From Mucilaginibacter sp. 44-25 (GTDB lineage Bacteria > Bacteroidota > Bacteroidia > Sphingobacteriales > Sphingobacteriaceae), in assembly GCF_001898335.1 (NCBI RefSeq), contig NZ_MKTS01000007.1, forward strand, positions 9,311 to 73,310: 64,000 nucleotides of DNA, written 5' to 3'. The notes beneath the pieces are model-generated. The model was not told where the DNA came from and did not search any database. It saw only the letters and a list, made by a program, of their open reading frames with translations. This document shows, in pieces, positions 1 to 64,000 of the stretch (position 1 is its first letter; every line of letters begins with the position of its first letter). Both the position numbers and the translations under genes were made by a program.

Positions 1-2
1 CG

Positions 3-362
3 GTTCGGCTTGATCAGAACCTACTGAGAAATTGCATCAATAACCTGATCACCAATGCTATAAAATATTCCGGCGAGAATACTTTTATCGATTTTAACAC
101 GGAGATCAATGAAACGCATTGCATCATTACAGTTAAAGATAATGGAATCGGCATTCCGGAAGCCGATCAGGAGCATTTGTTCGAAGCGTTTTTTCGGGCG
201 CACAATACCGGCACGATACCCGGGACCGGTTTGGGTCTTAACATAGTAACCCGGTATGTCGGCCTGATGAAGGGTTCTGTAAATTTTAGATCAGAAGTAG
301 ACAAGGGAACATTATTTACTATTGAATTTCCAAATCATGAGCAAGAACATATTAATTATTGA
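3..362 (+). CDS. Sensor histidine kinase, C-terminal HATPase_c domain (5'-partial)
   Basis: Frame open from position 3: N box (NNLITNAIKYS), G1 (VKDNGIGIP), F box (LFEAFFR), G2 (GTGLGLNIV). The end overlaps the start of the next gene. Confidence 0.93.
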   Translation, partial: VRLDQNLLRNCINNLITNAIKYSGENTFIDFNTEINETHCIITVKDNGIGIPEADQEHLFEAFFRAHNTGTIPGTGLGLNIVTRYVGLMKGSVNFRSEVDKGTLFTIEFPNHEQEHINY

Positions 363-1389
363 GGATAATGATGACATCCGGGAAAACGTCGTCGAAATAC
401 TGGAACTGGCCGGATTCAACGTTCATCAGGCACCCAACGGAAAAAATGGAGTGGACCTCGCCATTCATCACCATCCTGATCTGATCCTCTGTGACATCAT
501 GATGCCGGAACTGGATGGCTTCGGTGTCTTATACATGCTCAACAAAAACCCGGAAACCGAGCACATACCCTTTATCTTTTTAACGGCAAGGACAGAAAGG
601 TTTGATCTGCGAAAAGGAATGGAAATGGGTGCGGACGACTACCTGGCCAAACCCTTTGATGATCTGGAATTATTGAACGCAATCGATATTCGTTTAAAAA
701 AGCAGATGGCACAGGAAAAGTTCTATAGCAAGTCACTCGACCGGCTGCATAATTTGTTCAGTAAAAATGACGGACTTTCCGAGCTGAAAAATATTATTCA
801 GGAACGCCGGACAAAAGCGTTTAAAAAGAACCAAGTCATTTACTACGAAGGAGATAAAGGAAATGGACTTTACCTGCTGCTAAGCGGTAAGGTTAAATGC
901 ATTAAAATCGCTAAGGACGGGCGCGAGCTGATGACGGGGCTTTACGGTCGGGATGAGTATTTAGGCATCAACGCCATGCTGCTGAATGAAGGACACTCTG
1001 ATACAGCTACAGCAATGGAGGATTCCATATTATGCATGATACCCAGGGAACTTTTGGAGAAGCTATTGAATCAGTTCCCGGACGTGGCCAGAGAATTCAT
1101 TAAGCTGCTGGCGCAGGATATCAAGGAAAAGGAAGAACATCTGCTACAGATGGCCTACCATTCGGTCCGAAAGAAAATGGCCGAAGCGATGGTGCGCCTG
1201 CAGGTGCAACACCCCGAAACGGGACAAGGCTTCAGGATCTCCCGGGAAGACCTAGCCGCCCTAACCGGCATGGCAACAGAATTTGTAAGCCGGACATTGA
1301 CCGATTTTAAAGACGAAGGCCTGATCGGTAAAAAAGGAAGTGTGATCACGATCTTAAAATTAGAGGAGCTGGCGAAAATGAAAAACTGA
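337..1389 (+). CDS. Response regulator: receiver domain fused to cNMP-binding and Crp/Fnr HTH domains
   Basis: REC motifs ILIIEDN, PDLILCDIMMP, FLTA, DDYLAKPF; then Crp-type IYYEGD..LYLLLSGKVK, GRDEYLG; C-terminal HTH SREDLAALTG...FVSRTLTDFKDEGLI. ATG at 337. Confidence 0.92.
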   Translation: MSKNILIIEDNDDIRENVVEILELAGFNVHQAPNGKNGVDLAIHHHPDLILCDIMMPELDGFGVLYMLNKNPETEHIPFIFLTARTERFDLRKGMEMGADDYLAKPFDDLELLNAIDIRLKKQMAQEKFYSKSLDRLHNLFSKNDGLSELKNIIQERRTKAFKKNQVIYYEGDKGNGLYLLLSGKVKCIKIAKDGRELMTGLYGRDEYLGINAMLLNEGHSDTATAMEDSILCMIPRELLEKLLNQFPDVAREFIKLLAQDIKEKEEHLLQMAYHSVRKKMAEAMVRLQVQHPETGQGFRISREDLAALTGMATEFVSRTLTDFKDEGLIGKKGSVITILKLEELAKMKN

Positions 1390-1399
1390 CCAGTATCAT
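1386..1399. promoter_or_regulatory. Fnr/Crp-like box (TGA-N6-TCA)
   Basis: CTGAC-CAGT-ATCAT overlaps the stop codon of the REC-Crp gene, ~70 bp upstream of the next ORF. Confidence 0.5.
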
Positions 1400-1469
1400 A
1401 CTTAAATGCGCCGCAGCGCATGCTTTATCAGCATCACAAATTATAGGTTTGTACTTTAAATATAAACTT

Positions 1470-1793
1470 ATGAAAGCAGTAGCCTATGGCGTCCTGGCTA
1501 TTGAGAAAGAATATTTCGCCAAAGCCAATAATAAGAAGCATGATATTACGCTTATTGCTAATCAGTTGGCTATGGACACCGTGCATTACGCAGAGGGGAA
1601 AGAGGCCATCATCCTGCCGGAATACTTTATGCTGACGATAGATTTACGCAATAAATTAGGTAAAATGGGGGTTAAATATATCTTTCCCCGGCCTACCAGC
1701 GATAACCTCGCGGCTTTACCGGCAATCGCCGAACAGATAATCACAAATCTCGACAGGGCTAATGAGACTAACTGGCTTTTTCCTGCTTCCTGA
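1470..1793 (+). CDS. Short D-2-hydroxyacid (D-lactate) dehydrogenase-like protein, substrate-binding domain only
   Basis: MKAVAYGVLAIEKEYFAKANNKKHDITLIAN..AEGKEAII resembles the LdhA N-terminus; no GxGxxG NAD-binding domain follows. Confidence 0.6.
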   Translation: MKAVAYGVLAIEKEYFAKANNKKHDITLIANQLAMDTVHYAEGKEAIILPEYFMLTIDLRNKLGKMGVKYIFPRPTSDNLAALPAIAEQIITNLDRANETNWLFPAS

Positions 1794-2565
1794 AGGATCA
1801 AAATTTAATAACAGAACTTCTATAAAAACAATTGCCAATGTAAAGACGGTGAGCGCTGAAAATCACTTGACCAGTAAAAATTTCAAGCTACACTGATTTA
1901 AAATTAGATTCCAGCCTTGTGATTGAATTCGCGTACGTCTATGATGTCATCAATGTATTATTCCCGGAAGTGACCAAAGGCGTGGCTTTTACTGTAATGG
2001 TTTACTGATGAGGAGATCACTTTTAAATACCACTGTAGGCCATATTTAAAATACTGCGCTGCTGGAATAACAACTGGCTAACTTTATTTACTAAAAAGTG
2101 CGGCTGAAGCGGATCGTTCGATTTGATCAATAATGCAGCTTTTCCAGAAGTTGTGGTGAAACCGTACCCGAGTTACCTCCGTAACCCGTTACTAAAATTC
2201 CTTTCACACCCGCAGACGAAATCATGGTATATGCGTTTGCTTCATCCGCCCGGTCTGATTTTCCCTTCATCGCGGTAAATATCCATGATCTCAAAATCCG
2301 CCGCGTCTTGACTAGCGGAGTCAGACCTGATACAGTTTTGAGCTAAATTAAATCTGTAGTATACTTTTGCTGCCGCAATATATCGATCGCTTCAATTACA
2401 ATTGCATAATACACAGACCATTTTCGCAGTCCCTTTTTTGGATATTTTCGATTTTATTTTATCGGAAAGCTGGTTATTTCAGGTATTTTGTAATTGATCT
2501 GCGGGCGATCATTACCGAAGCCTGGTAAAACATCATAATAGCTAAAAGTTAGATATTTTTGAGTT

Positions 2566-2967
2566 ATGAATGTCGAAGTCAGAAGATACTCTCTCGCAAC
2601 TAAAAGCTTATTGGGAAAGGGCACTTTAACGAAGTCAACTAAAGGACAAACTATTACTTTAACATACGTTGAAGGGGCATTAAAACTCGAAGCAAGTGCG
2701 CTGTGCCATCCTTTAAAGGCTTTAGAAAAATTACGCTTACAGCTAGAAGAAGCTGACAATTCAGTATTAAATATCATAGGCTGTAGAAGCGATGTCGCTT
2801 ACAAACCCAATGGCGTAGGTAAAAGTTACATGATTGAAGCTGGAAAGCAAGCAACAATGATGGTTTCCTTGTTTGATCTGACAGAGGACTTAGATAACTT
2901 GACTACTGTTGCTGAACATAAAACAGCTTATCATAAATGGATCGACAGTTTGGCTGTTCTAAAATGA
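2566..2967 (+). CDS. Hypothetical protein (133 aa)
   Basis: ATG-started ORF in a region with no competing long ORF; no motif recognised. Confidence 0.55.
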   Translation: MNVEVRRYSLATKSLLGKGTLTKSTKGQTITLTYVEGALKLEASALCHPLKALEKLRLQLEEADNSVLNIIGCRSDVAYKPNGVGKSYMIEAGKQATMMVSLFDLTEDLDNLTTVAEHKTAYHKWIDSLAVLK

Positions 2968-3461
2968 CTAGAATTAAGACTCTGAAGCGATAGTAGTCAA
3001 TTCAGGGTTTTGGCTTCGTGTATAACGTAAGAAATCTAAGTTTTTCTGAGTTGACATTCAATAGTTATCTACCCTTGTTGACTTTTAAGAAGTCAATGTA
3101 AATGGCACTTGAACTCCAATCCCAACTAATTTTAGAAAAGTCAATTCAAGAATTTCACTATCCCTATAAAGTAAGAATTTGATGATTTTCTGAGTTAAGA
3201 TTGTTAGGTTCTATATCTGAGCAGTTCCATTTTAAAGAGTACTTAGCTGTGGGTTAATGAAGGAAAGAGTGTAATGAATTATTCAGCAAAGTTAGGCACC
3301 AGGATGTGACACAAGGCAAGGAACTACGGCATAAACCCACAGCCTAATACTCAGGTGTCCATTTATTCCGTTCCTCACTTGCATTTAGTCAATCCTTACG
3401 CCTGTATGGGCAACATAATTCATTTAATTACCTATAAATATGACTAAACAATAGAAAATTA

Positions 3462-3482
3462 GTGCGCCAAACGTGCGCCAAA
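3462..3482. repeat. Tandem 10-bp direct repeat, possible integrase arm-type site
   Basis: GTGCGCCAAA-C-GTGCGCCAAA, ~165 bp beyond the tRNA 3' end. Confidence 0.5.
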
Positions 3483-3600
3483 ACGAACCAAATCATGGTT
3501 CTATTAGCAGTTAGTACTATATTTGCTGATAACTGAATTGATTAAAAAAACTATAAACAAGATTATCAAACCTGTATTTCTAGCTTATAAACAAGGATTT

Positions 3601-3638
3601 AAAACAAGAACACCCCTTAGGATTAACTAAGAGGTGTC
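3601..3638 (-). terminator. Intrinsic terminator downstream of the tRNA
   Basis: Minus strand: ACACCTCTTAG-ttaatc-CTAAGGGGTGT (11-bp stem, one G-U pair) followed by TCTTGTTTT. Confidence 0.75.
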
Positions 3639-3646
3639 TACTTCAG

Positions 3647-3720
3647 TGCGCCCACCTGGGCTCGAACCAGGGACCAAAAGATTATGAGTCTTCTACTCTA
3701 ACCGACTGAGCTATAGGCGC
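3647..3720 (-). tRNA. tRNA-Ile2 (anticodon CAT, lysidine type); CCA not encoded
   Basis: GCGCCTATAGCTCAGTCGGTTAGAGTAGAAGACTCATAATCTTTTGGTCCCTGGTTCGAGCCCAGGTGGGCGCA folds as a cloverleaf. C4:G69, C5:G68 and G27:U43 match TilS identity elements, favouring Ile2 over Met. Confidence 0.93.
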
Positions 3721-3850
3721 TGAAAATATTCGATATTTTCGAGGCGCAATATTACACAATTAGGGTCACTTTGCCAAAGTGTAGACTAAATTTTTTTAAA
3801 GTTTTTAGGGCAATATATTCGGCTATTAGTAACTGGCTCAATATCAAATC

Positions 3851-5074
3851 TTAAAATGCTTCGCCTAAGTTCAGCATAATAGCACGGTAACCCTGGCTAA
3901 AGCCGTAATCGACACCAATATTGGTGTTTGCACCTTTGTTAAATTTAATACGTAAACCTGTTCCCGCTGCAGGATGCCACGACGTGAACAAGCTTTTTGA
4001 ACCGCTTACCGTGTTAACGTTGGTAAACACAACAAAACCAAGCAGCCCGTTATTAGTAATATCTCTGCGATACTCTGTCTCAAAATACAAAAGCGTTCTC
4101 CCGCGATATCGGTTTTGATCTATACCTCGTGCGGATCGATTATAGGGGTCCCAACCTGTACTTGGTAAATCCAGATATGGGGTTTTGTTCGAGAATGCCT
4201 TCCATAGATATGACCAAAAAGCAAGGGTATTTTGTTGATTCGGTTTTTCGGGGTTTATAGAAATGTACTTACGTACATCTATATACAGCGAAGTCCAGCT
4301 TTCTTGGCTTCCTAACAACTTAGGGTTAACTCGGTAAATAACATTGGCGTAAGCTCCCGGTAATGGGTTAATGGAGTTATTGCGGGTATCATACAAAAGG
4401 TTTAGGGTAACACCCGAGGAAAATGAATTACCATTAACGCCGTAATTATAACCGGTAAACTCTTTTAAGTCAATGTTAGGTTCATCGCTCCTTACGTCTA
4501 TCCTGTAATCAAGATCATAACCTATACCGGCAAATAGATACGGCTTAAGACGTTTTAAAACACTTTGATAAAAACGGATGTATTTGTAATCAACCAGAGT
4601 GCGATCAAGATAGCCGTTTCTATTACCCAATCCCCACGTATATTGCGGGTATACTAAAAAACGCGTATCACCTTGTACGGTCCATTTATTATTGGGTAGC
4701 CAGATGCTGGTGCGGAGTGGTAAACCAAACCTGCCTTTAAAATTAAGATAGGGTGTGAACGTGGCGCTGGATATATTAGTGGTTTGCCTTGGGCCAAGGT
4801 AAATACCTGCAGTTGTACTGGTTATTAATGCCTTACCGGTACCACCTGGTACTTGTCCACCGAAGGGCAATATGGAGAAATAAATGGTCTTATCTTCAGA
4901 AAAGCGTGGCTTACTTGTTTTTGGTTTAAATATAGATCTGTAGATGTCTATCACATCTGTTTGGTTAGCTGTATCTCTAACCGTATTGTTACCGGGTATT
5001 ATTGTGGTTGCATTTTGTCCGTAGGTGGTGGCAGTAAGCAAACATAGAAACGCAGCGGCAAGTAGTTTATACAT
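3851..5074 (-). CDS. BamA/TamA (Omp85)-family outer membrane beta-barrel with almost no N-terminal domain
   Basis: Signal peptide; LLYDTRNNSINPLPG; RGIDQNRYRG (lid-loop RG..RY motif); GTGLRI; C-terminal Phe (LNLGEAF). Confidence 0.8.
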   Translation of the reverse strand: MYKLLAAAFLCLLTATTYGQNATTIIPGNNTVRDTANQTDVIDIYRSIFKPKTSKPRFSEDKTIYFSILPFGGQVPGGTGKALITSTTAGIYLGPRQTTNISSATFTPYLNFKGRFGLPLRTSIWLPNNKWTVQGDTRFLVYPQYTWGLGNRNGYLDRTLVDYKYIRFYQSVLKRLKPYLFAGIGYDLDYRIDVRSDEPNIDLKEFTGYNYGVNGNSFSSGVTLNLLYDTRNNSINPLPGAYANVIYRVNPKLLGSQESWTSLYIDVRKYISINPEKPNQQNTLAFWSYLWKAFSNKTPYLDLPSTGWDPYNRSARGIDQNRYRGRTLLYFETEYRRDITNNGLLGFVVFTNVNTVSGSKSLFTSWHPAAGTGLRIKFNKGANTNIGVDYGFSQGYRAIMLNLGEAF

Positions 5075-5258
5075 AAAATAAAGTCAGCATTTGTATAACG
5101 TAATTTAACGATAGGTGTATAAATGTCCTTTGTACCTAATGTTTACGCAATTGAGTGTGGTAACGCAACTTACGCACTACCATCGTGCCAAAAATTAACA
5201 ATCCTATCAAAAGAAATAAACAGGAAAGCAATATAATTGCAATAGCAAATAAGCAAGT

Positions 5259-5894
5259 ATGCACAATATCAAAAACATCATATTTGATTACGGAAACGTA
5301 ATTTTTTCAATTGATTTTAAACGCAGTCAGAAAGCTTTCAGGCAATTGGGGATTTCAAATCCCGAAGAGTTTTTTGGTCACAGGCAACAAGATCAGATAT
5401 TTGATAAGTTTGACAGGGGAGAGGTAAGCGCCGACGAGTTTCGTTCTTACGTTAAGCAAAAGATAGGTAATGCCAACGTAACCGATCAACAGATCACTGA
5501 TGCCTGGAATAGTTTGCTCATAGGTATAGCACCCGGCAACCACGATTTGTTATTAAAGCTAAAAGAAAAATACCGTACCTTTTTGCTGAGCAACATAAAC
5601 GATATCCACTATAATTACATCATGAACTATCTTAAAACCGACTTTGGTTTTAACGATAACGAGCACTTGTTCGAAAAAACTTATTACTCGCACCTCATTG
5701 GTAAACGCAAGCCAGAATTAGCCATTTTTAAACAGGTATTGGAAGAGAACAACCTTGAAGCAGAAGAAACATTATTTATTGATGATTCTCCACAACATTT
5801 GGACGCAGCCAAAACCTTAGGTATACAAACCTTTTTAATGACCGCGCCTGATAACATACAGCAGTTTGCCGGGCGCGAACACCTTTTAGATTAA
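5259..5894 (+). CDS. HAD family phosphatase
   Basis: Motif I IIFDYGNVI, motif II LLSN, KRKPE, motif IV LFIDDS. Confidence 0.92.
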   Translation: MHNIKNIIFDYGNVIFSIDFKRSQKAFRQLGISNPEEFFGHRQQDQIFDKFDRGEVSADEFRSYVKQKIGNANVTDQQITDAWNSLLIGIAPGNHDLLLKLKEKYRTFLLSNINDIHYNYIMNYLKTDFGFNDNEHLFEKTYYSHLIGKRKPELAIFKQVLEENNLEAEETLFIDDSPQHLDAAKTLGIQTFLMTAPDNIQQFAGREHLLD

Positions 5895-5902
5895 AGTGTA
5901 AA

Positions 5903-7081
5903 TTAAACTTTTGCTGCTCTGCGCTTGCGCTCTTTACTGATCAGGCTTAGTTCGCGGCTCATTTGCCCGGCAATAGCAGTATTTTCCTGCGCACGGCGGA
6001 ACAAATAAGGCAGTACCGCTTTAACAGGGCCATAGGGCACGTATTTGGCTACATTGTAGTTAGCGTTGGCAAGGTTAAAGCTTAGGTTATCGCTCATGCC
6101 TAATAGCTGTGAGAAGTATACGTGAGGGTTTTTATGCTCTATCTTTTTCTCGTTTAGCAAGTCGGCTAATAGGCGACAGCTTTCTTCGTTATGGGTTCCG
6201 GCAACGAAGGCAATGTTGTTCACGTTATCGGCGCAATAGATTATGGCGTCGTTATAATCGCGGTCGGTAGCTTCTTTGTTGGGCTGGATAGGAGAGGGAT
6301 AACCTTTTTCTTCGGCACGTTTACGCTCTTTTTCCATATAAGCACCGCGCACTATTTTAGCACCAAGTATAAAGCCTTCTGTTTCGGCAACAGCATGGTC
6401 GGCAATCAGCGAAGCCAGCTTATCATGGCGATATAATTGATAGGTGTTGTAAACAATGTTCGTTTCCTTGTTAAAGAAACGCATCATGTTTAAAGCAAGA
6501 TGGTCTATTGTTTTTTGTATCCAGCTCTCTTCCGCATCTATCATTACCGGCACGCCCTCAGAATGGGCCATCTCGCAAATGGCCAATACCCTGTCTTGCG
6601 CGGTTTGCCATTCCAGTTGCTCGTCTACGCTTAGTTTTAAACCTGCATCAAGTTTTTCCAAAAGCGCAAAACGTGCAACACCGGTAACCTTAAAAACGGT
6701 AAGCGGTATGCTTTTGCTTTTTGCAGCAGTAAGTATGGTACGGATGATTTCGTCACGCGTGCTGTCAAAAACCTGTTCGCTATCTTCACCCTCAACCGAG
6801 TAATCTAAAATAGTCCCTACGCCTCCTGCAGCCAGGTTAGCCGTTGTTTTAGAACATTCTTCGATAGTTTCACCACCGCAAAAATGTTTAAATATGGTTG
6901 CTTTGATAATGCCTTTGATAGGCAAACCAATATTCATGGCGAAGTTGGTAATTGGTGGGCCTATCTTTACCAAAAAGTTAACGTTAATAACCTTAAATAG
7001 CCAGTAAGCGCGGTTAAGATCTGCATTTGTAGAATGGCGGAAAGCGATCTCGGTATTTTCGAAGGACAGTTTTTCGTTCAT
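5903..7081 (-). CDS. Proline dehydrogenase (monofunctional PRODH)
   Basis: FKHFCGGE, ILDYSVEG, MIDAEES, KIVRGAYM, GTHN, FSQLLGM, YVPYGPV..VLPYLFRRAQEN. Confidence 0.93.
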   Translation of the reverse strand: MNEKLSFENTEIAFRHSTNADLNRAYWLFKVINVNFLVKIGPPITNFAMNIGLPIKGIIKATIFKHFCGGETIEECSKTTANLAAGGVGTILDYSVEGEDSEQVFDSTRDEIIRTILTAAKSKSIPLTVFKVTGVARFALLEKLDAGLKLSVDEQLEWQTAQDRVLAICEMAHSEGVPVMIDAEESWIQKTIDHLALNMMRFFNKETNIVYNTYQLYRHDKLASLIADHAVAETEGFILGAKIVRGAYMEKERKRAEEKGYPSPIQPNKEATDRDYNDAIIYCADNVNNIAFVAGTHNEESCRLLADLLNEKKIEHKNPHVYFSQLLGMSDNLSFNLANANYNVAKYVPYGPVKAVLPYLFRRAQENTAIAGQMSRELSLISKERKRRAAKV

Positions 7082-7232
7082 GTATTGTACGGCGTTCGGG
7101 GCGGAATAAGTTAGCCCAACAAACCTGGTGAATTTTTCACTAAGTGTAGGCTATTATTTATAAACTCCTAACCGATTGCAAAATTATAAAATGATAACTC
7201 ATTATTGTACGAATAGTTTAATTTTGCCAACC

Positions 7233-7439
7233 ATGATTGAATTTAAGGTAGAGGGCGATTATATCCCAATGATACAGCTGCTTAAAGCGGTTAACCTGGT
7301 GCAAACCGGCGGGGAAGCACAGATAGTTGTTGCCGAAGGTGAAGTAAAATACAACGGTCAGGTTGATTATCGCAAACGCCTTAAAGTAAAAGCCGGCGAC
7401 GTAGTTGAATTTCGTGGCCAGCAAATAAAAGTGATATAA
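7233..7439 (+). CDS. S4-domain RNA-binding protein (YbcJ/YaaA type)
   Basis: LLKAVNLVQTGGEAQ...GEVKYNGQVDYRKRLKV. TAATTTTG -7 element just upstream supports ATG 7233. Confidence 0.9.
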   Translation: MIEFKVEGDYIPMIQLLKAVNLVQTGGEAQIVVAEGEVKYNGQVDYRKRLKVKAGDVVEFRGQQIKVI

Positions 7440-7448
7440 GATTTGCCC

Positions 7449-8507
7449 ATGCCAACCATCCAAAGCGACAGCTACCCAATATTTTTTAAGGATACAATAC
7501 AGGAACTGGTAAATTTTGTGGAGCGCGGAAACTACTCGCGTTTTTTTATCCTAACCGATGAGAATACAGGCGAGTATTGTCTCCCGGAGATACAAACAGC
7601 CCTTGCCCATCTTGATAAAACAGACATCATTGAGGTTAATGCCGGTGAAGAAAGCAAGAACATCGATTTTTGTGTCGGTATTTGGAAAATGCTTATTGAT
7701 TTTGGTGCTGACCGTAAGGCTTTGATGATAAACGTTGGCGGCGGTGTAATTACCGATATGGGCGGCTTTGTTGCATCGACCTATAAACGCGGGATAGATT
7801 TTGTGCAGGTACCGACATCTTTGCTGGCACAGGTAGATGCATCTGTTGGCGGTAAAACCGGCGTAGACCTTGACGGTGTAAAAAATATAATCGGCACATT
7901 TACACAGCCGAAAGCCGTTTTTATCAATGTGGATTTTTTACGGACCATGCCGCCGCGCCAGATCTTATCAGGCCTTGCTGAGATGCTGAAACATGGTTTG
8001 ATAGTTGACAAGGCTTACTGGGACAGTCTGAAAACGAGCGACCTCAGATTGCCATCTGCCGAATTGGTGCATCGTTCAGTTGAGATCAAAAATGATGTGG
8101 TGATAGAAGACCCCCATGAAAAAGGTATCCGCAAGGCGTTAAACCTGGGCCATACTATTGGTCACGCGGTAGAAACATGGTCATTAATGAATGATGAGAA
8201 CCATCTTACACATGGTGAAGCTGTTGCTATCGGCATGATATGCGAGGCATGGCTTTCTAATAAAAAGATTGGACTGCCGGTTGATGAGCTTGCGGAGATC
8301 ACCAGCGTGTTGATGAAGCTTTATCCAAAGTATGATCTACAGGAAGATACTTTTGATACCCTTTTGCAGCACATGCAAAACGATAAAAAGAACGAGAACG
8401 GTAATATTAACTTTACTTTATTGACACGTATAGGACAATACAGTATTGACAATGTATGCACACCTGACGAAATTTGCGACAGCTTAAAGTATTACGCAGC
8501 ATTATAA
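7449..8507 (+). CDS. aroB: 3-dehydroquinate synthase
   Basis: GGGVITDMGGFVASTYKRG, PTSLLAQVDASVGGKTG, EMLKHG, LNLGHTIGHAVE, HGEAVAIG, DKKN. Confidence 0.97.
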   Translation: MPTIQSDSYPIFFKDTIQELVNFVERGNYSRFFILTDENTGEYCLPEIQTALAHLDKTDIIEVNAGEESKNIDFCVGIWKMLIDFGADRKALMINVGGGVITDMGGFVASTYKRGIDFVQVPTSLLAQVDASVGGKTGVDLDGVKNIIGTFTQPKAVFINVDFLRTMPPRQILSGLAEMLKHGLIVDKAYWDSLKTSDLRLPSAELVHRSVEIKNDVVIEDPHEKGIRKALNLGHTIGHAVETWSLMNDENHLTHGEAVAIGMICEAWLSNKKIGLPVDELAEITSVLMKLYPKYDLQEDTFDTLLQHMQNDKKNENGNINFTLLTRIGQYSIDNVCTPDEICDSLKYYAAL

Positions 8508-9434
8508 ATGTCGTCTATAGATTCACGTTCAGAAGCCGTTATCGTATTGGTAAGTTTACTTATCCTGCTTACGCTAACAGAGATGTGGTTTAGCTATCGC
8601 GAAAACCGCAAATACTACGAAAAGCGCGATACGCTGACGAATATTTATCTAACATCCCTTGCCTTTATCCTTAACCTGGCTGTTAATGGCAGTACGTTTT
8701 TCTTGTTGCATTTTGCATGGCAATTTCGCCTGTTTGAGATACATAACACCTTTTGGTACTGGTTTGTACTGGTAATAGCGCAGGATTTTCTATACTGGGT
8801 TTTGCACTACACCGGCCATTATTGCAGGCTGTTTTGGGCCATGCACGTAACCCATCATTCATCAGAGCATTTTAATTTTACCACGGGTTTCCGCTCAACG
8901 GTTTTTGAGCCGTTGTACCGTACATTTTTCTATTTGCCATTGGCATTGATGGGCTTTAACGCTGTGGATATTTTATACGCTTACCTGGTTACTCAATTAT
9001 ACGGTAACATGGTCCATACCCAATATAAAGTGCCTCTGCCTAAATGGTATGGGTGGATATTTGTAACGCCGGCACATCACCGCGTGCACCACGCTTCAAA
9101 TATTCCTTACCTTGATAAAAACATGGGGATGGTACTCATCATCTGGGATAGGTTATTCGGTACCTTTCACGATGAGGACGCTGATGAACCTGTAAAGTAT
9201 GGCCTTACTCATCAACCCGAAGATATGGGCCCGGTTAACGTGATTTTCCACGAGTGGAAGGCACTTATTGCCGATGTGCGAAAAGCCCCCGGCTTTGGTA
9301 ATAAGCTTAAATACCTGTTTAACCCACCGGGATGGAGCCACGATGGCAGCACCCAAACTGCAAGGGTTTTACAGAAAGAGTATAAAAAGGCTGCTCATCA
9401 ACATCAGTATACGGCTGCAGAAGCAGGCGCTTAA
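8508..9434 (+). CDS. Sterol desaturase / fatty acid hydroxylase family membrane protein
   Basis: His clusters HYTGH, HVTHH and HHRVHH; N(M)G..LIIWDRLFGTF; several TM segments. Confidence 0.9.
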   Translation: MSSIDSRSEAVIVLVSLLILLTLTEMWFSYRENRKYYEKRDTLTNIYLTSLAFILNLAVNGSTFFLLHFAWQFRLFEIHNTFWYWFVLVIAQDFLYWVLHYTGHYCRLFWAMHVTHHSSEHFNFTTGFRSTVFEPLYRTFFYLPLALMGFNAVDILYAYLVTQLYGNMVHTQYKVPLPKWYGWIFVTPAHHRVHHASNIPYLDKNMGMVLIIWDRLFGTFHDEDADEPVKYGLTHQPEDMGPVNVIFHEWKALIADVRKAPGFGNKLKYLFNPPGWSHDGSTQTARVLQKEYKKAAHQHQYTAAEAGA

Positions 9435-9913
9435 AGAGAGATGTAATACATATTAGCATATCTTTTAAGTTCACTATTGTCTTTTGTTAGCGGCTTATCA
9501 TCTATCAGCAGCTCATCTATATTATATTTGCTGGTATTCATTACTGCTTTCAATTTGTATTCTTTATCAAGCTTCAGATAGAATACTTTATCAACCGAGT
9601 TAACCAAAAAATTTACTGGTAAATAGAGCGAATAATACTGAAACGCTTTTTCGCCATAGATCATTGGTAGTTTGAGTGAAAACTGGAGTGGTGTGGCCTG
9701 TCCCGAAGCGTCCTTAATGTAAAATTGTATTTGGGATGCAGTAAAAGCACCATCTTTTTTATCATCAAGCAGGTCTGTTCCGTTGGCATTTATTACGGCA
9801 AAATTAACATCGGGAACTCTTATGGGTGGTTCGCAGCCACATAGTTTGTTGATCTTTTTGCAGGCAATAGTAACAACAAACATTACTACAAGAAGTGCTA
9901 TCGTCTTTTTCAT
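9431..9913 (-). CDS. Hypothetical lipoprotein
   Basis: Signal peptide with lipobox VTIAC followed by KK; no recognised domain. Confidence 0.7.
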   Translation of the reverse strand: MKKTIALLVVMFVVTIACKKINKLCGCEPPIRVPDVNFAVINANGTDLLDDKKDGAFTASQIQFYIKDASGQATPLQFSLKLPMIYGEKAFQYYSLYLPVNFLVNSVDKVFYLKLDKEYKLKAVMNTSKYNIDELLIDDKPLTKDNSELKRYANMYYISL

Positions 9914-10020
9914 GATATGGTTTAATTTTAGTTACGAATTTATTAAACAGTATGCTACACCTGTAATAAATAATTATGCGTATGCCTCGTAATTAGTTGT
10001 ACATTAGTTGATAAGAAAAT

Positions 10021-10905
10021 ATGATTATGTATTGTAAATATTTGCTTGTTTTAATCTTCACCGTCTATGCAAGCGTTGGTTATACGCAGGTAAAAAGCAA
10101 AAGGACTCCTGTTTTGGCCAGCAGAACAATTTTCTTTGATGACTTCGCAAAAGGTAAGCTTGACCGTAGTAAATGGACGCCGGTTGTTACAGGCATGCAC
10201 GTTAATGATGAGTTACAGGCTTACGTAGATTCGGGCAAGGTTATATCTTTCACTAAAGGTAATGCAGAGGGGGCTACCAACGGAGCCCTGGTATTGAGCC
10301 CTACGTATTCGCCCGGATTTAAAACATTCGATGGCCAGCAGTTTGATTTCATATCGGGCCGTATCAACACTAAAGATAAGTTTGACTTTACTTATGGCAC
10401 GGCGTCGGCGCGTATTAAAATAACATCCGGCGATGGCTTATGGCCGGCATGGTGGATGCTGGGGTATGGTAACTGGCCCGATTGCGGCGAAACAGATATT
10501 ATGGAGTTTGTTGGCGAAGCTGACTGGGCAAGCGCTGCCGTTCACGGTCCGCATTATAGCGGCGAAACGCCATTTGTGAACCGAATGTATTTTAGCCGGG
10601 ATAGAGATGTTACGCACTGGCATATATATTCGGTTGAGTGGACGCCCGAAAGCTTACTGTTTAAATTTGATGGCGTACCTATGTTTAGGGTGAATAAAGC
10701 AATGGCCGAACACTATGGCAACTGGGTATTTACCAACAAGCAATATCTTATATTGAATTTCGCGGTGGGAGGGGTATACCCATTTAAGGTGAACGGTATT
10801 AAAAAGCCTTATTATGGGTTATCCCAGAAAACATTGGATTTAATACGTGCCGGTAAAGCAAAAATGATTGTAGACTGGGTGAAGGTAACTCAAAATGTTA
10901 GATAA
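10021..10905 (+). CDS. Glycoside hydrolase family 16 (beta-glucanase/laminarinase-like), secreted
   Basis: Signal peptide, FFDDF, SGRINT, GLWPAWW, catalytic ExDxxE motif (GETDIME), WHIYSVEW, LILNFAVGG. Confidence 0.92.
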   Translation: MIMYCKYLLVLIFTVYASVGYTQVKSKRTPVLASRTIFFDDFAKGKLDRSKWTPVVTGMHVNDELQAYVDSGKVISFTKGNAEGATNGALVLSPTYSPGFKTFDGQQFDFISGRINTKDKFDFTYGTASARIKITSGDGLWPAWWMLGYGNWPDCGETDIMEFVGEADWASAAVHGPHYSGETPFVNRMYFSRDRDVTHWHIYSVEWTPESLLFKFDGVPMFRVNKAMAEHYGNWVFTNKQYLILNFAVGGVYPFKVNGIKKPYYGLSQKTLDLIRAGKAKMIVDWVKVTQNVR

Positions 10906-10908
10906 CCA

Positions 10909-13497
10909 TTAAAACCGGTAGTTAAACGATAAATAATGTATTGACCCTTCGGTTGAAAAGCCTTGTGAATATTGAATTGATATCAGATCGGCGGGATTAA
11001 TAAATATTCCACCACCGTAACCATCATGCCAATTGGAGGATGCCTCACCCGGCACCCAAACACGACCTACATCGTTAAATCCCGTAATACCAATAGATCC
11101 CGGGAAAAGGTAAGAGTTAAAATTGAATACTTTAAGCCTGAATTCTAATCCATTATAGGCCATGCTTTTGCCGGTGAACCGCCATGTATGGTAACCCCTC
11201 AAAGTTTGCAATCCTCCAAGTTTTAACTGCTGAAAGTATTCGGCATTACCTATTGTTGTACCCCAGCCTGTTCTGCCGGCAATAATTAACGTAGAATCGC
11301 CTCCGGGGTTAAGAAAAAAGCTAAACTCTGTAGATAATTGCGCATACTGTTTATGAGCATTATTGAGTTGTTGCAGGCCGGTTACATTAGTTGTCCAGTA
11401 AATGCCTTTGGTAGGGATAACACTGTTACGGGTATCATAGGTAAAACCGGTAATGAATCCGGCGTAGGCACTGCTGGAAAAAACACTTTGATCAGGGTGG
11501 GATTGATCATAAACCTGAAGGAATTTTTGGTTGTTATTGGCGACATTACTGGTGTAATATTGTCCAGCTAAACCCGCATATACAACGAGTTTGTTAAAAT
11601 TGTGCGACAAACTGATATTGGCATTCACCAGATCATACCGGTTGCGATAGTATTCGACGGGCTTTTGCAGATCACCTTTTTCATCGGTGGTATGGTTCTG
11701 CTCAAAAACGGTTTCGTTACCAATGCCAAAAAAGTTATTGACACGGTTGGGGCCCAGCGAGTGTACATTGATGTTAAGGTTATTATTGCCTACAGCCTTT
11801 TTGAAAATGCCCTGGTAGGTTAGCTCAAATGAATGCCTTGCCAACGAATAATTAACTAAAAACTCGTTCCGTGAAGCATATGGCTCTTTTCTGAAACCGT
11901 GCTTAGTAACAGCAAAACCGGCAATTAATGATAGCCCATAATCATTATTATAATTGGCCAGAATAATCGGCTCCGATCGGTCAAACTTGTAATTTTCCCG
12001 GTTGTAGGTATTTACTGCTGTATCGGCAGAAAGTCTTAAAGTAGCTTTAGATTTTCCTGAAATAATATTCTCCTGGTCAGATCGGTCATAAACCGATAGC
12101 CTATGCTTTACATTATCGGCGAAATTAAAGGTATCAACGCCACTACCACCTATTAAACGTATTTTTATAGGCGATTTGCCGGAGCCGGTGACATTAAAAT
12201 CATCATCACCATCAAATCCATATAGTCTTACTTCCTTAGTTTGTTTAGCAATAAACGTTCTGTGGTAAACAAGCTGCTTCTCTTTGTCGCTCTTTGCGAT
12301 TTTATGCACGGTAACATCAATCATGCTGTCTATTAAATAATTGATGTCAAACTTTTCCCGTTTATCAGATGCCGGTATATCCACAATTTTGGCCAAAAAG
12401 TAATAATAGGTCATGCCCCAGTCTGGCATATGATCTCGCCGGGCTTTCATGGTGTTAATGAGTTGGTGTGCCGATAGTGCGTAAATTTTAGGGGGAAGCC
12501 GCTTAAATGCAGCTTCAATTACTTCATTGGTCAGGTGTTGCTGTATGTAGCTGATCTGTTCATGCCAGTCAGCTTCATCTAATCCGTTTAAAAAATACCG
12601 ATCAAAATATTGCGCGTTGATATTCCACGCTTTAACGTCTCTTATGTTTTGTTGGTAGGGTTGGAATTTAGATTTTAACCATTGATGAGCAACAATCCAG
12701 GGAAGTATGCCGGAAGTTTGGTAGTAAACCTGATCGCGGTCGCGAGGTATGGGGGTATAAACTGTCTGCTTCCCATTTTTGTGTTTTTCCCATCTCCATT
12801 GATCTTCATGCCGGTCCCAATCTCCGAGGAGCATATCCAATAACCGGGCCCTCAACACTATTTTTGCATCAAAGGTTACATCATTATCCTCTTTTATTTT
12901 TTTCTGTACCTTAAAGGTGTTGTCGGTCTTAGTAGCATCCTCAGGCTGTCGTTCTTCAAAGAGGTATACTTTGTTCGCGTAGTCTTTTCTATATTCTCCT
13001 AAAGCTTCATCATCAGCAAGGTAAACTATTTCCGGATGGGTATGCTCAATATTCAAAGCCTCTGCAAGAGGAGGAACGGTAAGCGCCGCGAAGGGATTAG
13101 CGGTTGATACCTGGTCCTGCAGAATATCGCGCGCTACAGACTTGCGAAGTTTTGGTGATAAAACCCTTGCGGCATCCTTTTGAACAGAGCGCAAAACCCA
13201 TTCCTGCCCACTTGTATCTTTTAGCCGCAGCGATGATGTTTGCATGCCACCGCCTTTCCGTTCAATTAACAGCCCACCTTTTTCCTTTTGTATATGCAGA
13301 ACCCGTAGTTTAACCGGAACGGCCCAAAGCCTGCGATAATTCTCGCCTAACAATACTCTATGTAATTTGCTTACCCTGTTATATTGCGGCGCAATAGCAA
13401 CGGTAATGCTATCGTTTTTTATGGTTTGTGCGTAGGTAGTTGCACACATGGTTAAAGCCATCACAAACGCTTTTGTTAGTAATAATAAATGCTTCAT
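10909..13497 (-). CDS. Outer membrane protein: atypical kinase-like N-terminal domain + Gly/Asp repeats + Omp85-like beta-barrel (copy A)
   Basis: Signal peptide; GGGMQT, WVLRS, LLDMLLGDWDRHEDQW, PRDRDQ; GFDGDD and GGSGVD repeats; barrel with YDTRN, TLRGYHTWRFTG, FNDVGRVW; ends FNYRF. Confidence 0.8.
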   Translation of the reverse strand: MKHLLLLTKAFVMALTMCATTYAQTIKNDSITVAIAPQYNRVSKLHRVLLGENYRRLWAVPVKLRVLHIQKEKGGLLIERKGGGMQTSSLRLKDTSGQEWVLRSVQKDAARVLSPKLRKSVARDILQDQVSTANPFAALTVPPLAEALNIEHTHPEIVYLADDEALGEYRKDYANKVYLFEERQPEDATKTDNTFKVQKKIKEDNDVTFDAKIVLRARLLDMLLGDWDRHEDQWRWEKHKNGKQTVYTPIPRDRDQVYYQTSGILPWIVAHQWLKSKFQPYQQNIRDVKAWNINAQYFDRYFLNGLDEADWHEQISYIQQHLTNEVIEAAFKRLPPKIYALSAHQLINTMKARRDHMPDWGMTYYYFLAKIVDIPASDKREKFDINYLIDSMIDVTVHKIAKSDKEKQLVYHRTFIAKQTKEVRLYGFDGDDDFNVTGSGKSPIKIRLIGGSGVDTFNFADNVKHRLSVYDRSDQENIISGKSKATLRLSADTAVNTYNRENYKFDRSEPIILANYNNDYGLSLIAGFAVTKHGFRKEPYASRNEFLVNYSLARHSFELTYQGIFKKAVGNNNLNINVHSLGPNRVNNFFGIGNETVFEQNHTTDEKGDLQKPVEYYRNRYDLVNANISLSHNFNKLVVYAGLAGQYYTSNVANNNQKFLQVYDQSHPDQSVFSSSAYAGFITGFTYDTRNSVIPTKGIYWTTNVTGLQQLNNAHKQYAQLSTEFSFFLNPGGDSTLIIAGRTGWGTTIGNAEYFQQLKLGGLQTLRGYHTWRFTGKSMAYNGLEFRLKVFNFNSYLFPGSIGITGFNDVGRVWVPGEASSNWHDGYGGGIFINPADLISIQYSQGFSTEGSIHYLSFNYRF

Positions 13498-13775
13498 GTA
13501 ATGGTTCAGCTAATTAGCTTTAAATATAACTTGCTGTAATTACATTTTACTAATTCATCATAATAATATCCGCTATTATTATATCTATGCGTTATTAGAA
13601 ACTCTTTGTACGTAGTCTGATTTCTTTCCTTCCGGACATACTTATATCGTGGTGTTCACTATCTGAGCAATGGATTGAGCAATAATGGTAGGTTAAGGAA
13701 CTGCTTAACTAAGCTGGGAAGAAATAGTTTTACCGGTATAACCGGGTATATGCCAAAAGCTTACAGAGTAATAAA

Positions 13776-14663
13776 TTATTTTTTTACCGCAGGCTTGTTG
13801 TACGTAAACTTAAGGATGTTACCGTTTTCAAATTCGTCTCCCTCGTTAGAAATATACAGGTTTCCTTCTTTATCAAAAGCGATGCCTTCCGGCTGGGTAA
13901 ATCGCGAGTGCGGAAGCTTGTAGGTTGCTTTTGCGCGCCACTCGGCATCTGTTATCAACAAAAGATTGTTAGTTGCAGAAAGTATGTACCATAGGCCGTT
14001 TACAGGATTTTTAGCGAGTGCTGAGGGATGAAACGCTTCGTCAGCCCCGTTTTTTTTAGATAATTTCGGTAAGGCTATTTGAAAAGTACTCGTCTGCTTC
14101 AAGTTATTTTCATCGGTAGCATCAATTATATAACCGCCGTTTAGTAAACTTCCGTTTTCGGTATTGCAGTCTTTACATAGCACATATATTTTGTTTGTGG
14201 TGTTATCGATATATAATCCTTCGTATTCGGCTTTGGGAAGTATGCCTTTCAGTTGTTGCACATCAGACGGTTTTGGCTGTTTAATTTGCTCAATAGGAAA
14301 AGTAAACAAAGTGCCGTTACTTTTAAGCACGATGATACGGTTGTGAAGAATGCCGATATCCTCATAATCTCCTTGTTTAGCAAAGTGTGTGTAAGCCGGC
14401 TTCCGATCGCCGGGTTTAAAATAAAAAACACGCCCGTCTTCGTCCTGAACGGCATATATGGTATCAGCCTCATTATTCTTAAAAGCGATACCAGAAATTT
14501 CGAGCAGGTTTTCGCTCATTTTAAACCGTTGCGGTTTATCCAGTTGATAACCGGGCGGACTTACTATTTTATCGTTGCCGCTGTCAATACACGCCTGCAG
14601 AAAAATAGATAATAGGGCTATGATCAAAAAAATAGGTCTGTTTAAACAGCGTTGGCTTGACAT
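13776..14663 (-). CDS. SdiA-regulated family beta-propeller lipoprotein (copy A)
   Basis: Lipobox FLQAC; blades EISGIAF, DYEDIG, EYEGLY, FHPSALA, QPEGIAFD..LYISNEG. Confidence 0.8.
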   Translation of the reverse strand: MSSQRCLNRPIFLIIALLSIFLQACIDSGNDKIVSPPGYQLDKPQRFKMSENLLEISGIAFKNNEADTIYAVQDEDGRVFYFKPGDRKPAYTHFAKQGDYEDIGILHNRIIVLKSNGTLFTFPIEQIKQPKPSDVQQLKGILPKAEYEGLYIDNTTNKIYVLCKDCNTENGSLLNGGYIIDATDENNLKQTSTFQIALPKLSKKNGADEAFHPSALAKNPVNGLWYILSATNNLLLITDAEWRAKATYKLPHSRFTQPEGIAFDKEGNLYISNEGDEFENGNILKFTYNKPAVKK

Positions 14664-15892
14664 TAGTGCTTAATATTAACAATCGCGAATATCATGAAAG
14701 CTACAACAGATACAATTAGCCCAAACATGAAAATATTATATGAATATCTTAATAAACGGTATTTATGACCTAAAACAACGCCTTGTGAGTAGATATCCGT
14801 AATAAGGCTATCATAAAGGTATTCACTATCATGCATAACTTTCTGCATACCGGCTTTGTAATTTTCAAGGCTCATGCTGTAAAAATTGCCAAAGAAAAGC
14901 AGGTTTACCTTTTTATTATCTAAATCGCTCTGGGTATAGGTTCCATCGGGTATAGATGGCCTGGTGGCCAGTATAGCAAATATCATGGCGGATAAACTTA
15001 CTGCGATAATAAGTGTGGTGGGTATTACAAAGTAGGGGTGGTCTTCTAACCTGCGCAATAGCAAACTGATGATAGCCGACAATATGATGGAATTAACGGT
15101 GATCATGATATGCGCCTTATTGTCGGCAAGGTCGCTTAACCGCTGATGGTTGGTTGAACTCACCCTGAACATGGTTTGGACACCTTTATCCTGCTTATCC
15201 TCTTTTTTCTCTTTGGCAACTGCCAAGCTTTTAGCGTTTTCTTTAACTTTACTCTTTTTGGCCTCTTGTTTGGCTTGTTTCGGATTGTCAACGTTCCATT
15301 CGTTCTCTTTTTTTACCAGTTCAAGCAGGTTTCTTTGCTTTCCGGCATCCAGCAGCAAACGGCAATAGTCCGTATGGTAACGGTGTTGTTCCATTAGGGC
15401 AATAGTTTTTTGGCGCCATTGATGCTTGCTGATATCATGTCCGATAATGTTAATAGCTTCTTTTCTTAGTGCTTTGCTTTTTTCGCTAAAGTTATCTCCA
15501 CCCAGATGGAAAAGGTCAGCATCGCAAATGATCTGCTCTAAAAATGTTTCCGGCTTTTGAGGCATACGGGTAGCCATAATGCATTTTACTACCTGTTCGG
15601 TCACTTCTTCATCTATAGCGATAGAACGCAGGTAGTTTTGAGCTAAATTGGCACTATGTTGTTCATGTTGGTCAAGGCTTTCCAGATAACCGGTATCATG
15701 AAACCAGGCGGCACTTACTACAATAAAATAATCGGTATCATTTAACTGGTAGTGGTTACCAATTTGCATACACGCGGCCGCTACATCCTCAGTGTGCTGC
15801 TGATCATGGTAAACAAGTTTATGATTATGGTGAGTTTCGAAAAAAGTTAAAACATAGTGTTTAACCTGTTCTAATTGCGATTGATAGCTCAT
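14663..15892 (-). CDS. HD-domain protein fused to a Pycsar-effector-like (PycTM/DUF5706) membrane domain
   Basis: HD metal ligands YH..QHT, AWFHDTG, ICDADL. C-terminus LSDLADNKAHIM + 2 TM + ATRP + NLLFFGNF + HKYRLLRYSY + TM. TAATG stop/start overlap with the next gene. Confidence 0.85.
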   Translation of the reverse strand: MSYQSQLEQVKHYVLTFFETHHNHKLVYHDQQHTEDVAAACMQIGNHYQLNDTDYFIVVSAAWFHDTGYLESLDQHEQHSANLAQNYLRSIAIDEEVTEQVVKCIMATRMPQKPETFLEQIICDADLFHLGGDNFSEKSKALRKEAINIIGHDISKHQWRQKTIALMEQHRYHTDYCRLLLDAGKQRNLLELVKKENEWNVDNPKQAKQEAKKSKVKENAKSLAVAKEKKEDKQDKGVQTMFRVSSTNHQRLSDLADNKAHIMITVNSIILSAIISLLLRRLEDHPYFVIPTTLIIAVSLSAMIFAILATRPSIPDGTYTQSDLDNKKVNLLFFGNFYSMSLENYKAGMQKVMHDSEYLYDSLITDIYSQGVVLGHKYRLLRYSYNIFMFGLIVSVVAFMIFAIVNIKH

Positions 15893-15990
15893 TTATGGTT
15901 TTGATAATAACTGATAAGCGTAAAAGCCCTTAAATGTTTTATAAAATAGATGTGTACGATGATGGTATCGTGTAGGTTTTGTCTATAAAA

Positions 15991-16473
15991 TTAGTTTTTG
16001 TTTTCCAAACCTTTAGGAAACCTATCAGCAATTAGGTTAAGCTTTACCCCAAACTCCAGCCATGCCTTAAGCCCGGCTAACACCAAAGTAAAGCCACCAG
16101 TTGCATCTATTACACTTTTCATTTGTTCATCCTTGCTGCCTTTAAATCCTGAATTGATGATCTGTACAAATGTAGCAGTATCAGTTACTGCGGTAAATTT
16201 CCATTCAACAATTGTAGGCGTTTCGCTGCCCCACTCAAGTACAATAAGTTTATTGCGTTCAAAGGCTTTAACCTTTACAGGAATAGAGTGACCATACATT
16301 TCCCATGTCCATGTCAAATCTGCATCTGGCTGTATTTTTCCGGTGCTATGGGTAAACCAAAACTGGGTGGTGTGTTTAGGGTCGCATACGGCATCAAAAA
16401 CTTTACCTGCCGGCCTGTGTATAAGCATACCGGTATCAGCAACAGGTCCTCTTGCAGCGGATTGTTTTTTCAT
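15991..16473 (-). CDS. SRPBCC/AHSA1 (YndB-like) ligand-binding protein
   Basis: IHRPAGKVFDA..DP..TTQFWFT, TIVEWKF, STGGFTLVLAGLKAWLE-type signature (here ATGGFTLVLAGLKAWLE). Confidence 0.88.
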   Translation of the reverse strand: MKKQSAARGPVADTGMLIHRPAGKVFDAVCDPKHTTQFWFTHSTGKIQPDADLTWTWEMYGHSIPVKVKAFERNKLIVLEWGSETPTIVEWKFTAVTDTATFVQIINSGFKGSKDEQMKSVIDATGGFTLVLAGLKAWLEFGVKLNLIADRFPKGLENKN

Positions 16474-16554
16474 GAGAGTAAATTTAAGTTAATTTTTGAT
16501 ACAACGATGCATCCCTGCATCCTACAACACTTGTGTCGCATTTATACCGGTATA

Positions 16555-16570
16555 TTGTCATTTATGACAA
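16555..16570. promoter_or_regulatory. Palindromic operator candidate between divergent SRPBCC and DoxX genes
   Basis: TTGTCA-TTTA-TGACAA perfect inverted repeat, upstream of a TAAATTTG -7 element at 16594-16601. Confidence 0.45.
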
Positions 16571-16647
16571 CTTCTCTTGAAGCCTTTTCAGTTTAAATTT
16601 GCGTTATGAGGTTTATACATTAAATTAGTAACATACCAAACCTAAAT

Positions 16648-17013
16648 ATGATGAAAAAAGTAAACATTGCTTATTGGATCTTCACTATCCTGTTGGTGTT
16701 AATGATGGGTTTTTCTGCCGTAATGAGTTTCAAACGTACGCCGGAAAGCGATCAAATGATGGCCCATATAGGAATTGCCCCGGCACTTATGCCTTTTCTT
16801 GCGGTACTTAAACTACTTGGCATAGCCGCTTTACTTACACCAGGCTTAAAAAGACTAAAAGAATGGGCTTATGCCGGTTTTACATTCGATGTTTTAGGTG
16901 CCATCTACCTGTTCATAGCAGCCGGTGATCCTGTAAAGGCCTGGGCGCCGATTATTGTAGCGTTGATGCTGATATTCGGGTCATACATCTGCTGGCGTAA
17001 GAAAACAGCTTAA
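16648..17013 (+). CDS. DoxX family membrane protein
   Basis: AYWIFT, LKLLGIAALLTPG..RLKEWAYAGF.FDVLGA (DoxX-like pattern); four TM segments. Confidence 0.88.
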   Translation: MMKKVNIAYWIFTILLVLMMGFSAVMSFKRTPESDQMMAHIGIAPALMPFLAVLKLLGIAALLTPGLKRLKEWAYAGFTFDVLGAIYLFIAAGDPVKAWAPIIVALMLIFGSYICWRKKTA

Positions 17014-17034
17014 TATTAGATAGGAAAACCTGTT

Positions 17035-17071
17035 TAAAAATAAAGCCGTACCCCATCGCGACGTACGGCTT
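17035..17071 (-). terminator. Intrinsic terminator between convergent DoxX gene and efflux operon
   Basis: AAGCCGTAC-N11-GTACGGCTT (17043-17071), followed by a T-rich run on the minus strand. Confidence 0.75.
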
Positions 17072-17105
17072 CAATCATTAAAACACGAGTAGAAACAAAA
17101 CTATC

Positions 17106-18551
17106 TTATCTCCAGCCACCTCCAAGAGCACGGTAGAGGTTTACTTCGCTTATAAATACATCTCTTTTGATATTGGCTAATTCCAGCTCGGCCGTCAGTA
17201 CATCTCGTTGCGCGGTAATTACTTCCAGATAGTTGGCGCGGCCTACCACGTAAAGGTCATTGGCCACGCTAACCGCGTTTTTAAGTGCACGCACCTCCAG
17301 CTTTTTTTGCTCAAAATACTTGCTGTAGTTTTCCATGCCTTTGAGGTTATTGATCACTTCCTGGTACCCGTTCAAAACAGTTTTTTGATAATTGAATAGT
17401 GCCGCTTTGCCTTCGGCTATTCTTGAGGCATATTCTGCCTTTAAGCGACCACGATTAAGTACGGGTGCTGTAACATCTGCCAGTAAACCATAAACAGCAG
17501 ATCCCGGATTGAAAAGTAGCGCTCCTTTAAAGGCATTATAGCCGATATATGGAGATAATGTAAGGGACGGAAAAAATGCGGCACGGGCACTTTTAATATC
17601 AGCATTCAACGCGGCTAATTCCAATTCTGCCTGTTTCACATCCGGGCGGTTAAGCAGCATTTGGGTTGGTACGCCGGTTTTTAGCTTCTCCGGCATCGTT
17701 AACGTTAACAGGGAAGTATCACGTTCAATTGTTCCGTTAAATGATCCCGTAAGTAAACGCAATTGGTTCTCCGTTTCTATGATCTGTTGTGCCGTGCTGT
17801 ATTGTAAACCGCGTGTGTGGCTCAGTTGGGCCTCAAATTGCTGCACCGCCAGTTCGGTAGCCCTGCCGCCTAACTTTTGCACCTTAACTATTTCAAGCGC
17901 GTTTTCCTGCAGTTTGATGTTCTTATTGATCACATTCTGCTCCACCTCAAGTGTTAAAAGTTGATAATAGGCAGTAGCAATCTGGCCCGTTAACTCCGTG
18001 GTAAGCAAACGATAGGCACTGCGCGATGCCAGGAAACGCGCCAGGGCGGCATTCTTCTGGTTTTTTAATTTGCCCCACAAGTCAACTTCCCATGATGCCC
18101 TGAAGCCTAAAAACAAGTCGGCGGTAGGGTTGGGGATGCGTTGCTTATCATTGATGTTTGGCGATAGGTTGGTATCGTAGTTACCAACGCCGTTCATGGT
18201 ATAATCTCCATAACGCTCCAAACCTGCACGAGCATTGAAGTTGACCGTTGGCAGCAACAGCGATTTGTTGAACTTTACGTTTGCCGCAGCCATATCAATG
18301 CGCTGCAAAGCCGATTGCAGATCGGGATTTGCCCTTAAAGCGGTGTCTATCAGTTTCAGCAAACGGGCATCTTTAAAAAAACTTGCAGCAGGCAGGTAAC
18401 CTGCGTTTAATGTATCGGTACTGCCATCAAACGTTGCCGGCAAAGGCTCATTTGTTTTCGGCTCGATAGGTTTAAAAGTTTTACACCCTGCCGCCACAAC
18501 CAGCAGCAGGAGTAAAACCGATTTGTATATAGTTGATTGTTTGACGTGCAT
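17106..18551 (-). CDS. RND efflux outer membrane factor (NodT/OprM family lipoprotein)
   Basis: Lipobox VAAGC, ALRANPDL, WEVDLWGKL, RPDVKQAE, AAFFPSL, LYRALGGGW. Confidence 0.95.
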   Translation of the reverse strand: MHVKQSTIYKSVLLLLLVVAAGCKTFKPIEPKTNEPLPATFDGSTDTLNAGYLPAASFFKDARLLKLIDTALRANPDLQSALQRIDMAAANVKFNKSLLLPTVNFNARAGLERYGDYTMNGVGNYDTNLSPNINDKQRIPNPTADLFLGFRASWEVDLWGKLKNQKNAALARFLASRSAYRLLTTELTGQIATAYYQLLTLEVEQNVINKNIKLQENALEIVKVQKLGGRATELAVQQFEAQLSHTRGLQYSTAQQIIETENQLRLLTGSFNGTIERDTSLLTLTMPEKLKTGVPTQMLLNRPDVKQAELELAALNADIKSARAAFFPSLTLSPYIGYNAFKGALLFNPGSAVYGLLADVTAPVLNRGRLKAEYASRIAEGKAALFNYQKTVLNGYQEVINNLKGMENYSKYFEQKKLEVRALKNAVSVANDLYVVGRANYLEVITAQRDVLTAELELANIKRDVFISEVNLYRALGGGWR

Positions 18552-18552
18552 T

Positions 18553-21500
18553 TTAATTTACATTTTCAGGAACTTCAATTAGGTGGTGAGATGTCTCTGG
18601 TGCCGGCTTTTTATTTTGGCCGATGGATGCGAAGATCACATAAAGGCCGGGGATAAGGATAAGCCCGAAGACGGTACCGAAGAGCATACCCCCGGCAGCA
18701 GCGGTACCAATAGATCGGTTACCTAATGCGCCCGCACCACTCGCGATACAAAGCGGTATTAAACCCGCAACAAAGGCCAGGGAAGTCATCAGGATAGGGC
18801 GCATACGTGACACGGCACCTTCTACCGCTGCTTGTAAAACGGTTAATCCTTCGCGCTGGCGCTGCACAGCAAATTCTATGATGAGGATGGCGTTCTTTCC
18901 TAATAAACCAATGAGCATAACCAGTGCTACCTGCGCGTAGATGTTATTCTCGAGACCTAATATCTTGAGGAAGAAAAACGCCCCGAAGATACCTGTAGGT
19001 AAGGAGAGAATAACAGGAATTGGCAACAGGAAGCTCTCATATTGTGCAGACAACAGCAGGTAAACGAATATTAAACAGATAATGAAGATATATATCACCT
19101 GGCTACCGGAGAGGATCTGCTCCCTCGTCATGCCCGACCATTCAAATGTATAGCCTTTTGGCAGGCTTTTATCGGCAACGGCTTTAATGGTACTGATGGC
19201 ATCACCGCTACTATAACCAGGCGCGGCGTCACCCGTTACCATGGCCGATGTGTACATGTTGTAACGCGTTAGCTGCTCGGGGCCAAAAACACGTTTCATG
19301 CTGATGAAGGTAGAGAACGGTACCATTTCGCCGTGCTTGTTCTTGATCATCAGTTGGAGAACATCCTCAGGTTTGGTACGAAACTCAGGCGATGCCTGTA
19401 CCATTACCTTATACAGCTGCCCAAAACGGATGAAGTTTGAGGCATAAAAACTACCCATGAGCGTTTGCAGGGTAGACATGGCTTCATCAATGGTGATACC
19501 TTTCTTGGCGGCCATCACCTGGTCAACCGATATCATGTACTGCGGGAAGTTAGCATCAAAACTACTGAATGAGCCATCTACCTGTTCGGTAGCATTTAGA
19601 TCGGCAAGGAACTTATTGGTTACCGCGGCTGTTTTCTGCAGATCGCCGGTACCTGTTTTATCCAGCACCCGTATCTCAAAACCGCTGGAATTACCAAAGC
19701 CCGGTACTGTAGGCGGCGGGAAGAACTGTATAGAAGCATCAGTTAAATACTTAGTCTTCTGCGTTAACTCTTCGGTTATTTTAGCAATGGATTTGTCGCG
19801 TTTTTCCCAAGGCTTCAGGTTGATCATCACCATACCGTATGATGCACCTGCAACGCTGTTCACCAGGCTGTAACCGGCAAGGGTAGATACCGATTCAATT
19901 TCGGGAATATGTTTGCTTTGCGCTTGTATGGCCGACATTATCTGCTCAGTACGCTCTACAGTTGCGCCGGGTGGGGTGGTGATGTTGGCGTAGATAACGC
20001 CCTGGTCTTCTGTTGGAATAAAACCGGTTGGTAAAATGGCACTCAAGCCCCATGTAGCCGCCAAAAAGAATAGTAGCATGGCAACGGTAATTATTCTCCG
20101 ACCGGCAATACGCGTAATAAGGCCCGAGTATTTGTTTTGAATACCATCGTAGCGTTTGTTAAAGCCGGTAAAGAACCTGCCGAGTAATCCTTTTGATGGC
20201 TTGCTGGCATCGTGCGGCTTTAACATTAGGGCACAAAGGGCAGGGGTAAGGGTTACCGCATTAACACCGGATATTACAATGGATATTGCCAGCGTTAGTG
20301 AGAACTGCCGGTAGAACACGCCAACCGGCCCGGTCATAAACGCCACCGGCACAAACACTGCCGACATTACCAGTGTAATAGCGACGATGGCTCCGCTGAT
20401 GCTTTTCATGGCACTTAGGGTGGCATCCATTGGCGACAAATGTTCTTCGGCCATTTTTACGTGTACAGCTTCAACTACCACAATAGCGTTATCCACTACA
20501 ATACCAATGGCGAGCACCAGCGCAAACAATGTAAGCAGGTTAATAGAGAAGCCAAGCATCTGCATAAAAAACAACGTACCTATCAGGGCCACAGGTACCG
20601 CCAATGCCGGTATCAGCGTTGAGCGGAAGTCCTGAAGGAAAAGGTACACCGCAATAAACACCAGTATAAATGCCTCAACCAATGTGCGCAAAACCTCATG
20701 GATGGATGCATCAAGAAAGCGGGATACGTCGTAATTGACATTATACTCCATGCCGGATGGAAACTGCGTTTCCTTTAACTCGGCCATGCGGTTTTTGATG
20801 TTGTTGATCACCTCTCGGGCGTTGGAGCCGGGCCGCTGTTTGATCATGATAGACGCCGATGGGCGGCCATCTGTCTTGGAGATCATACCGTAGGTTAAAG
20901 CACCAAACTCTACATCAGCAACCTGATATAATTTAAGTACGGTACCGCTGCTGTCTGCACGCAATACGATATTCTTGTATTGGTCCGGCTCAAAAAATTT
21001 ACCGGGATAACGTAAGGTATATTGCAGCAACTGCGGCGATTTATCGGAGCTTTGCCCGGTAGAACCCGGCGCAGCCTCTACGTTTTGCGCGCGGATAGCG
21101 GCAATAACCTCATCGGTAGAGATATGGTAGGCCGACATACGATCGGGTTTAAGCCAAACACGCATGGCGTATTCTTTGGCACCCATGATCTCGGCACGGC
21201 CAACACCGTCTATTCTTTTAAGCTCCTGTAAAACGTTAATATCTGCAAAGTTGTAAATGAACTTCTCGTCGAGCGTGCTGTCCTTACTCATTACGTTAAG
21301 GTACATCAGCATACTGTTTACCTCTTTCTCGGTAGTTACGCCGGCTTTAATAACCTCCTCGGGTAACTCATCAATAATAGTGGAAACACGGTTCTGCACG
21401 TTTACCGCCGCCTGGTCTGGGTCGATACCTACATTAAAGAATATCTCGATAACCGTTAGCCCGTTGTTGCTACACACGGTACTCATGTAGGTCATGCCGG

Positions 21501-21717
21501 GTACGCCGTTAATGGCGCGCTCCAGCGGGGTTGCCACGGCCTTGGCACAAACTTCGGCGTTGGCACCGGTATAGTTGGCCGTTACTGTTACGGATGGCGG
21601 CACAATATCCGGGAATTGGGTTACTGGTAACTGTATCAGTGCCAGTACGCCCAACAGCGTTATAATAAGAGAAATGACCAGTGATAACACCGGTCGTTTT
21701 ATGAAAACTTCAAACAT
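18553..21717 (-). CDS. RND efflux permease (HAE1, AcrB/MexB family)
   Basis: FIKRPV, QFPDIVPP, AIGIVVDNAIVVVE, GKNAILIIEF, RMRPILMTS; 1054 aa. Confidence 0.97.
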   Translation of the reverse strand: MFEVFIKRPVLSLVISLIITLLGVLALIQLPVTQFPDIVPPSVTVTANYTGANAEVCAKAVATPLERAINGVPGMTYMSTVCSNNGLTVIEIFFNVGIDPDQAAVNVQNRVSTIIDELPEEVIKAGVTTEKEVNSMLMYLNVMSKDSTLDEKFIYNFADINVLQELKRIDGVGRAEIMGAKEYAMRVWLKPDRMSAYHISTDEVIAAIRAQNVEAAPGSTGQSSDKSPQLLQYTLRYPGKFFEPDQYKNIVLRADSSGTVLKLYQVADVEFGALTYGMISKTDGRPSASIMIKQRPGSNAREVINNIKNRMAELKETQFPSGMEYNVNYDVSRFLDASIHEVLRTLVEAFILVFIAVYLFLQDFRSTLIPALAVPVALIGTLFFMQMLGFSINLLTLFALVLAIGIVVDNAIVVVEAVHVKMAEEHLSPMDATLSAMKSISGAIVAITLVMSAVFVPVAFMTGPVGVFYRQFSLTLAISIVISGVNAVTLTPALCALMLKPHDASKPSKGLLGRFFTGFNKRYDGIQNKYSGLITRIAGRRIITVAMLLFFLAATWGLSAILPTGFIPTEDQGVIYANITTPPGATVERTEQIMSAIQAQSKHIPEIESVSTLAGYSLVNSVAGASYGMVMINLKPWEKRDKSIAKITEELTQKTKYLTDASIQFFPPPTVPGFGNSSGFEIRVLDKTGTGDLQKTAAVTNKFLADLNATEQVDGSFSSFDANFPQYMISVDQVMAAKKGITIDEAMSTLQTLMGSFYASNFIRFGQLYKVMVQASPEFRTKPEDVLQLMIKNKHGEMVPFSTFISMKRVFGPEQLTRYNMYTSAMVTGDAAPGYSSGDAISTIKAVADKSLPKGYTFEWSGMTREQILSGSQVIYIFIICLIFVYLLLSAQYESFLLPIPVILSLPTGIFGAFFFLKILGLENNIYAQVALVMLIGLLGKNAILIIEFAVQRQREGLTVLQAAVEGAVSRMRPILMTSLAFVAGLIPLCIASGAGALGNRSIGTAAAGGMLFGTVFGLILIPGLYVIFASIGQNKKPAPETSHHLIEVPENVN

Positions 21718-21756
21718 GTTTACTATTGCTAATAATTACATCAAAATAGGAAAGAC

Positions 21757-22902
21757 TTACTCGTCTTGCGCTTTCATGGCAAGCAGGTTTTTGGGCGGCG
21801 CAACTGGTTTAATGGTCATACCGTCGCGGGCGTTTTGGGCACCCTCCAACAGTATGCGTTCTCCGGGTTTAAGGCCATCCTTTACCACGTAGTAGCTGGC
21901 TAAACGGGTAATGGGCTTAAATGCCTGCATGTGTAATTTATTAGCAGCGTCTACCGTGTAAACGTAGCTTTTGTCCTGTATATCAAATACGGCTTGCTGC
22001 GGCAGCAATATCACACTATCCATTTCTGTAGTGATGTATAGCTTGGCCGATGCGCCGTGTCTTAGTAATTTGTTTGGGTTGGGGAAACGTGCCCTGAAAT
22101 CTATTGAGCCTGTGCTTTGTTCTATCTGCCCCTCAACGGTTTCTATCTTACCGGGATGGTTGTATTTACTGCCATCAGATAGTACAAGTTTTACTTGCTC
22201 ATCATCTTGCTTGGTTACATTCCGGCGTGCGCGTTCATAACGCAGGTATTCTGTTTCGGGAAAGCTGAAATAGGCAAATACTTCGCTTATGTCACTAATA
22301 TCGGTTAGGAGTGTGCCTTCTTCAACAAGGCTTCCGGCTTTAAGTGGTATACGGTCAATAATGCCATCAAACGGTGCGCGAATGCTGGTATAGGCAATAT
22401 GATTATTGGCACTTTGAACAGCGCTTTGGGCTTCCTCAATCGTTGCCCTGTCCGCATTCAATTTGGCTTCGGCAACATCTAATTCTGATTTTGAGATCAC
22501 ATTTTTATTAACCAATATTTTGATGCGTTCCATTTCTACCTCCGTAGCCCGGGCAGCGGCACGGGCATTGCTTAATGCAGCCTTCGCCTTGCTTAGCATC
22601 ACGCGAAACTCTTCATCATTTATTTTGAACAGGAGTTGGCCTTTTTTAACGGCCATGCCTTCGTCTACAAATATCTTTTCTAAAAAGCCTTTAACACGGG
22701 TACGTACCTCTACGTTTTTAATGGCCTGTATATCGGCTACGTAACCGGTTTGTAAAACGGTATCAGTTTGTTTAAGTGTATAAACCGGAAAGCTTGGTGC
22801 TTCTTCTTTCTTTTTGTCGCTGGCGTTACCACCTGCGCATCCGTATATAAGTACTGTTAAAACCGCCAGCATATTATACACCGGCGCATATGATTTTTTC
22901 AT
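21757..22902 (-). CDS. RND efflux membrane fusion protein (periplasmic adaptor)
   Basis: Lipobox IYGC, VEVRTRVKGFLEK, IRAPFDGII, RARFPNP..LLRHG. ATG 22902 preferred over the longer ORF start. Confidence 0.95.
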   Translation of the reverse strand: MKKSYAPVYNMLAVLTVLIYGCAGGNASDKKKEEAPSFPVYTLKQTDTVLQTGYVADIQAIKNVEVRTRVKGFLEKIFVDEGMAVKKGQLLFKINDEEFRVMLSKAKAALSNARAAARATEVEMERIKILVNKNVISKSELDVAEAKLNADRATIEEAQSAVQSANNHIAYTSIRAPFDGIIDRIPLKAGSLVEEGTLLTDISDISEVFAYFSFPETEYLRYERARRNVTKQDDEQVKLVLSDGSKYNHPGKIETVEGQIEQSTGSIDFRARFPNPNKLLRHGASAKLYITTEMDSVILLPQQAVFDIQDKSYVYTVDAANKLHMQAFKPITRLASYYVVKDGLKPGERILLEGAQNARDGMTIKPVAPPKNLLAMKAQDE

Positions 22903-22990
22903 TTTAATAATTGCTGTAATTAAATATTTAAAACGGCTTAGCCGCAAGAGCAGGAAAATACTGCAAGGAGCAGTGTTTAATTACAGCAGA

Positions 22991-23380
22991 TCAGAAAGGA
23001 CTTAAACGAAAGAGATGTTCGTACTGGGCAAGAGAAAAAGTACGGTGTTCAAAAAAGCTATGGCTGCTTATTCGAAGATGTTTTGCAAAGTTAGAATAGG
23101 TAAAAACCTCGGCTATGGGTAGGTTAGCTATAAAATTTACCTGGTTGTTAACCGTGTACCGGTTACGGGTATTTATTTTATGCTGCTCCTGTTGGTCGTT
23201 CTTTTTGCATTTACCGGGGAAATTAACAAGAAACGAAAAAAGTGTATCGTCACTAAAGCAAGTGCCGATATCGCAGTGGCTGTTAAAACGGTGGTTCTCA
23301 AACGGATTGGTAGGATGATAGCAAACCAGGGCGTTAATGAGCCATACGCAAAGTAAATATGTACTCCACTTTTTTAACAT
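22991..23380 (-). CDS. Hypothetical small exported protein upstream of the efflux operon
   Basis: ATG ORF with hydrophobic N-terminus, co-oriented with the MFP gene; no recognised domain. Confidence 0.5.
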   Translation of the reverse strand: MLKKWSTYLLCVWLINALVCYHPTNPFENHRFNSHCDIGTCFSDDTLFSFLVNFPGKCKKNDQQEQHKINTRNRYTVNNQVNFIANLPIAEVFTYSNFAKHLRISSHSFFEHRTFSLAQYEHLFRLSPF

Positions 23381-23528
23381 GTATCAGTTTTCCTTAACAG
23401 AAACGGATAGATATGGTTTCTGTAATTGCGAAGTTACTATATATATGTGTAAAGTATACACATTATCGCAAAAAAAGACGTGCAATCTAATAATGTTTGT
23501 TAAACAACGTACCAATAATGATAATGCC

Positions 23529-26500
23529 CTATTGGTTTTTACCTTTTATGGGTATAGTAAACCAAAATGTTGAGCCTTGGTCAGCCGTACTGTTTACACC
23601 TATTTCACCATGGTGACGCTTGATGATCTCGGCTGATATATACAGGCCAAGGCCGAGGCCTGAAATATGGCTTGATGATTCCTGCACACGGTAAAACCTG
23701 TCAAACAAGAAATCTTTTTTATCATCCGGAATACCTATGCCGAAATCTTTAACGCTTACCTTAAAATTGTCTTTATCTAAACTACAGGTAACAATCACTT
23801 TATTGGCTTTAGGCGAATATTTAATGGCGTTGGTGAGGAAGTTAGTCACTACCTGCTCAAGACGGGGCCTGTCGGCACTTACCATCATTTCACAATCAGC
23901 CAAATATTCTATTTTGTGTGTGGTATTTTGCGCATACACCTCCTCAAGGCATTCTTTAACCATGGCAGCAGCGTCAAAAGACGAATAATTGAGTACCATT
24001 TTACCTTCCTGTATTTTGGTAACATCCAAAAGATCATCTACCAGGGTGGTTAACTTGCCGGTTTGTTTATTAGCCTTATCAATAAACGAGGCCAGGGTGG
24101 TGTCTTTCCCGTCGGTCTTATCAACCATACGCTTAAGTATTTGAAGCGAGCCTTTTATGCTGGTGATAGGGGTTTTAAGTTCATGGCTGGCAATGCTCAT
24201 AAACTCATCCTTCTTTTGCATGAGTTCTTCAGCAGCTTTACGGCCTTTAATTAAATCGGTAACCTCGAATCCGAAGAAAGCAATACCGTCAACATTACCA
24301 TCTTCTGAATAAACGGGGGTATAAATGAAATCAAACCAGCAGTCCTTTTTTTCACCGGTTTTGTGATCATACCGATATACGTGGAAGGCATTTTTTACAA
24401 TGGTTTTCCCTGTTTTTAGTACCTGATTTTCTACCTTGAAAAGCTCTGAGTTTTTCATATCAGGATGCACTTCGAGGCTTTTGCGGCCAAGGTAACTCCT
24501 TTGACCATCAAACTTTTCAAAGGCCTTATTTACAAATTCGTAAATTAATTCTGGACCACGTTTAATGGTAATAAGGGCCGGGGCATTGGTGAATATACTA
24601 TAGAACTCGTCCTGTTGTTTTTTAACTAACTGTAGCAGTTCTTTACGGCGGCTTTCGGCCTGTTTTTGCTTGGTGATATCAATAATATAACTTACGGAGT
24701 TAATGGCGGTATTATCTTGTGTTAACACAGCCGAGCCCATCAGTACCCAAAGCTTATCTCCATTACGTTTTTTGTATTGCTTCTCAAAAGGCGGAACAAC
24801 ACCTTTTTCTTTTAACTCGTTTACCGCCCATTCGCTTATAGCTATGTACTCAGGCAGAGTGATCTCCCGCCAATTGAGCGGATTTTTTTGTACATCTTCC
24901 CTTGTGTAACCGAGCATGTTAAGGAACGCATCATTCGTTTCAATGATACGGCCATCCATGTTGGAGAACACCATACCGATCATGTTACTTTCAAACACCT
25001 TACGGAACTTACTTTCACTTTCGTAAAGGCGTTTTTCAGTTTCTACCAGGCGGGTAATATCAATAATAGAACCTACCAAACGGTGTGGTGTATTAAATTC
25101 GTCTTCAAGTATACTGCAACGATCCAGTATGATAGCATAAGTGCCATCGGCCTTGAGGAAACGGTACTCTGCCGACCATTGCCCCTGATGTGTATTAATC
25201 GCTTCATAAACGCCTTGCTCAATACGTAGGCGATCATCAGGGTGTATTTTCTCAAACCAAAAGCTGATGTTGTTCACCTTCTCATCCAGCGGGTAGCCGA
25301 ACATGGTAGTAAAGTTCTCGCTGCGCCACATGGTGTTGGTTACCAGGTCCCAGTCCCAAATGGTATCGTTAGTAGCTTTTGATACCAACTTAAAGCGTTC
25401 TTCACTTTCAGTAAGTTCTTTTGTACGATCCAATACGCGCTGCTCCAATTCATTATTTAAATTACGGAGACCTTCGCGGGCAGTTATCAGCTCGTTGTAA
25501 TTATTTTTTAGTTTCTGCTCCGATTTCTTGCGTTCTGTAATATTGCTTAAGCTTACTACAAAACCATCGTTCATTTTGGCTATTGCAGCCTGATACCACT
25601 CATCATTGTCGGCTTTAAGCTCAGTGCTAACAGGTTTGGCGCCTTCCGCAATTTTGATATACTGGTCAAACTTGATAAGATTGTTCAGATCAGGCAGATC
25701 TTTAATTGATGGCTGGTTATCCATCTCCTCGCTGTTTTTACCAACCAGATTTAATGCTGCGTTGTTGTAAGCAATGCAAACAAAGTCAACCACTTTATTA
25801 TTGGCATTACGCATCTCTCTAAATGCCATAATAGCCGCAGAACTGGCATTAAACACCCCTGAAATAATGTTGTTCAGCTCAGTAATAACAGATATATCCA
25901 CAAAAGATATGACCACGCCGTCTGCGGTTCTGTCTTTTTTAATGTAAGGCATTATGCGCATCAGGTTATTTTTACCATTATTGAGCATAATTTCTTTTTC
26001 CATCATTTGCCCGCGTGAAAGCACGGTATGTATATCATTTATGAGATTATCATATTTGATATTGCTGGATATATGATTGATAGGGCGTCCAATATCAGCC
26101 TCTATCAGATTGATCATTTTTACGGCAGCGGGGTTAAACTTGCGTATACGCAGGTTGGCATCAATAAATATCTGCCCTATATCCGTACTTCGGAAGTAGT
26201 TGGTAAGGTCATCATTCAACTCTATAAGCTCACGTATCTTAAGCTGGTGCTCGGTATTTAATGTATGCAGTTCCTCGTTAAGTGATTGCAACTCTTCGTT
26301 ACCTGATTGCAGTTCCTCGTGAGCTGATAGTAATTCCTCATTACTTGATTGCAACTCCTCATTAGTTGTTTCCATCTCCTCGATGGCCATTTGCAGGTTG
26401 GTACGGGTTTCATTGAGCTCCGCTTCCATTTCCATGAGGTACTCAGACTGTTGCTCATTGCCAACAGGCGGAATTTCTATACCATCTTTAGGCAGGCTTT

Positions 26501-28379
26501 CAGTTTTTGTTTCGGTAAACATGAGCAGCGTATAGCCGTTCGACGATCTCGAGTCGGGTGGTTTTACCGTTATCTGTAATAAAATATCGTTCTCTCCACG
26601 TTTGAAGCGAACACGGTTAAGATGGGTCTTCTTGTTTTCTTTCCATGCCTTGCGTATAGCGGTGTTTAAAACCACAGATATATCTTTGCTGAGCATGTTA
26701 AGGATATTCAAATCAAGTTTTTTATCCGGTAGGGTAAGGAACTGATTGAAATTCCCAATAGTTTCTTTTATAGTGTAGCTCTTATCAATAAAAATACCTA
26801 CCGTTCCAAACTCTTCGAGTATAAGGTCCCTAAACTCGTCTTCCAGTGTTCTGGGAGAATCAGTATTAGCGACGTATAGCTTCCTGTCAGCATATTTAAG
26901 CCCGGTGGTAGCTGCTGAATAGGTGTGGTGCAAACCGTAGTTAATGGTGCCGGTTTTTTGATAGATCTTCCATTTGCCACTTATCTCTGTTAATCCATCC
27001 TTTAAGCTCGAAGAGTTTTCACTTGAGCCTAAAAAAAGGTAGCCATCGCGGTTAAGAGAATAATGAAGCGTGGCCAAAACCTTTTGCTGCAACAGATTAT
27101 TCATGTATATAAGCATGTTGCGGCAGGTAACCAGGTCGTTTTTTATAAACGGCGGCGATTTTATAACGTTATGCTTGGCAAAAACAATTTGTTTGCGTAC
27201 CGATGGTATAATAGAGTAGTTTTTACCTTCTTTGACGAAATATTTTTTTAGCAGGTTGGCCGGTACTTCTTTGTCTATACTTAAAGGATATTTATTACGG
27301 GAGGCAATATCAATGCTTGCTTCGTCAACATCAGTAGCAAATATTTTAAGTTCAAGTTTTTTTCCTGTACGCTGTAATTCTTCAATAATCAGAATGGCTA
27401 TGGAATAAGCCTCCTCCCCGGTGCTACAGGCGCAAATCCATATTTTAAGCATTTCGCCATCTGACTTACGTTCTATAATTTTAGGGATTATATCCTTGGC
27501 CAGTATATCAAAAGCAGGTTTATCACGAAAAAATTTAGTTACGTTGATCAGAAAATCCTTTGCCAAAATTTTCACCTCGGCAGGTTTCTCATTCAAGAGT
27601 TCAACATAGCGCTTAAAGTCCTTAATATTTAAAGCATTCATGCGCCGGTCAATCCGCCTGAGTATGGTTGGTGTTTTATACAGATTAAAATCCTGCCCAC
27701 TGTTGGTATGCACCAATTTAAAAACCTGGTTCATGAGTGCATCATCGGGTTGGTTGTCCTCTAAAGATGGTTTATGCTGCTGGCTAACATAGTTGTAAAT
27801 TTCTGTATGCATTTTAGCCGGTGGCAATATAAAATCAGCATTACCCGAAGTAATGGCACTATTAGGCATGCCATCAAACTTTGCGGTTGAAGGCTCCTGG
27901 ACAATTACCATGCCGCCGCATTCCTTGATCATCTCAATACCTTTTGTACCATCTGTACCGGTGCCTGATAAGATGATAGCGATCGCTTTTTCTTTTTTAT
28001 CCTTGGCGAGTGTAAATAAAAAAGTATCTATAGCAGTATTAGGAGCTTTTTGAGTGCCTTTATCCGCCAGGCGTAATTTATGGCCACGTATGGTCATGAG
28101 CTTTTTGTTGGGGATAATGTATACACAATCGCGCTGGAGCGTCATGTCATTTTCCGCCTCAAAAACCTTCATATGGGTATGCTTGGATACAAGTTCTACC
28201 AACAGGCTTTTATAATCGGGCGATAGGTGTTGTATAACAATAAAAGTGAAGCCCGAGTTGGCAGGCATATTGTCAAAAAACTCATGTATGGCTTCCAGTC
28301 CACCGGCAGATGCGCCAATGGCAATAATATACCTGTCGGTAACTGTGATATCCGGAAACTGTAATTTGTTTTCTTTCAC
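23529..28379 (-). CDS. CheB methylesterase-CheR methyltransferase-coiled coil-PAS/PAC-histidine kinase fusion (1616 aa)
   Basis: CheB GASAGG/IQHL/GTGTDG; CheR NVTKFFRD, WICACSTGEEAYS, FATDVD, CRNMLIY; NEELQS heptads; several PAS; HisKA ASHELKTP; HATPase NAIKYS, DFGIG, GLGLGL. Confidence 0.95.
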   Translation of the reverse strand: MKENKLQFPDITVTDRYIIAIGASAGGLEAIHEFFDNMPANSGFTFIVIQHLSPDYKSLLVELVSKHTHMKVFEAENDMTLQRDCVYIIPNKKLMTIRGHKLRLADKGTQKAPNTAIDTFLFTLAKDKKEKAIAIILSGTGTDGTKGIEMIKECGGMVIVQEPSTAKFDGMPNSAITSGNADFILPPAKMHTEIYNYVSQQHKPSLEDNQPDDALMNQVFKLVHTNSGQDFNLYKTPTILRRIDRRMNALNIKDFKRYVELLNEKPAEVKILAKDFLINVTKFFRDKPAFDILAKDIIPKIIERKSDGEMLKIWICACSTGEEAYSIAILIIEELQRTGKKLELKIFATDVDEASIDIASRNKYPLSIDKEVPANLLKKYFVKEGKNYSIIPSVRKQIVFAKHNVIKSPPFIKNDLVTCRNMLIYMNNLLQQKVLATLHYSLNRDGYLFLGSSENSSSLKDGLTEISGKWKIYQKTGTINYGLHHTYSAATTGLKYADRKLYVANTDSPRTLEDEFRDLILEEFGTVGIFIDKSYTIKETIGNFNQFLTLPDKKLDLNILNMLSKDISVVLNTAIRKAWKENKKTHLNRVRFKRGENDILLQITVKPPDSRSSNGYTLLMFTETKTESLPKDGIEIPPVGNEQQSEYLMEMEAELNETRTNLQMAIEEMETTNEELQSSNEELLSAHEELQSGNEELQSLNEELHTLNTEHQLKIRELIELNDDLTNYFRSTDIGQIFIDANLRIRKFNPAAVKMINLIEADIGRPINHISSNIKYDNLINDIHTVLSRGQMMEKEIMLNNGKNNLMRIMPYIKKDRTADGVVISFVDISVITELNNIISGVFNASSAAIMAFREMRNANNKVVDFVCIAYNNAALNLVGKNSEEMDNQPSIKDLPDLNNLIKFDQYIKIAEGAKPVSTELKADNDEWYQAAIAKMNDGFVVSLSNITERKKSEQKLKNNYNELITAREGLRNLNNELEQRVLDRTKELTESEERFKLVSKATNDTIWDWDLVTNTMWRSENFTTMFGYPLDEKVNNISFWFEKIHPDDRLRIEQGVYEAINTHQGQWSAEYRFLKADGTYAIILDRCSILEDEFNTPHRLVGSIIDITRLVETEKRLYESESKFRKVFESNMIGMVFSNMDGRIIETNDAFLNMLGYTREDVQKNPLNWREITLPEYIAISEWAVNELKEKGVVPPFEKQYKKRNGDKLWVLMGSAVLTQDNTAINSVSYIIDITKQKQAESRRKELLQLVKKQQDEFYSIFTNAPALITIKRGPELIYEFVNKAFEKFDGQRSYLGRKSLEVHPDMKNSELFKVENQVLKTGKTIVKNAFHVYRYDHKTGEKKDCWFDFIYTPVYSEDGNVDGIAFFGFEVTDLIKGRKAAEELMQKKDEFMSIASHELKTPITSIKGSLQILKRMVDKTDGKDTTLASFIDKANKQTGKLTTLVDDLLDVTKIQEGKMVLNYSSFDAAAMVKECLEEVYAQNTTHKIEYLADCEMMVSADRPRLEQVVTNFLTNAIKYSPKANKVIVTCSLDKDNFKVSVKDFGIGIPDDKKDFLFDRFYRVQESSSHISGLGLGLYISAEIIKRHHGEIGVNSTADQGSTFWFTIPIKGKNQ

Positions 28380-29909
28380 CTATTTGTTTGCTGTGCTTTT
28401 TGTTATAAATTCATAAATAAAACTTCTCATATTTTCAGCTATCTCAAGCTCATACTTGCTCCACGCTGTTGAAGTATTATGAACGGTTTCCTGCCATAGC
28501 TTAAACGAGTTTCTTGGATGATAGTTTTTGCCATCAGGTTCAAAGTTGATGGCTTTGTTAGGGTCGCCACCCCAGTTAATAGTTTGTTTAACCTCCGGCC
28601 TGAAACATAGAATATAATCTCCCTGTTCCTTGTTTACTGGTATGGCTAATACACCACTGGCAGTTTCTGCGTAGGACACGGCTTCGTCATATTCTTCAGG
28701 AAGATGATCTGTAGCATATACCCTGTCAATATCTTTGCCTTGTAACCAGAGTTGCATGTTTTCTAAAAAACCTTTATCGGGCACACTGCCTATGGTATTT
28801 ATCCGGCCATTAATAATGGCTGCAATACCATCTGCGTTCAGCAAATGCATCAGATTTAGATCTGTATTCTCTAATATGCCACTTACAAGGTCATCTTCTG
28901 CATAAACCTGTGCAATAAGCGCGGTTTGTTTCTTTTGCAGTTCAGCCTCCGTTTCAAACGTTTCCTTGTAAAGTATTGTTGTAATGCGGTTTGATATAAC
29001 AGATGATATGAGCTCGCACACACTACATAGTTCAAAACTAAGATATAGTGGCGTTAGATGATGGCAGGCAATAAGACCCCACAACTGGCCGTTATGAATA
29101 ACCCTTAAGGACATACTTGCCTGCACGTTCATGTTCTTTAAATATTCAATATGAACGGCAGCTACACCGCGAAGGTTACAGTCGCTAAGATCAATGAATG
29201 TATGGGTTTTAGGATTGATAACCGGGTAAAGGCGTACCGGTTTAAATTCGCGATTGGGTATAAGCCGGTAAGTGTTTTTTGAATAAAGTTCACGCGCTTG
29301 TTTAGGAACATCAGACGCCGGGAAGGTGTGGCCCAGATAATTTTCGAGCCCCTCGCCCTGTACTTTATCTTCGGCTATTACCGTACCGTTCCAGTCTTTA
29401 TCAAAACGATACATCATGATACCATCAAAACCGGTTAGCCTTCGCAACTCATGCACAGCTACATTGCTGATATCGGCAATGGTTTCGGCCTCTTCAATCG
29501 CCGTTATGGCATATTTTACCTCATCAAACACGCTGCTAAAGCTGCGTTCATTTATAGCAAGTGGCTTTTCAATTTCAACTAAAAGGTATTGTTCCTCTAA
29601 ATGAATTAAAGCCTGTATGGTATTACCCGACAAGACAAGTGCAGCCGGTATCTTATTCTTTATTTTATTATTGAAACGCTGTTGAATATTTTTAACTGCC
29701 GTATCGTCATTAATAAATTCAGCCAGGGGTTTACCTACAATTTCCGTTACTGGTTTATTAAGCAGATCAGCAATGTTTTCGCTTACCTGTAAAATCTCAA
29801 GAGACTCTTTGTCTAATACCATCAGGTATCCATAAGCCTGTATAACGTTAATATTATGAAGAGGCAAGCTTCCGCAAAATTCAGAATCGTAATTCTTTTT
29901 TTTGTTCAT
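28380..29909 (-). CDS. bphP: Bacteriophytochrome photosensory core (PAS-GAF-PHY) without output domain
   Basis: N-terminal Cys12 (FCGSLPLHNINVIQAYG, cf. C..EPIH.PG.IQPHG), MYRF, FPASDVP..AR.LY, HIEYLKNM.V.ASMS, LWGLIACHH, WGGDP, HPRNSF..W; the ORF ends after PHY. Confidence 0.93.
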   Translation of the reverse strand: MNKKKNYDSEFCGSLPLHNINVIQAYGYLMVLDKESLEILQVSENIADLLNKPVTEIVGKPLAEFINDDTAVKNIQQRFNNKIKNKIPAALVLSGNTIQALIHLEEQYLLVEIEKPLAINERSFSSVFDEVKYAITAIEEAETIADISNVAVHELRRLTGFDGIMMYRFDKDWNGTVIAEDKVQGEGLENYLGHTFPASDVPKQARELYSKNTYRLIPNREFKPVRLYPVINPKTHTFIDLSDCNLRGVAAVHIEYLKNMNVQASMSLRVIHNGQLWGLIACHHLTPLYLSFELCSVCELISSVISNRITTILYKETFETEAELQKKQTALIAQVYAEDDLVSGILENTDLNLMHLLNADGIAAIINGRINTIGSVPDKGFLENMQLWLQGKDIDRVYATDHLPEEYDEAVSYAETASGVLAIPVNKEQGDYILCFRPEVKQTINWGGDPNKAINFEPDGKNYHPRNSFKLWQETVHNTSTAWSKYELEIAENMRSFIYEFITKSTANK

Positions 29910-30200
29910 TAGTAGATGTAAAACAAGTGTGTATCAACTATTAGCTTATAGTTTGGGTAACGGCAAAGTGTAAAATTTTAAACGGAATAAAAATTAAAGA
30001 ACAAATTAAAAGCTTAAGCAGATGTTTTGCTAAGGTATAGGTAAATAACGCATAAAACAACCGTTTATCGTACAACTTTAAAGAGTGATTTAACTCTTAA
30101 CATAAGAATTACTTTTAATCTAAATATTATTTATCTGATAATGTGCTATTAACATTTCCCTTAAACTAACCGGGTAGGTTTGTGTTATAATATAAAACCA

Positions 30201-30359
30201 ATGGAAATGGGCTATTCATCACTTGATCTGTTTATGCTGCTGATAGCTGCAGTTGTTATCTGGGCAGCCTCCCGTACGCCAATAAAAAAGAATGATGCTG
30301 AAGCAGGTGTCCAAAAGCCTGGCCTTAACTCCAGCCAGCAGCAGTTTCATTCTTTGTAA
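30201..30359 (+). CDS. Small single-pass membrane protein (52 aa), below the ORF-track cutoff
   Basis: MEMGYSSLDLFMLLIAAVVIWAASRTPIKK...; TAGGTTTG -7 element at 30175-30182 just upstream. Confidence 0.5.
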   Translation: MEMGYSSLDLFMLLIAAVVIWAASRTPIKKNDAEAGVQKPGLNSSQQQFHSL

Positions 30360-30384
30360 TTACATGTACTGAAAGGGCTGTTTT

Positions 30385-31605
30385 TTGGATAAGATTAAAG
30401 TAGCATTTTTTGCCGATATATTGGCAGAAAACTTTGATGGCGCTGTGCGTACCATGTACCAGCTCATTAACCGGATAGATACAACCCGTTTCGAATATCT
30501 TTTTATTTATGGCGCCGGTCCCGAAAGCATTTTAAGTTTTGATAGTTTTAGGGTGCCTCATATTAACCTACCGGTAAACGCCGGGTACTCACTGGCTTTA
30601 CCGAACTGTGTAAAGTCTTCCTTAAATAAAAAATTAAAAGATTTTGCACCACAAGTAGTACATATTGCAACACCATCTTACCTGGGTAATTTCGCTCTTT
30701 CCTATGCTGAACAACACCAGTTGCCTGTACTTACTATTTATCATACTCATTTTATTTCCTATGTTGATTATTATTTTAAATACCTGCCTTTTTTAATAGG
30801 GCCGGTTAAGAACCGCATTGCCCGCGGGCATAAAAAATTTTATAACAGGTGCAATAAAGTGTATGTACCTGCAACCAGCATTAAACATGAATTACTGGAA
30901 ATGGGAATAACTTCGGAAAAAATGCAGTTATGGAAAAGGGGGATAGACACGCATTTATTTAACCCGGTTAACCGCGATAAAAGAGTAATTGAACGCCTTA
31001 CCGGCAACCAGCACCCAACAATTATGTTTGCCAGTCGCCTGGTATGGGAAAAAAACCTCGAAACTTTGTTTGCTATTTACAATCGTTTCATAGAAAAGGA
31101 CCGTAAAGTAAATTTTTTAATAGTAGGCGATGGCAGCGCGAGGCGGATTTGTGAACGCCGTATGAAAAACGCTTATTTTACCGGAAAGGTTGACCACCAC
31201 TATCTTGCGCTGTTATATGCTTCGGCAGATGTTTTTTTGTTCCCATCAGTTTCTGAAACTTATGGGAATGTGGTAGCTGAAGCAATGGCATCAGGTTTAC
31301 CATGCGTGATAGCTGATGGGGGAGGATCAAAAGACTTTGTTGAACACGGTGTTAATGGTTTCAGGTGCAGCCCATACCATGCGGATGATTATGTACAAAA
31401 GTTGGAAACATTACTTGATAACAAACCATTGGCTCATCAATTCGCTACAGCATGTATACGGCATATGGCAGAGCTAAGCTGGGACGGCCTTGCACAAACT
31501 TATTTTAACGATATCAGTAGCCTGGCAACAGAACCTGCGCCTTTAGCAGAAAAAGTTAAACCACGTTTGCATTTTATTACATCACTTTTATCTGCATGCT
31601 GGTAA
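30385..31605 (+). CDS. Glycosyltransferase family 4 (GT-B, MgtA/PimA-like)
   Basis: DGAVRT, VVHIATP, YHTHF, RGIDT..F.P, ASRLVWEKN, SETYGNVVAEAMASGLP (ExFGxxxxEA). TTG start. Confidence 0.92.
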   Translation: MDKIKVAFFADILAENFDGAVRTMYQLINRIDTTRFEYLFIYGAGPESILSFDSFRVPHINLPVNAGYSLALPNCVKSSLNKKLKDFAPQVVHIATPSYLGNFALSYAEQHQLPVLTIYHTHFISYVDYYFKYLPFLIGPVKNRIARGHKKFYNRCNKVYVPATSIKHELLEMGITSEKMQLWKRGIDTHLFNPVNRDKRVIERLTGNQHPTIMFASRLVWEKNLETLFAIYNRFIEKDRKVNFLIVGDGSARRICERRMKNAYFTGKVDHHYLALLYASADVFLFPSVSETYGNVVAEAMASGLPCVIADGGGSKDFVEHGVNGFRCSPYHADDYVQKLETLLDNKPLAHQFATACIRHMAELSWDGLAQTYFNDISSLATEPAPLAEKVKPRLHFITSLLSACW

Positions 31606-33913
31606 AACGTTTTATAAGGTTGGCAAATAGCATGCTTTTAAATGCTGGCTCTATGTAAACGCTGGTAAGCCATATCAATATTTTAATTTCAACGGCGTCA
31701 GCGGTAATAGTGTTGATGAGTATCTCGGGCGCCAGGTTTTTAACCGTATGATCGCTTTGGCTTATTTCCTCTTCAATAGCTTTGCCCAGCGCATTTAAAT
31801 CAGTAGCAATATTTACCTTAAATATCAGTTCGGATTTTACATATGATGCACCCTGGGTCCAGTTAACAAGCCTATTTGATAAAAGGTCACCGTTCGGGAT
31901 GATCACTTGTGAGCCATATTGCGTAAGCATTTTACTGGAGCGTATACCTATATCCTGTATTTTACCTTTTTTATCGGCCAGTTCAATAAAGTCGCCTATC
32001 TCAAAAGGCTTTTCGAATATGAGGATGATGCCCGAAACAAAATTGTTTACAATGTTTTGCATACCCAGGCCAATACCTACACTAAGCGCGCCAAGTACTA
32101 CCGTAAGTTTGTCAACAGGTATGCCCGAAGCCGTTACAGCCAGCAGTAGGCCCAATATGACGATGATGAGCCGTATGAGCGTTAATTTTGAACTTTTATG
32201 CTCCACCTCGGTACTGCTGATAGAAATGGATTTTTCACCAAACAGCACGCCTATGTTTTTTTGAAGTATGTTGGAGATATAAACAATAACAGCAAAGAAC
32301 AGGATGTTGCTAAGCGTGAACTTTAGTGTACCAAAACTGCGTTGCTTAATAAGTATCTGGTGGAAAAAACTAAAAACGCCCCCAGCCACGTTAAGGTTGA
32401 TGAAAAATACCAGTAGCCATAGTACCACGGCTATGATAGACAGCATACGCTGAAATGACTGGCGGGTTTTAGATACGTCTAACCTCGAAAATAAACCACC
32501 CCTGCATGAACTTACCTTTATTTGTAATTCAAGCGCATCAGTAAGTATCTGTATAAATATAGCCAGTCCTATTACTTGCGAAAGCCCAATAATGGCAGTA
32601 ACAGAATTGATTTTGGCAAGGCTAATGCGGCCCAATATATTTAATACTACCGATAAGATGTTAAGAATCAGGAATATGATAAGCACAGGCTTTATAAATC
32701 CCTTTTTAAAATTAATTTCTTTAAGCTTGGTATAAAACTTATACCCGATATAAAGCGAAGCAACATTTACAGCTATAAGTAGCAAACGCATCAAAATAGC
32801 GTCATGAATGGTTGCTGTAACAGCCATTACCAGTATATAAAGCCCAACAATATACAGCCATTGGCGCAGTTGCTTTATAGGCAGCTTTTTCCAAAAGTCT
32901 ATAGTGAGCAATATCAGCAGCGCGAATGATATGATCTCGATGTAAAGCGAAGGTGAGTCGGGTTCGAAAAGAGGCGTAAATACGAGTATGACAATTAGGG
33001 ATGGTATAATTGGTATGCTGCTTAGAAATTTAAAATTTAGCGGCCCTATCTTATCCCTGATATCGGCTTGTTGTGCTTTGCGATAATTTAGAAACACCCA
33101 TAGAAAGAATACCCCGCCGAGCAGAATGAGCAGGATACGGTTATCCCATGTGGAATTGATGAAGTAGCTAAGTATTTTATTTTGGCCTCTTATGGATGAG
33201 GATAATAACTCGCCTATATCGTCGCCTTTGCGCTCAACCGGGGCCGACCAAATGTACGGCGACTCTTTTCTCAAAGCGCTTTTGCCTGACATTTGCATAC
33301 GTTCGGCAATGTTTGCCTCCAGATCGGTAATTGTTAATGTAGTTTCAGAAACATCTGCGAGCAGCCGGCTTACCGTATCCAGGTTAGCCGTAGTGAGTTT
33401 ACCTGCATTTTGCAACCTTAGTTTAATGTTTGCCAGTTGAGCGCGATATAAATTTTTGGTAGATGTATCATTTGCGGTAACCATAAGTACTGAGTCTTTG
33501 CTCAACTCAAGTACTTCTTTTGACATTCGCTGCAGATCGGTGCTCGCTTTTGAAAGCTTGTTTTGTACGTCAAGCAGGTTTTCCTGAGAAGTACGGAGGA
33601 TAAGGTCGTAACTGGTAAGCGTTTTAGGTTCTATTACCCGTGCAGAAACTCTCAGATCGGCTTTTATGGGTGCTATGTTTTGCCTTACATCTGTTAACGT
33701 CTGCCTTGTTTGTTCAGTAGCATATCCTTTTTTATTAGACGCGTTAATTTCAGTTATGGCAGCCTGGGCGCGCTGTAATCTAAAAAGTAAAGTATCAGGT
33801 ATAGTTTCGGCCGAGTCTGTTTGTATTTGTGGCGTTTGCGCGTGCAGGACATTGGCCATTAAGGCTAAAAGTAAAATTACTGCCGATTTTGCAAATACGC
33901 CTGTAAACTTCAT
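31577..33913 (-). CDS. Large mechanosensitive channel protein (MscS/MscK family)
   Basis: Signal peptide, helical periplasmic region, many TMs; GALSVGIGLGMQNIVNNFVSGIILIFEKPFEIGD, IPNGDL, NWT. Confidence 0.92.
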   Translation of the reverse strand: MKFTGVFAKSAVILLLALMANVLHAQTPQIQTDSAETIPDTLLFRLQRAQAAITEINASNKKGYATEQTRQTLTDVRQNIAPIKADLRVSARVIEPKTLTSYDLILRTSQENLLDVQNKLSKASTDLQRMSKEVLELSKDSVLMVTANDTSTKNLYRAQLANIKLRLQNAGKLTTANLDTVSRLLADVSETTLTITDLEANIAERMQMSGKSALRKESPYIWSAPVERKGDDIGELLSSSIRGQNKILSYFINSTWDNRILLILLGGVFFLWVFLNYRKAQQADIRDKIGPLNFKFLSSIPIIPSLIVILVFTPLFEPDSPSLYIEIISFALLILLTIDFWKKLPIKQLRQWLYIVGLYILVMAVTATIHDAILMRLLLIAVNVASLYIGYKFYTKLKEINFKKGFIKPVLIIFLILNILSVVLNILGRISLAKINSVTAIIGLSQVIGLAIFIQILTDALELQIKVSSCRGGLFSRLDVSKTRQSFQRMLSIIAVVLWLLVFFINLNVAGGVFSFFHQILIKQRSFGTLKFTLSNILFFAVIVYISNILQKNIGVLFGEKSISISSTEVEHKSSKLTLIRLIIVILGLLLAVTASGIPVDKLTVVLGALSVGIGLGMQNIVNNFVSGIILIFEKPFEIGDFIELADKKGKIQDIGIRSSKMLTQYGSQVIIPNGDLLSNRLVNWTQGASYVKSELIFKVNIATDLNALGKAIEEEISQSDHTVKNLAPEILINTITADAVEIKILIWLTSVYIEPAFKSMLFANLIKRFTSMQIKVM

Positions 33914-34063
33914 TTTTTCAACTTTAGTTTGATAAACACAACATGTATGAACGTACACCATTTTGGTGTAACATTATCGCTTATAACACCTCGATAAGGG
34001 TTTTTTGTTTTCAATAAACGTTATTTAAAGGGAATGGTATATTTGCCACACTCTGCATTAACT

Positions 34064-35218
34064 ATGAAGTTTCCGGCCTTACTTAAATCTGATGTTACAG
34101 GAGGGATAGTATTATTGCTTTGTGTAATTGTATCATTAATCATAGCTAATTCGCCGTTGAGAAACGGATTTAGTCATTTATTGTCTGCACGTATTGACGC
34201 AGGAATAATAAGTTTATCTGTGCTTAGCTGGATAAATGATGGCCTGATGACCGTGTTTTTCTTCCTGGTAGGGCTCGAGATCAAGCAAGAAATACTTGAT
34301 GGGCATCTATCCGGTGCAAAAAGGGCGGCTTTGCCGGTTATAGCGGCGCTGGGCGGTGCTTTGTTACCTGCCCTGATTTATTGGCTTGTTAATTCCGGAA
34401 CTACGGCCGGGAAGGGGTGGGGTATCCCTATGGCTACCGATATCGCTTTTTCGCTGAGTGTATTATCTTTACTGGGGAAGGTTGTTCCCAGGGGGCTACG
34501 TGCTTTTTTATCGGCGCTTGCCGTAGTTGATGACCTGCTGGCTATATTGGTTATTGCCATATTTTACGCTACAGGTATACATTGGTTTAATATGGGTATA
34601 GCAGCTATCTTATTTTTGATGCTGATGCTGATGAACAAATCGGGTATTAAACACCCGGTTTTTTTTATTATACCCGGGATAGTGATGTGGTATTTTATTC
34701 ATCATTCGGGTGTCCATGCAACCATAGCAGGCGTGCTTACCGCTTTAACCATACCGGCTAAGTCAAAAAAAGGTTCACCTTTAAAGAAATTGGAACATTA
34801 CTTGAGCCGGCCGGTCAATTACGTTATTATGCCGCTATTCGCGCTGGCAAATACCAATATTACTTTTACTGCTGATATGATTTCCGGCTTGGGAAGTGGC
34901 TTAAGTCTGGGCATTATTGCGGGGCTTTGTTTAGGTAAACCGCTTGGGGTAACAATATCCAGCTTATTAGCGGTTAAAACGGGCATTGGTACTTTGCCTC
35001 ATGATGTTAATCGTAAATTGATGGCCGGCGCCGGCATTTTAGCGGGAATAGGCTTCACCATGTCTATATTCATAACGCTGTTATCATTCGGAAACACCAT
35101 GCAGGCAGAAAGCGCTAAATTAGCCATTGTGCTGGCTTCCTTGATAGCTGGTGTTGGCGGCTATCTGTATCTTCGTAAGCAATTAGTGATTCCGGTACCT
35201 GATAAGACCCGATCTTAA
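34064..35218 (+). CDS. nhaA: Na+/H+ antiporter NhaA
   Basis: WINDGLM..FFFLVGLEIK, GWGIPMATDIAF, LAVVDDL, SGVHATIAGV, GKPLG, GIGFTMSIFI. TATATTTG -7 element at 34038-34045 supports ATG 34064. Confidence 0.96.
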   Translation: MKFPALLKSDVTGGIVLLLCVIVSLIIANSPLRNGFSHLLSARIDAGIISLSVLSWINDGLMTVFFFLVGLEIKQEILDGHLSGAKRAALPVIAALGGALLPALIYWLVNSGTTAGKGWGIPMATDIAFSLSVLSLLGKVVPRGLRAFLSALAVVDDLLAILVIAIFYATGIHWFNMGIAAILFLMLMLMNKSGIKHPVFFIIPGIVMWYFIHHSGVHATIAGVLTALTIPAKSKKGSPLKKLEHYLSRPVNYVIMPLFALANTNITFTADMISGLGSGLSLGIIAGLCLGKPLGVTISSLLAVKTGIGTLPHDVNRKLMAGAGILAGIGFTMSIFITLLSFGNTMQAESAKLAIVLASLIAGVGGYLYLRKQLVIPVPDKTRS

Positions 35219-35228
35219 TTATATTGGA

Positions 35229-36254
35229 TCAGTGTTGTAACGCATCAGCAGTGCCATCTTTCTTTCTAAAACTCCATATCAGGTAAAATAGCGCTGGTAA
35301 TATAAAAACACTCCCTATCAATAAAGCCATACCTAACGCATGTATAGTTTTATCGGCACCTCTGTGATCTATCAGAGAAAGATATCCTCCGTTCTTGAGT
35401 ATAACAATACGCGGGTAGTGCCGGTAAGTGGTGGTGAGTAATATCATGGTCATTTGAAAACCAGCTAATACCCGTATAATATATCTTTTACCCCTACTAA
35501 TGAGATACCACAATAAAATAAGCGAAATGGTAGCAAGGCTTACCGCTGCAATACCAATAAAATTACCAAAAACCCACTGTACCAATGGGATGTTTTCCTT
35601 TATTGAGGCGATAAACACTACAGCTCCTGATAAAACAGCGGCTACATTCATAATACGTGCTTTGCGTATAAAACTACGGCGTTCTGTATCATCATGAGTT
35701 TCGCCAATCAGGTAAATTGCTGCCAGGAACCCGCATAGGGAAGTGGTAAAAAAGCCTATAGCTACCGAGAACCAGTTGAACCAGCTATATATATACGCAT
35801 CCGCAAAATTATTGGCCTGCAGATCTATCCTGCCCGATACAGCGCTACCCGCTATAATACCCAGGAAAAGCGGTGTAATAAAGCTGGAGTAAACAAATAT
35901 CTTGTTGTACAATTTTTGCATATTATCATGCACCGCGTCGTAATTACGGAAGGTAAGCGCGGTACCACGGGCGATAATGCCCAAAAGCATCACTGTGAGC
36001 GGTATGTGCAGATAGGTTGACATGGTGGCGTAAATAGTAGGAAAGCCAACAAAAAGGATAACTATAGCGATGATAAGCCACATGTGGTTGGCCTCCCAAA
36101 TTGGCCCGATAGCATTGTACATGATGCGCCGAGTACGTGATTTGTTTTGAGTAGATGTAAATAATTCAATAATACCCGCACCAAAATCGGCACCGCCCAT
36201 TACCAGGTATAGCAGCAGCGATACCCATAAAAAAATGATAACTACGTACAGCAT
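35229..36254 (-). CDS. cydB: Cytochrome bd ubiquinol oxidase subunit II
   Basis: GGADFGAG, IGPIWEANHMWL, ARGTALTFR; directly downstream of cydA. Confidence 0.95.
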   Translation of the reverse strand: MLYVVIIFLWVSLLLYLVMGGADFGAGIIELFTSTQNKSRTRRIMYNAIGPIWEANHMWLIIAIVILFVGFPTIYATMSTYLHIPLTVMLLGIIARGTALTFRNYDAVHDNMQKLYNKIFVYSSFITPLFLGIIAGSAVSGRIDLQANNFADAYIYSWFNWFSVAIGFFTTSLCGFLAAIYLIGETHDDTERRSFIRKARIMNVAAVLSGAVVFIASIKENIPLVQWVFGNFIGIAAVSLATISLILLWYLISRGKRYIIRVLAGFQMTMILLTTTYRHYPRIVILKNGGYLSLIDHRGADKTIHALGMALLIGSVFILPALFYLIWSFRKKDGTADALQH

Positions 36255-36260
36255 AATATC

Positions 36261-37592
36261 TTAGTTGGTGTGCAAGTTCTTGGGTTTTACATCGTACATA
36301 ACAGGCACCATTTTTATTTGCCTGTATAGTAAAAAAATTACCACTATACTTAGCGTAAAATACACAGCGGCAAATAAGTAAAATGAGTAGTGTATCCCTG
36401 GCATAGGTGTAACCGCGTCGGCAGTTCGCATAACACCTTGTATGATCCATGGTTGGCGCCCAACCTCTGTAACCGTCCAACCGGCTTCAACAGCAATAAA
36501 ACCTAGTGGGGTAGCCGCGATAAAAAGTTTAAGAAACCAGCCCTTTTTAAACCAGTTTCTTTTTTTCCAGAGAGCTAACAAGTAGATTGCTCCGATCGCC
36601 ATCATCGCTATTCCTAACCCAACCATTATCTGGAAGGCAAAGTGCGTCACCGTTACTGGTGGCTGGTCTTGTTGTGGTATTTGATCGAGGCCTTTAACCG
36701 GCGTTTTAAAATTATCATAAACTAAAAAGCTCAGCATACCGGGCAGTTCAATAGCATAATCTACCTTTTTGTTTTTCTCATCAGGGATGCCGCCTAAAAT
36801 AAGAGGCGAATAAGCCTCGGTTTTAAAGTGGGCTTCCATCGCCGCAAGTTTGGCAGGCTGGCGTTTGGCCACCATTTTAGCCGAAATATCGCCGCTTAAG
36901 GGTTGCAGCAGTGCGGCGATAACACCAAATATTGCCGCTATTTTAAAAGAGCGCATATGGAAATCAACATTACGGTTTCGCCAAATCATTAAGGCATGTA
37001 CTCCGGCAACAGCAAAACCGGTTGCGGCAAATGCCGCTATACACATATGCAGCGCTTGTGAAAACCAGGCCGGATTAAACATGGCTTTAATTGGGTCAAT
37101 ATTGATATATTGACCGTTTACTAAGTCGAAGCCGGCAGGGCTGTTCATCCAGCTATTAGCTGCAACCACCAAAATGCCGGAAGTTAGACCGCTGATACCC
37201 ACCACGAGACCGGTTACCCAGTGAAACCACCGGTTAAACCTTTTCCAACCGTATAAATAAAACCCCAATGCTATAGCTTCTATAAAAAAAGCGGTACCCT
37301 CAAGCGAAAACGGCATCCCGAATATGGGGCCTGCATGTTTCATAAATGTAGGCCAGAGCAAACCCAGTTCAAATGATAATACCGTACCCGATACAGCACC
37401 GGTCGCGAAGAATATAGCTACTCCCTTACTCCATGCCCTGGTAATGTTTTGGTAAACCTGCTCGCCTTTTCGCAGCCACAAAAAATGCGATACCGCCATA
37501 AAGAAAGGCATAACCATGCCTATGCATGAAAAAATAATGTGGAAGCCCAGCGACAGTGCCATCTGCGACCTCGCAGCCATAAAATTATCCAT
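36261..37592 (-). CDS. cydA: Cytochrome bd ubiquinol oxidase subunit I (short Q-loop)
   Basis: AR.QMA.SLGFHIIF, EGTAFF.EA, NSWM.SP, QPAKLAAME, FQIMV, EAGW.VTEVGRQPW. Confidence 0.97.
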   Translation of the reverse strand: MDNFMAARSQMALSLGFHIIFSCIGMVMPFFMAVSHFLWLRKGEQVYQNITRAWSKGVAIFFATGAVSGTVLSFELGLLWPTFMKHAGPIFGMPFSLEGTAFFIEAIALGFYLYGWKRFNRWFHWVTGLVVGISGLTSGILVVAANSWMNSPAGFDLVNGQYINIDPIKAMFNPAWFSQALHMCIAAFAATGFAVAGVHALMIWRNRNVDFHMRSFKIAAIFGVIAALLQPLSGDISAKMVAKRQPAKLAAMEAHFKTEAYSPLILGGIPDEKNKKVDYAIELPGMLSFLVYDNFKTPVKGLDQIPQQDQPPVTVTHFAFQIMVGLGIAMMAIGAIYLLALWKKRNWFKKGWFLKLFIAATPLGFIAVEAGWTVTEVGRQPWIIQGVMRTADAVTPMPGIHYSFYLFAAVYFTLSIVVIFLLYRQIKMVPVMYDVKPKNLHTN

Positions 37593-37819
37593 ACCACAAG
37601 TTTAAGTACTATTATGGGTTTTATACTATAATATGCAGGTTTTTAGCAATTTAGAATGAATAGTAATTGAATAAAATTAATGTGTTGTATTGTAATTGTT
37701 GCAATTAATCACTAACAGAATGTTCTAAATTGCTTTAAAAATGAAGGGATTTTGAGAATATCTAAGTGTATAATTAACACATTACATAAAATTTTATTGT
37801 CATGAGAATATCCAGCTGG

Positions 37820-37833
37820 CTGACTTTTGTCAG
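37820..37833. promoter_or_regulatory. Fnr/Crp-like palindrome upstream of cydA
   Basis: CTGAC-TTTT-GTCAG (TGA-N6-TCA), ~230 bp upstream of the cydA start. Confidence 0.55.
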
Positions 37834-37865
37834 ATAAAAGTTAAAAACTGTTAATTTTAGTAAAT

Positions 37866-37890
37866 CAGGTTGACGAATATAGTCAACCTG
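37866..37890. promoter_or_regulatory. 9-bp perfect inverted repeat (operator candidate)
   Basis: CAGGTTGAC-GAATATA-GTCAACCTG, directly before a TACATTTG -7 element at 37894-37901. Confidence 0.6.
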
Positions 37891-37923
37891 GTTTACATTT
37901 GTACCAGATTTAAAGGGCATATC

Positions 37924-38184
37924 ATGAAAGCGTTTACCTTACCATATTCTAATTCAGTTCCATTCTATAAAGAGCGGTTTACCATAACTAATTCCAAGCC
38001 TGCGCAGAACTTAAACAATAAGCGTATCAACATAGGTAATTATGTACTTGGTGTAATAGGGGAAGGCTTAAAACAAAACTTTTTGGGTGCCGACATCAAT
38101 ATGGAGTTTTTAACGCTGACGGTCCGTAGCTACGCGATAGCTTCTGCTAAAACGATACGCAGCCTTGTACACAAAGCAAAGTAA
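37924..38184 (+). CDS. Hypothetical protein (86 aa)
   Basis: ATG ORF downstream of a TACATTTG promoter element; no recognised motif. Confidence 0.4.
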   Translation: MKAFTLPYSNSVPFYKERFTITNSKPAQNLNNKRINIGNYVLGVIGEGLKQNFLGADINMEFLTLTVRSYAIASAKTIRSLVHKAK

Positions 38185-38229
38185 TATTACCCATCTGCCT
38201 TTATCTTATCTCATTCACTATAACACAAA

Positions 38230-40806
38230 ATGAAATTATCCTATTCATATTTTAATAAAGCTTTTTACATAGTATCACTTGTACTTTTATCCTTTACAAC
38301 TTTTGCGCAAACTAAAGTTACGGGTATTGTAACCGATGCCAAAACCAAACAGCCCATGCCGTATGTTACGGTAACCTTTGCAGGTACTACAATAGGGGCA
38401 GGTACCAATACAGATGGGCGCTATACTATTACGACAACACAGGATGTAAAACAGATCCAGGTATCTTTTGTGGGTTTCCGCACAGCTGTTCGCACTATCA
38501 CACCAGGGCTGGAGCAAATTGTTAACGTGGCTCTTAGTGAGGATAATCACAAGTTGAATGAGGTATTGGTTAGATCTGGCAAAAAAAAGAAGTATAGTAA
38601 CAAAAACAATCCCGCCGTTGAACTTATACGCAAAGTAATTGCCCATAAGCAACAAAACCAGGTTGAGAATTACAATTACGCCGAGTATAAGCAATACGAG
38701 CGTATGAATGTATCGTTAAGCAACCTTACAGAAAAGTTTAAAAACAAAAAGATATTTAAAAACTATCAGTTCCTGTTCCGTGAGCAGGCCGATTCAACGG
38801 CGATGGGAGGCAAGATAATGCTGCCTATTTACCAGGAAGAGAAGCTGTCTGACAACTACTACCGTAAAGACCCATATGCAAAAAAGCAAATTATTACAGC
38901 AAGTAAACAGGTAAAATATGATGAGAACTTCGTAGACAATAATGGCCTTAAATCATACTTCGACCGTATGTACCAGGATATTAATATCTACGATAATAAC
39001 GTATCGTTGCTAAGCAACCAATTATTAAGCCCTATTGCTGATAACTCTCCATCGTTCTACAAGTTTTTTATTACTGACACCCTTAAGGACGTACAGCCTA
39101 ATTTGATAGAGTTGAGTTTTACGCCTCGTAACACCAACAATATGCTGTTTGAAGGCCGTATCTATATTACGATGGACGGTAATTATGCGGTACAAAACGC
39201 TTTTCTTACGGTAAATAAAAATATCAACCTCAATTTTGTTCGCCAGCTGCAAGCCAATTTGTCTTTTGAAAAAAATACTGATGGGCGATATCATTTAAGC
39301 CAAAGCGACCTGAAAATTGAGTTTGGTATCAATAAAGAAAAAGGTGGCGGTATGTATGGCGAAAGATTGGTAAGCATCAATAATTTTGTGGTTAACAGCC
39401 CTCGTCCTAAACAAACCTACGAAGGCGCGTCACAGGTAATAGCACTTAATTCTGAAGATAAAGATGACGCTTACTGGAAATCGGCCAGGCCAGATACACT
39501 TGACGCTACTTCGGCCAGTATTTATAAGAATATAGATAGCCTGCAAACCATACCGTCTTTCAAAAAAACAATGGACATTGCTACGCTGCTGCTTGCAGGT
39601 TATAAAAACTTTGGCAAATTTGAGATGGGGCCGGCAAATACTTTCTACAGTTTTAACCCGGTTGAAGGCTTCAGGCTGCGCGTGGGTGGCCGCACTACGC
39701 CCGAGTTGAGCAAACGCTATTATTTTGAAACCTATGGCGCTTATGGTTTCCGCGACGAAAGGTTCAAGTATTTTTTAAGCAGTACTTATTCGCTTAATAA
39801 CAAATCCATTTATTCATTCCCACAGAATTATATCCGCGCCAGTTTCCAGCACGATACTAAAATACCGGGGCAGGAACTACAGTTTGTTCAGGAGAGTAAC
39901 TTCCTGTTATCATTCAAGCGGGGTGTGAATGATATCTGGTTGTATAATGATATTTTCAGGTTAGATTATGTGCATGAGTTCAGCAATCACTTCTCTTATG
40001 CTTTAGGCTTTAAAAAATGGAATCAGAACCCTGCCGGCGCATTAGTTTATCAAAACCTGCTGCCGGATGGCACTCTGAACAATGTTAATGAGATCAAAAC
40101 TACCGAGCTTTCGGCACAATTACGCTGGGCACCGCACGAGCGTTTTTATCAGGGCAAGCTCTATCGTACCCCTATACCGGATAAGTACCCTATATTCACG
40201 CTTAATTACACACAGGGTATAGCCGGTTTCTTTGGCGGTGAGTATAACTACCAAAATGTTATAGGTAATATTAGCAAACGTTTTTACTTTTCTACCTATG
40301 GTTATACAGATGTAACAACCGAGGGCGGATACCTTTTTGGAAAAGTACCTTTCCCGCTGTTGGATATCCATCATGCTAACCAAACCTACGCGTTTCAGTT
40401 ACAATCATATAACTTAATGAACTTCCAGGAGTTTGTAAGCGACCATTATGCCAGCATATTTGTAGATCATAATTTTAACGGGTACTTCTTCAATAAAGTA
40501 CCGTTGTTAAAAAGGCTCAAATTAAGAGAGATTATAGATGTGAAAGCATTATGGGGCGGTATTCGTTCTGAAAATAACCCTAATAATGATCCTTCATTGT
40601 TGCGTTTCCCGCGTAATCTTGGTGAAGCAGGTGAAGGAGGTGTTGGTACTTATACATTAGGAAGCACACCTTACGTAGAAGGAAGTATTGGTGTGGGCAA
40701 CATATTTAAGCTTTTACGTGTCGATCTGGTGAAGCGTTTTACTTATCTTGACCATCCCGGAGCGCCTGAGTGGGGGATAAGGTTTTTTGTTAAGTTTGAC
40801 TTTTAA
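38230..40806 (+). CDS. Outer membrane protein: carboxypeptidase-regulatory-like domain + DUF5686-type barrel
   Basis: Signal peptide; KVTGIVTDAKT.QPMPYVTV...VSFVGF (CarboxypepD_reg-like); ELIRKVI, LSPIA, YSFNPVEGFR, PY.E.SIGV.NIFKLLRVD; C-terminal Phe. Confidence 0.88.
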   Translation: MKLSYSYFNKAFYIVSLVLLSFTTFAQTKVTGIVTDAKTKQPMPYVTVTFAGTTIGAGTNTDGRYTITTTQDVKQIQVSFVGFRTAVRTITPGLEQIVNVALSEDNHKLNEVLVRSGKKKKYSNKNNPAVELIRKVIAHKQQNQVENYNYAEYKQYERMNVSLSNLTEKFKNKKIFKNYQFLFREQADSTAMGGKIMLPIYQEEKLSDNYYRKDPYAKKQIITASKQVKYDENFVDNNGLKSYFDRMYQDINIYDNNVSLLSNQLLSPIADNSPSFYKFFITDTLKDVQPNLIELSFTPRNTNNMLFEGRIYITMDGNYAVQNAFLTVNKNINLNFVRQLQANLSFEKNTDGRYHLSQSDLKIEFGINKEKGGGMYGERLVSINNFVVNSPRPKQTYEGASQVIALNSEDKDDAYWKSARPDTLDATSASIYKNIDSLQTIPSFKKTMDIATLLLAGYKNFGKFEMGPANTFYSFNPVEGFRLRVGGRTTPELSKRYYFETYGAYGFRDERFKYFLSSTYSLNNKSIYSFPQNYIRASFQHDTKIPGQELQFVQESNFLLSFKRGVNDIWLYNDIFRLDYVHEFSNHFSYALGFKKWNQNPAGALVYQNLLPDGTLNNVNEIKTTELSAQLRWAPHERFYQGKLYRTPIPDKYPIFTLNYTQGIAGFFGGEYNYQNVIGNISKRFYFSTYGYTDVTTEGGYLFGKVPFPLLDIHHANQTYAFQLQSYNLMNFQEFVSDHYASIFVDHNFNGYFFNKVPLLKRLKLREIIDVKALWGGIRSENNPNNDPSLLRFPRNLGEAGEGGVGTYTLGSTPYVEGSIGVGNIFKLLRVDLVKRFTYLDHPGAPEWGIRFFVKFDF

Positions 40807-40858
40807 CCATGCTATTTATAAACCAAGTTCAGCTTTTATAGTTTAAACAGTAATAATT

Positions 40859-41326
40859 ATGGCAACACCTTGCATGATAACGGAAGAAACTAAGAAGGTA
40901 GCCCCGAAGCTGGTTTATCTGCTTAAGCGACTGCTTGATGAGTGGATGGTAAAAAAGCTTTGCCGAATTGAGAGACCGGGATTCACCGGCGCGCACCTGC
41001 CACTTTTTATGAGTATAGGCAAAACAGGTATTTCCAACAATGAACTTGCAGGCAAACTGAACGTTTCTAAGCAAGCTACCAGTAAAATGGTAAAAGAGTT
41101 AGAAGCGATTAATTTAGTTAAAAGCCAAAAAAGCCCGGACGATGCACGGGTGGTAATGTTATATTTTACAGCCGAAGGGGAGGAGTTTTACCATAGTCTT
41201 AAAAACGAAGTGAACGGCCTCGAGGAAAAATATAAAAAAGTTGTGGGAGCCAAAAATTACGATATCGCCATTGACGTGATGCTAAAGTTGGTTCAATTTC
41301 ACGAAGAGCATAACTGCACAGAATAA
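40859..41326 (+). CDS. MarR family transcriptional regulator
   Basis: ISNNELAGKLNVSKQATSKMVKELE..NLV...DDARV..LYFT..G. Confidence 0.92.
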   Translation: MATPCMITEETKKVAPKLVYLLKRLLDEWMVKKLCRIERPGFTGAHLPLFMSIGKTGISNNELAGKLNVSKQATSKMVKELEAINLVKSQKSPDDARVVMLYFTAEGEEFYHSLKNEVNGLEEKYKKVVGAKNYDIAIDVMLKLVQFHEEHNCTE

Positions 41327-41383
41327 TTTTAAAATAGAAGTTGTAAATGACAATTAAATGAAACGATGTTAATTTTAACATTG

Positions 41384-41405
41384 TACATTTGCTTAACACT
41401 GTTAA
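41384..41405 (+). promoter_or_regulatory. tetR promoter -7 element with adjacent palindromic operator
   Basis: TACATTTG (41384-41391) followed by TTAACA-C-TGTTAA (41393-41405). Confidence 0.7.
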
Positions 41406-41434
41406 ATAATCTAATAGGAGTAGAAAATTAGTCA

Positions 41435-42037
41435 ATGGCCAGCAAGGACAGAATTGCGAGACTGAAAGAAGAGACCAGGATAAACATCCTGAAGGCTGCC
41501 TTTGATATTGTAAAAACGGAGGGCTGGCAGGCATTAAGCATGCGTAAGATTGCTGACGCCATTGAATATACAGCCCCCATTATATACGAGTACTTTGCTA
41601 ATAAAGAGGCTATTATACTGGAGCTTACCCGCCAGGGGTATTTAAAACTATCTCAAAAGTTGCAGGAGGCTAAGGATAAACATAGCTCACCGGCCAAGCA
41701 ATTGGAGGAAATGTGGCTTACCTACTGGAATTTCGCGTTTGCCAACAAAGAGCTTTACCAGATTATGTTTGGTATAAATGCAAGCTGCAGTTGCGAGATG
41801 GTCAATAAATTACCTGAAGCCGAATGTCCATGGGATATTATAGCCGACTCGATAGGGAAGCTCATGAAAATTGAAGACATGGAATCGGAAGTGATCTGTA
41901 CCAAGTATTACACCTTCTGGTCGGTAGTGCATGGATTGGTATCTATCAACCTGGTAGATCGTGGTAACTCTGATGAGGTTAATAAGCAGGTATTGAGAGA
42001 TGCTATCACTGGTATCATTAGGTCCATCACTCCTTAA
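41435..42037 (+). CDS. TetR/AcrR family transcriptional regulator
   Basis: ILKAAFDIV..EGWQALSMRKIADAIEYTAPIIYEYFANKEAI HTH; C-terminal WSVVHGL. Confidence 0.95.
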   Translation: MASKDRIARLKEETRINILKAAFDIVKTEGWQALSMRKIADAIEYTAPIIYEYFANKEAIILELTRQGYLKLSQKLQEAKDKHSSPAKQLEEMWLTYWNFAFANKELYQIMFGINASCSCEMVNKLPEAECPWDIIADSIGKLMKIEDMESEVICTKYYTFWSVVHGLVSINLVDRGNSDEVNKQVLRDAITGIIRSITP

Positions 42038-42055
42038 AAAATTTAAGCATTTTAA

Positions 42056-42156
42056 AACACCGTTAAACTATTTAACGGTGTTAAATTAAAAACTTTAAAC
42101 TTAAGCAGATATGAAAACGGCAAAAAAAACTTTTAATATTTACTTAACACTGTTAA
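42056..42156. promoter_or_regulatory. Cluster of TetR-type operator repeats upstream of the RND operon
   Basis: AACACCGTTAAA-CTA-TTTAACGGTGTT (42056-42082) and TTAACACTGTTAA (42144-42156), the same motif as at 41393. Confidence 0.7.
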
Positions 42157-42354
42157 ATAGTCTATCAATGTTAACAACTTTTACACTCAGGTACTATTAG
42201 CTACGGTGATATACACACTGAAACTTTACATCTATTAAACCCCAACCTATTTAGCGCCATGTACTATAATAATACAAGAACAACCGACACAATATACATC
42301 AGCAGCTTAAAGGCTGCACTCACATCAAGTAAATCATCATCAAAACTCATCATC

Positions 42355-43482
42355 ATGAAAATTATCTTAGCTGCTATAATAGCAACAGCACTTTTCAGCT
42401 GCTCCAGCGGGCCGCAAACGCCGCAGGCACCGCCCCCTCCGGCATTACCGGTAAGTAGCGTTGAAACCGGCAACAGAACAACTTATCAGGAATATCCTGC
42501 ATCTATCGAGGGTACGGTTAATGTTGAGGTTCGCCCTCAGGTAAGCGGCGCTTTAGACAAAGTATTTGTTGACGAAGGCGCTTTTGTAAAAGCCGGTCAG
42601 CCAATATTTAAGATCAACGATCAGCCATACCGTGCTGCCTTAAATAACGCATTAGCTGCCCAACATGCCGCAGAAGCTGCTTACGCTAACGCTGCATTGG
42701 AGATCGAAAAACTTACTCCGCTTGTACAGAACAAAGTGGTATCAGAATTTCAGTTAAAATCAGCCAAGGCCGCACAACAGGTAGCTAAAGCAAATATCGA
42801 GTCGGCTAAAGCAAACGTTTCAACCGCTCAGATCAACTTAGGGTATACCCTAATAAAAGCGCCTGTAAGCGGTTACATCGGTCGCCTTGAGAAAAAGCAA
42901 GGTAGCCTGGTATCACCGCAGGATGTTACGGCCCTAACTCAGCTTTCAGATGTGCACGATGTGCATGTGTACTTCTCATTAGGTGAAAAAGACTTTGTAG
43001 CCTTTAAAGAGCAATATGCCGGTGCAACTATTCAGGAAAAATTAAAACACCTGCCTGCGGTTGGTTTATTGTTAGCCGATAACACCGAATATTTAAAACA
43101 AGGCCACATAGATATGATCGATGGCCAATTTGATAAAACCACCGGTGCTATTAGCGTTAGGGCAAGCTTCCCTAACCCACAAGGCCTATTACGCTCTGGT
43201 AATACCGGCAAAGTAAGATTAAGCTTGCCGCATCCAAATGCGCTGATCATCCCGCAGGATGCTACCGTTGAAATGCAGGATAAAGTATTTGTTTATGCTC
43301 TTGCCGATAGTAATAAAGTAAAGAAACTGCCTATCACCATCATTGGAACAAGCGGTAACAATTACCTGGTAAAAGACGGTGTTAAAGCCGGTGACCAGAT
43401 AGTGACCAGTGGCGTTGATAAACTGCAGGAAGGTATGGTGATAAAACCGCAGCCGCAGGGTAATAAAGTAGCTGCTAACTAA
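42355..43482 (+). CDS. RND efflux membrane fusion protein
   Basis: Lipobox LFSC, VEVRPQVSG, IKAPVSGYIG, RASFPNP.GLLRSG. ATG 42355 gives a clean signal peptide. Confidence 0.95.
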   Translation: MKIILAAIIATALFSCSSGPQTPQAPPPPALPVSSVETGNRTTYQEYPASIEGTVNVEVRPQVSGALDKVFVDEGAFVKAGQPIFKINDQPYRAALNNALAAQHAAEAAYANAALEIEKLTPLVQNKVVSEFQLKSAKAAQQVAKANIESAKANVSTAQINLGYTLIKAPVSGYIGRLEKKQGSLVSPQDVTALTQLSDVHDVHVYFSLGEKDFVAFKEQYAGATIQEKLKHLPAVGLLLADNTEYLKQGHIDMIDGQFDKTTGAISVRASFPNPQGLLRSGNTGKVRLSLPHPNALIIPQDATVEMQDKVFVYALADSNKVKKLPITIIGTSGNNYLVKDGVKAGDQIVTSGVDKLQEGMVIKPQPQGNKVAAN

Positions 43483-43654
43483 GTAGAATTAAGAGCCGGG
43501 AATCAGGAACCAAGACTCTTGATTCTTATCTCTGACTTCATTCTCAAAACGAAAACAAAGAACCGGGAATTAAGGAACATACACGTTAATTATAGATGGG
43601 AAATACCATCCGTTAGCCACTGCTTTGTCCTCAAATTCCGCAATAATTAATATA

Positions 43655-46600
43655 ATGTTTAAGAAATTTATAGAAAGGCCGGTACTCTCAACCGTTATCT
43701 CTATCCTGTTGGTGATAGTCGGTATCCTCGGCCTTACCAAATTGCCCTTAGAGCGTTTCCCTAATATTGCCCCTCCGGCCGTATTGGTATCTGCTGTTTA
43801 CCCGGGCGCTAACGCCGAAACCATTTTGCGTTCGGTAACCCCTTCACTTGAAGAAGCCATTAACGGTGTAGAGAACATGACCTATATGACCTCTACTGCA
43901 AGTAATGATGGTACGCTGGGTATTACTGTTTATTTTAAACAAGGTACCGACCCGGACCAGGCTGCCGTTAATGTGCAGAACCGTGTTTCGCAAGCTACCA
44001 GCCAGTTACCTGCCGAGGTAGTGCAATACGGTATTACCACCACCAAACAGCAGAACAGCTTTATTGGTGCCATGGCAATATATACTGATGATCCTAAAAA
44101 ATATGATGCAACCTTTGTAGCAAACTATGCCCAGATCAACATCATACCCGAGATCAAACGTATCCCCGGTGTAGGTTCGGCACAGGTATTTGGTGGTGTT
44201 AAAGATTACAGCATGCGTGTTTGGTTGAATCCTGCGCAGATGGCTGCCTACAAAATTACCCCGGCCGAGGTAATGGCCGCTATACAGGATAAAAACTTAG
44301 AAGCTGCACCGGGCCGTTTTGGGGAACGCAGCGATAAGGCTTTTGAATATGTGATCAAGTACAAAGGTAAACTCACCAAACCAGAGGAGTATCAGAATAT
44401 TGCCATACGCGCTAATGCAGATGGTTCTGTACTGCACTTGAAAGATGTGGCACGTGTTGAGCTGGGCGCTTACTCATACAACAGCTACAGTAACCTGAAT
44501 GGTAAAGATGGTGTTATCATCGGTATTATCCAGTTATCAGGCTCTAATGCCAACGAGATACAGATAGCCATTGATAAACTGATGGAGAAAGCATCCAAAA
44601 GTTTCCCTGTGGGTATCAAGTACAATCAGTTCTACCGAACCAAAACAGATTTGGATGAATCTATTAACCAGGTTGAGCATACCCTGATAGAGGCATTCAT
44701 ACTGGTATTTATCGTGGTGTTCTTGTTCTTACAGGATTTCAGGTCGACATTAATACCGGCAATTGCGGTACCGGTGGCTATTGTGGGTACGTTTTTCTTT
44801 ATGAGCCTGTTCGGGTTCTCCATTAACCTGCTTACGCTATTCGCGCTCGTTCTTGCTATAGGGATTGTGGTAGATGACGCCATTGTGGTGGTAGAAGCCG
44901 TGCATGCCAAAATGGAGCACGACCCAAGCCTTACGCCAAAGAAGGCTACTACCGAAGCCATGCACGAAATTACCGGCGCAATCATCTCGATCACGTTGGT
45001 GATGGCAGCAGTGTTCCTGCCAGTAAGTTTCATGACAGGCTCAACTGGCATTTTCTACCGTCAGTTTGCCTTGACCATGGCTATTGCTATCATCATATCT
45101 GCGGTAAACGCGTTAACACTTAGCCCTGCTCTGGCTGCTCTGTTTTTAAAGAATAACCATACAGGTGGTAACCATAATGCGCCGAAGCAAGGTTTTGTAC
45201 AAAGGTTTTATGCAGGCTTTAACGGCAGCTTTAACTACATGACAAACAAATATGTGTCGGGTATTAAAGTGCTGATCAAAAATAAATGGATTAGTGTTGC
45301 CGGTTTAGTTTTATTAACCGCCATTACCATATTTATGGTGAACAGGACTAAAACAGGCTTTATCCCTACCGAAGACCAGGGCTTTGTGGCCATTGCGGTG
45401 TCAACGCCATCGGGTACATCGCTTGCAGGTACTAACAAGATTTTTAAAGATGCTGAAGACCAGTTGAAAACCCTGCCATCTGCAAGGTTCGTTACTGCGC
45501 TATCAGGTTTCAACTTCTTAACGCAATCAAGCAGCCCATCAGCGGGTGTTATATTCCTGCTGTTGAAACCTACCGAAGAACGTGGCGAAGTAAAGAACAT
45601 CGACGAGATACAGAATATCGTTCGTGGTAAATTAGGCGCTGTAACAGGTGGTACTTTCTTCGTGTTCAGTTTCCCTACAGTGCCCGGTTTCAGCAACGTG
45701 GAAGCGCTTGACGTAATGCTGCAAGATAAGACCAACGGCAAGCTGGACAAATTCAGTGGGGTGGCTAATAATTTCATCATGAAGCTGATGCAAAAACCAG
45801 CTGTGGCTTATGCCTTTACCTCATACAAGGCAGATTATCCACAATTGCAATTAGAGATCGACGACGAAAAAGCCAACCAATTGGGTGTGAATGTAAAAGA
45901 CATCCTATCTACTATGCAGGCTTACTTTGGTACCGCGCAGGCATCAGACTTTAACCGCTTTGGTAAATACTACCGTGTGGTTGTACAAGCTGATATTGCC
46001 GATCGCACCGACCCTACAACTATCGACCGTGTATTCGTGAAAAACAAAGCAGGCGAAACCGTGCCTATCAACACCCTGGTTAAACTAACCCGTGTTTATG
46101 GCTCAGAAACCGCCTCCAGGTACAACCTGTTCAACTCTATTGAGGTGAACGCCATACCAAAACCCGGCTACAGTTCCGGTGATGCCATCAAAGCGATTGA
46201 GGAAACCGCTAAAGAGGAATTACCTGCTGGTTATGCCTACGAATTCTCAGGCCAAACCCGTGAGGAGATCTCATCAGGCGGACAATCAACCGTAGTGTTC
46301 CTTCTATGTTTAGTATTCGTGTATTTCCTGTTATCAGCACAGTATGAAAGCTACATCCTGCCATTGGCGGTTATCCTGTCTATCCCTACAGGTATCTTCG
46401 GTACGTTTGCTGTATTGGGCTTAACCGGTATCGAGAATAATATTTACGTGCAGGTAGCGCTTATCATGCTTATCGGCTTGCTGGCCAAGAATGCTATTTT
46501 GATAGTAGAGTTCGCGGTGCAGAAACGCCGCCAGGGAATGAGCTTGGTTAACGCTGCAATAGAAGCTTCCCGACTAAGGATCCGTCCTATCGTGATGACC

Positions 46601-46855
46601 TCACTCGCCTTCGTGTTCGGTTTGTTCCCGATGAGTATTGCAACAGGTCCATCAGCTCAAGGTAACCACTCTATAAGTATTGGTGCTGCCGGCGGTATGG
46701 TGAGCGGTGTAATTTTAGGTTTGTTTATCATCCCGGTATTGTTTGTCATCTTCCAGCATCTGCAGGAAAAGATAAGCGGTACACCGATAGAGAAACACCT
46801 TGATGGTGCCAATGAGGACCAACATGCAAAACAATTGGAACCGGAATTATCATAA
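43655..46855 (+). CDS. RND efflux permease (HAE1 family)
   Basis: FIERPVLS, FPNIAPP, AIGIVVDDAIVVVE, LAKNAILIVEF, RIRPIVMTS. Confidence 0.97.
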   Translation: MFKKFIERPVLSTVISILLVIVGILGLTKLPLERFPNIAPPAVLVSAVYPGANAETILRSVTPSLEEAINGVENMTYMTSTASNDGTLGITVYFKQGTDPDQAAVNVQNRVSQATSQLPAEVVQYGITTTKQQNSFIGAMAIYTDDPKKYDATFVANYAQINIIPEIKRIPGVGSAQVFGGVKDYSMRVWLNPAQMAAYKITPAEVMAAIQDKNLEAAPGRFGERSDKAFEYVIKYKGKLTKPEEYQNIAIRANADGSVLHLKDVARVELGAYSYNSYSNLNGKDGVIIGIIQLSGSNANEIQIAIDKLMEKASKSFPVGIKYNQFYRTKTDLDESINQVEHTLIEAFILVFIVVFLFLQDFRSTLIPAIAVPVAIVGTFFFMSLFGFSINLLTLFALVLAIGIVVDDAIVVVEAVHAKMEHDPSLTPKKATTEAMHEITGAIISITLVMAAVFLPVSFMTGSTGIFYRQFALTMAIAIIISAVNALTLSPALAALFLKNNHTGGNHNAPKQGFVQRFYAGFNGSFNYMTNKYVSGIKVLIKNKWISVAGLVLLTAITIFMVNRTKTGFIPTEDQGFVAIAVSTPSGTSLAGTNKIFKDAEDQLKTLPSARFVTALSGFNFLTQSSSPSAGVIFLLLKPTEERGEVKNIDEIQNIVRGKLGAVTGGTFFVFSFPTVPGFSNVEALDVMLQDKTNGKLDKFSGVANNFIMKLMQKPAVAYAFTSYKADYPQLQLEIDDEKANQLGVNVKDILSTMQAYFGTAQASDFNRFGKYYRVVVQADIADRTDPTTIDRVFVKNKAGETVPINTLVKLTRVYGSETASRYNLFNSIEVNAIPKPGYSSGDAIKAIEETAKEELPAGYAYEFSGQTREEISSGGQSTVVFLLCLVFVYFLLSAQYESYILPLAVILSIPTGIFGTFAVLGLTGIENNIYVQVALIMLIGLLAKNAILIVEFAVQKRRQGMSLVNAAIEASRLRIRPIVMTSLAFVFGLFPMSIATGPSAQGNHSISIGAAGGMVSGVILGLFIIPVLFVIFQHLQEKISGTPIEKHLDGANEDQHAKQLEPELS

Positions 46856-46859
46856 ATTA

Positions 46860-46946
46860 ACTCACCCGGTCTACGCTTCGCTCGACCAACCTCTCTCCGC
46901 TTTGCGGAAAGAGGGTAAAATCAGCCAAGGCGTCGTCGGGGTGAGT
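46860..46946. repeat. REP/MITE-like palindromic element inside the efflux operon
   Basis: Terminal inverted repeats ACTCACCC...GGGTGAGT enclosing the hairpin CCTCTCTCCGC-TTT-GCGGAAAGAGG. Confidence 0.65.
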
Positions 46947-46964
46947 CCTCAACACAACAACAAA

Positions 46965-48374
46965 ATGAAAAAGATATTAAGCGGGCTATTTGTATTATCA
47001 CTAATCATAAGCGCCTGCAACGTTTCCAAAGACGTTAAAACACCAAAACCTGAACTGCCTGTGGCTTTCAGAAACGAAGTAACCACTGCAGATACCAGCA
47101 GTATTGCAGATGTCGAGTGGAAAAACTTTTTTGCTGATGCAACTTTGCAAAAGCTGATAGACGATGCAATCCGCAACAACTATGACTTGCAGATCGCGTT
47201 GAAAAATATTGAATCGTCACGGTTATTGTTCAACCAGATCAAGTTTAATTACACCCCGCAGGTAAACCTTAACGTTACCGCCAACACCACCCGCCCAAGT
47301 GATAACAGCCTTAACGGCTTAAGCCTTGGTCAGTTTCTTGGCTCAAAACATATAGAGGATTACAATGCCAACCTTGGCTTATCATGGGAGGCCGATATCT
47401 GGGGTAAGATCCGCAATCAAAGCAGGGCCGCTTTAGCGCAGTATTTGCAAACAGATGAGGCGCGTAAGGCCATTCAAACTAACATAGTCGCATCCGTTTC
47501 TCAAGGTTACTATAACCTGCTGATGCTGGATGAGCAGTTGCAAATTGCTAAACGCAATGTAACACTAACTGATAGCACACTGCGTATTTTAAACCTGCAA
47601 TTTAATTCAGGACAGGTTACTTCATTGGCCGTTCAGCAAGCCGAGGCACAACGCCTGGCAGCTGCACAACTGGTTCCGGAATTTGAACAGAACATCACGA
47701 TACAGGAAAATGCCTTACGCGTACTTGCAGGTGCCTTGCCTTCCGCAATTGAGCGCAATACCCGTTTAGATCAATTGCCTGTTGCAGAAAATGTGCCTTC
47801 AGGCTTGCCATCAGCCATTGTGAGCCGTAGGCCGGATGTGCGCAGCGCAGAACTGGAGCTTAACGTTGCTAATGCTAACGTAGGTATTGCTGCCGCTAAT
47901 ATGTACCCTTCACTTACCATTACTGCGCAAGGTGGTGTAAACTCCTTCAGGGCCAGCAACTGGTTCAGCCTGCCTGCTTCTTTATTTGGTACGGTGGCCG
48001 GTAGTATTACACAACCGATATTCAACCGCAAAAGGTTAAAAACCCAATACGAAGTGGCTAAGGTTGAACGCGAAAAAACTGTGCTACAGTTTCGTCAATC
48101 GGTATTAAACGCCGTTGGCGAAGTATCAGATGCATTGGTAAAAATAGAAAAGCTTAAAGCGCAACAAGCCATTGCTGCCAACAGGGTAAAAACCTTGCAG
48201 CAGGCAACCGGCAATGCTAACCTGCTGTTTAAAAACGGTATGGCCAATTACCTTGAGGTGATAACCGCTCAAAGTAACGTATTGCAAAGCGAACTGGAAC
48301 TGGCTTCCATTAAGCGCCAGCAGCTAAGCGCCTTGGCAGAGCTTTATCGCTCGCTTGGTGGTGGCTGGAAATGA
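46965..48374 (+). CDS. RND efflux outer membrane factor (NodT/OprM family lipoprotein)
   Basis: Lipobox IISAC, AIRNNYDL, WEADIWGK, RRPDVRSAE, LYRSLGGGW. ATG 46965. Confidence 0.95.
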   Translation: MKKILSGLFVLSLIISACNVSKDVKTPKPELPVAFRNEVTTADTSSIADVEWKNFFADATLQKLIDDAIRNNYDLQIALKNIESSRLLFNQIKFNYTPQVNLNVTANTTRPSDNSLNGLSLGQFLGSKHIEDYNANLGLSWEADIWGKIRNQSRAALAQYLQTDEARKAIQTNIVASVSQGYYNLLMLDEQLQIAKRNVTLTDSTLRILNLQFNSGQVTSLAVQQAEAQRLAAAQLVPEFEQNITIQENALRVLAGALPSAIERNTRLDQLPVAENVPSGLPSAIVSRRPDVRSAELELNVANANVGIAAANMYPSLTITAQGGVNSFRASNWFSLPASLFGTVAGSITQPIFNRKRLKTQYEVAKVEREKTVLQFRQSVLNAVGEVSDALVKIEKLKAQQAIAANRVKTLQQATGNANLLFKNGMANYLEVITAQSNVLQSELELASIKRQQLSALAELYRSLGGGWK

Positions 48375-48399
48375 TCTCTTGTTGATGAGTGATCTGAAG

Positions 48400-48436
48400 A
48401 GCCGCATCCCGACGCAAGTTGGGAGCGGCTTTTTTT
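48400..48436 (+). terminator. Intrinsic terminator of the efflux operon
   Basis: AGCCGC(A)TCCC-N10-GGGAGCGGCT followed by a T run; lies between convergent genes. Confidence 0.75.
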
Positions 48437-48441
48437 AATTA

Positions 48442-64000: not shown

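Follow-up and report, generated by a model that had tools for sequence, protein, structure and literature searches.

A gene cluster of soil Bacteroidota joining a phage-defence-type membrane protein to a cyclase-like sensor, a second PPK1 and outer-membrane phosphate enzymes

The window (the whole stretch of 64,000 nt that was analysed) carries two groups of genes, here called loci A and B, which lie ~33 kb apart with unrelated genes between them. All eight genes described in the first-pass annotation were confirmed as open reading frames:

Locus A
10909–13497, minus strand: Omp85A, 862 aa
13776–14663, minus strand: PropA, propeller lipoprotein, 295 aa (PF06977, 32.3 bits, cut-off 21)
14663–15892, minus strand: HD-PycTM, 409 aa (PF18967, 117.1 bits, cut-off 27.2, E 5.9e-34)
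Locus B
48442–51018, minus strand: Omp85B, 858 aa (PF01103, 38.8 bits, cut-off 24)
51034–51885, minus strand: PropB, propeller lipoprotein, 283 aa (PF06977, 28.9 bits)
51882–53930, minus strand: PPK1b (TIGR03705, 669.8 bits, cut-off 465.85)
54120–54734, plus strand: PAP2-family membrane phosphatase (PF01569, E 1.6e-21)
54864–57239, plus strand: GAF791, a GAF protein, 791 aa (GAF_2, E 7e-4, below cut-off)

The two-gene core that these loci had been proposed to share is borne out, PropA and PropB being 47 % identical and Omp85A and Omp85B 38 % identical over their full length. The predicted overlaps are likewise present in the sequence: TAATG joins the HD-PycTM stop to the PropA start, and ATGA joins the PPK1b stop to the PropB start. 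PropB lies 15 nt upstream of Omp85B, and the PAP2 gene is divergent from PPK1b. PropA is a beta-propeller lipoprotein of the SdiA-regulated/NHL/phytase-like type; both propellers have lipoboxes (LQAC in PropA, MVSC in PropB), and the signal peptides of Omp85A and Omp85B both end in YAQ. No riboswitch was found in the window with Rfam. The RND efflux operons flanking the two loci are also paralogous (48 % and 37 % identity). A segmental duplication including these operons was rejected, and their paralogy is treated as coincidence, because their orientation with respect to the cluster genes differs between A and B.

In most relatives the cluster genes are arranged as one tight operon. Four Bacteroidota families (Sphingobacteriaceae, Chitinophagaceae, Spirosomataceae/Cytophagales and Saprospiraceae) supplied 61 loci with complete flanks. 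Of these, a kinase-like Omp85 (OmpN) lies no more than 10 kb from HD-PycTM in 56, GAF791 in 55, a propeller in 51, PPK1 in 46 (directly downstream every time) and a metallophosphoesterase (MPE) in 42; PAP2 is an occasional member (13/61). Twenty Sphingobacteriaceae loci read HD-PycTM-PPK1-Prop-Omp85 with GAF791 adjoining. The order in Dyadobacter jiangsuensis is GAF-HDPycTM-PPK1-Prop-MPE.Omp85, with junctions of 24, 11, -1 (a 1 nt overlap) and 18 nt. Linkage persists despite varying gene order, such as the divergent arrangement in Chitinophaga, and at least 577 loci of the cluster occur among the species-representative genomes scanned. A tie between GAF791 and HD-PycTM had been suggested from the window, with co-occurrence or adjacency in other genomes as its test, and the link was not refuted: among 101 Sphingobacteriaceae genomes, GAF791 is present in all 28 that carry a group-1 HD-PycTM and in 1 of the other 73 (29/101 in total; Fisher p 4e-24, uncorrected for phylogeny).

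A smaller version of the cluster also exists. Group-2 HD-PycTM is accompanied by a divergent propeller gene and an MPE-kinase-like-Omp85 gene in 12 of 12 loci, and this minimal triad, with neither PPK1 nor GAF791, is found in many genomes. Together with the distance and the unrelated genes between the loci, such triads would suit functional independence, in which locus A is a self-sufficient triad and locus B an unrelated PPK1/propeller/Omp85 operon beside PAP2 and a GAF protein. That arrangement is highly improbable here. The HD-PycTM of the window falls in the PPK1/GAF791-linked group 1, not in the minimal group 2; it is the sole PycTM gene of the genome (the one PF18967 match); and in relatives exactly these genes are gathered around a single HD-PycTM, some relatives having both Omp85 types there. 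Thus, as had been proposed, loci A and B belong together: they are the separated halves of a single Bacteroidota gene cluster that is conserved and inherited with the chromosome, and their genes very probably form one functional module.

HD-PycTM, named 'Pycsar system effector family protein' in RefSeq, has two domains joined by a Lys/Glu-rich linker:

15293–15892, minus strand: N-terminal part, cytoplasmic HD phosphohydrolase, aa 1 to ~200
14666–15145, minus strand: C-terminal part, PycTM / pJV1-SpdB3-type 3TM domain, aa ~250–409

The H...HD...D metal-ligand motif of the HD domain is intact, with H29/H33, H65-D66, H76 and D124/D126 kept in 17 orthologues. A profile search matches the domain to YedJ (3gw7, E 7e-6), and among solved structures it is closest to HD proteins of the YedJ type, which are uncharacterised; a group-2 paralogue of HD-PycTM shows PF01966 just under the cut-off. 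Hydrolysis of cNMPs by this domain is suggested only by the gene neighbourhood. The C-terminal part has three hydrophobic TM segments (aa 259–282, 286–314 and 383–409), matches the PADLOC PycTM (E 2.8e-16) and CBASS 2TM models and, by comparison of orthologues, keeps invariant cytoplasmic-loop residues. The pJV1-SpdB3 family takes its name from a plasmid-spread protein of Streptomyces with a presumed role in DNA handling. Almost nothing of the PycTM domain is predicted to be exposed in the periplasm, and its physical coupling to the outer-membrane parts of the cluster is therefore left unexplained. In a side observation, an HD paralogue adjoins the genome's only class III cyclase gene (contig C4); an operon of these two genes was rejected, as they are convergent, and the adjacency is kept as a hint only.

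Pycsar/Pucsar TM-type antiphage systems pair a PycC/PucC class III cyclase with a PycTM/PucTM effector of the pJV1-SpdB3 3TM family (bioRxiv 10.64898/2026.08.12.744502). The last 160 aa of HD-PycTM and the stand-alone PycTM and CBASS 2TM effectors align over their whole length, and here too the membrane protein is genetically tied to a gene of cyclase type, GAF791 or a PF00211 cyclase. Unlike in those systems, however, the effector part shares one polypeptide with an intact HD hydrolase, and the main partner, GAF791, is unrecognisable as a cyclase by sequence.

GAF791 is predicted to be a cytoplasmic sensor protein whose fold resembles that of class III cyclases, a long signalling helix connecting its GAF and alpha/beta domains:

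plus strand, aa 1–230: N-terminal PAS/GAF-like domain (AF2 model)
55596–56048, plus strand: GAF domain, aa ~245–395
56169–57188, plus strand: cyclase-homology-like alpha/beta domain, aa ~436–775
plus strand, aa 459–591: helical insert of ~130 aa inside the alpha/beta domain, after strand 1

The secondary-structure order of the AF2 model (pLDDT 83.9) fits a cyclase-homology domain. With the full-length model, Foldseek matched the phytochrome-cyclase 6fht (E 1.2e-7), soluble guanylate cyclase (6jt0, E 3.1e-5; 8hbe, E 1.5e-4) and Cya2 (2w01, E 7.6e-4, TM 0.53), with which GAF791 shares the predicted succession of PAS/GAF-GAF, signalling helix and beta-alpha-beta-beta-alpha-beta catalytic-type domain. 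Its invariant residues are D455, TDGxE (601–605), D674-E675, FDVxG, N685, R687 and KKRIDK. As in class III cyclases, the first strand carries DIxG[ST][ST], which contains the invariant D455, and the FDVxG turn leads into a helix bearing an Asn. Unlike in class III cyclases, the putative second metal Asp is shifted (TDGxE), the Arg of the putative Asn/Arg transition-state pair stands at +2 of N685 rather than +4, and the domain holds the ~130 aa insert. No PF00211 match was obtained for 32 family members at E<=10, nor any cyclase match for GAF791 against NCBIfam or PADLOC or when the PDB was searched with phmmer and with profiles; hhalign, run with and without the helical insert, likewise gave no match to 31 Bacteroidota cyclases or to 10 cyclases of the cluster. 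GAF791 is a candidate cyclase: the label 'cyclase' given to it in the first-pass annotation has its support in predicted fold and gene displacement, not in sequence or profile homology.

The gene displacement concerns canonical cyclases. In at least six other lineages, PF00211 cyclases hold the place of GAF791 in the cluster, and such genes adjoin HD-PycTM in Fulvitalea, Marinoscillum, G001 and families f11, f16, f33 and f94. GAF791 and a cluster PF00211 cyclase are never found together; the cyclase is confined to clusters lacking GAF791, and six of these cyclases form one orthologous group (30–45 % identity). The cluster cyclases have several architectures and match PycC models. No gene of loci A and B has a PF00211 or PycC match, and the genome's only PF00211 gene lies on another contig. 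A dedicated cyclase is not obligatory, because the minimal triad occurs without a cyclase gene nearby. The cyclic-nucleotide circuit first proposed from the window thus gains independent support from the alternation of PF00211 cyclases with GAF791 in the cluster, while GAF791 itself is cyclase-like by predicted fold only; control of the cluster by a nucleotide second messenger is reasonably likely.

At the outer membrane, Omp85A and its paralogue Omp85B have the same architecture, given here for Omp85A:

~12388–13425, minus strand: conserved N-domain, aa ~25–370, with invariant GDWDRHxDxWRW and PRDRD
minus strand, aa ~371–500: all-beta linker (AF2 model)
10912–11979, minus strand: 16-strand Omp85 barrel, aa ~507–862

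The NCBIfam Omp85_fam match of Omp85A (E 1.2e-26) is below cut-off. The AF2 model (pLDDT 80.4) as a whole matches the barrels of BamA in a Foldseek search of the PDB (E 1.7e-11), and BamA barrels were the only matches, swamping any signal from the N-domain. Unlike in BamA/TamA, no POTRA-like alpha/beta units are predicted between N-domain and barrel: the linker has no helices, and no Pfam POTRA match was found. Omp85 proteins that combine an enzyme with a barrel are known, namely type Vd patatin autotransporters such as PlpD. The cluster proteins resemble these in having enzyme-like domains N-terminal to a C-terminal 16-strand barrel, but differ in the nature of those domains, which are a kinase-like domain without a family and, in relatives, a metallophosphoesterase. 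In most other genera, Omp85B orthologues carry an extra N-terminal calcineurin-like metallophosphoesterase, for a total of ~1200 aa and with PF00149 above cut-off. No N-terminal domain of that kind is present anywhere in this genome. Omp85A is of the type without metallophosphoesterase, which in relatives adjoins the GAF791 gene.

The 'kinase' label of the N-domain had likewise come from the first reading of the sequence, and it is weakly supported. GDWDRHxDxW and PRDRD align with the catalytic-loop and metal-binding motifs of CotH, one of the CotH / Fam20-type atypical secreted kinases, in hhalign (P 0.0013 and 0.03, controls 0.11–0.42). Foldseek gave weak matches of Omp85A to several viral Ser/Thr kinases (E 0.27–0.47, viral library). 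Against this, the N-domain has no kinase match in Pfam, NCBIfam or PADLOC, none of 32 family members matches PF08757 (CotH), and sequence and profile searches of the PDB identified no family; unlike for CotH / Fam20-type kinases, no structural or profile match is significant and an extracytoplasmic ATP source is unexplained. The domain is probably, on weak support, kinase-like.

PPK1b is a full-length PPK1 that passes the equivalog cut-off and contains PF13089, PF02503, PF17941 and PF13090; it also weakly matches the PLD-type DrmC defence model. A housekeeping ppk1-ppx pair is located elsewhere in the genome (contig C1:186407-189346), its PPX/GppA-like partner being recognised by N-terminal sequence only, and PPK1b is 39–41 % identical to the housekeeping PPK1. 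Unlike in the ppk1-ppx operon, the cluster-type gene has no ppx partner; HD-PycTM is upstream of it and the propeller downstream. The cluster type occurs in 26 of the 101 Sphingobacteriaceae genomes and the housekeeping type in 98. PPK1b is a second paralogue dedicated to the cluster and separate from ppk1-ppx. PAP2 has its best NCBIfam similarity to undecaprenyl-diphosphatases, below cut-offs.

A PycTM domain raises the possibility of an enlarged Pycsar/Pucsar-like abortive infection system, in which phage would trigger cNMP synthesis, the PycTM domain would permeabilise the membrane and the other genes would be accessory. The strong PF18967 and PADLOC PycTM/2TM matches, the RefSeq name, and the recurrence beside HD-PycTM of cyclase-type partners, including cyclases that match PycC models, are all in keeping with it. 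Group-1 HD-PycTM is also patchily distributed within Sphingobacteriaceae (28/101 genomes, 14/37 genera), which fits an accessory or defence-like trait as well. However, the HD-PycTM tree tracks taxonomy, clustering by family with 10 label changes versus 27 when shuffled. The cluster sits among ordinary genes, e.g. for efflux pumps, a phytochrome kinase and cytochrome bd; genes of defence systems or mobile elements are absent nearby, the cluster has no match in phage records, and its plasmid matches are only on large non-mobilizable replicons. Pycsar is a compact two-gene module in variable defence/mobile contexts, whereas this chromosomal cluster lies outside defence islands and has five to seven genes, among them a PPK1 paralogue and outer-membrane enzymes that are absent from known Pycsar/CBASS loci. 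Apart from the weak DrmC similarity of PPK1, no other cluster protein matches a defence model, the fused HD hydrolase would counteract a suicide signal, and minimal triads lack the cyclase. Abortive infection is therefore improbable. Of the two roles first envisaged, defence is disfavoured and phosphate/envelope physiology favoured; a physiology linked to phosphate or polyphosphate is likely.

The best reading, held with some confidence, is a housekeeping envelope phosphate/polyphosphate system controlled by cyclic nucleotide. The core triad of the cluster comprises HD-PycTM in the inner membrane, a periplasmic or surface propeller lipoprotein, and an Omp85 barrel with a probably kinase-like domain, which in most genera is preceded by the metallophosphoesterase; in the larger version, present here, PPK1b, PAP2 and GAF791 are added. 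Invariant polar residues are kept in the HD, PycTM, kinase-like and cyclase-like domains. GAF791 would sense a ligand with its GAF domains and produce a cyclic or related nucleotide, which may act on the PycTM domain in the way that Pycsar/Pucsar TM effectors respond to cNMPs. The fused HD domain would destroy this signal, and the membrane response would therefore be brief and non-lethal. Through this response, polyphosphate made at the inner membrane by PPK1b would be coupled to phosphoryl chemistry in the envelope, performed by the propeller, PAP2 and the enzyme domains anchored by Omp85. This specific four-step chain, from GAF791 through PycTM and HD to polyphosphate/envelope coupling, is put forward tentatively.

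Phosphate scavenging and storage could also be imagined with no nucleotide signalling at all. The metallophosphoesterase, phytase-like propeller and PAP2 would free phosphate from external organic or polyphosphates and PPK1b would store it, with GAF791 as a non-cyclase regulator and HD-PycTM as a membrane-anchored phosphohydrolase. All enzymatic components handle phosphate esters or anhydrides, GAF791 fails every sequence test for cyclases, and cyclases are missing from minimal triads. Such a scheme is unlikely all the same: it does not account for the replacement of GAF791 by varied canonical class III cyclases, nor for a retained PycTM-type domain with invariant cytoplasmic-loop residues, and phosphate transporters, TonB receptors and Pho regulators are missing from the loci examined.

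Within the preferred cyclic-nucleotide-controlled envelope system, a more far-reaching and rather doubtful version is a trans-envelope apparatus supplying polyphosphate or phosphoryl groups. PPK1b would make the polymer at the inner membrane, a PycTM oligomer would serve as a cyclic-nucleotide-gated polyanion conduit with HD as its off-switch, and in the envelope, which is free of ATP, the kinase-like and metallophosphoesterase domains on Omp85 together with PAP2 and the propeller would use or trim polyphosphate as phosphoryl donor. If this holds, the '2TM/3TM' suicide effectors of Pycsar/CBASS would descend from a gated channel with a physiological role or be sisters of one.

Searches for a published description of the cluster, including DUF5706, PycTM with HD, and polyphosphate kinase with Omp85 in Bacteroidetes, found none. 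The cluster has the look of routine envelope/phosphate signalling and not of phage defence. The PycTM/3TM module, previously known solely as a suicide effector of phage defence, gains a conserved and taxonomically clustered chromosomal relative with a built-in hydrolase and cyclase partners of its own, which bears on the origin of immune effectors. A dedicated PPK1 tied to outer-membrane enzymes makes phosphoryl/energy supply beyond the inner membrane testable, and the cluster may be relevant to phosphorus cycling by soil Bacteroidota. The GAF791 family is large and may consist of cryptic nucleotide cyclases. GAF791 has matches to at least 2,994 proteins in databases, counted as representatives of 90 %-identity clusters, and where a source name is given it is mostly just 'GAF domain-containing protein'. 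Homologues of GAF791 also stand alone in Chondrinema and in one Fusobacteriota plasmid.

Locus A and locus B of the window are parts of one cluster. Locus A consists of three co-directional minus-strand genes and locus B of five genes, two of which (PAP2 and GAF791) are divergent from the other three:

10909-13497, minus strand, locus A: Omp85A, Omp85-family protein, 862 aa
13776-14663, minus strand, locus A: PropA, propeller lipoprotein
14663-15892, minus strand, locus A: HD-PycTM, 409 aa
48442-51018, locus B: Omp85B
51034-51885, locus B: PropB, propeller lipoprotein
51882-53930, locus B: PPK1b, polyphosphate kinase 1
54120-54734, divergent, locus B: PAP2 phosphatase
54864-57239, divergent, locus B: GAF791, 791 aa, weak GAF match

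The TAATG overlap in locus A and the ATGA overlap in locus B are both present as described in the first-pass annotation, and the paralogous propeller/Omp85 pairs it saw at the two loci are real, with 47 % identity between PropA and PropB and 38 % identity, end to end, between Omp85A and Omp85B. PropA and Omp85A are separated by 278 nt (13498-13775), compared with 15 nt between PropB and Omp85B; thus, an internal promoter or terminator may be present in locus A. An AHSA1/SRPBCC gene (15991-16473, minus strand) lies immediately upstream of HD-PycTM and is kept as its neighbour only in the near-identical relative G078, and a DUF4920 gene (57294-57767, plus strand) lies immediately downstream of GAF791. 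Additionally, each locus sits beside one of two paralogous RND efflux operons (17106-22947, minus strand, at locus A; 42259-48374, plus strand, at locus B), which are oriented differently relative to their respective loci. Each encodes an MFP, an AcrB-like protein (1054 and 1076 aa, 48 % identity) and a TolC-like protein (481 and 524 aa, 37 % identity).

Neighbourhoods of approximately 17 kb around HD-PycTM orthologues were compared in 20 genomes from the family of the window. Most have an uninterrupted, same-strand run of HD-PycTM, PPK1, propeller and Omp85 genes, next to which lies a homologue of GAF791; in one genome of the same genus the order is Omp85B<PropB<PPK1<HD-PycTM, with GAF791 divergent. 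A wider scan of species-representative genomes returned at least 577 related loci, the best 80 of which belong to Sphingobacteriaceae, Chitinophagaceae, Spirosomataceae and other Cytophagales, and Saprospiraceae. Among the 61 loci having full 10-kb flanks around HD-PycTM, the kinase-like Omp85 is found nearby in 56, GAF791 in 55, the propeller in 51, PPK1 in 46 (every time as the next gene downstream), a metallophosphoesterase (MPE) domain in 42 and PAP2 in 13. Linkage is retained across lineages despite variable gene order. In Dyadobacter jiangsuensis the order is GAF791-HDPycTM-PPK1-Prop-MPE.Omp85, with junctions of 24, 11, -1 (a 1-nt overlap) and 18 nt.

The phylogenetic profile across 101 Sphingobacteriaceae genomes is similarly tight. 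The window-type HD-PycTM occurs in 28, all of which also carry GAF791 (29/101 overall), and the cluster-type PPK1 occurs in 26. The proposal that the two loci belong together thus withstands the search for a lack of co-occurrence or adjacency, because GAF791 and HD-PycTM both co-occur and adjoin elsewhere. The split arrangement in the window is derived and is common to G078, a 98 %-identical relative. The gene set itself is the same as in, for example, M. lappiensis, except that the propeller is duplicated in the window.

A second HD-PycTM subgroup (~33 % identity) is flanked by a divergent propeller and an MPE-kinase-like-Omp85 in 12 of 12 loci, and no PPK1, GAF791 or cyclase is present at these 12 loci. 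The core of the cluster is therefore the triad of HD-PycTM, propeller and Omp85, with PPK1, GAF791 and PAP2 part of an extended version. The B-type Omp85 gene reaches ~1200 aa in most genera, where the conserved N-domain is preceded by a calcineurin-like metallophosphoesterase (PF00149); at three loci this metallophosphoesterase is a separate 360-aa ORF, and no calcineurin-like domain was found in the present genome. The A-type Omp85, without the metallophosphoesterase, is usually placed after GAF791. PPK1 of the cluster is a paralogue dedicated to it. A housekeeping ppk1, with 39-41 % identity to the cluster copy, is located on contig C1 next to a PPX/GppA-like gene (recognised from its N-terminal sequence only) and occurs in 98 of the 101 family genomes. 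At one locus of another genome (L038, 9211-14778, plus strand; genome G037, contig C19), PPK1 and the MPE-kinase-like-Omp85 form one unbroken 1855-aa frame. The point where they join has an internal Met and a signal peptide, and the continuity reflects either an absent PPK1 stop codon or a second gene that begins inside the frame of the first.

Conservation of the Omp85 N-domain (aa ~25-370) is high and includes the invariant motifs GDWDRHxDxWRW and PRDRD, and no family assignment for the domain was found. In hhalign comparisons with 28 CotH sequences it is precisely these two motifs that align with the catalytic and metal motifs of CotH, although the match is weak (P 0.0013 in one alignment and 0.03 in a larger one; controls 0.11-0.42). 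Foldseek against viral models placed several Ser/Thr kinases below the barrels (E 0.27-0.47). The domain is probably kinase-like. The C-terminal half is a 16-strand barrel, and no POTRA units were predicted. In the earlier label ‘kinase-Omp85’, the Omp85 part is confirmed and the kinase part weakly supported. The all-beta linker between the N-domain and the barrel of Omp85A contains, at aa ~420-470 (window ~12090-12240), GGxGxD-like repeats (LYGFDGDDDFNVTG, LIGGSGVDTFNF), whose sequence is reminiscent of calcium-binding beta-rolls.

In HD-PycTM the HD ligands are intact and the PF18967 match is strong. Residues 250-405 match the PADLOC PycTM and CBASS 2TM effector models, and three hydrophobic helices are present. 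No other PycTM gene is present in the genome, whose only PF00211 cyclase is on a different contig from the window. Two genes converge on that single class III cyclase (REC-cyclase, 349 aa) at contig C4, 190262-193011: a stand-alone HD paralogue of 195 aa, with 34 % identity to the HD portion of HD-PycTM, and a gene for a 291-aa membrane protein. In a genome of another genus a 349-aa cyclase ORF is closely followed by an open frame of ~490 aa that contains an HD match and may encode an HD-membrane fusion, and at a further locus (L156) a REC-cyclase is 5 kb from HD-PycTM. In the phylum sample, the PycTM proteins of one large Bacteroidota family (f23; e.g. loci L225 and L226) all lack HD; they are ~190-215 aa long and share 41-46 % identity with the C-terminal half of HD-PycTM.

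No Pfam, NCBIfam or PADLOC cyclase match was found for GAF791 of the window or 31 homologues, a PDB profile search with GAF791 gave no match, and hhalign against generic and cluster-associated class III cyclases gave no signal. However, the AlphaFold model (pLDDT 83.9) appears to resemble known sensor cyclases, matching a phytochrome-regulated adenylate/guanylate cyclase (E 1.2e-7), human soluble guanylate cyclase (E 3.1e-5 to 1.9e-4) and the Cya2 guanylyl cyclase domain alone (E 7.6e-4, TM 0.53), as well as a cAMP-binding GAF domain. The predicted order of secondary structure would fit a cyclase-homology domain with a ~130-aa helical insert after strand 1. Invariant residues lie at the expected catalytic positions (DIxG[ST][ST], TDGxE in the hairpin and FDVxGxYNxR...KKRIDK), yet the putative catalytic geometry is non-canonical.

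The strongest support for GAF791 as a cyclase is genomic. Where it is missing, canonical PF00211 cyclases are found in or beside the cluster. In Fulvitalea, RefSeq annotates a ‘Pycsar system effector family protein’ followed by an ‘adenylate/guanylate cyclase domain-containing protein’; a PF00211 cyclase is likewise present in the Marinoscillum cluster, at clusters in four more families and, as a ferredoxin-cyclase gene overlapping the start of HD-PycTM, in a Sphingobacteriaceae genus lacking GAF791. Six of the cluster cyclases form one orthologous group (30-45 % identity), and no locus with both GAF791 and a canonical cyclase was found. This alternation is read as non-orthologous displacement of the cyclase function, and it ties HD-PycTM to cyclic-nucleotide signalling. 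The term ‘GAF-cyclase’ in the first-pass annotation is supported by predicted fold and displacement, but not by any sequence or profile match. Solitary GAF791 homologues occur on the Haliovirga abyssi plasmid pHIC and a Chondrinema litorale plasmid (32 % and 39 % identity), one of them in Fusobacteriota beside transposases, with no cluster genes near either.

The literature found describes the 3TM family solely in association with Pycsar/Pucsar cyclases (bioRxiv 10.64898/2026.08.12.744502); HD, GAF and polyphosphate are absent from that preprint, and searches otherwise returned nothing on the cluster. That the effector family is otherwise immune, and that the cluster is patchily distributed, would suit a defence system. 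However, the HD-PycTM tree groups by family (10 label changes against 27 with shuffled labels; 0 of 200 shuffles as low), and the rest of the window carries unremarkable genes (RND efflux, cytochrome bd, Na/H antiporter, MscS and a phytochrome two-component system). No cluster match was found among 50,697 phage records, and all plasmid matches lie on large, non-mobilizable replicons from Bacteroidota and, in one case, Fusobacteriota. The PPK1 paralogue and envelope phosphatases also argue against defence, and an effector with its own fused hydrolase fits signalling that can be reversed.

The comparisons show one conserved module spanning the cytoplasm (GAF791, PPK1b, HD domain), the inner membrane (3TM, PAP2) and the periplasm or outer membrane (propeller lipoprotein, Omp85 enzyme-barrel), in which the cyclase-type component is interchangeable and PPK1 is dedicated. 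In such a signalling module, a ligand sensed by GAF would trigger synthesis of a nucleotide that acts on the PycTM domain, HD would end the signal, and the output could couple polyphosphate made by PPK1b to phosphoryl chemistry of the envelope. The boldest version of this mechanism, a gated polyphosphate conduit feeding ATP-free envelope enzymes, is unlikely.

Elsewhere in the window, a minus-strand gene pair (23529-29909) comprises a phytochrome photosensory protein (PAS_2-GAF-PHY; 28380-29909) and, after a zero-base gap, a 1616-aa CheB-CheR-PAS-histidine kinase with a GTG start at 28379. According to the first-pass annotation, the two genes are in frame with a single TAG between them.

Follow-up and report, generated by a model that had tools for sequence, protein, structure and literature searches.

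A predicted kinase-like domain on a POTRA-less Omp85 barrel: an exported Bacteroidota protein family with genomic links to polyphosphate kinase

Omp85 proteins are usually regarded as POTRA-bearing protein insertases or translocases, and kinase-fold enzymes are unexpected where ATP is absent. Several described systems bear on a protein that combines the two. CtkA of Helicobacter pylori (JHP0940; PDB 3akj, 3akk and 3akl) is a soluble, stand-alone protein kinase that works outside the cytoplasm of the producing cell. Fam20C and CotH are likewise protein-kinase-like (PKL) fold enzymes active outside the cytosol, in compartments where ATP is available (the Golgi lumen and the mother cell, respectively). 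We know of no barrel fusion for either. PI4KII-alpha (PDB 4hnd) is a membrane-apposed enzyme—eukaryotic, cytosolic, palmitoylated and ATP-dependent—that in structure comes nearest to CtkA, Fam20C and actin-fragmin kinase (Zhou et al., PMC3974213). SEAE1 from Segetibacter aerophilus, reported to be intracellular, represents a PIK-like PKL family closest in structure to lipid kinases (bioRxiv 10.64898/2026.09.18.752743). Finally, non-kinase chemistry is established for at least some PKL enzymes (PMC6858067).

On the barrel side, the proteobacterial protein PlpD has a patatin domain, a lipase, and a single POTRA ahead of a 16-strand Omp85 barrel. Its patatin domain has been shown experimentally to be periplasmic, and the mutant has a changed membrane lipid composition (PMC11116518); PlpD is a precedent for an Omp85 scaffold reused as the anchor of a periplasmic enzyme. 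Heinz & Lithgow (2014) described Omp85 proteins of a 'Metallo' subfamily and 'noNterm' barrels that resemble the 'Metallo' barrels; PF00149 was labelled there as a metalloprotease, and a ~350-aa kinase-like domain lying between PF00149 and the barrel went unrecognised (PMC4104836).

The gene of interest, copy A, comes from a window of 64,000 nucleotides of Mucilaginibacter sp. 44-25, a soil Bacteroidota bacterium. It occupies positions 10909–13497 on the minus strand (as do all features below) and encodes 862 aa, arranged as signal peptide, kinase-like domain, beta linker and Omp85 barrel. The protein is currently annotated merely as a 'BamA/TamA family outer membrane protein', and its N-terminal domain has no Pfam or NCBIfam model. 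The full-length AF2 model has a pLDDT of 91.8 and a pTM of 0.85. The N-terminus, MKHLLLLTKAFVMALTMCATTYA|Q, resembles by eye a Sec/SPI signal peptide (aa 1–23, 13429–13497; likely SPI site TYA|Q), and forms a low-pLDDT helix in the model. A hydrophobic N-terminus is found in 219 of 244 full-length homologues, and most of the others look like mis-called starts. Stand-alone forms of the family have signal peptides or lipoboxes, as expected of ordinary lipoproteins or periplasmic proteins. The proposal in an earlier note that the protein is exported thus agrees with signals found throughout the family.

That note had also placed a kinase-like domain at 12400–13330 (about aa 56–366). Prediction of the structure of aa 25–370 (12388–13425) bears this out: the AF2 model has a pLDDT of 94.7 and a pTM of 0.92, and all 12 Foldseek matches in the PDB with E ≤ 1e-3 are kinases, at probability 1.00. 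The best is CtkA (E 7.8e-6), then PI4KII-alpha (3.4e-5), followed by Rio2, HipT and Fam20C (E 5e-4). TM-scores to kinases are moderate overall (0.4–0.56), with CtkA at 0.53–0.56 when normalised to the target. Sequence comparison points the same way, in that a profile of the N-terminal domain built from 50 family sequences retrieves CtkA as its sole significant match among PDB sequences (E 0.0025). CtkA surfaced with the N-domain profile only: the full-length family profile finds barrels, and a phmmer search of the PDB with the single copy A protein gave chance matches. Pfam and NCBIfam place no match over the N-domain of copy A (NCBIfam matches the barrel alone), a relaxed Pfam scan of 50 members at E ≤ 10 gave scattered chance matches and no kinase family, and PI3_PI4_kinase (PF00454) and HipA_C (PF07804) are unmatched by copy A or the 50 members at that threshold. 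Membership of the HipA family was rejected because hhalign returned a probability of just 0.3 when 29 aligned HipA proteins from Bacteroidota served as the reference.

From the model and the profile match, we take aa 25–370 to be a genuine PKL catalytic-type domain of a previously unannotated family. In predicted structure, it sits in the neighbourhood of CtkA, the type II PI4-kinases and Fam20, which is the neighbourhood reported for PI4KII-alpha (PMC3974213). The resemblance has its limits. Identity to CtkA is only 11–13%, the family has additional N- and C-terminal helices, and it is fused to an outer-membrane barrel. Evidence of a lipid substrate, as for PI4KII-alpha, was not found for the family, and no sequence relation to Fam20C or CotH is detectable.

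Motif by motif, the strings quoted in the earlier note were all found in copy A and their coordinates checked by translation. Conservation was counted over 352 homologues, reaching down to about 36% identity. A Gly-rich loop, KGGGMQT (aa 81–87, 13237–13257), lies between two N-lobe strands of the model (77–82 and 89–93), as proposed. It is followed by EWVLRSVQK (aa 99–107, 13177–13203), in which strand 99–104 of the model bears R103 and K107 stands three residues past the strand; either of these equally invariant residues may take the role of the beta3/VAIK lysine. The hinge string YLFEER corresponds to aa 178–183, and AALTVPPLAEALNIEHTHP is also present in the translation. The catalytic-loop segment, DMLLGDWDRHEDQWRW (aa 221–236, 12790–12837), is aligned to CtkA by HMMER, the family consensus lDlligD.....wDRHedQWrw facing WDMFVADtllgnFDRHNGNWGF. 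Both thus have the segment D-x4-[ND]-x-DRH-x2-[NQ]-W and a DFG-equivalent Asp. D228-R229-H230 aligns to the FDRH of CtkA, making D228 the presumed catalytic Asp. Q233 occupies the position of the metal-binding Asn (CtkA DRHNGN); the canonical Asn is absent, and the Gln could still ligate metal. For PI4KII-alpha, we take the corresponding loop to be DRGNDNW, against DRHEDQW in the PKL family. Right after a beta-hairpin of the model (234–251) comes PIPRDRDQ (aa 249–256, 12730–12753), whose D253 aligns to the Asp in CtkA PIFDCG, at the DFG-Asp position, and is followed by the invariant D255; the family has RDRD where CtkA has DCG.

The residues G82, G83, G84, R103, K107, E181, D221, D226, D228, R229, H230, Q233, W234, D253, R254 and D255 are 98–100% conserved across the 352 homologues. 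R103, K107, D221, D226, R229, H230, D253 and D255 reach 100%, Q233 stands at 99%, D228 at 98% and, outside this set, D232 at 95%; about 13 Arg/Lys residues are conserved in the family. Conservation to this degree, with the motifs kept in both copies in the window, argues that they did not arise by chance, and the expectation that the DWDRH and RDRD residues would be conserved among homologues is borne out. By alignment, the PKL domain keeps a complete active-site set: the GGG loop, R103, K107, D228-R-H-x-D-Q233 and D253-R-D255. The spacing of D228, Q233, D253 and D255 is that of D216, N221, D241 and D243 in SEAE1, which also has a PAP2 neighbour but keeps the Asn. SEAE1 was considered as a member of the same family and rejected; its numbering and its Asn match none of the four S. 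aerophilus members, and the family profile finds no fifth gene in that species at E ≤ 10.

Downstream of the PKL domain, DSSP of the full-length model gives an all-beta linker (aa 371–506, 11980–12387) consisting of a small beta-sandwich and then short regular strands with RTX-like GFDGDD (427) and GGSGVD (450). The linker residues R447, G450, G451 and D455 are nearly invariant. No POTRA was detected: Pfam gives no POTRA match in copy A, and aa 371–506 of the model lack a beta-alpha-alpha-beta-beta pattern. The remainder (aa 507–862, 10912–11979, ending in NYRF) is modelled as a BamA-type barrel of sixteen long strands (aa 507–860). Its Foldseek matches are BamA barrels (E ~1e-12, TM 0.60–0.67, target-normalised), and the family profile matches BamA chains in the PDB, including 9ccg. 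NF047779 covers aa 580–862 (E 1e-26) at 94 bits, against a curated cut-off of 200 bits; PF01103 is unmatched in copy A and passed by copy B and most homologues. The loop-6 motif LRGY (aa 766–769, 11191–11202), of the Omp85 (V/I)RG(F/Y) type, aligns with the LRGY/LRGF of BamA-family chains, and R767 and G768 are nearly invariant. The model, its Foldseek matches and NF047779 are all in keeping with the Omp85-type barrel that the earlier note had recognised.

In the full-length model, the PKL domain packs with confidence against the barrel's periplasmic end. A periplasmic location is the most likely one for it, since the predicted all-beta linker would hold it rigidly under the barrel, as in the case of the patatin domain of PlpD. 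In both proteins an enzyme domain precedes an Omp85 barrel of 16 strands, but what lies between differs: PlpD has a POTRA, and the family a beta-sandwich and RTX-like roll. Both the patatin and the POTRA that characterise type Vd proteins are absent from copy A, leaving only the general layout in common.

A second family gene, copy B (48442–51018; 858 aa), has the same architecture and is 38% identical to copy A over the full length and 43% in the PKL domain; all 24 key residues checked are identical between the two. At 50% identity, the family as a whole falls into 2529 clusters. Of the 201 Bacteroidota genomes sampled, 82 (about 41%) carry it, mostly in one or two copies, and it is found in 42 of 109 genera. 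In these genomes the PKL domain is apparently always part of an exported protein, sometimes without any barrel. Most members are forms of about 1220 aa—P0124, P0127, P0135 and P0270 among them—that carry an extra N-terminal metallophosphoesterase (PF00149). This domain, named in the earlier note as a feature of related proteins and as missing here, is indeed present in the long forms and unmatched in copies A and B, which are the short form of the kinase-barrel family. By domain content (PF00149, PKL and Omp85), the long forms fit the 'Metallo' subfamily, from which both window copies differ in lacking PF00149; the likeness of 'noNterm' to 'Metallo' barrels would fit the 860-aa form (PMC4104836), except that the window proteins carry about 480 aa ahead of the barrel. 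In one genome, the metallophosphoesterase is apparently a separate adjacent gene, judged by its GDAGEPGN motif alone. The closest solved relative of the family metallophosphoesterase is a purple acid phosphatase, a weak match that is uninformative on substrate. A Riemerella metallophosphoesterase was rejected as a family member; it is a T9SS effector outside the PKL-Omp85 family.

The surrounding genes were then compared. Upstream of copy A lies an NHL/SdiA-regulated-type beta-propeller lipoprotein (13776–14663; 295 aa, lipobox LQAC; PF06977 and NHL), whose start codon is overlapped by the stop codon of a gene for an HD-domain and PycTM membrane protein (HD-PycTM; 14663–15892; 409 aa; PF18967, E 6e-34; YedJ-like HD). 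Solved relatives—the PknD-sensor/Pizza NHL propellers for the lipoprotein, and YedJ as the closest for the HD domain—are uninformative on substrate. Propeller lipoprotein B (51034–51885; 283 aa, lipobox VSC; PF06977) lies 15 nt upstream of copy B, and is overlapped by 4 nt by a PPK1 paralogue (51882–53930; 682 aa; TIGR03705 at 669.8 bits, above cut-off), one of the two PPK1 genes of the genome. Across 80 family loci, homologues within 8 kb include HD-PycTM (51 loci), the propeller (35), PPK1 (24), a 785-aa GAF-like protein (24), a class III cyclase (18) and PAP2 (7). Where present, the propeller gene often abuts the start of the family gene, and often with overlapping start and stop codons.

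Cluster-linked PPK1s, the window paralogue included, form one clade (support 98/95), and none of 500 label shuffles was equally clustered; in 10 of 12 genomes with a cluster-linked PPK1, a second PPK1 is also present. That relatives are clustered with a dedicated PPK1 suggests that the cell envelope hosts phosphate chemistry yet to be explored. The linkage may in part be inherited synteny. PPK1 copy number shows no clean correlation with family presence, many family genomes hold a single PPK1 (in one large family, 12–16 kb from the PKL family gene), and about 20 of the 26 closest copy-A-type loci have no linked gene within 8 kb. A promoter/terminator scan, which does not cover Bacteroidota promoters, gave counts below the shuffle mean, and a paper on the Flavobacterium Pho regulon makes no mention of the PKL-Omp85 family.

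We favour, at somewhat better than even odds, the reading that copy A is catalytically active as a phosphotransferase-type enzyme and is tethered on the periplasmic side of the outer membrane, within a phosphate/polyphosphate envelope module. The proposal builds on the established fold, motif mapping, conservation, architecture, export signals and gene linkage, to which we add by inference the periplasmic orientation, the catalytic activity, and a donor and acceptor. The protein would be exported by Sec and its enzyme domain anchored in the outer membrane by the POTRA-less 16-strand barrel, where it would act on an envelope component: an outer-membrane lipid, an LPS head group, a glycan or a protein. 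Its setting would be a Bacteroidota-specific module of PKL-Omp85, NHL-propeller lipoprotein, HD-PycTM inner-membrane protein and a dedicated PPK1 paralogue for polyphosphate synthesis; in most lineages, the fused purple-acid-phosphatase-like metallophosphoesterase could reverse or complement the PKL reaction. The phosphoryl donor might be polyphosphate or a nucleotide. To our knowledge, the periplasm has no ATP pool, no PKL-fold enzyme uses polyphosphate, and polyphosphate has no evident way across the inner membrane. The Gln that invariably replaces Asn, like the Arg of the beta3-like strand, departs from canonical kinases and could also mean a different chemistry, or ligand binding only.

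A periplasmic position is disputed by the possibility, raised in the earlier note, that the domain is a passenger of its own barrel, translocated to the cell surface in a type Vd-like manner to act on external or neighbouring-cell substrates, or to scavenge phosphate with the metallophosphoesterase. Its layout of enzyme before Omp85 matches the original PlpD/type Vd proposal (PMC4104836), several fold relatives (e.g., CtkA and Fam20C) are exported kinases, and mature copy A has no cysteine. We nevertheless consider this topology distinctly improbable, because in PlpD, the comparable Omp85 fusion, the enzyme domain stays in the periplasm (PMC11116518). In addition, barrels of the BamA type have no opening to the outside, the model places the domain at the periplasmic end, and the forms that stand alone are lipoproteins or periplasmic proteins of an ordinary kind; a folded N-region of ~480 aa, with no POTRA and no obvious pore-threading linker, would make a poor translocation substrate. 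If the domain is periplasmic, it might still be a pseudokinase that replaces the POTRA as a receptor, binding a phosphorylated ligand (polyphosphate, lipid or nucleotide) or docking the propeller lipoprotein for barrel insertion or export, two-partner or Slam-like. The missing POTRA, a periplasm without ATP, the Gln for the canonical Asn, the Arg on the beta3-like strand and the lipoprotein gene abutting the barrel gene in 35 of 80 loci would all suit such a module. We hold it to be unlikely: near-invariance of the presumed catalytic Asp, both metal-binding Asps, the His and the Gly-rich loop over hundreds of diverged sequences is a pattern typical of catalysis rather than scaffolding, and the PKL domain also occurs without a barrel.

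Catalysis need not be kinase chemistry, and the domain could instead perform nucleotidyl transfer/AMPylation (as SelO) or glutamylation (as SidJ), or act as a phospho-hydrolase on polyphosphate or on the head groups of phospholipids. An atypical yet invariant site (Gln for Asn, RDRD with two Asps), the additional D221, D226 and D232, the conserved Arg/Lys residues, and linked enzymes that are hydrolases (metallophosphoesterase, HD, PAP2) are compatible with this. We give it little credence, as the proteins that come closest, by structure as well as by sequence, are true kinases sharing the DRHxxN/D arrangement, and there is no specific pointer to another reaction. A role as a Pycsar-type anti-phage or abortive-infection component seems very improbable. 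The membrane domain of HD-PycTM matches the PADLOC PycTM and 2TM effector models, and a class III cyclase is found at 18 of 80 loci, yet the kinase-Omp85 protein, the propeller, PAP2 and a 791-aa protein all lack a PADLOC match. A defence-system reading was rejected on this count, PADLOC matching just the PycTM domain of a neighbouring protein. Moreover, presence in 41% of Bacteroidota genomes, mostly in 1–2 copies, in synteny and with a co-diverging PPK1 clade, is unlike patchy, mobile defence islands.

Within the favoured reading of an active periplasmic enzyme, a more specific version, which we regard as speculative and unlikely, is that it uses polyphosphate instead of ATP and forms the outer-membrane terminus of a polyphosphate system spanning the envelope. 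The PPK1 paralogue would make the polymer, HD-PycTM would pass or gate it across the inner membrane, and the kinase/metallophosphoesterase pair would write and erase phosphate on outer-membrane lipids, LPS or proteins; alternatively, the barrel-anchored pair might build envelope-bound polyphosphate. If this is true, it would be the first case of a kinase-fold phosphotransferase that works without ATP, and the bacterial periplasm would have its first defined phosphorylation system.

The work presented here describes a large family in which a POTRA-less Omp85 barrel is fused to a domain whose kinase-like active site is under strong purifying selection; most lineages add a fused phosphoesterase. 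In the genome, the family is connected with a dedicated lineage of polyphosphate kinase, with an HD-membrane protein and with a lipoprotein. Should the PKL domain be active, the questions become where the phosphoryl groups in the periplasm come from, and which molecules of the envelope receive them in a phylum that matters in soil, in water and in the gut. The family would extend the lesson of PlpD—that an Omp85 barrel can serve as the anchor for a periplasmic enzyme—to a second and far more widespread case.

The entire kinase-like finding lies within a single open reading frame (copy A; positions 10909–13497, minus strand, 862 aa). The sequence strings that the earlier note quoted from this protein are all present, and translation confirmed their coordinates: KGGGMQT (aa 81–87), EWVLRSVQK (aa 99–107), YLFEER (aa 178–183), DMLLGDWDRHEDQWRW (aa 221–236) and PIPRDRDQ (aa 249–256). 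The N-terminus resembles a Sec signal peptide with cleavage after TYA, and the sole cysteine of the protein sits inside it. A full-length AlphaFold2 model, built from 72 homologues (pLDDT 91.8, pTM 0.85), divides copy A into (i) the signal peptide (aa 1–23), (ii) an alpha/beta domain with a long terminal helix (aa 25–370; the N-domain), (iii) an all-beta linker, consisting of a small sandwich and then short regular strands (aa 371–506), and (iv) a barrel of sixteen long strands (aa 507–860).

The barrel matches BamA barrels in Foldseek comparisons (E about 1e-12, TM 0.60–0.67 normalised to target), and retains the loop-6 LRGY motif and the C-terminal Phe; as modelled, the N-domain is rigidly connected to this BamA-type barrel. 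A POTRA domain is absent from copy A by both the full-length model and Pfam. Indeed, a Pfam scan of copy A yields no match of any kind, and NCBIfam gives only an Omp85-family match below the curated cut-off (aa 580–862). Two RTX-like motifs lie in the linker, GFDGDD and GGSGVD, with GGxGxD as the conserved pattern (aa 427–455; positions 12140–12220, minus strand). Near-invariance of the linker residues R447, G450, G451 and D455 suggests that this segment may be a Ca2+-binding beta-roll. The paralogous copy B (positions 48442–51018, minus strand, 858 aa) is alike in layout, with 38% identity to copy A overall (43% in the N-domain, 35% in the barrel), and these two are the only family copies in the assembled genome. 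Another exported protein of exactly copy B's length (positions 38230–40806, plus strand, 858 aa) is unrelated, comprising CarboxypepD_reg and DUF5686 domains.

The earlier note's proposal of a kinase-like fold held up when the predicted structure was compared with known ones. Modelled alone (AlphaFold2, aa 25–400, 88 sequences), the N-domain reaches pLDDT 94.7 and pTM 0.92, and all of its Foldseek matches in the PDB at E ≤ 1e-3 are kinases. The top match is the Helicobacter pylori kinase CtkA (E 7.8e-6, TM 0.53–0.56 normalised to target); PI4KII-alpha (E 3.4e-5), Rio2, HipT and Fam20C are also among these matches, while HipA, PI3K-gamma and mTOR rank lower. This is the same structural neighbourhood as that described for PI4KII-alpha, whose closest analogues are CtkA, Fam20C and actin-fragmin kinase (Zhou et al., PMC3974213). 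A profile of 50 N-domains, searched against PDB sequences, has CtkA as its sole significant match (E 0.0025), providing sequence evidence for kinase likeness that is independent of the fold comparison. In the profile alignment, the family's lDlligD.....wDRHedQWrw lies opposite CtkA WDMFVADtllgnFDRHNGNWGF, and piPrDRDq opposite APIFDCGS. Residues D228, Q233 and D253 are thereby paired, respectively, with the DRH Asp, the Asn in DRHxxN and the DFG-type Asp of CtkA (positions 155, 160 and 179, counted along the chain). CtkA D155 and D179, the partners of D228 and D253, are presumably its published catalytic residues.

The predicted order of secondary-structure elements fits a canonical kinase core: a strand, the Gly loop and a second strand; a strand bearing R103 and then K107; a helix; a hinge strand ending in FEER; a further helix; the catalytic loop; a beta-hairpin; and finally RDRD. 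Two invariant features are non-canonical, namely a Gln at the metal-binding Asn position, and an Arg (R103) on the beta3-like strand, followed by a Lys (K107) at a distance of four residues; either of these two may fill the role of the canonical Lys. Neither Pfam profiles (among the members scanned) nor the HipA profile detect the N-domain, placing it in a new family of the protein-kinase-like (PKL) fold, outside PI3_PI4_kinase and HipA_C. We are confident that the N-domain is a true PKL-fold domain of the enzyme type.

A search with copy A aa 25–400 among 1.84 billion representative proteins returned 2529 homologue clusters at E ≤ 1e-3 (1173 at E ≤ 1e-30). Conservation was assessed in 352 sequences aligned to the N-domain model, made up of 120 near relatives, 150 cluster representatives at the 50% level and 82 ORFs taken from 80 genome loci. 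Sixteen positions are 98–100% conserved: G82, G83, G84, R103, K107, E181, D221, D226, D228, R229, H230, Q233, W234, D253, R254 and D255. The DWDRH and RDRD residues, on whose conservation the earlier note had staked its kinase reading, are thus close to invariant. D232 is conserved at 95%, and about 13 Arg/Lys positions at ≥ 90%. In copy A, the set of active-site residues in the exported PKL-fold domain is intact and under strong selection; the pattern fits an active site, or else a site that binds a highly anionic ligand, and does not fit a decayed pseudokinase.

The family occurs in three architectures: (i) signal peptide, N-domain and barrel, as in the window (about 860 aa), (ii) the commonest form, with an extra N-terminal calcineurin-like metallophosphoesterase (PF00149; about 1220 aa), which confirms the earlier note's statement that relatives have such a domain, and (iii) stand-alone proteins (about 500–590 aa). 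Of the 201 Bacteroidota genomes sampled, 82 carry an N-domain (42 of 109 genera), and family loci come also from Chlorobiota and Rhodothermales MAGs. By a simple hydrophobicity test, 219 of 244 full-length members have an N-terminal hydrophobic stretch, and those without one look mostly like mis-called starts. Since stand-alone forms, too, carry signal peptides or lipoboxes, the N-domain appears always to be extracytoplasmic.

Copy number and gene structure vary. One genome (locus L147; G154:C27:61000-68500) has five family members, including three adjoining stand-alone ones (518–570 aa as ORFs, 531–586 aa as open frames), two of them with lipobox-like N-termini. At locus L149 (G148:C7:153500-158500), the gene for a 545-aa kinase-like lipoprotein stands before a separate gene whose 403-aa product has a lipobox-like N-terminus and contains the motif GDAGEPGN; a further exported gene comes next. 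By this motif alone the 403-aa product looks like a metallophosphoesterase; if so, the two domains would cooperate without covalent fusion.

In the window, an NHL/SdiA-regulated-type beta-propeller lipoprotein gene precedes copy A and copy B alike. The start of propeller A is overlapped by the stop of the gene upstream of it, which encodes a membrane protein with HD and PycTM domains (HD-PycTM). A PPK1 gene lies upstream of propeller B, with a 4-nt overlap; copy B starts 15 nt past propeller B. Divergent from this PPK1 are genes for a 204-aa PAP2-family membrane phosphatase (positions 54120–54734, plus strand) and a 791-aa protein (positions 54864–57239, plus strand) with weak GAF similarity and no family in a Pfam scan. 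The latter is 30% identical to a ~785-aa neighbour of other kinase-Omp85 genes, and is a conserved partner of the cluster.

Neighbours were counted within 8 kb at 80 loci from different species, with ORFs called naively as longest ORFs. HD-PycTM is present at 51 loci, the propeller lipoprotein at 35 (often overlapping the start of the family gene), PPK1 at 24, the 785-aa homologue at 24 (e.g., L065:5507-7861, L001:3650-5974), a class III adenylate/guanylate cyclase (PF00211) at 18 (e.g., L031:5863-6717, where it lies directly upstream of the kinase-Omp85 gene), and PAP2 at seven (e.g., L015:13038-13649). A distant long-form member (P0124) has the same partners in another gene order. The cyclase, PycTM and GAF-like partners hint that cyclic nucleotides control the module. 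Linked neighbours are frequently missing around the genes most closely related to copy A, and so copy A is probably a paralogue of the cluster-embedded type that has become dispersed.

Two PPK1 genes are present in the window's genome: one in the window (51882–53930; 670 bits) and one outside (G000:C1:186428-188425; 764 bits). The outside copy groups with non-linked PPK1s of related genomes, and the window copy falls in the cluster-linked clade. With 'linked' labels matched against locus coordinates, all thirteen linked PPK1s fall into one clade (support 98/95), and none of 500 label shuffles was as clustered. A second PPK1 is present in 10 of the 12 other genomes with a linked one. The family is genomically coupled to genes that handle phosphate, among them a dedicated lineage of polyphosphate kinases. 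In many genomes of one large Bacteroidota family (f25; e.g., G083, G179, G027, G147), the sole PPK1 consistently shares a contig with a ~1250-aa kinase-Omp85 gene 12–16 kb away, a synteny extending beyond the 8-kb neighbourhood analysis. PPK1 linkage may partly reflect conserved synteny rather than function.

Among known proteins, CtkA and type II PI4-kinase are the enzymes closest to the N-domain, which by profile belongs to neither PF00454 nor PF07804 and has Gln at the canonical Asn position. The closest architecture is the patatin-Omp85 fusion PlpD, which, unlike copy A, has a patatin domain and POTRA. In domain content, the about 1220-aa form agrees with the 'Metallo' subfamily of Omp85 proteins defined by Heinz and Lithgow (2014), who took PF00149 for a metalloprotease (PMC4104836); that label is a miscall, and the kinase-like domain was missed. 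A September 2026 preprint (10.64898/2026.09.18.752743) describes a PI-kinase-like PKL protein from Segetibacter aerophilus, SEAE1, which is reported to be cytoplasmic, has a PAP2 gene beside it and shares the D/N/D/D spacing of the present family. However, its residue numbering and Asn match none of the four S. aerophilus (G202) members (873, 861, 1246 and 859 aa), and a search of that genome with the family profile (E ≤ 10) reveals no fifth gene; any kinship of SEAE1 with the family would be remote. Full-text literature searches turned up no report of an Omp85 protein that bears a kinase-like domain. The N-domain family, as set apart from PF00454 and PF07804 by profiles, is a new PKL family, and its fusion and compartment are unprecedented in the literature searched.

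Where the domain sits, and what it does there, can be read in several ways. It could be a passenger displayed on the cell surface. Even-stranded Omp85 barrels, however, have both termini in the periplasm, and in PlpD, the only Omp85-enzyme fusion tested experimentally, the enzyme domain stays periplasmic (PMC11116518). Together, these precedents make it reasonably likely that the N-domain faces the periplasm. It could also take the place of POTRA as a non-catalytic receptor, for instance for the propeller lipoprotein, or use a PKL scaffold for chemistry other than phosphorylation. That the cluster is an anti-phage system is unlikely: PADLOC matches the PycTM domain only, and the family's distribution is broad and syntenic.

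We favour an enzyme: the N-domain would catalyse phosphoryl transfer, or closely related chemistry, onto an envelope substrate, with the metallophosphoesterase—fused or adjacent—opposing or complementing this activity. The chief problem is the phosphoryl donor. A periplasmic ATP pool is not known, nor is any PKL enzyme that uses polyphosphate, and the gene cluster has no evident polyphosphate exporter. The donor may derive from polyphosphate made by the linked PPK1, although we regard direct involvement of polyphosphate as somewhat doubtful. Taken as a whole, the reading that we lean towards, by a modest degree, is that the family would represent exported, active phosphotransferase-type enzymes, working in the periplasm as part of a phosphate/polyphosphate envelope module.
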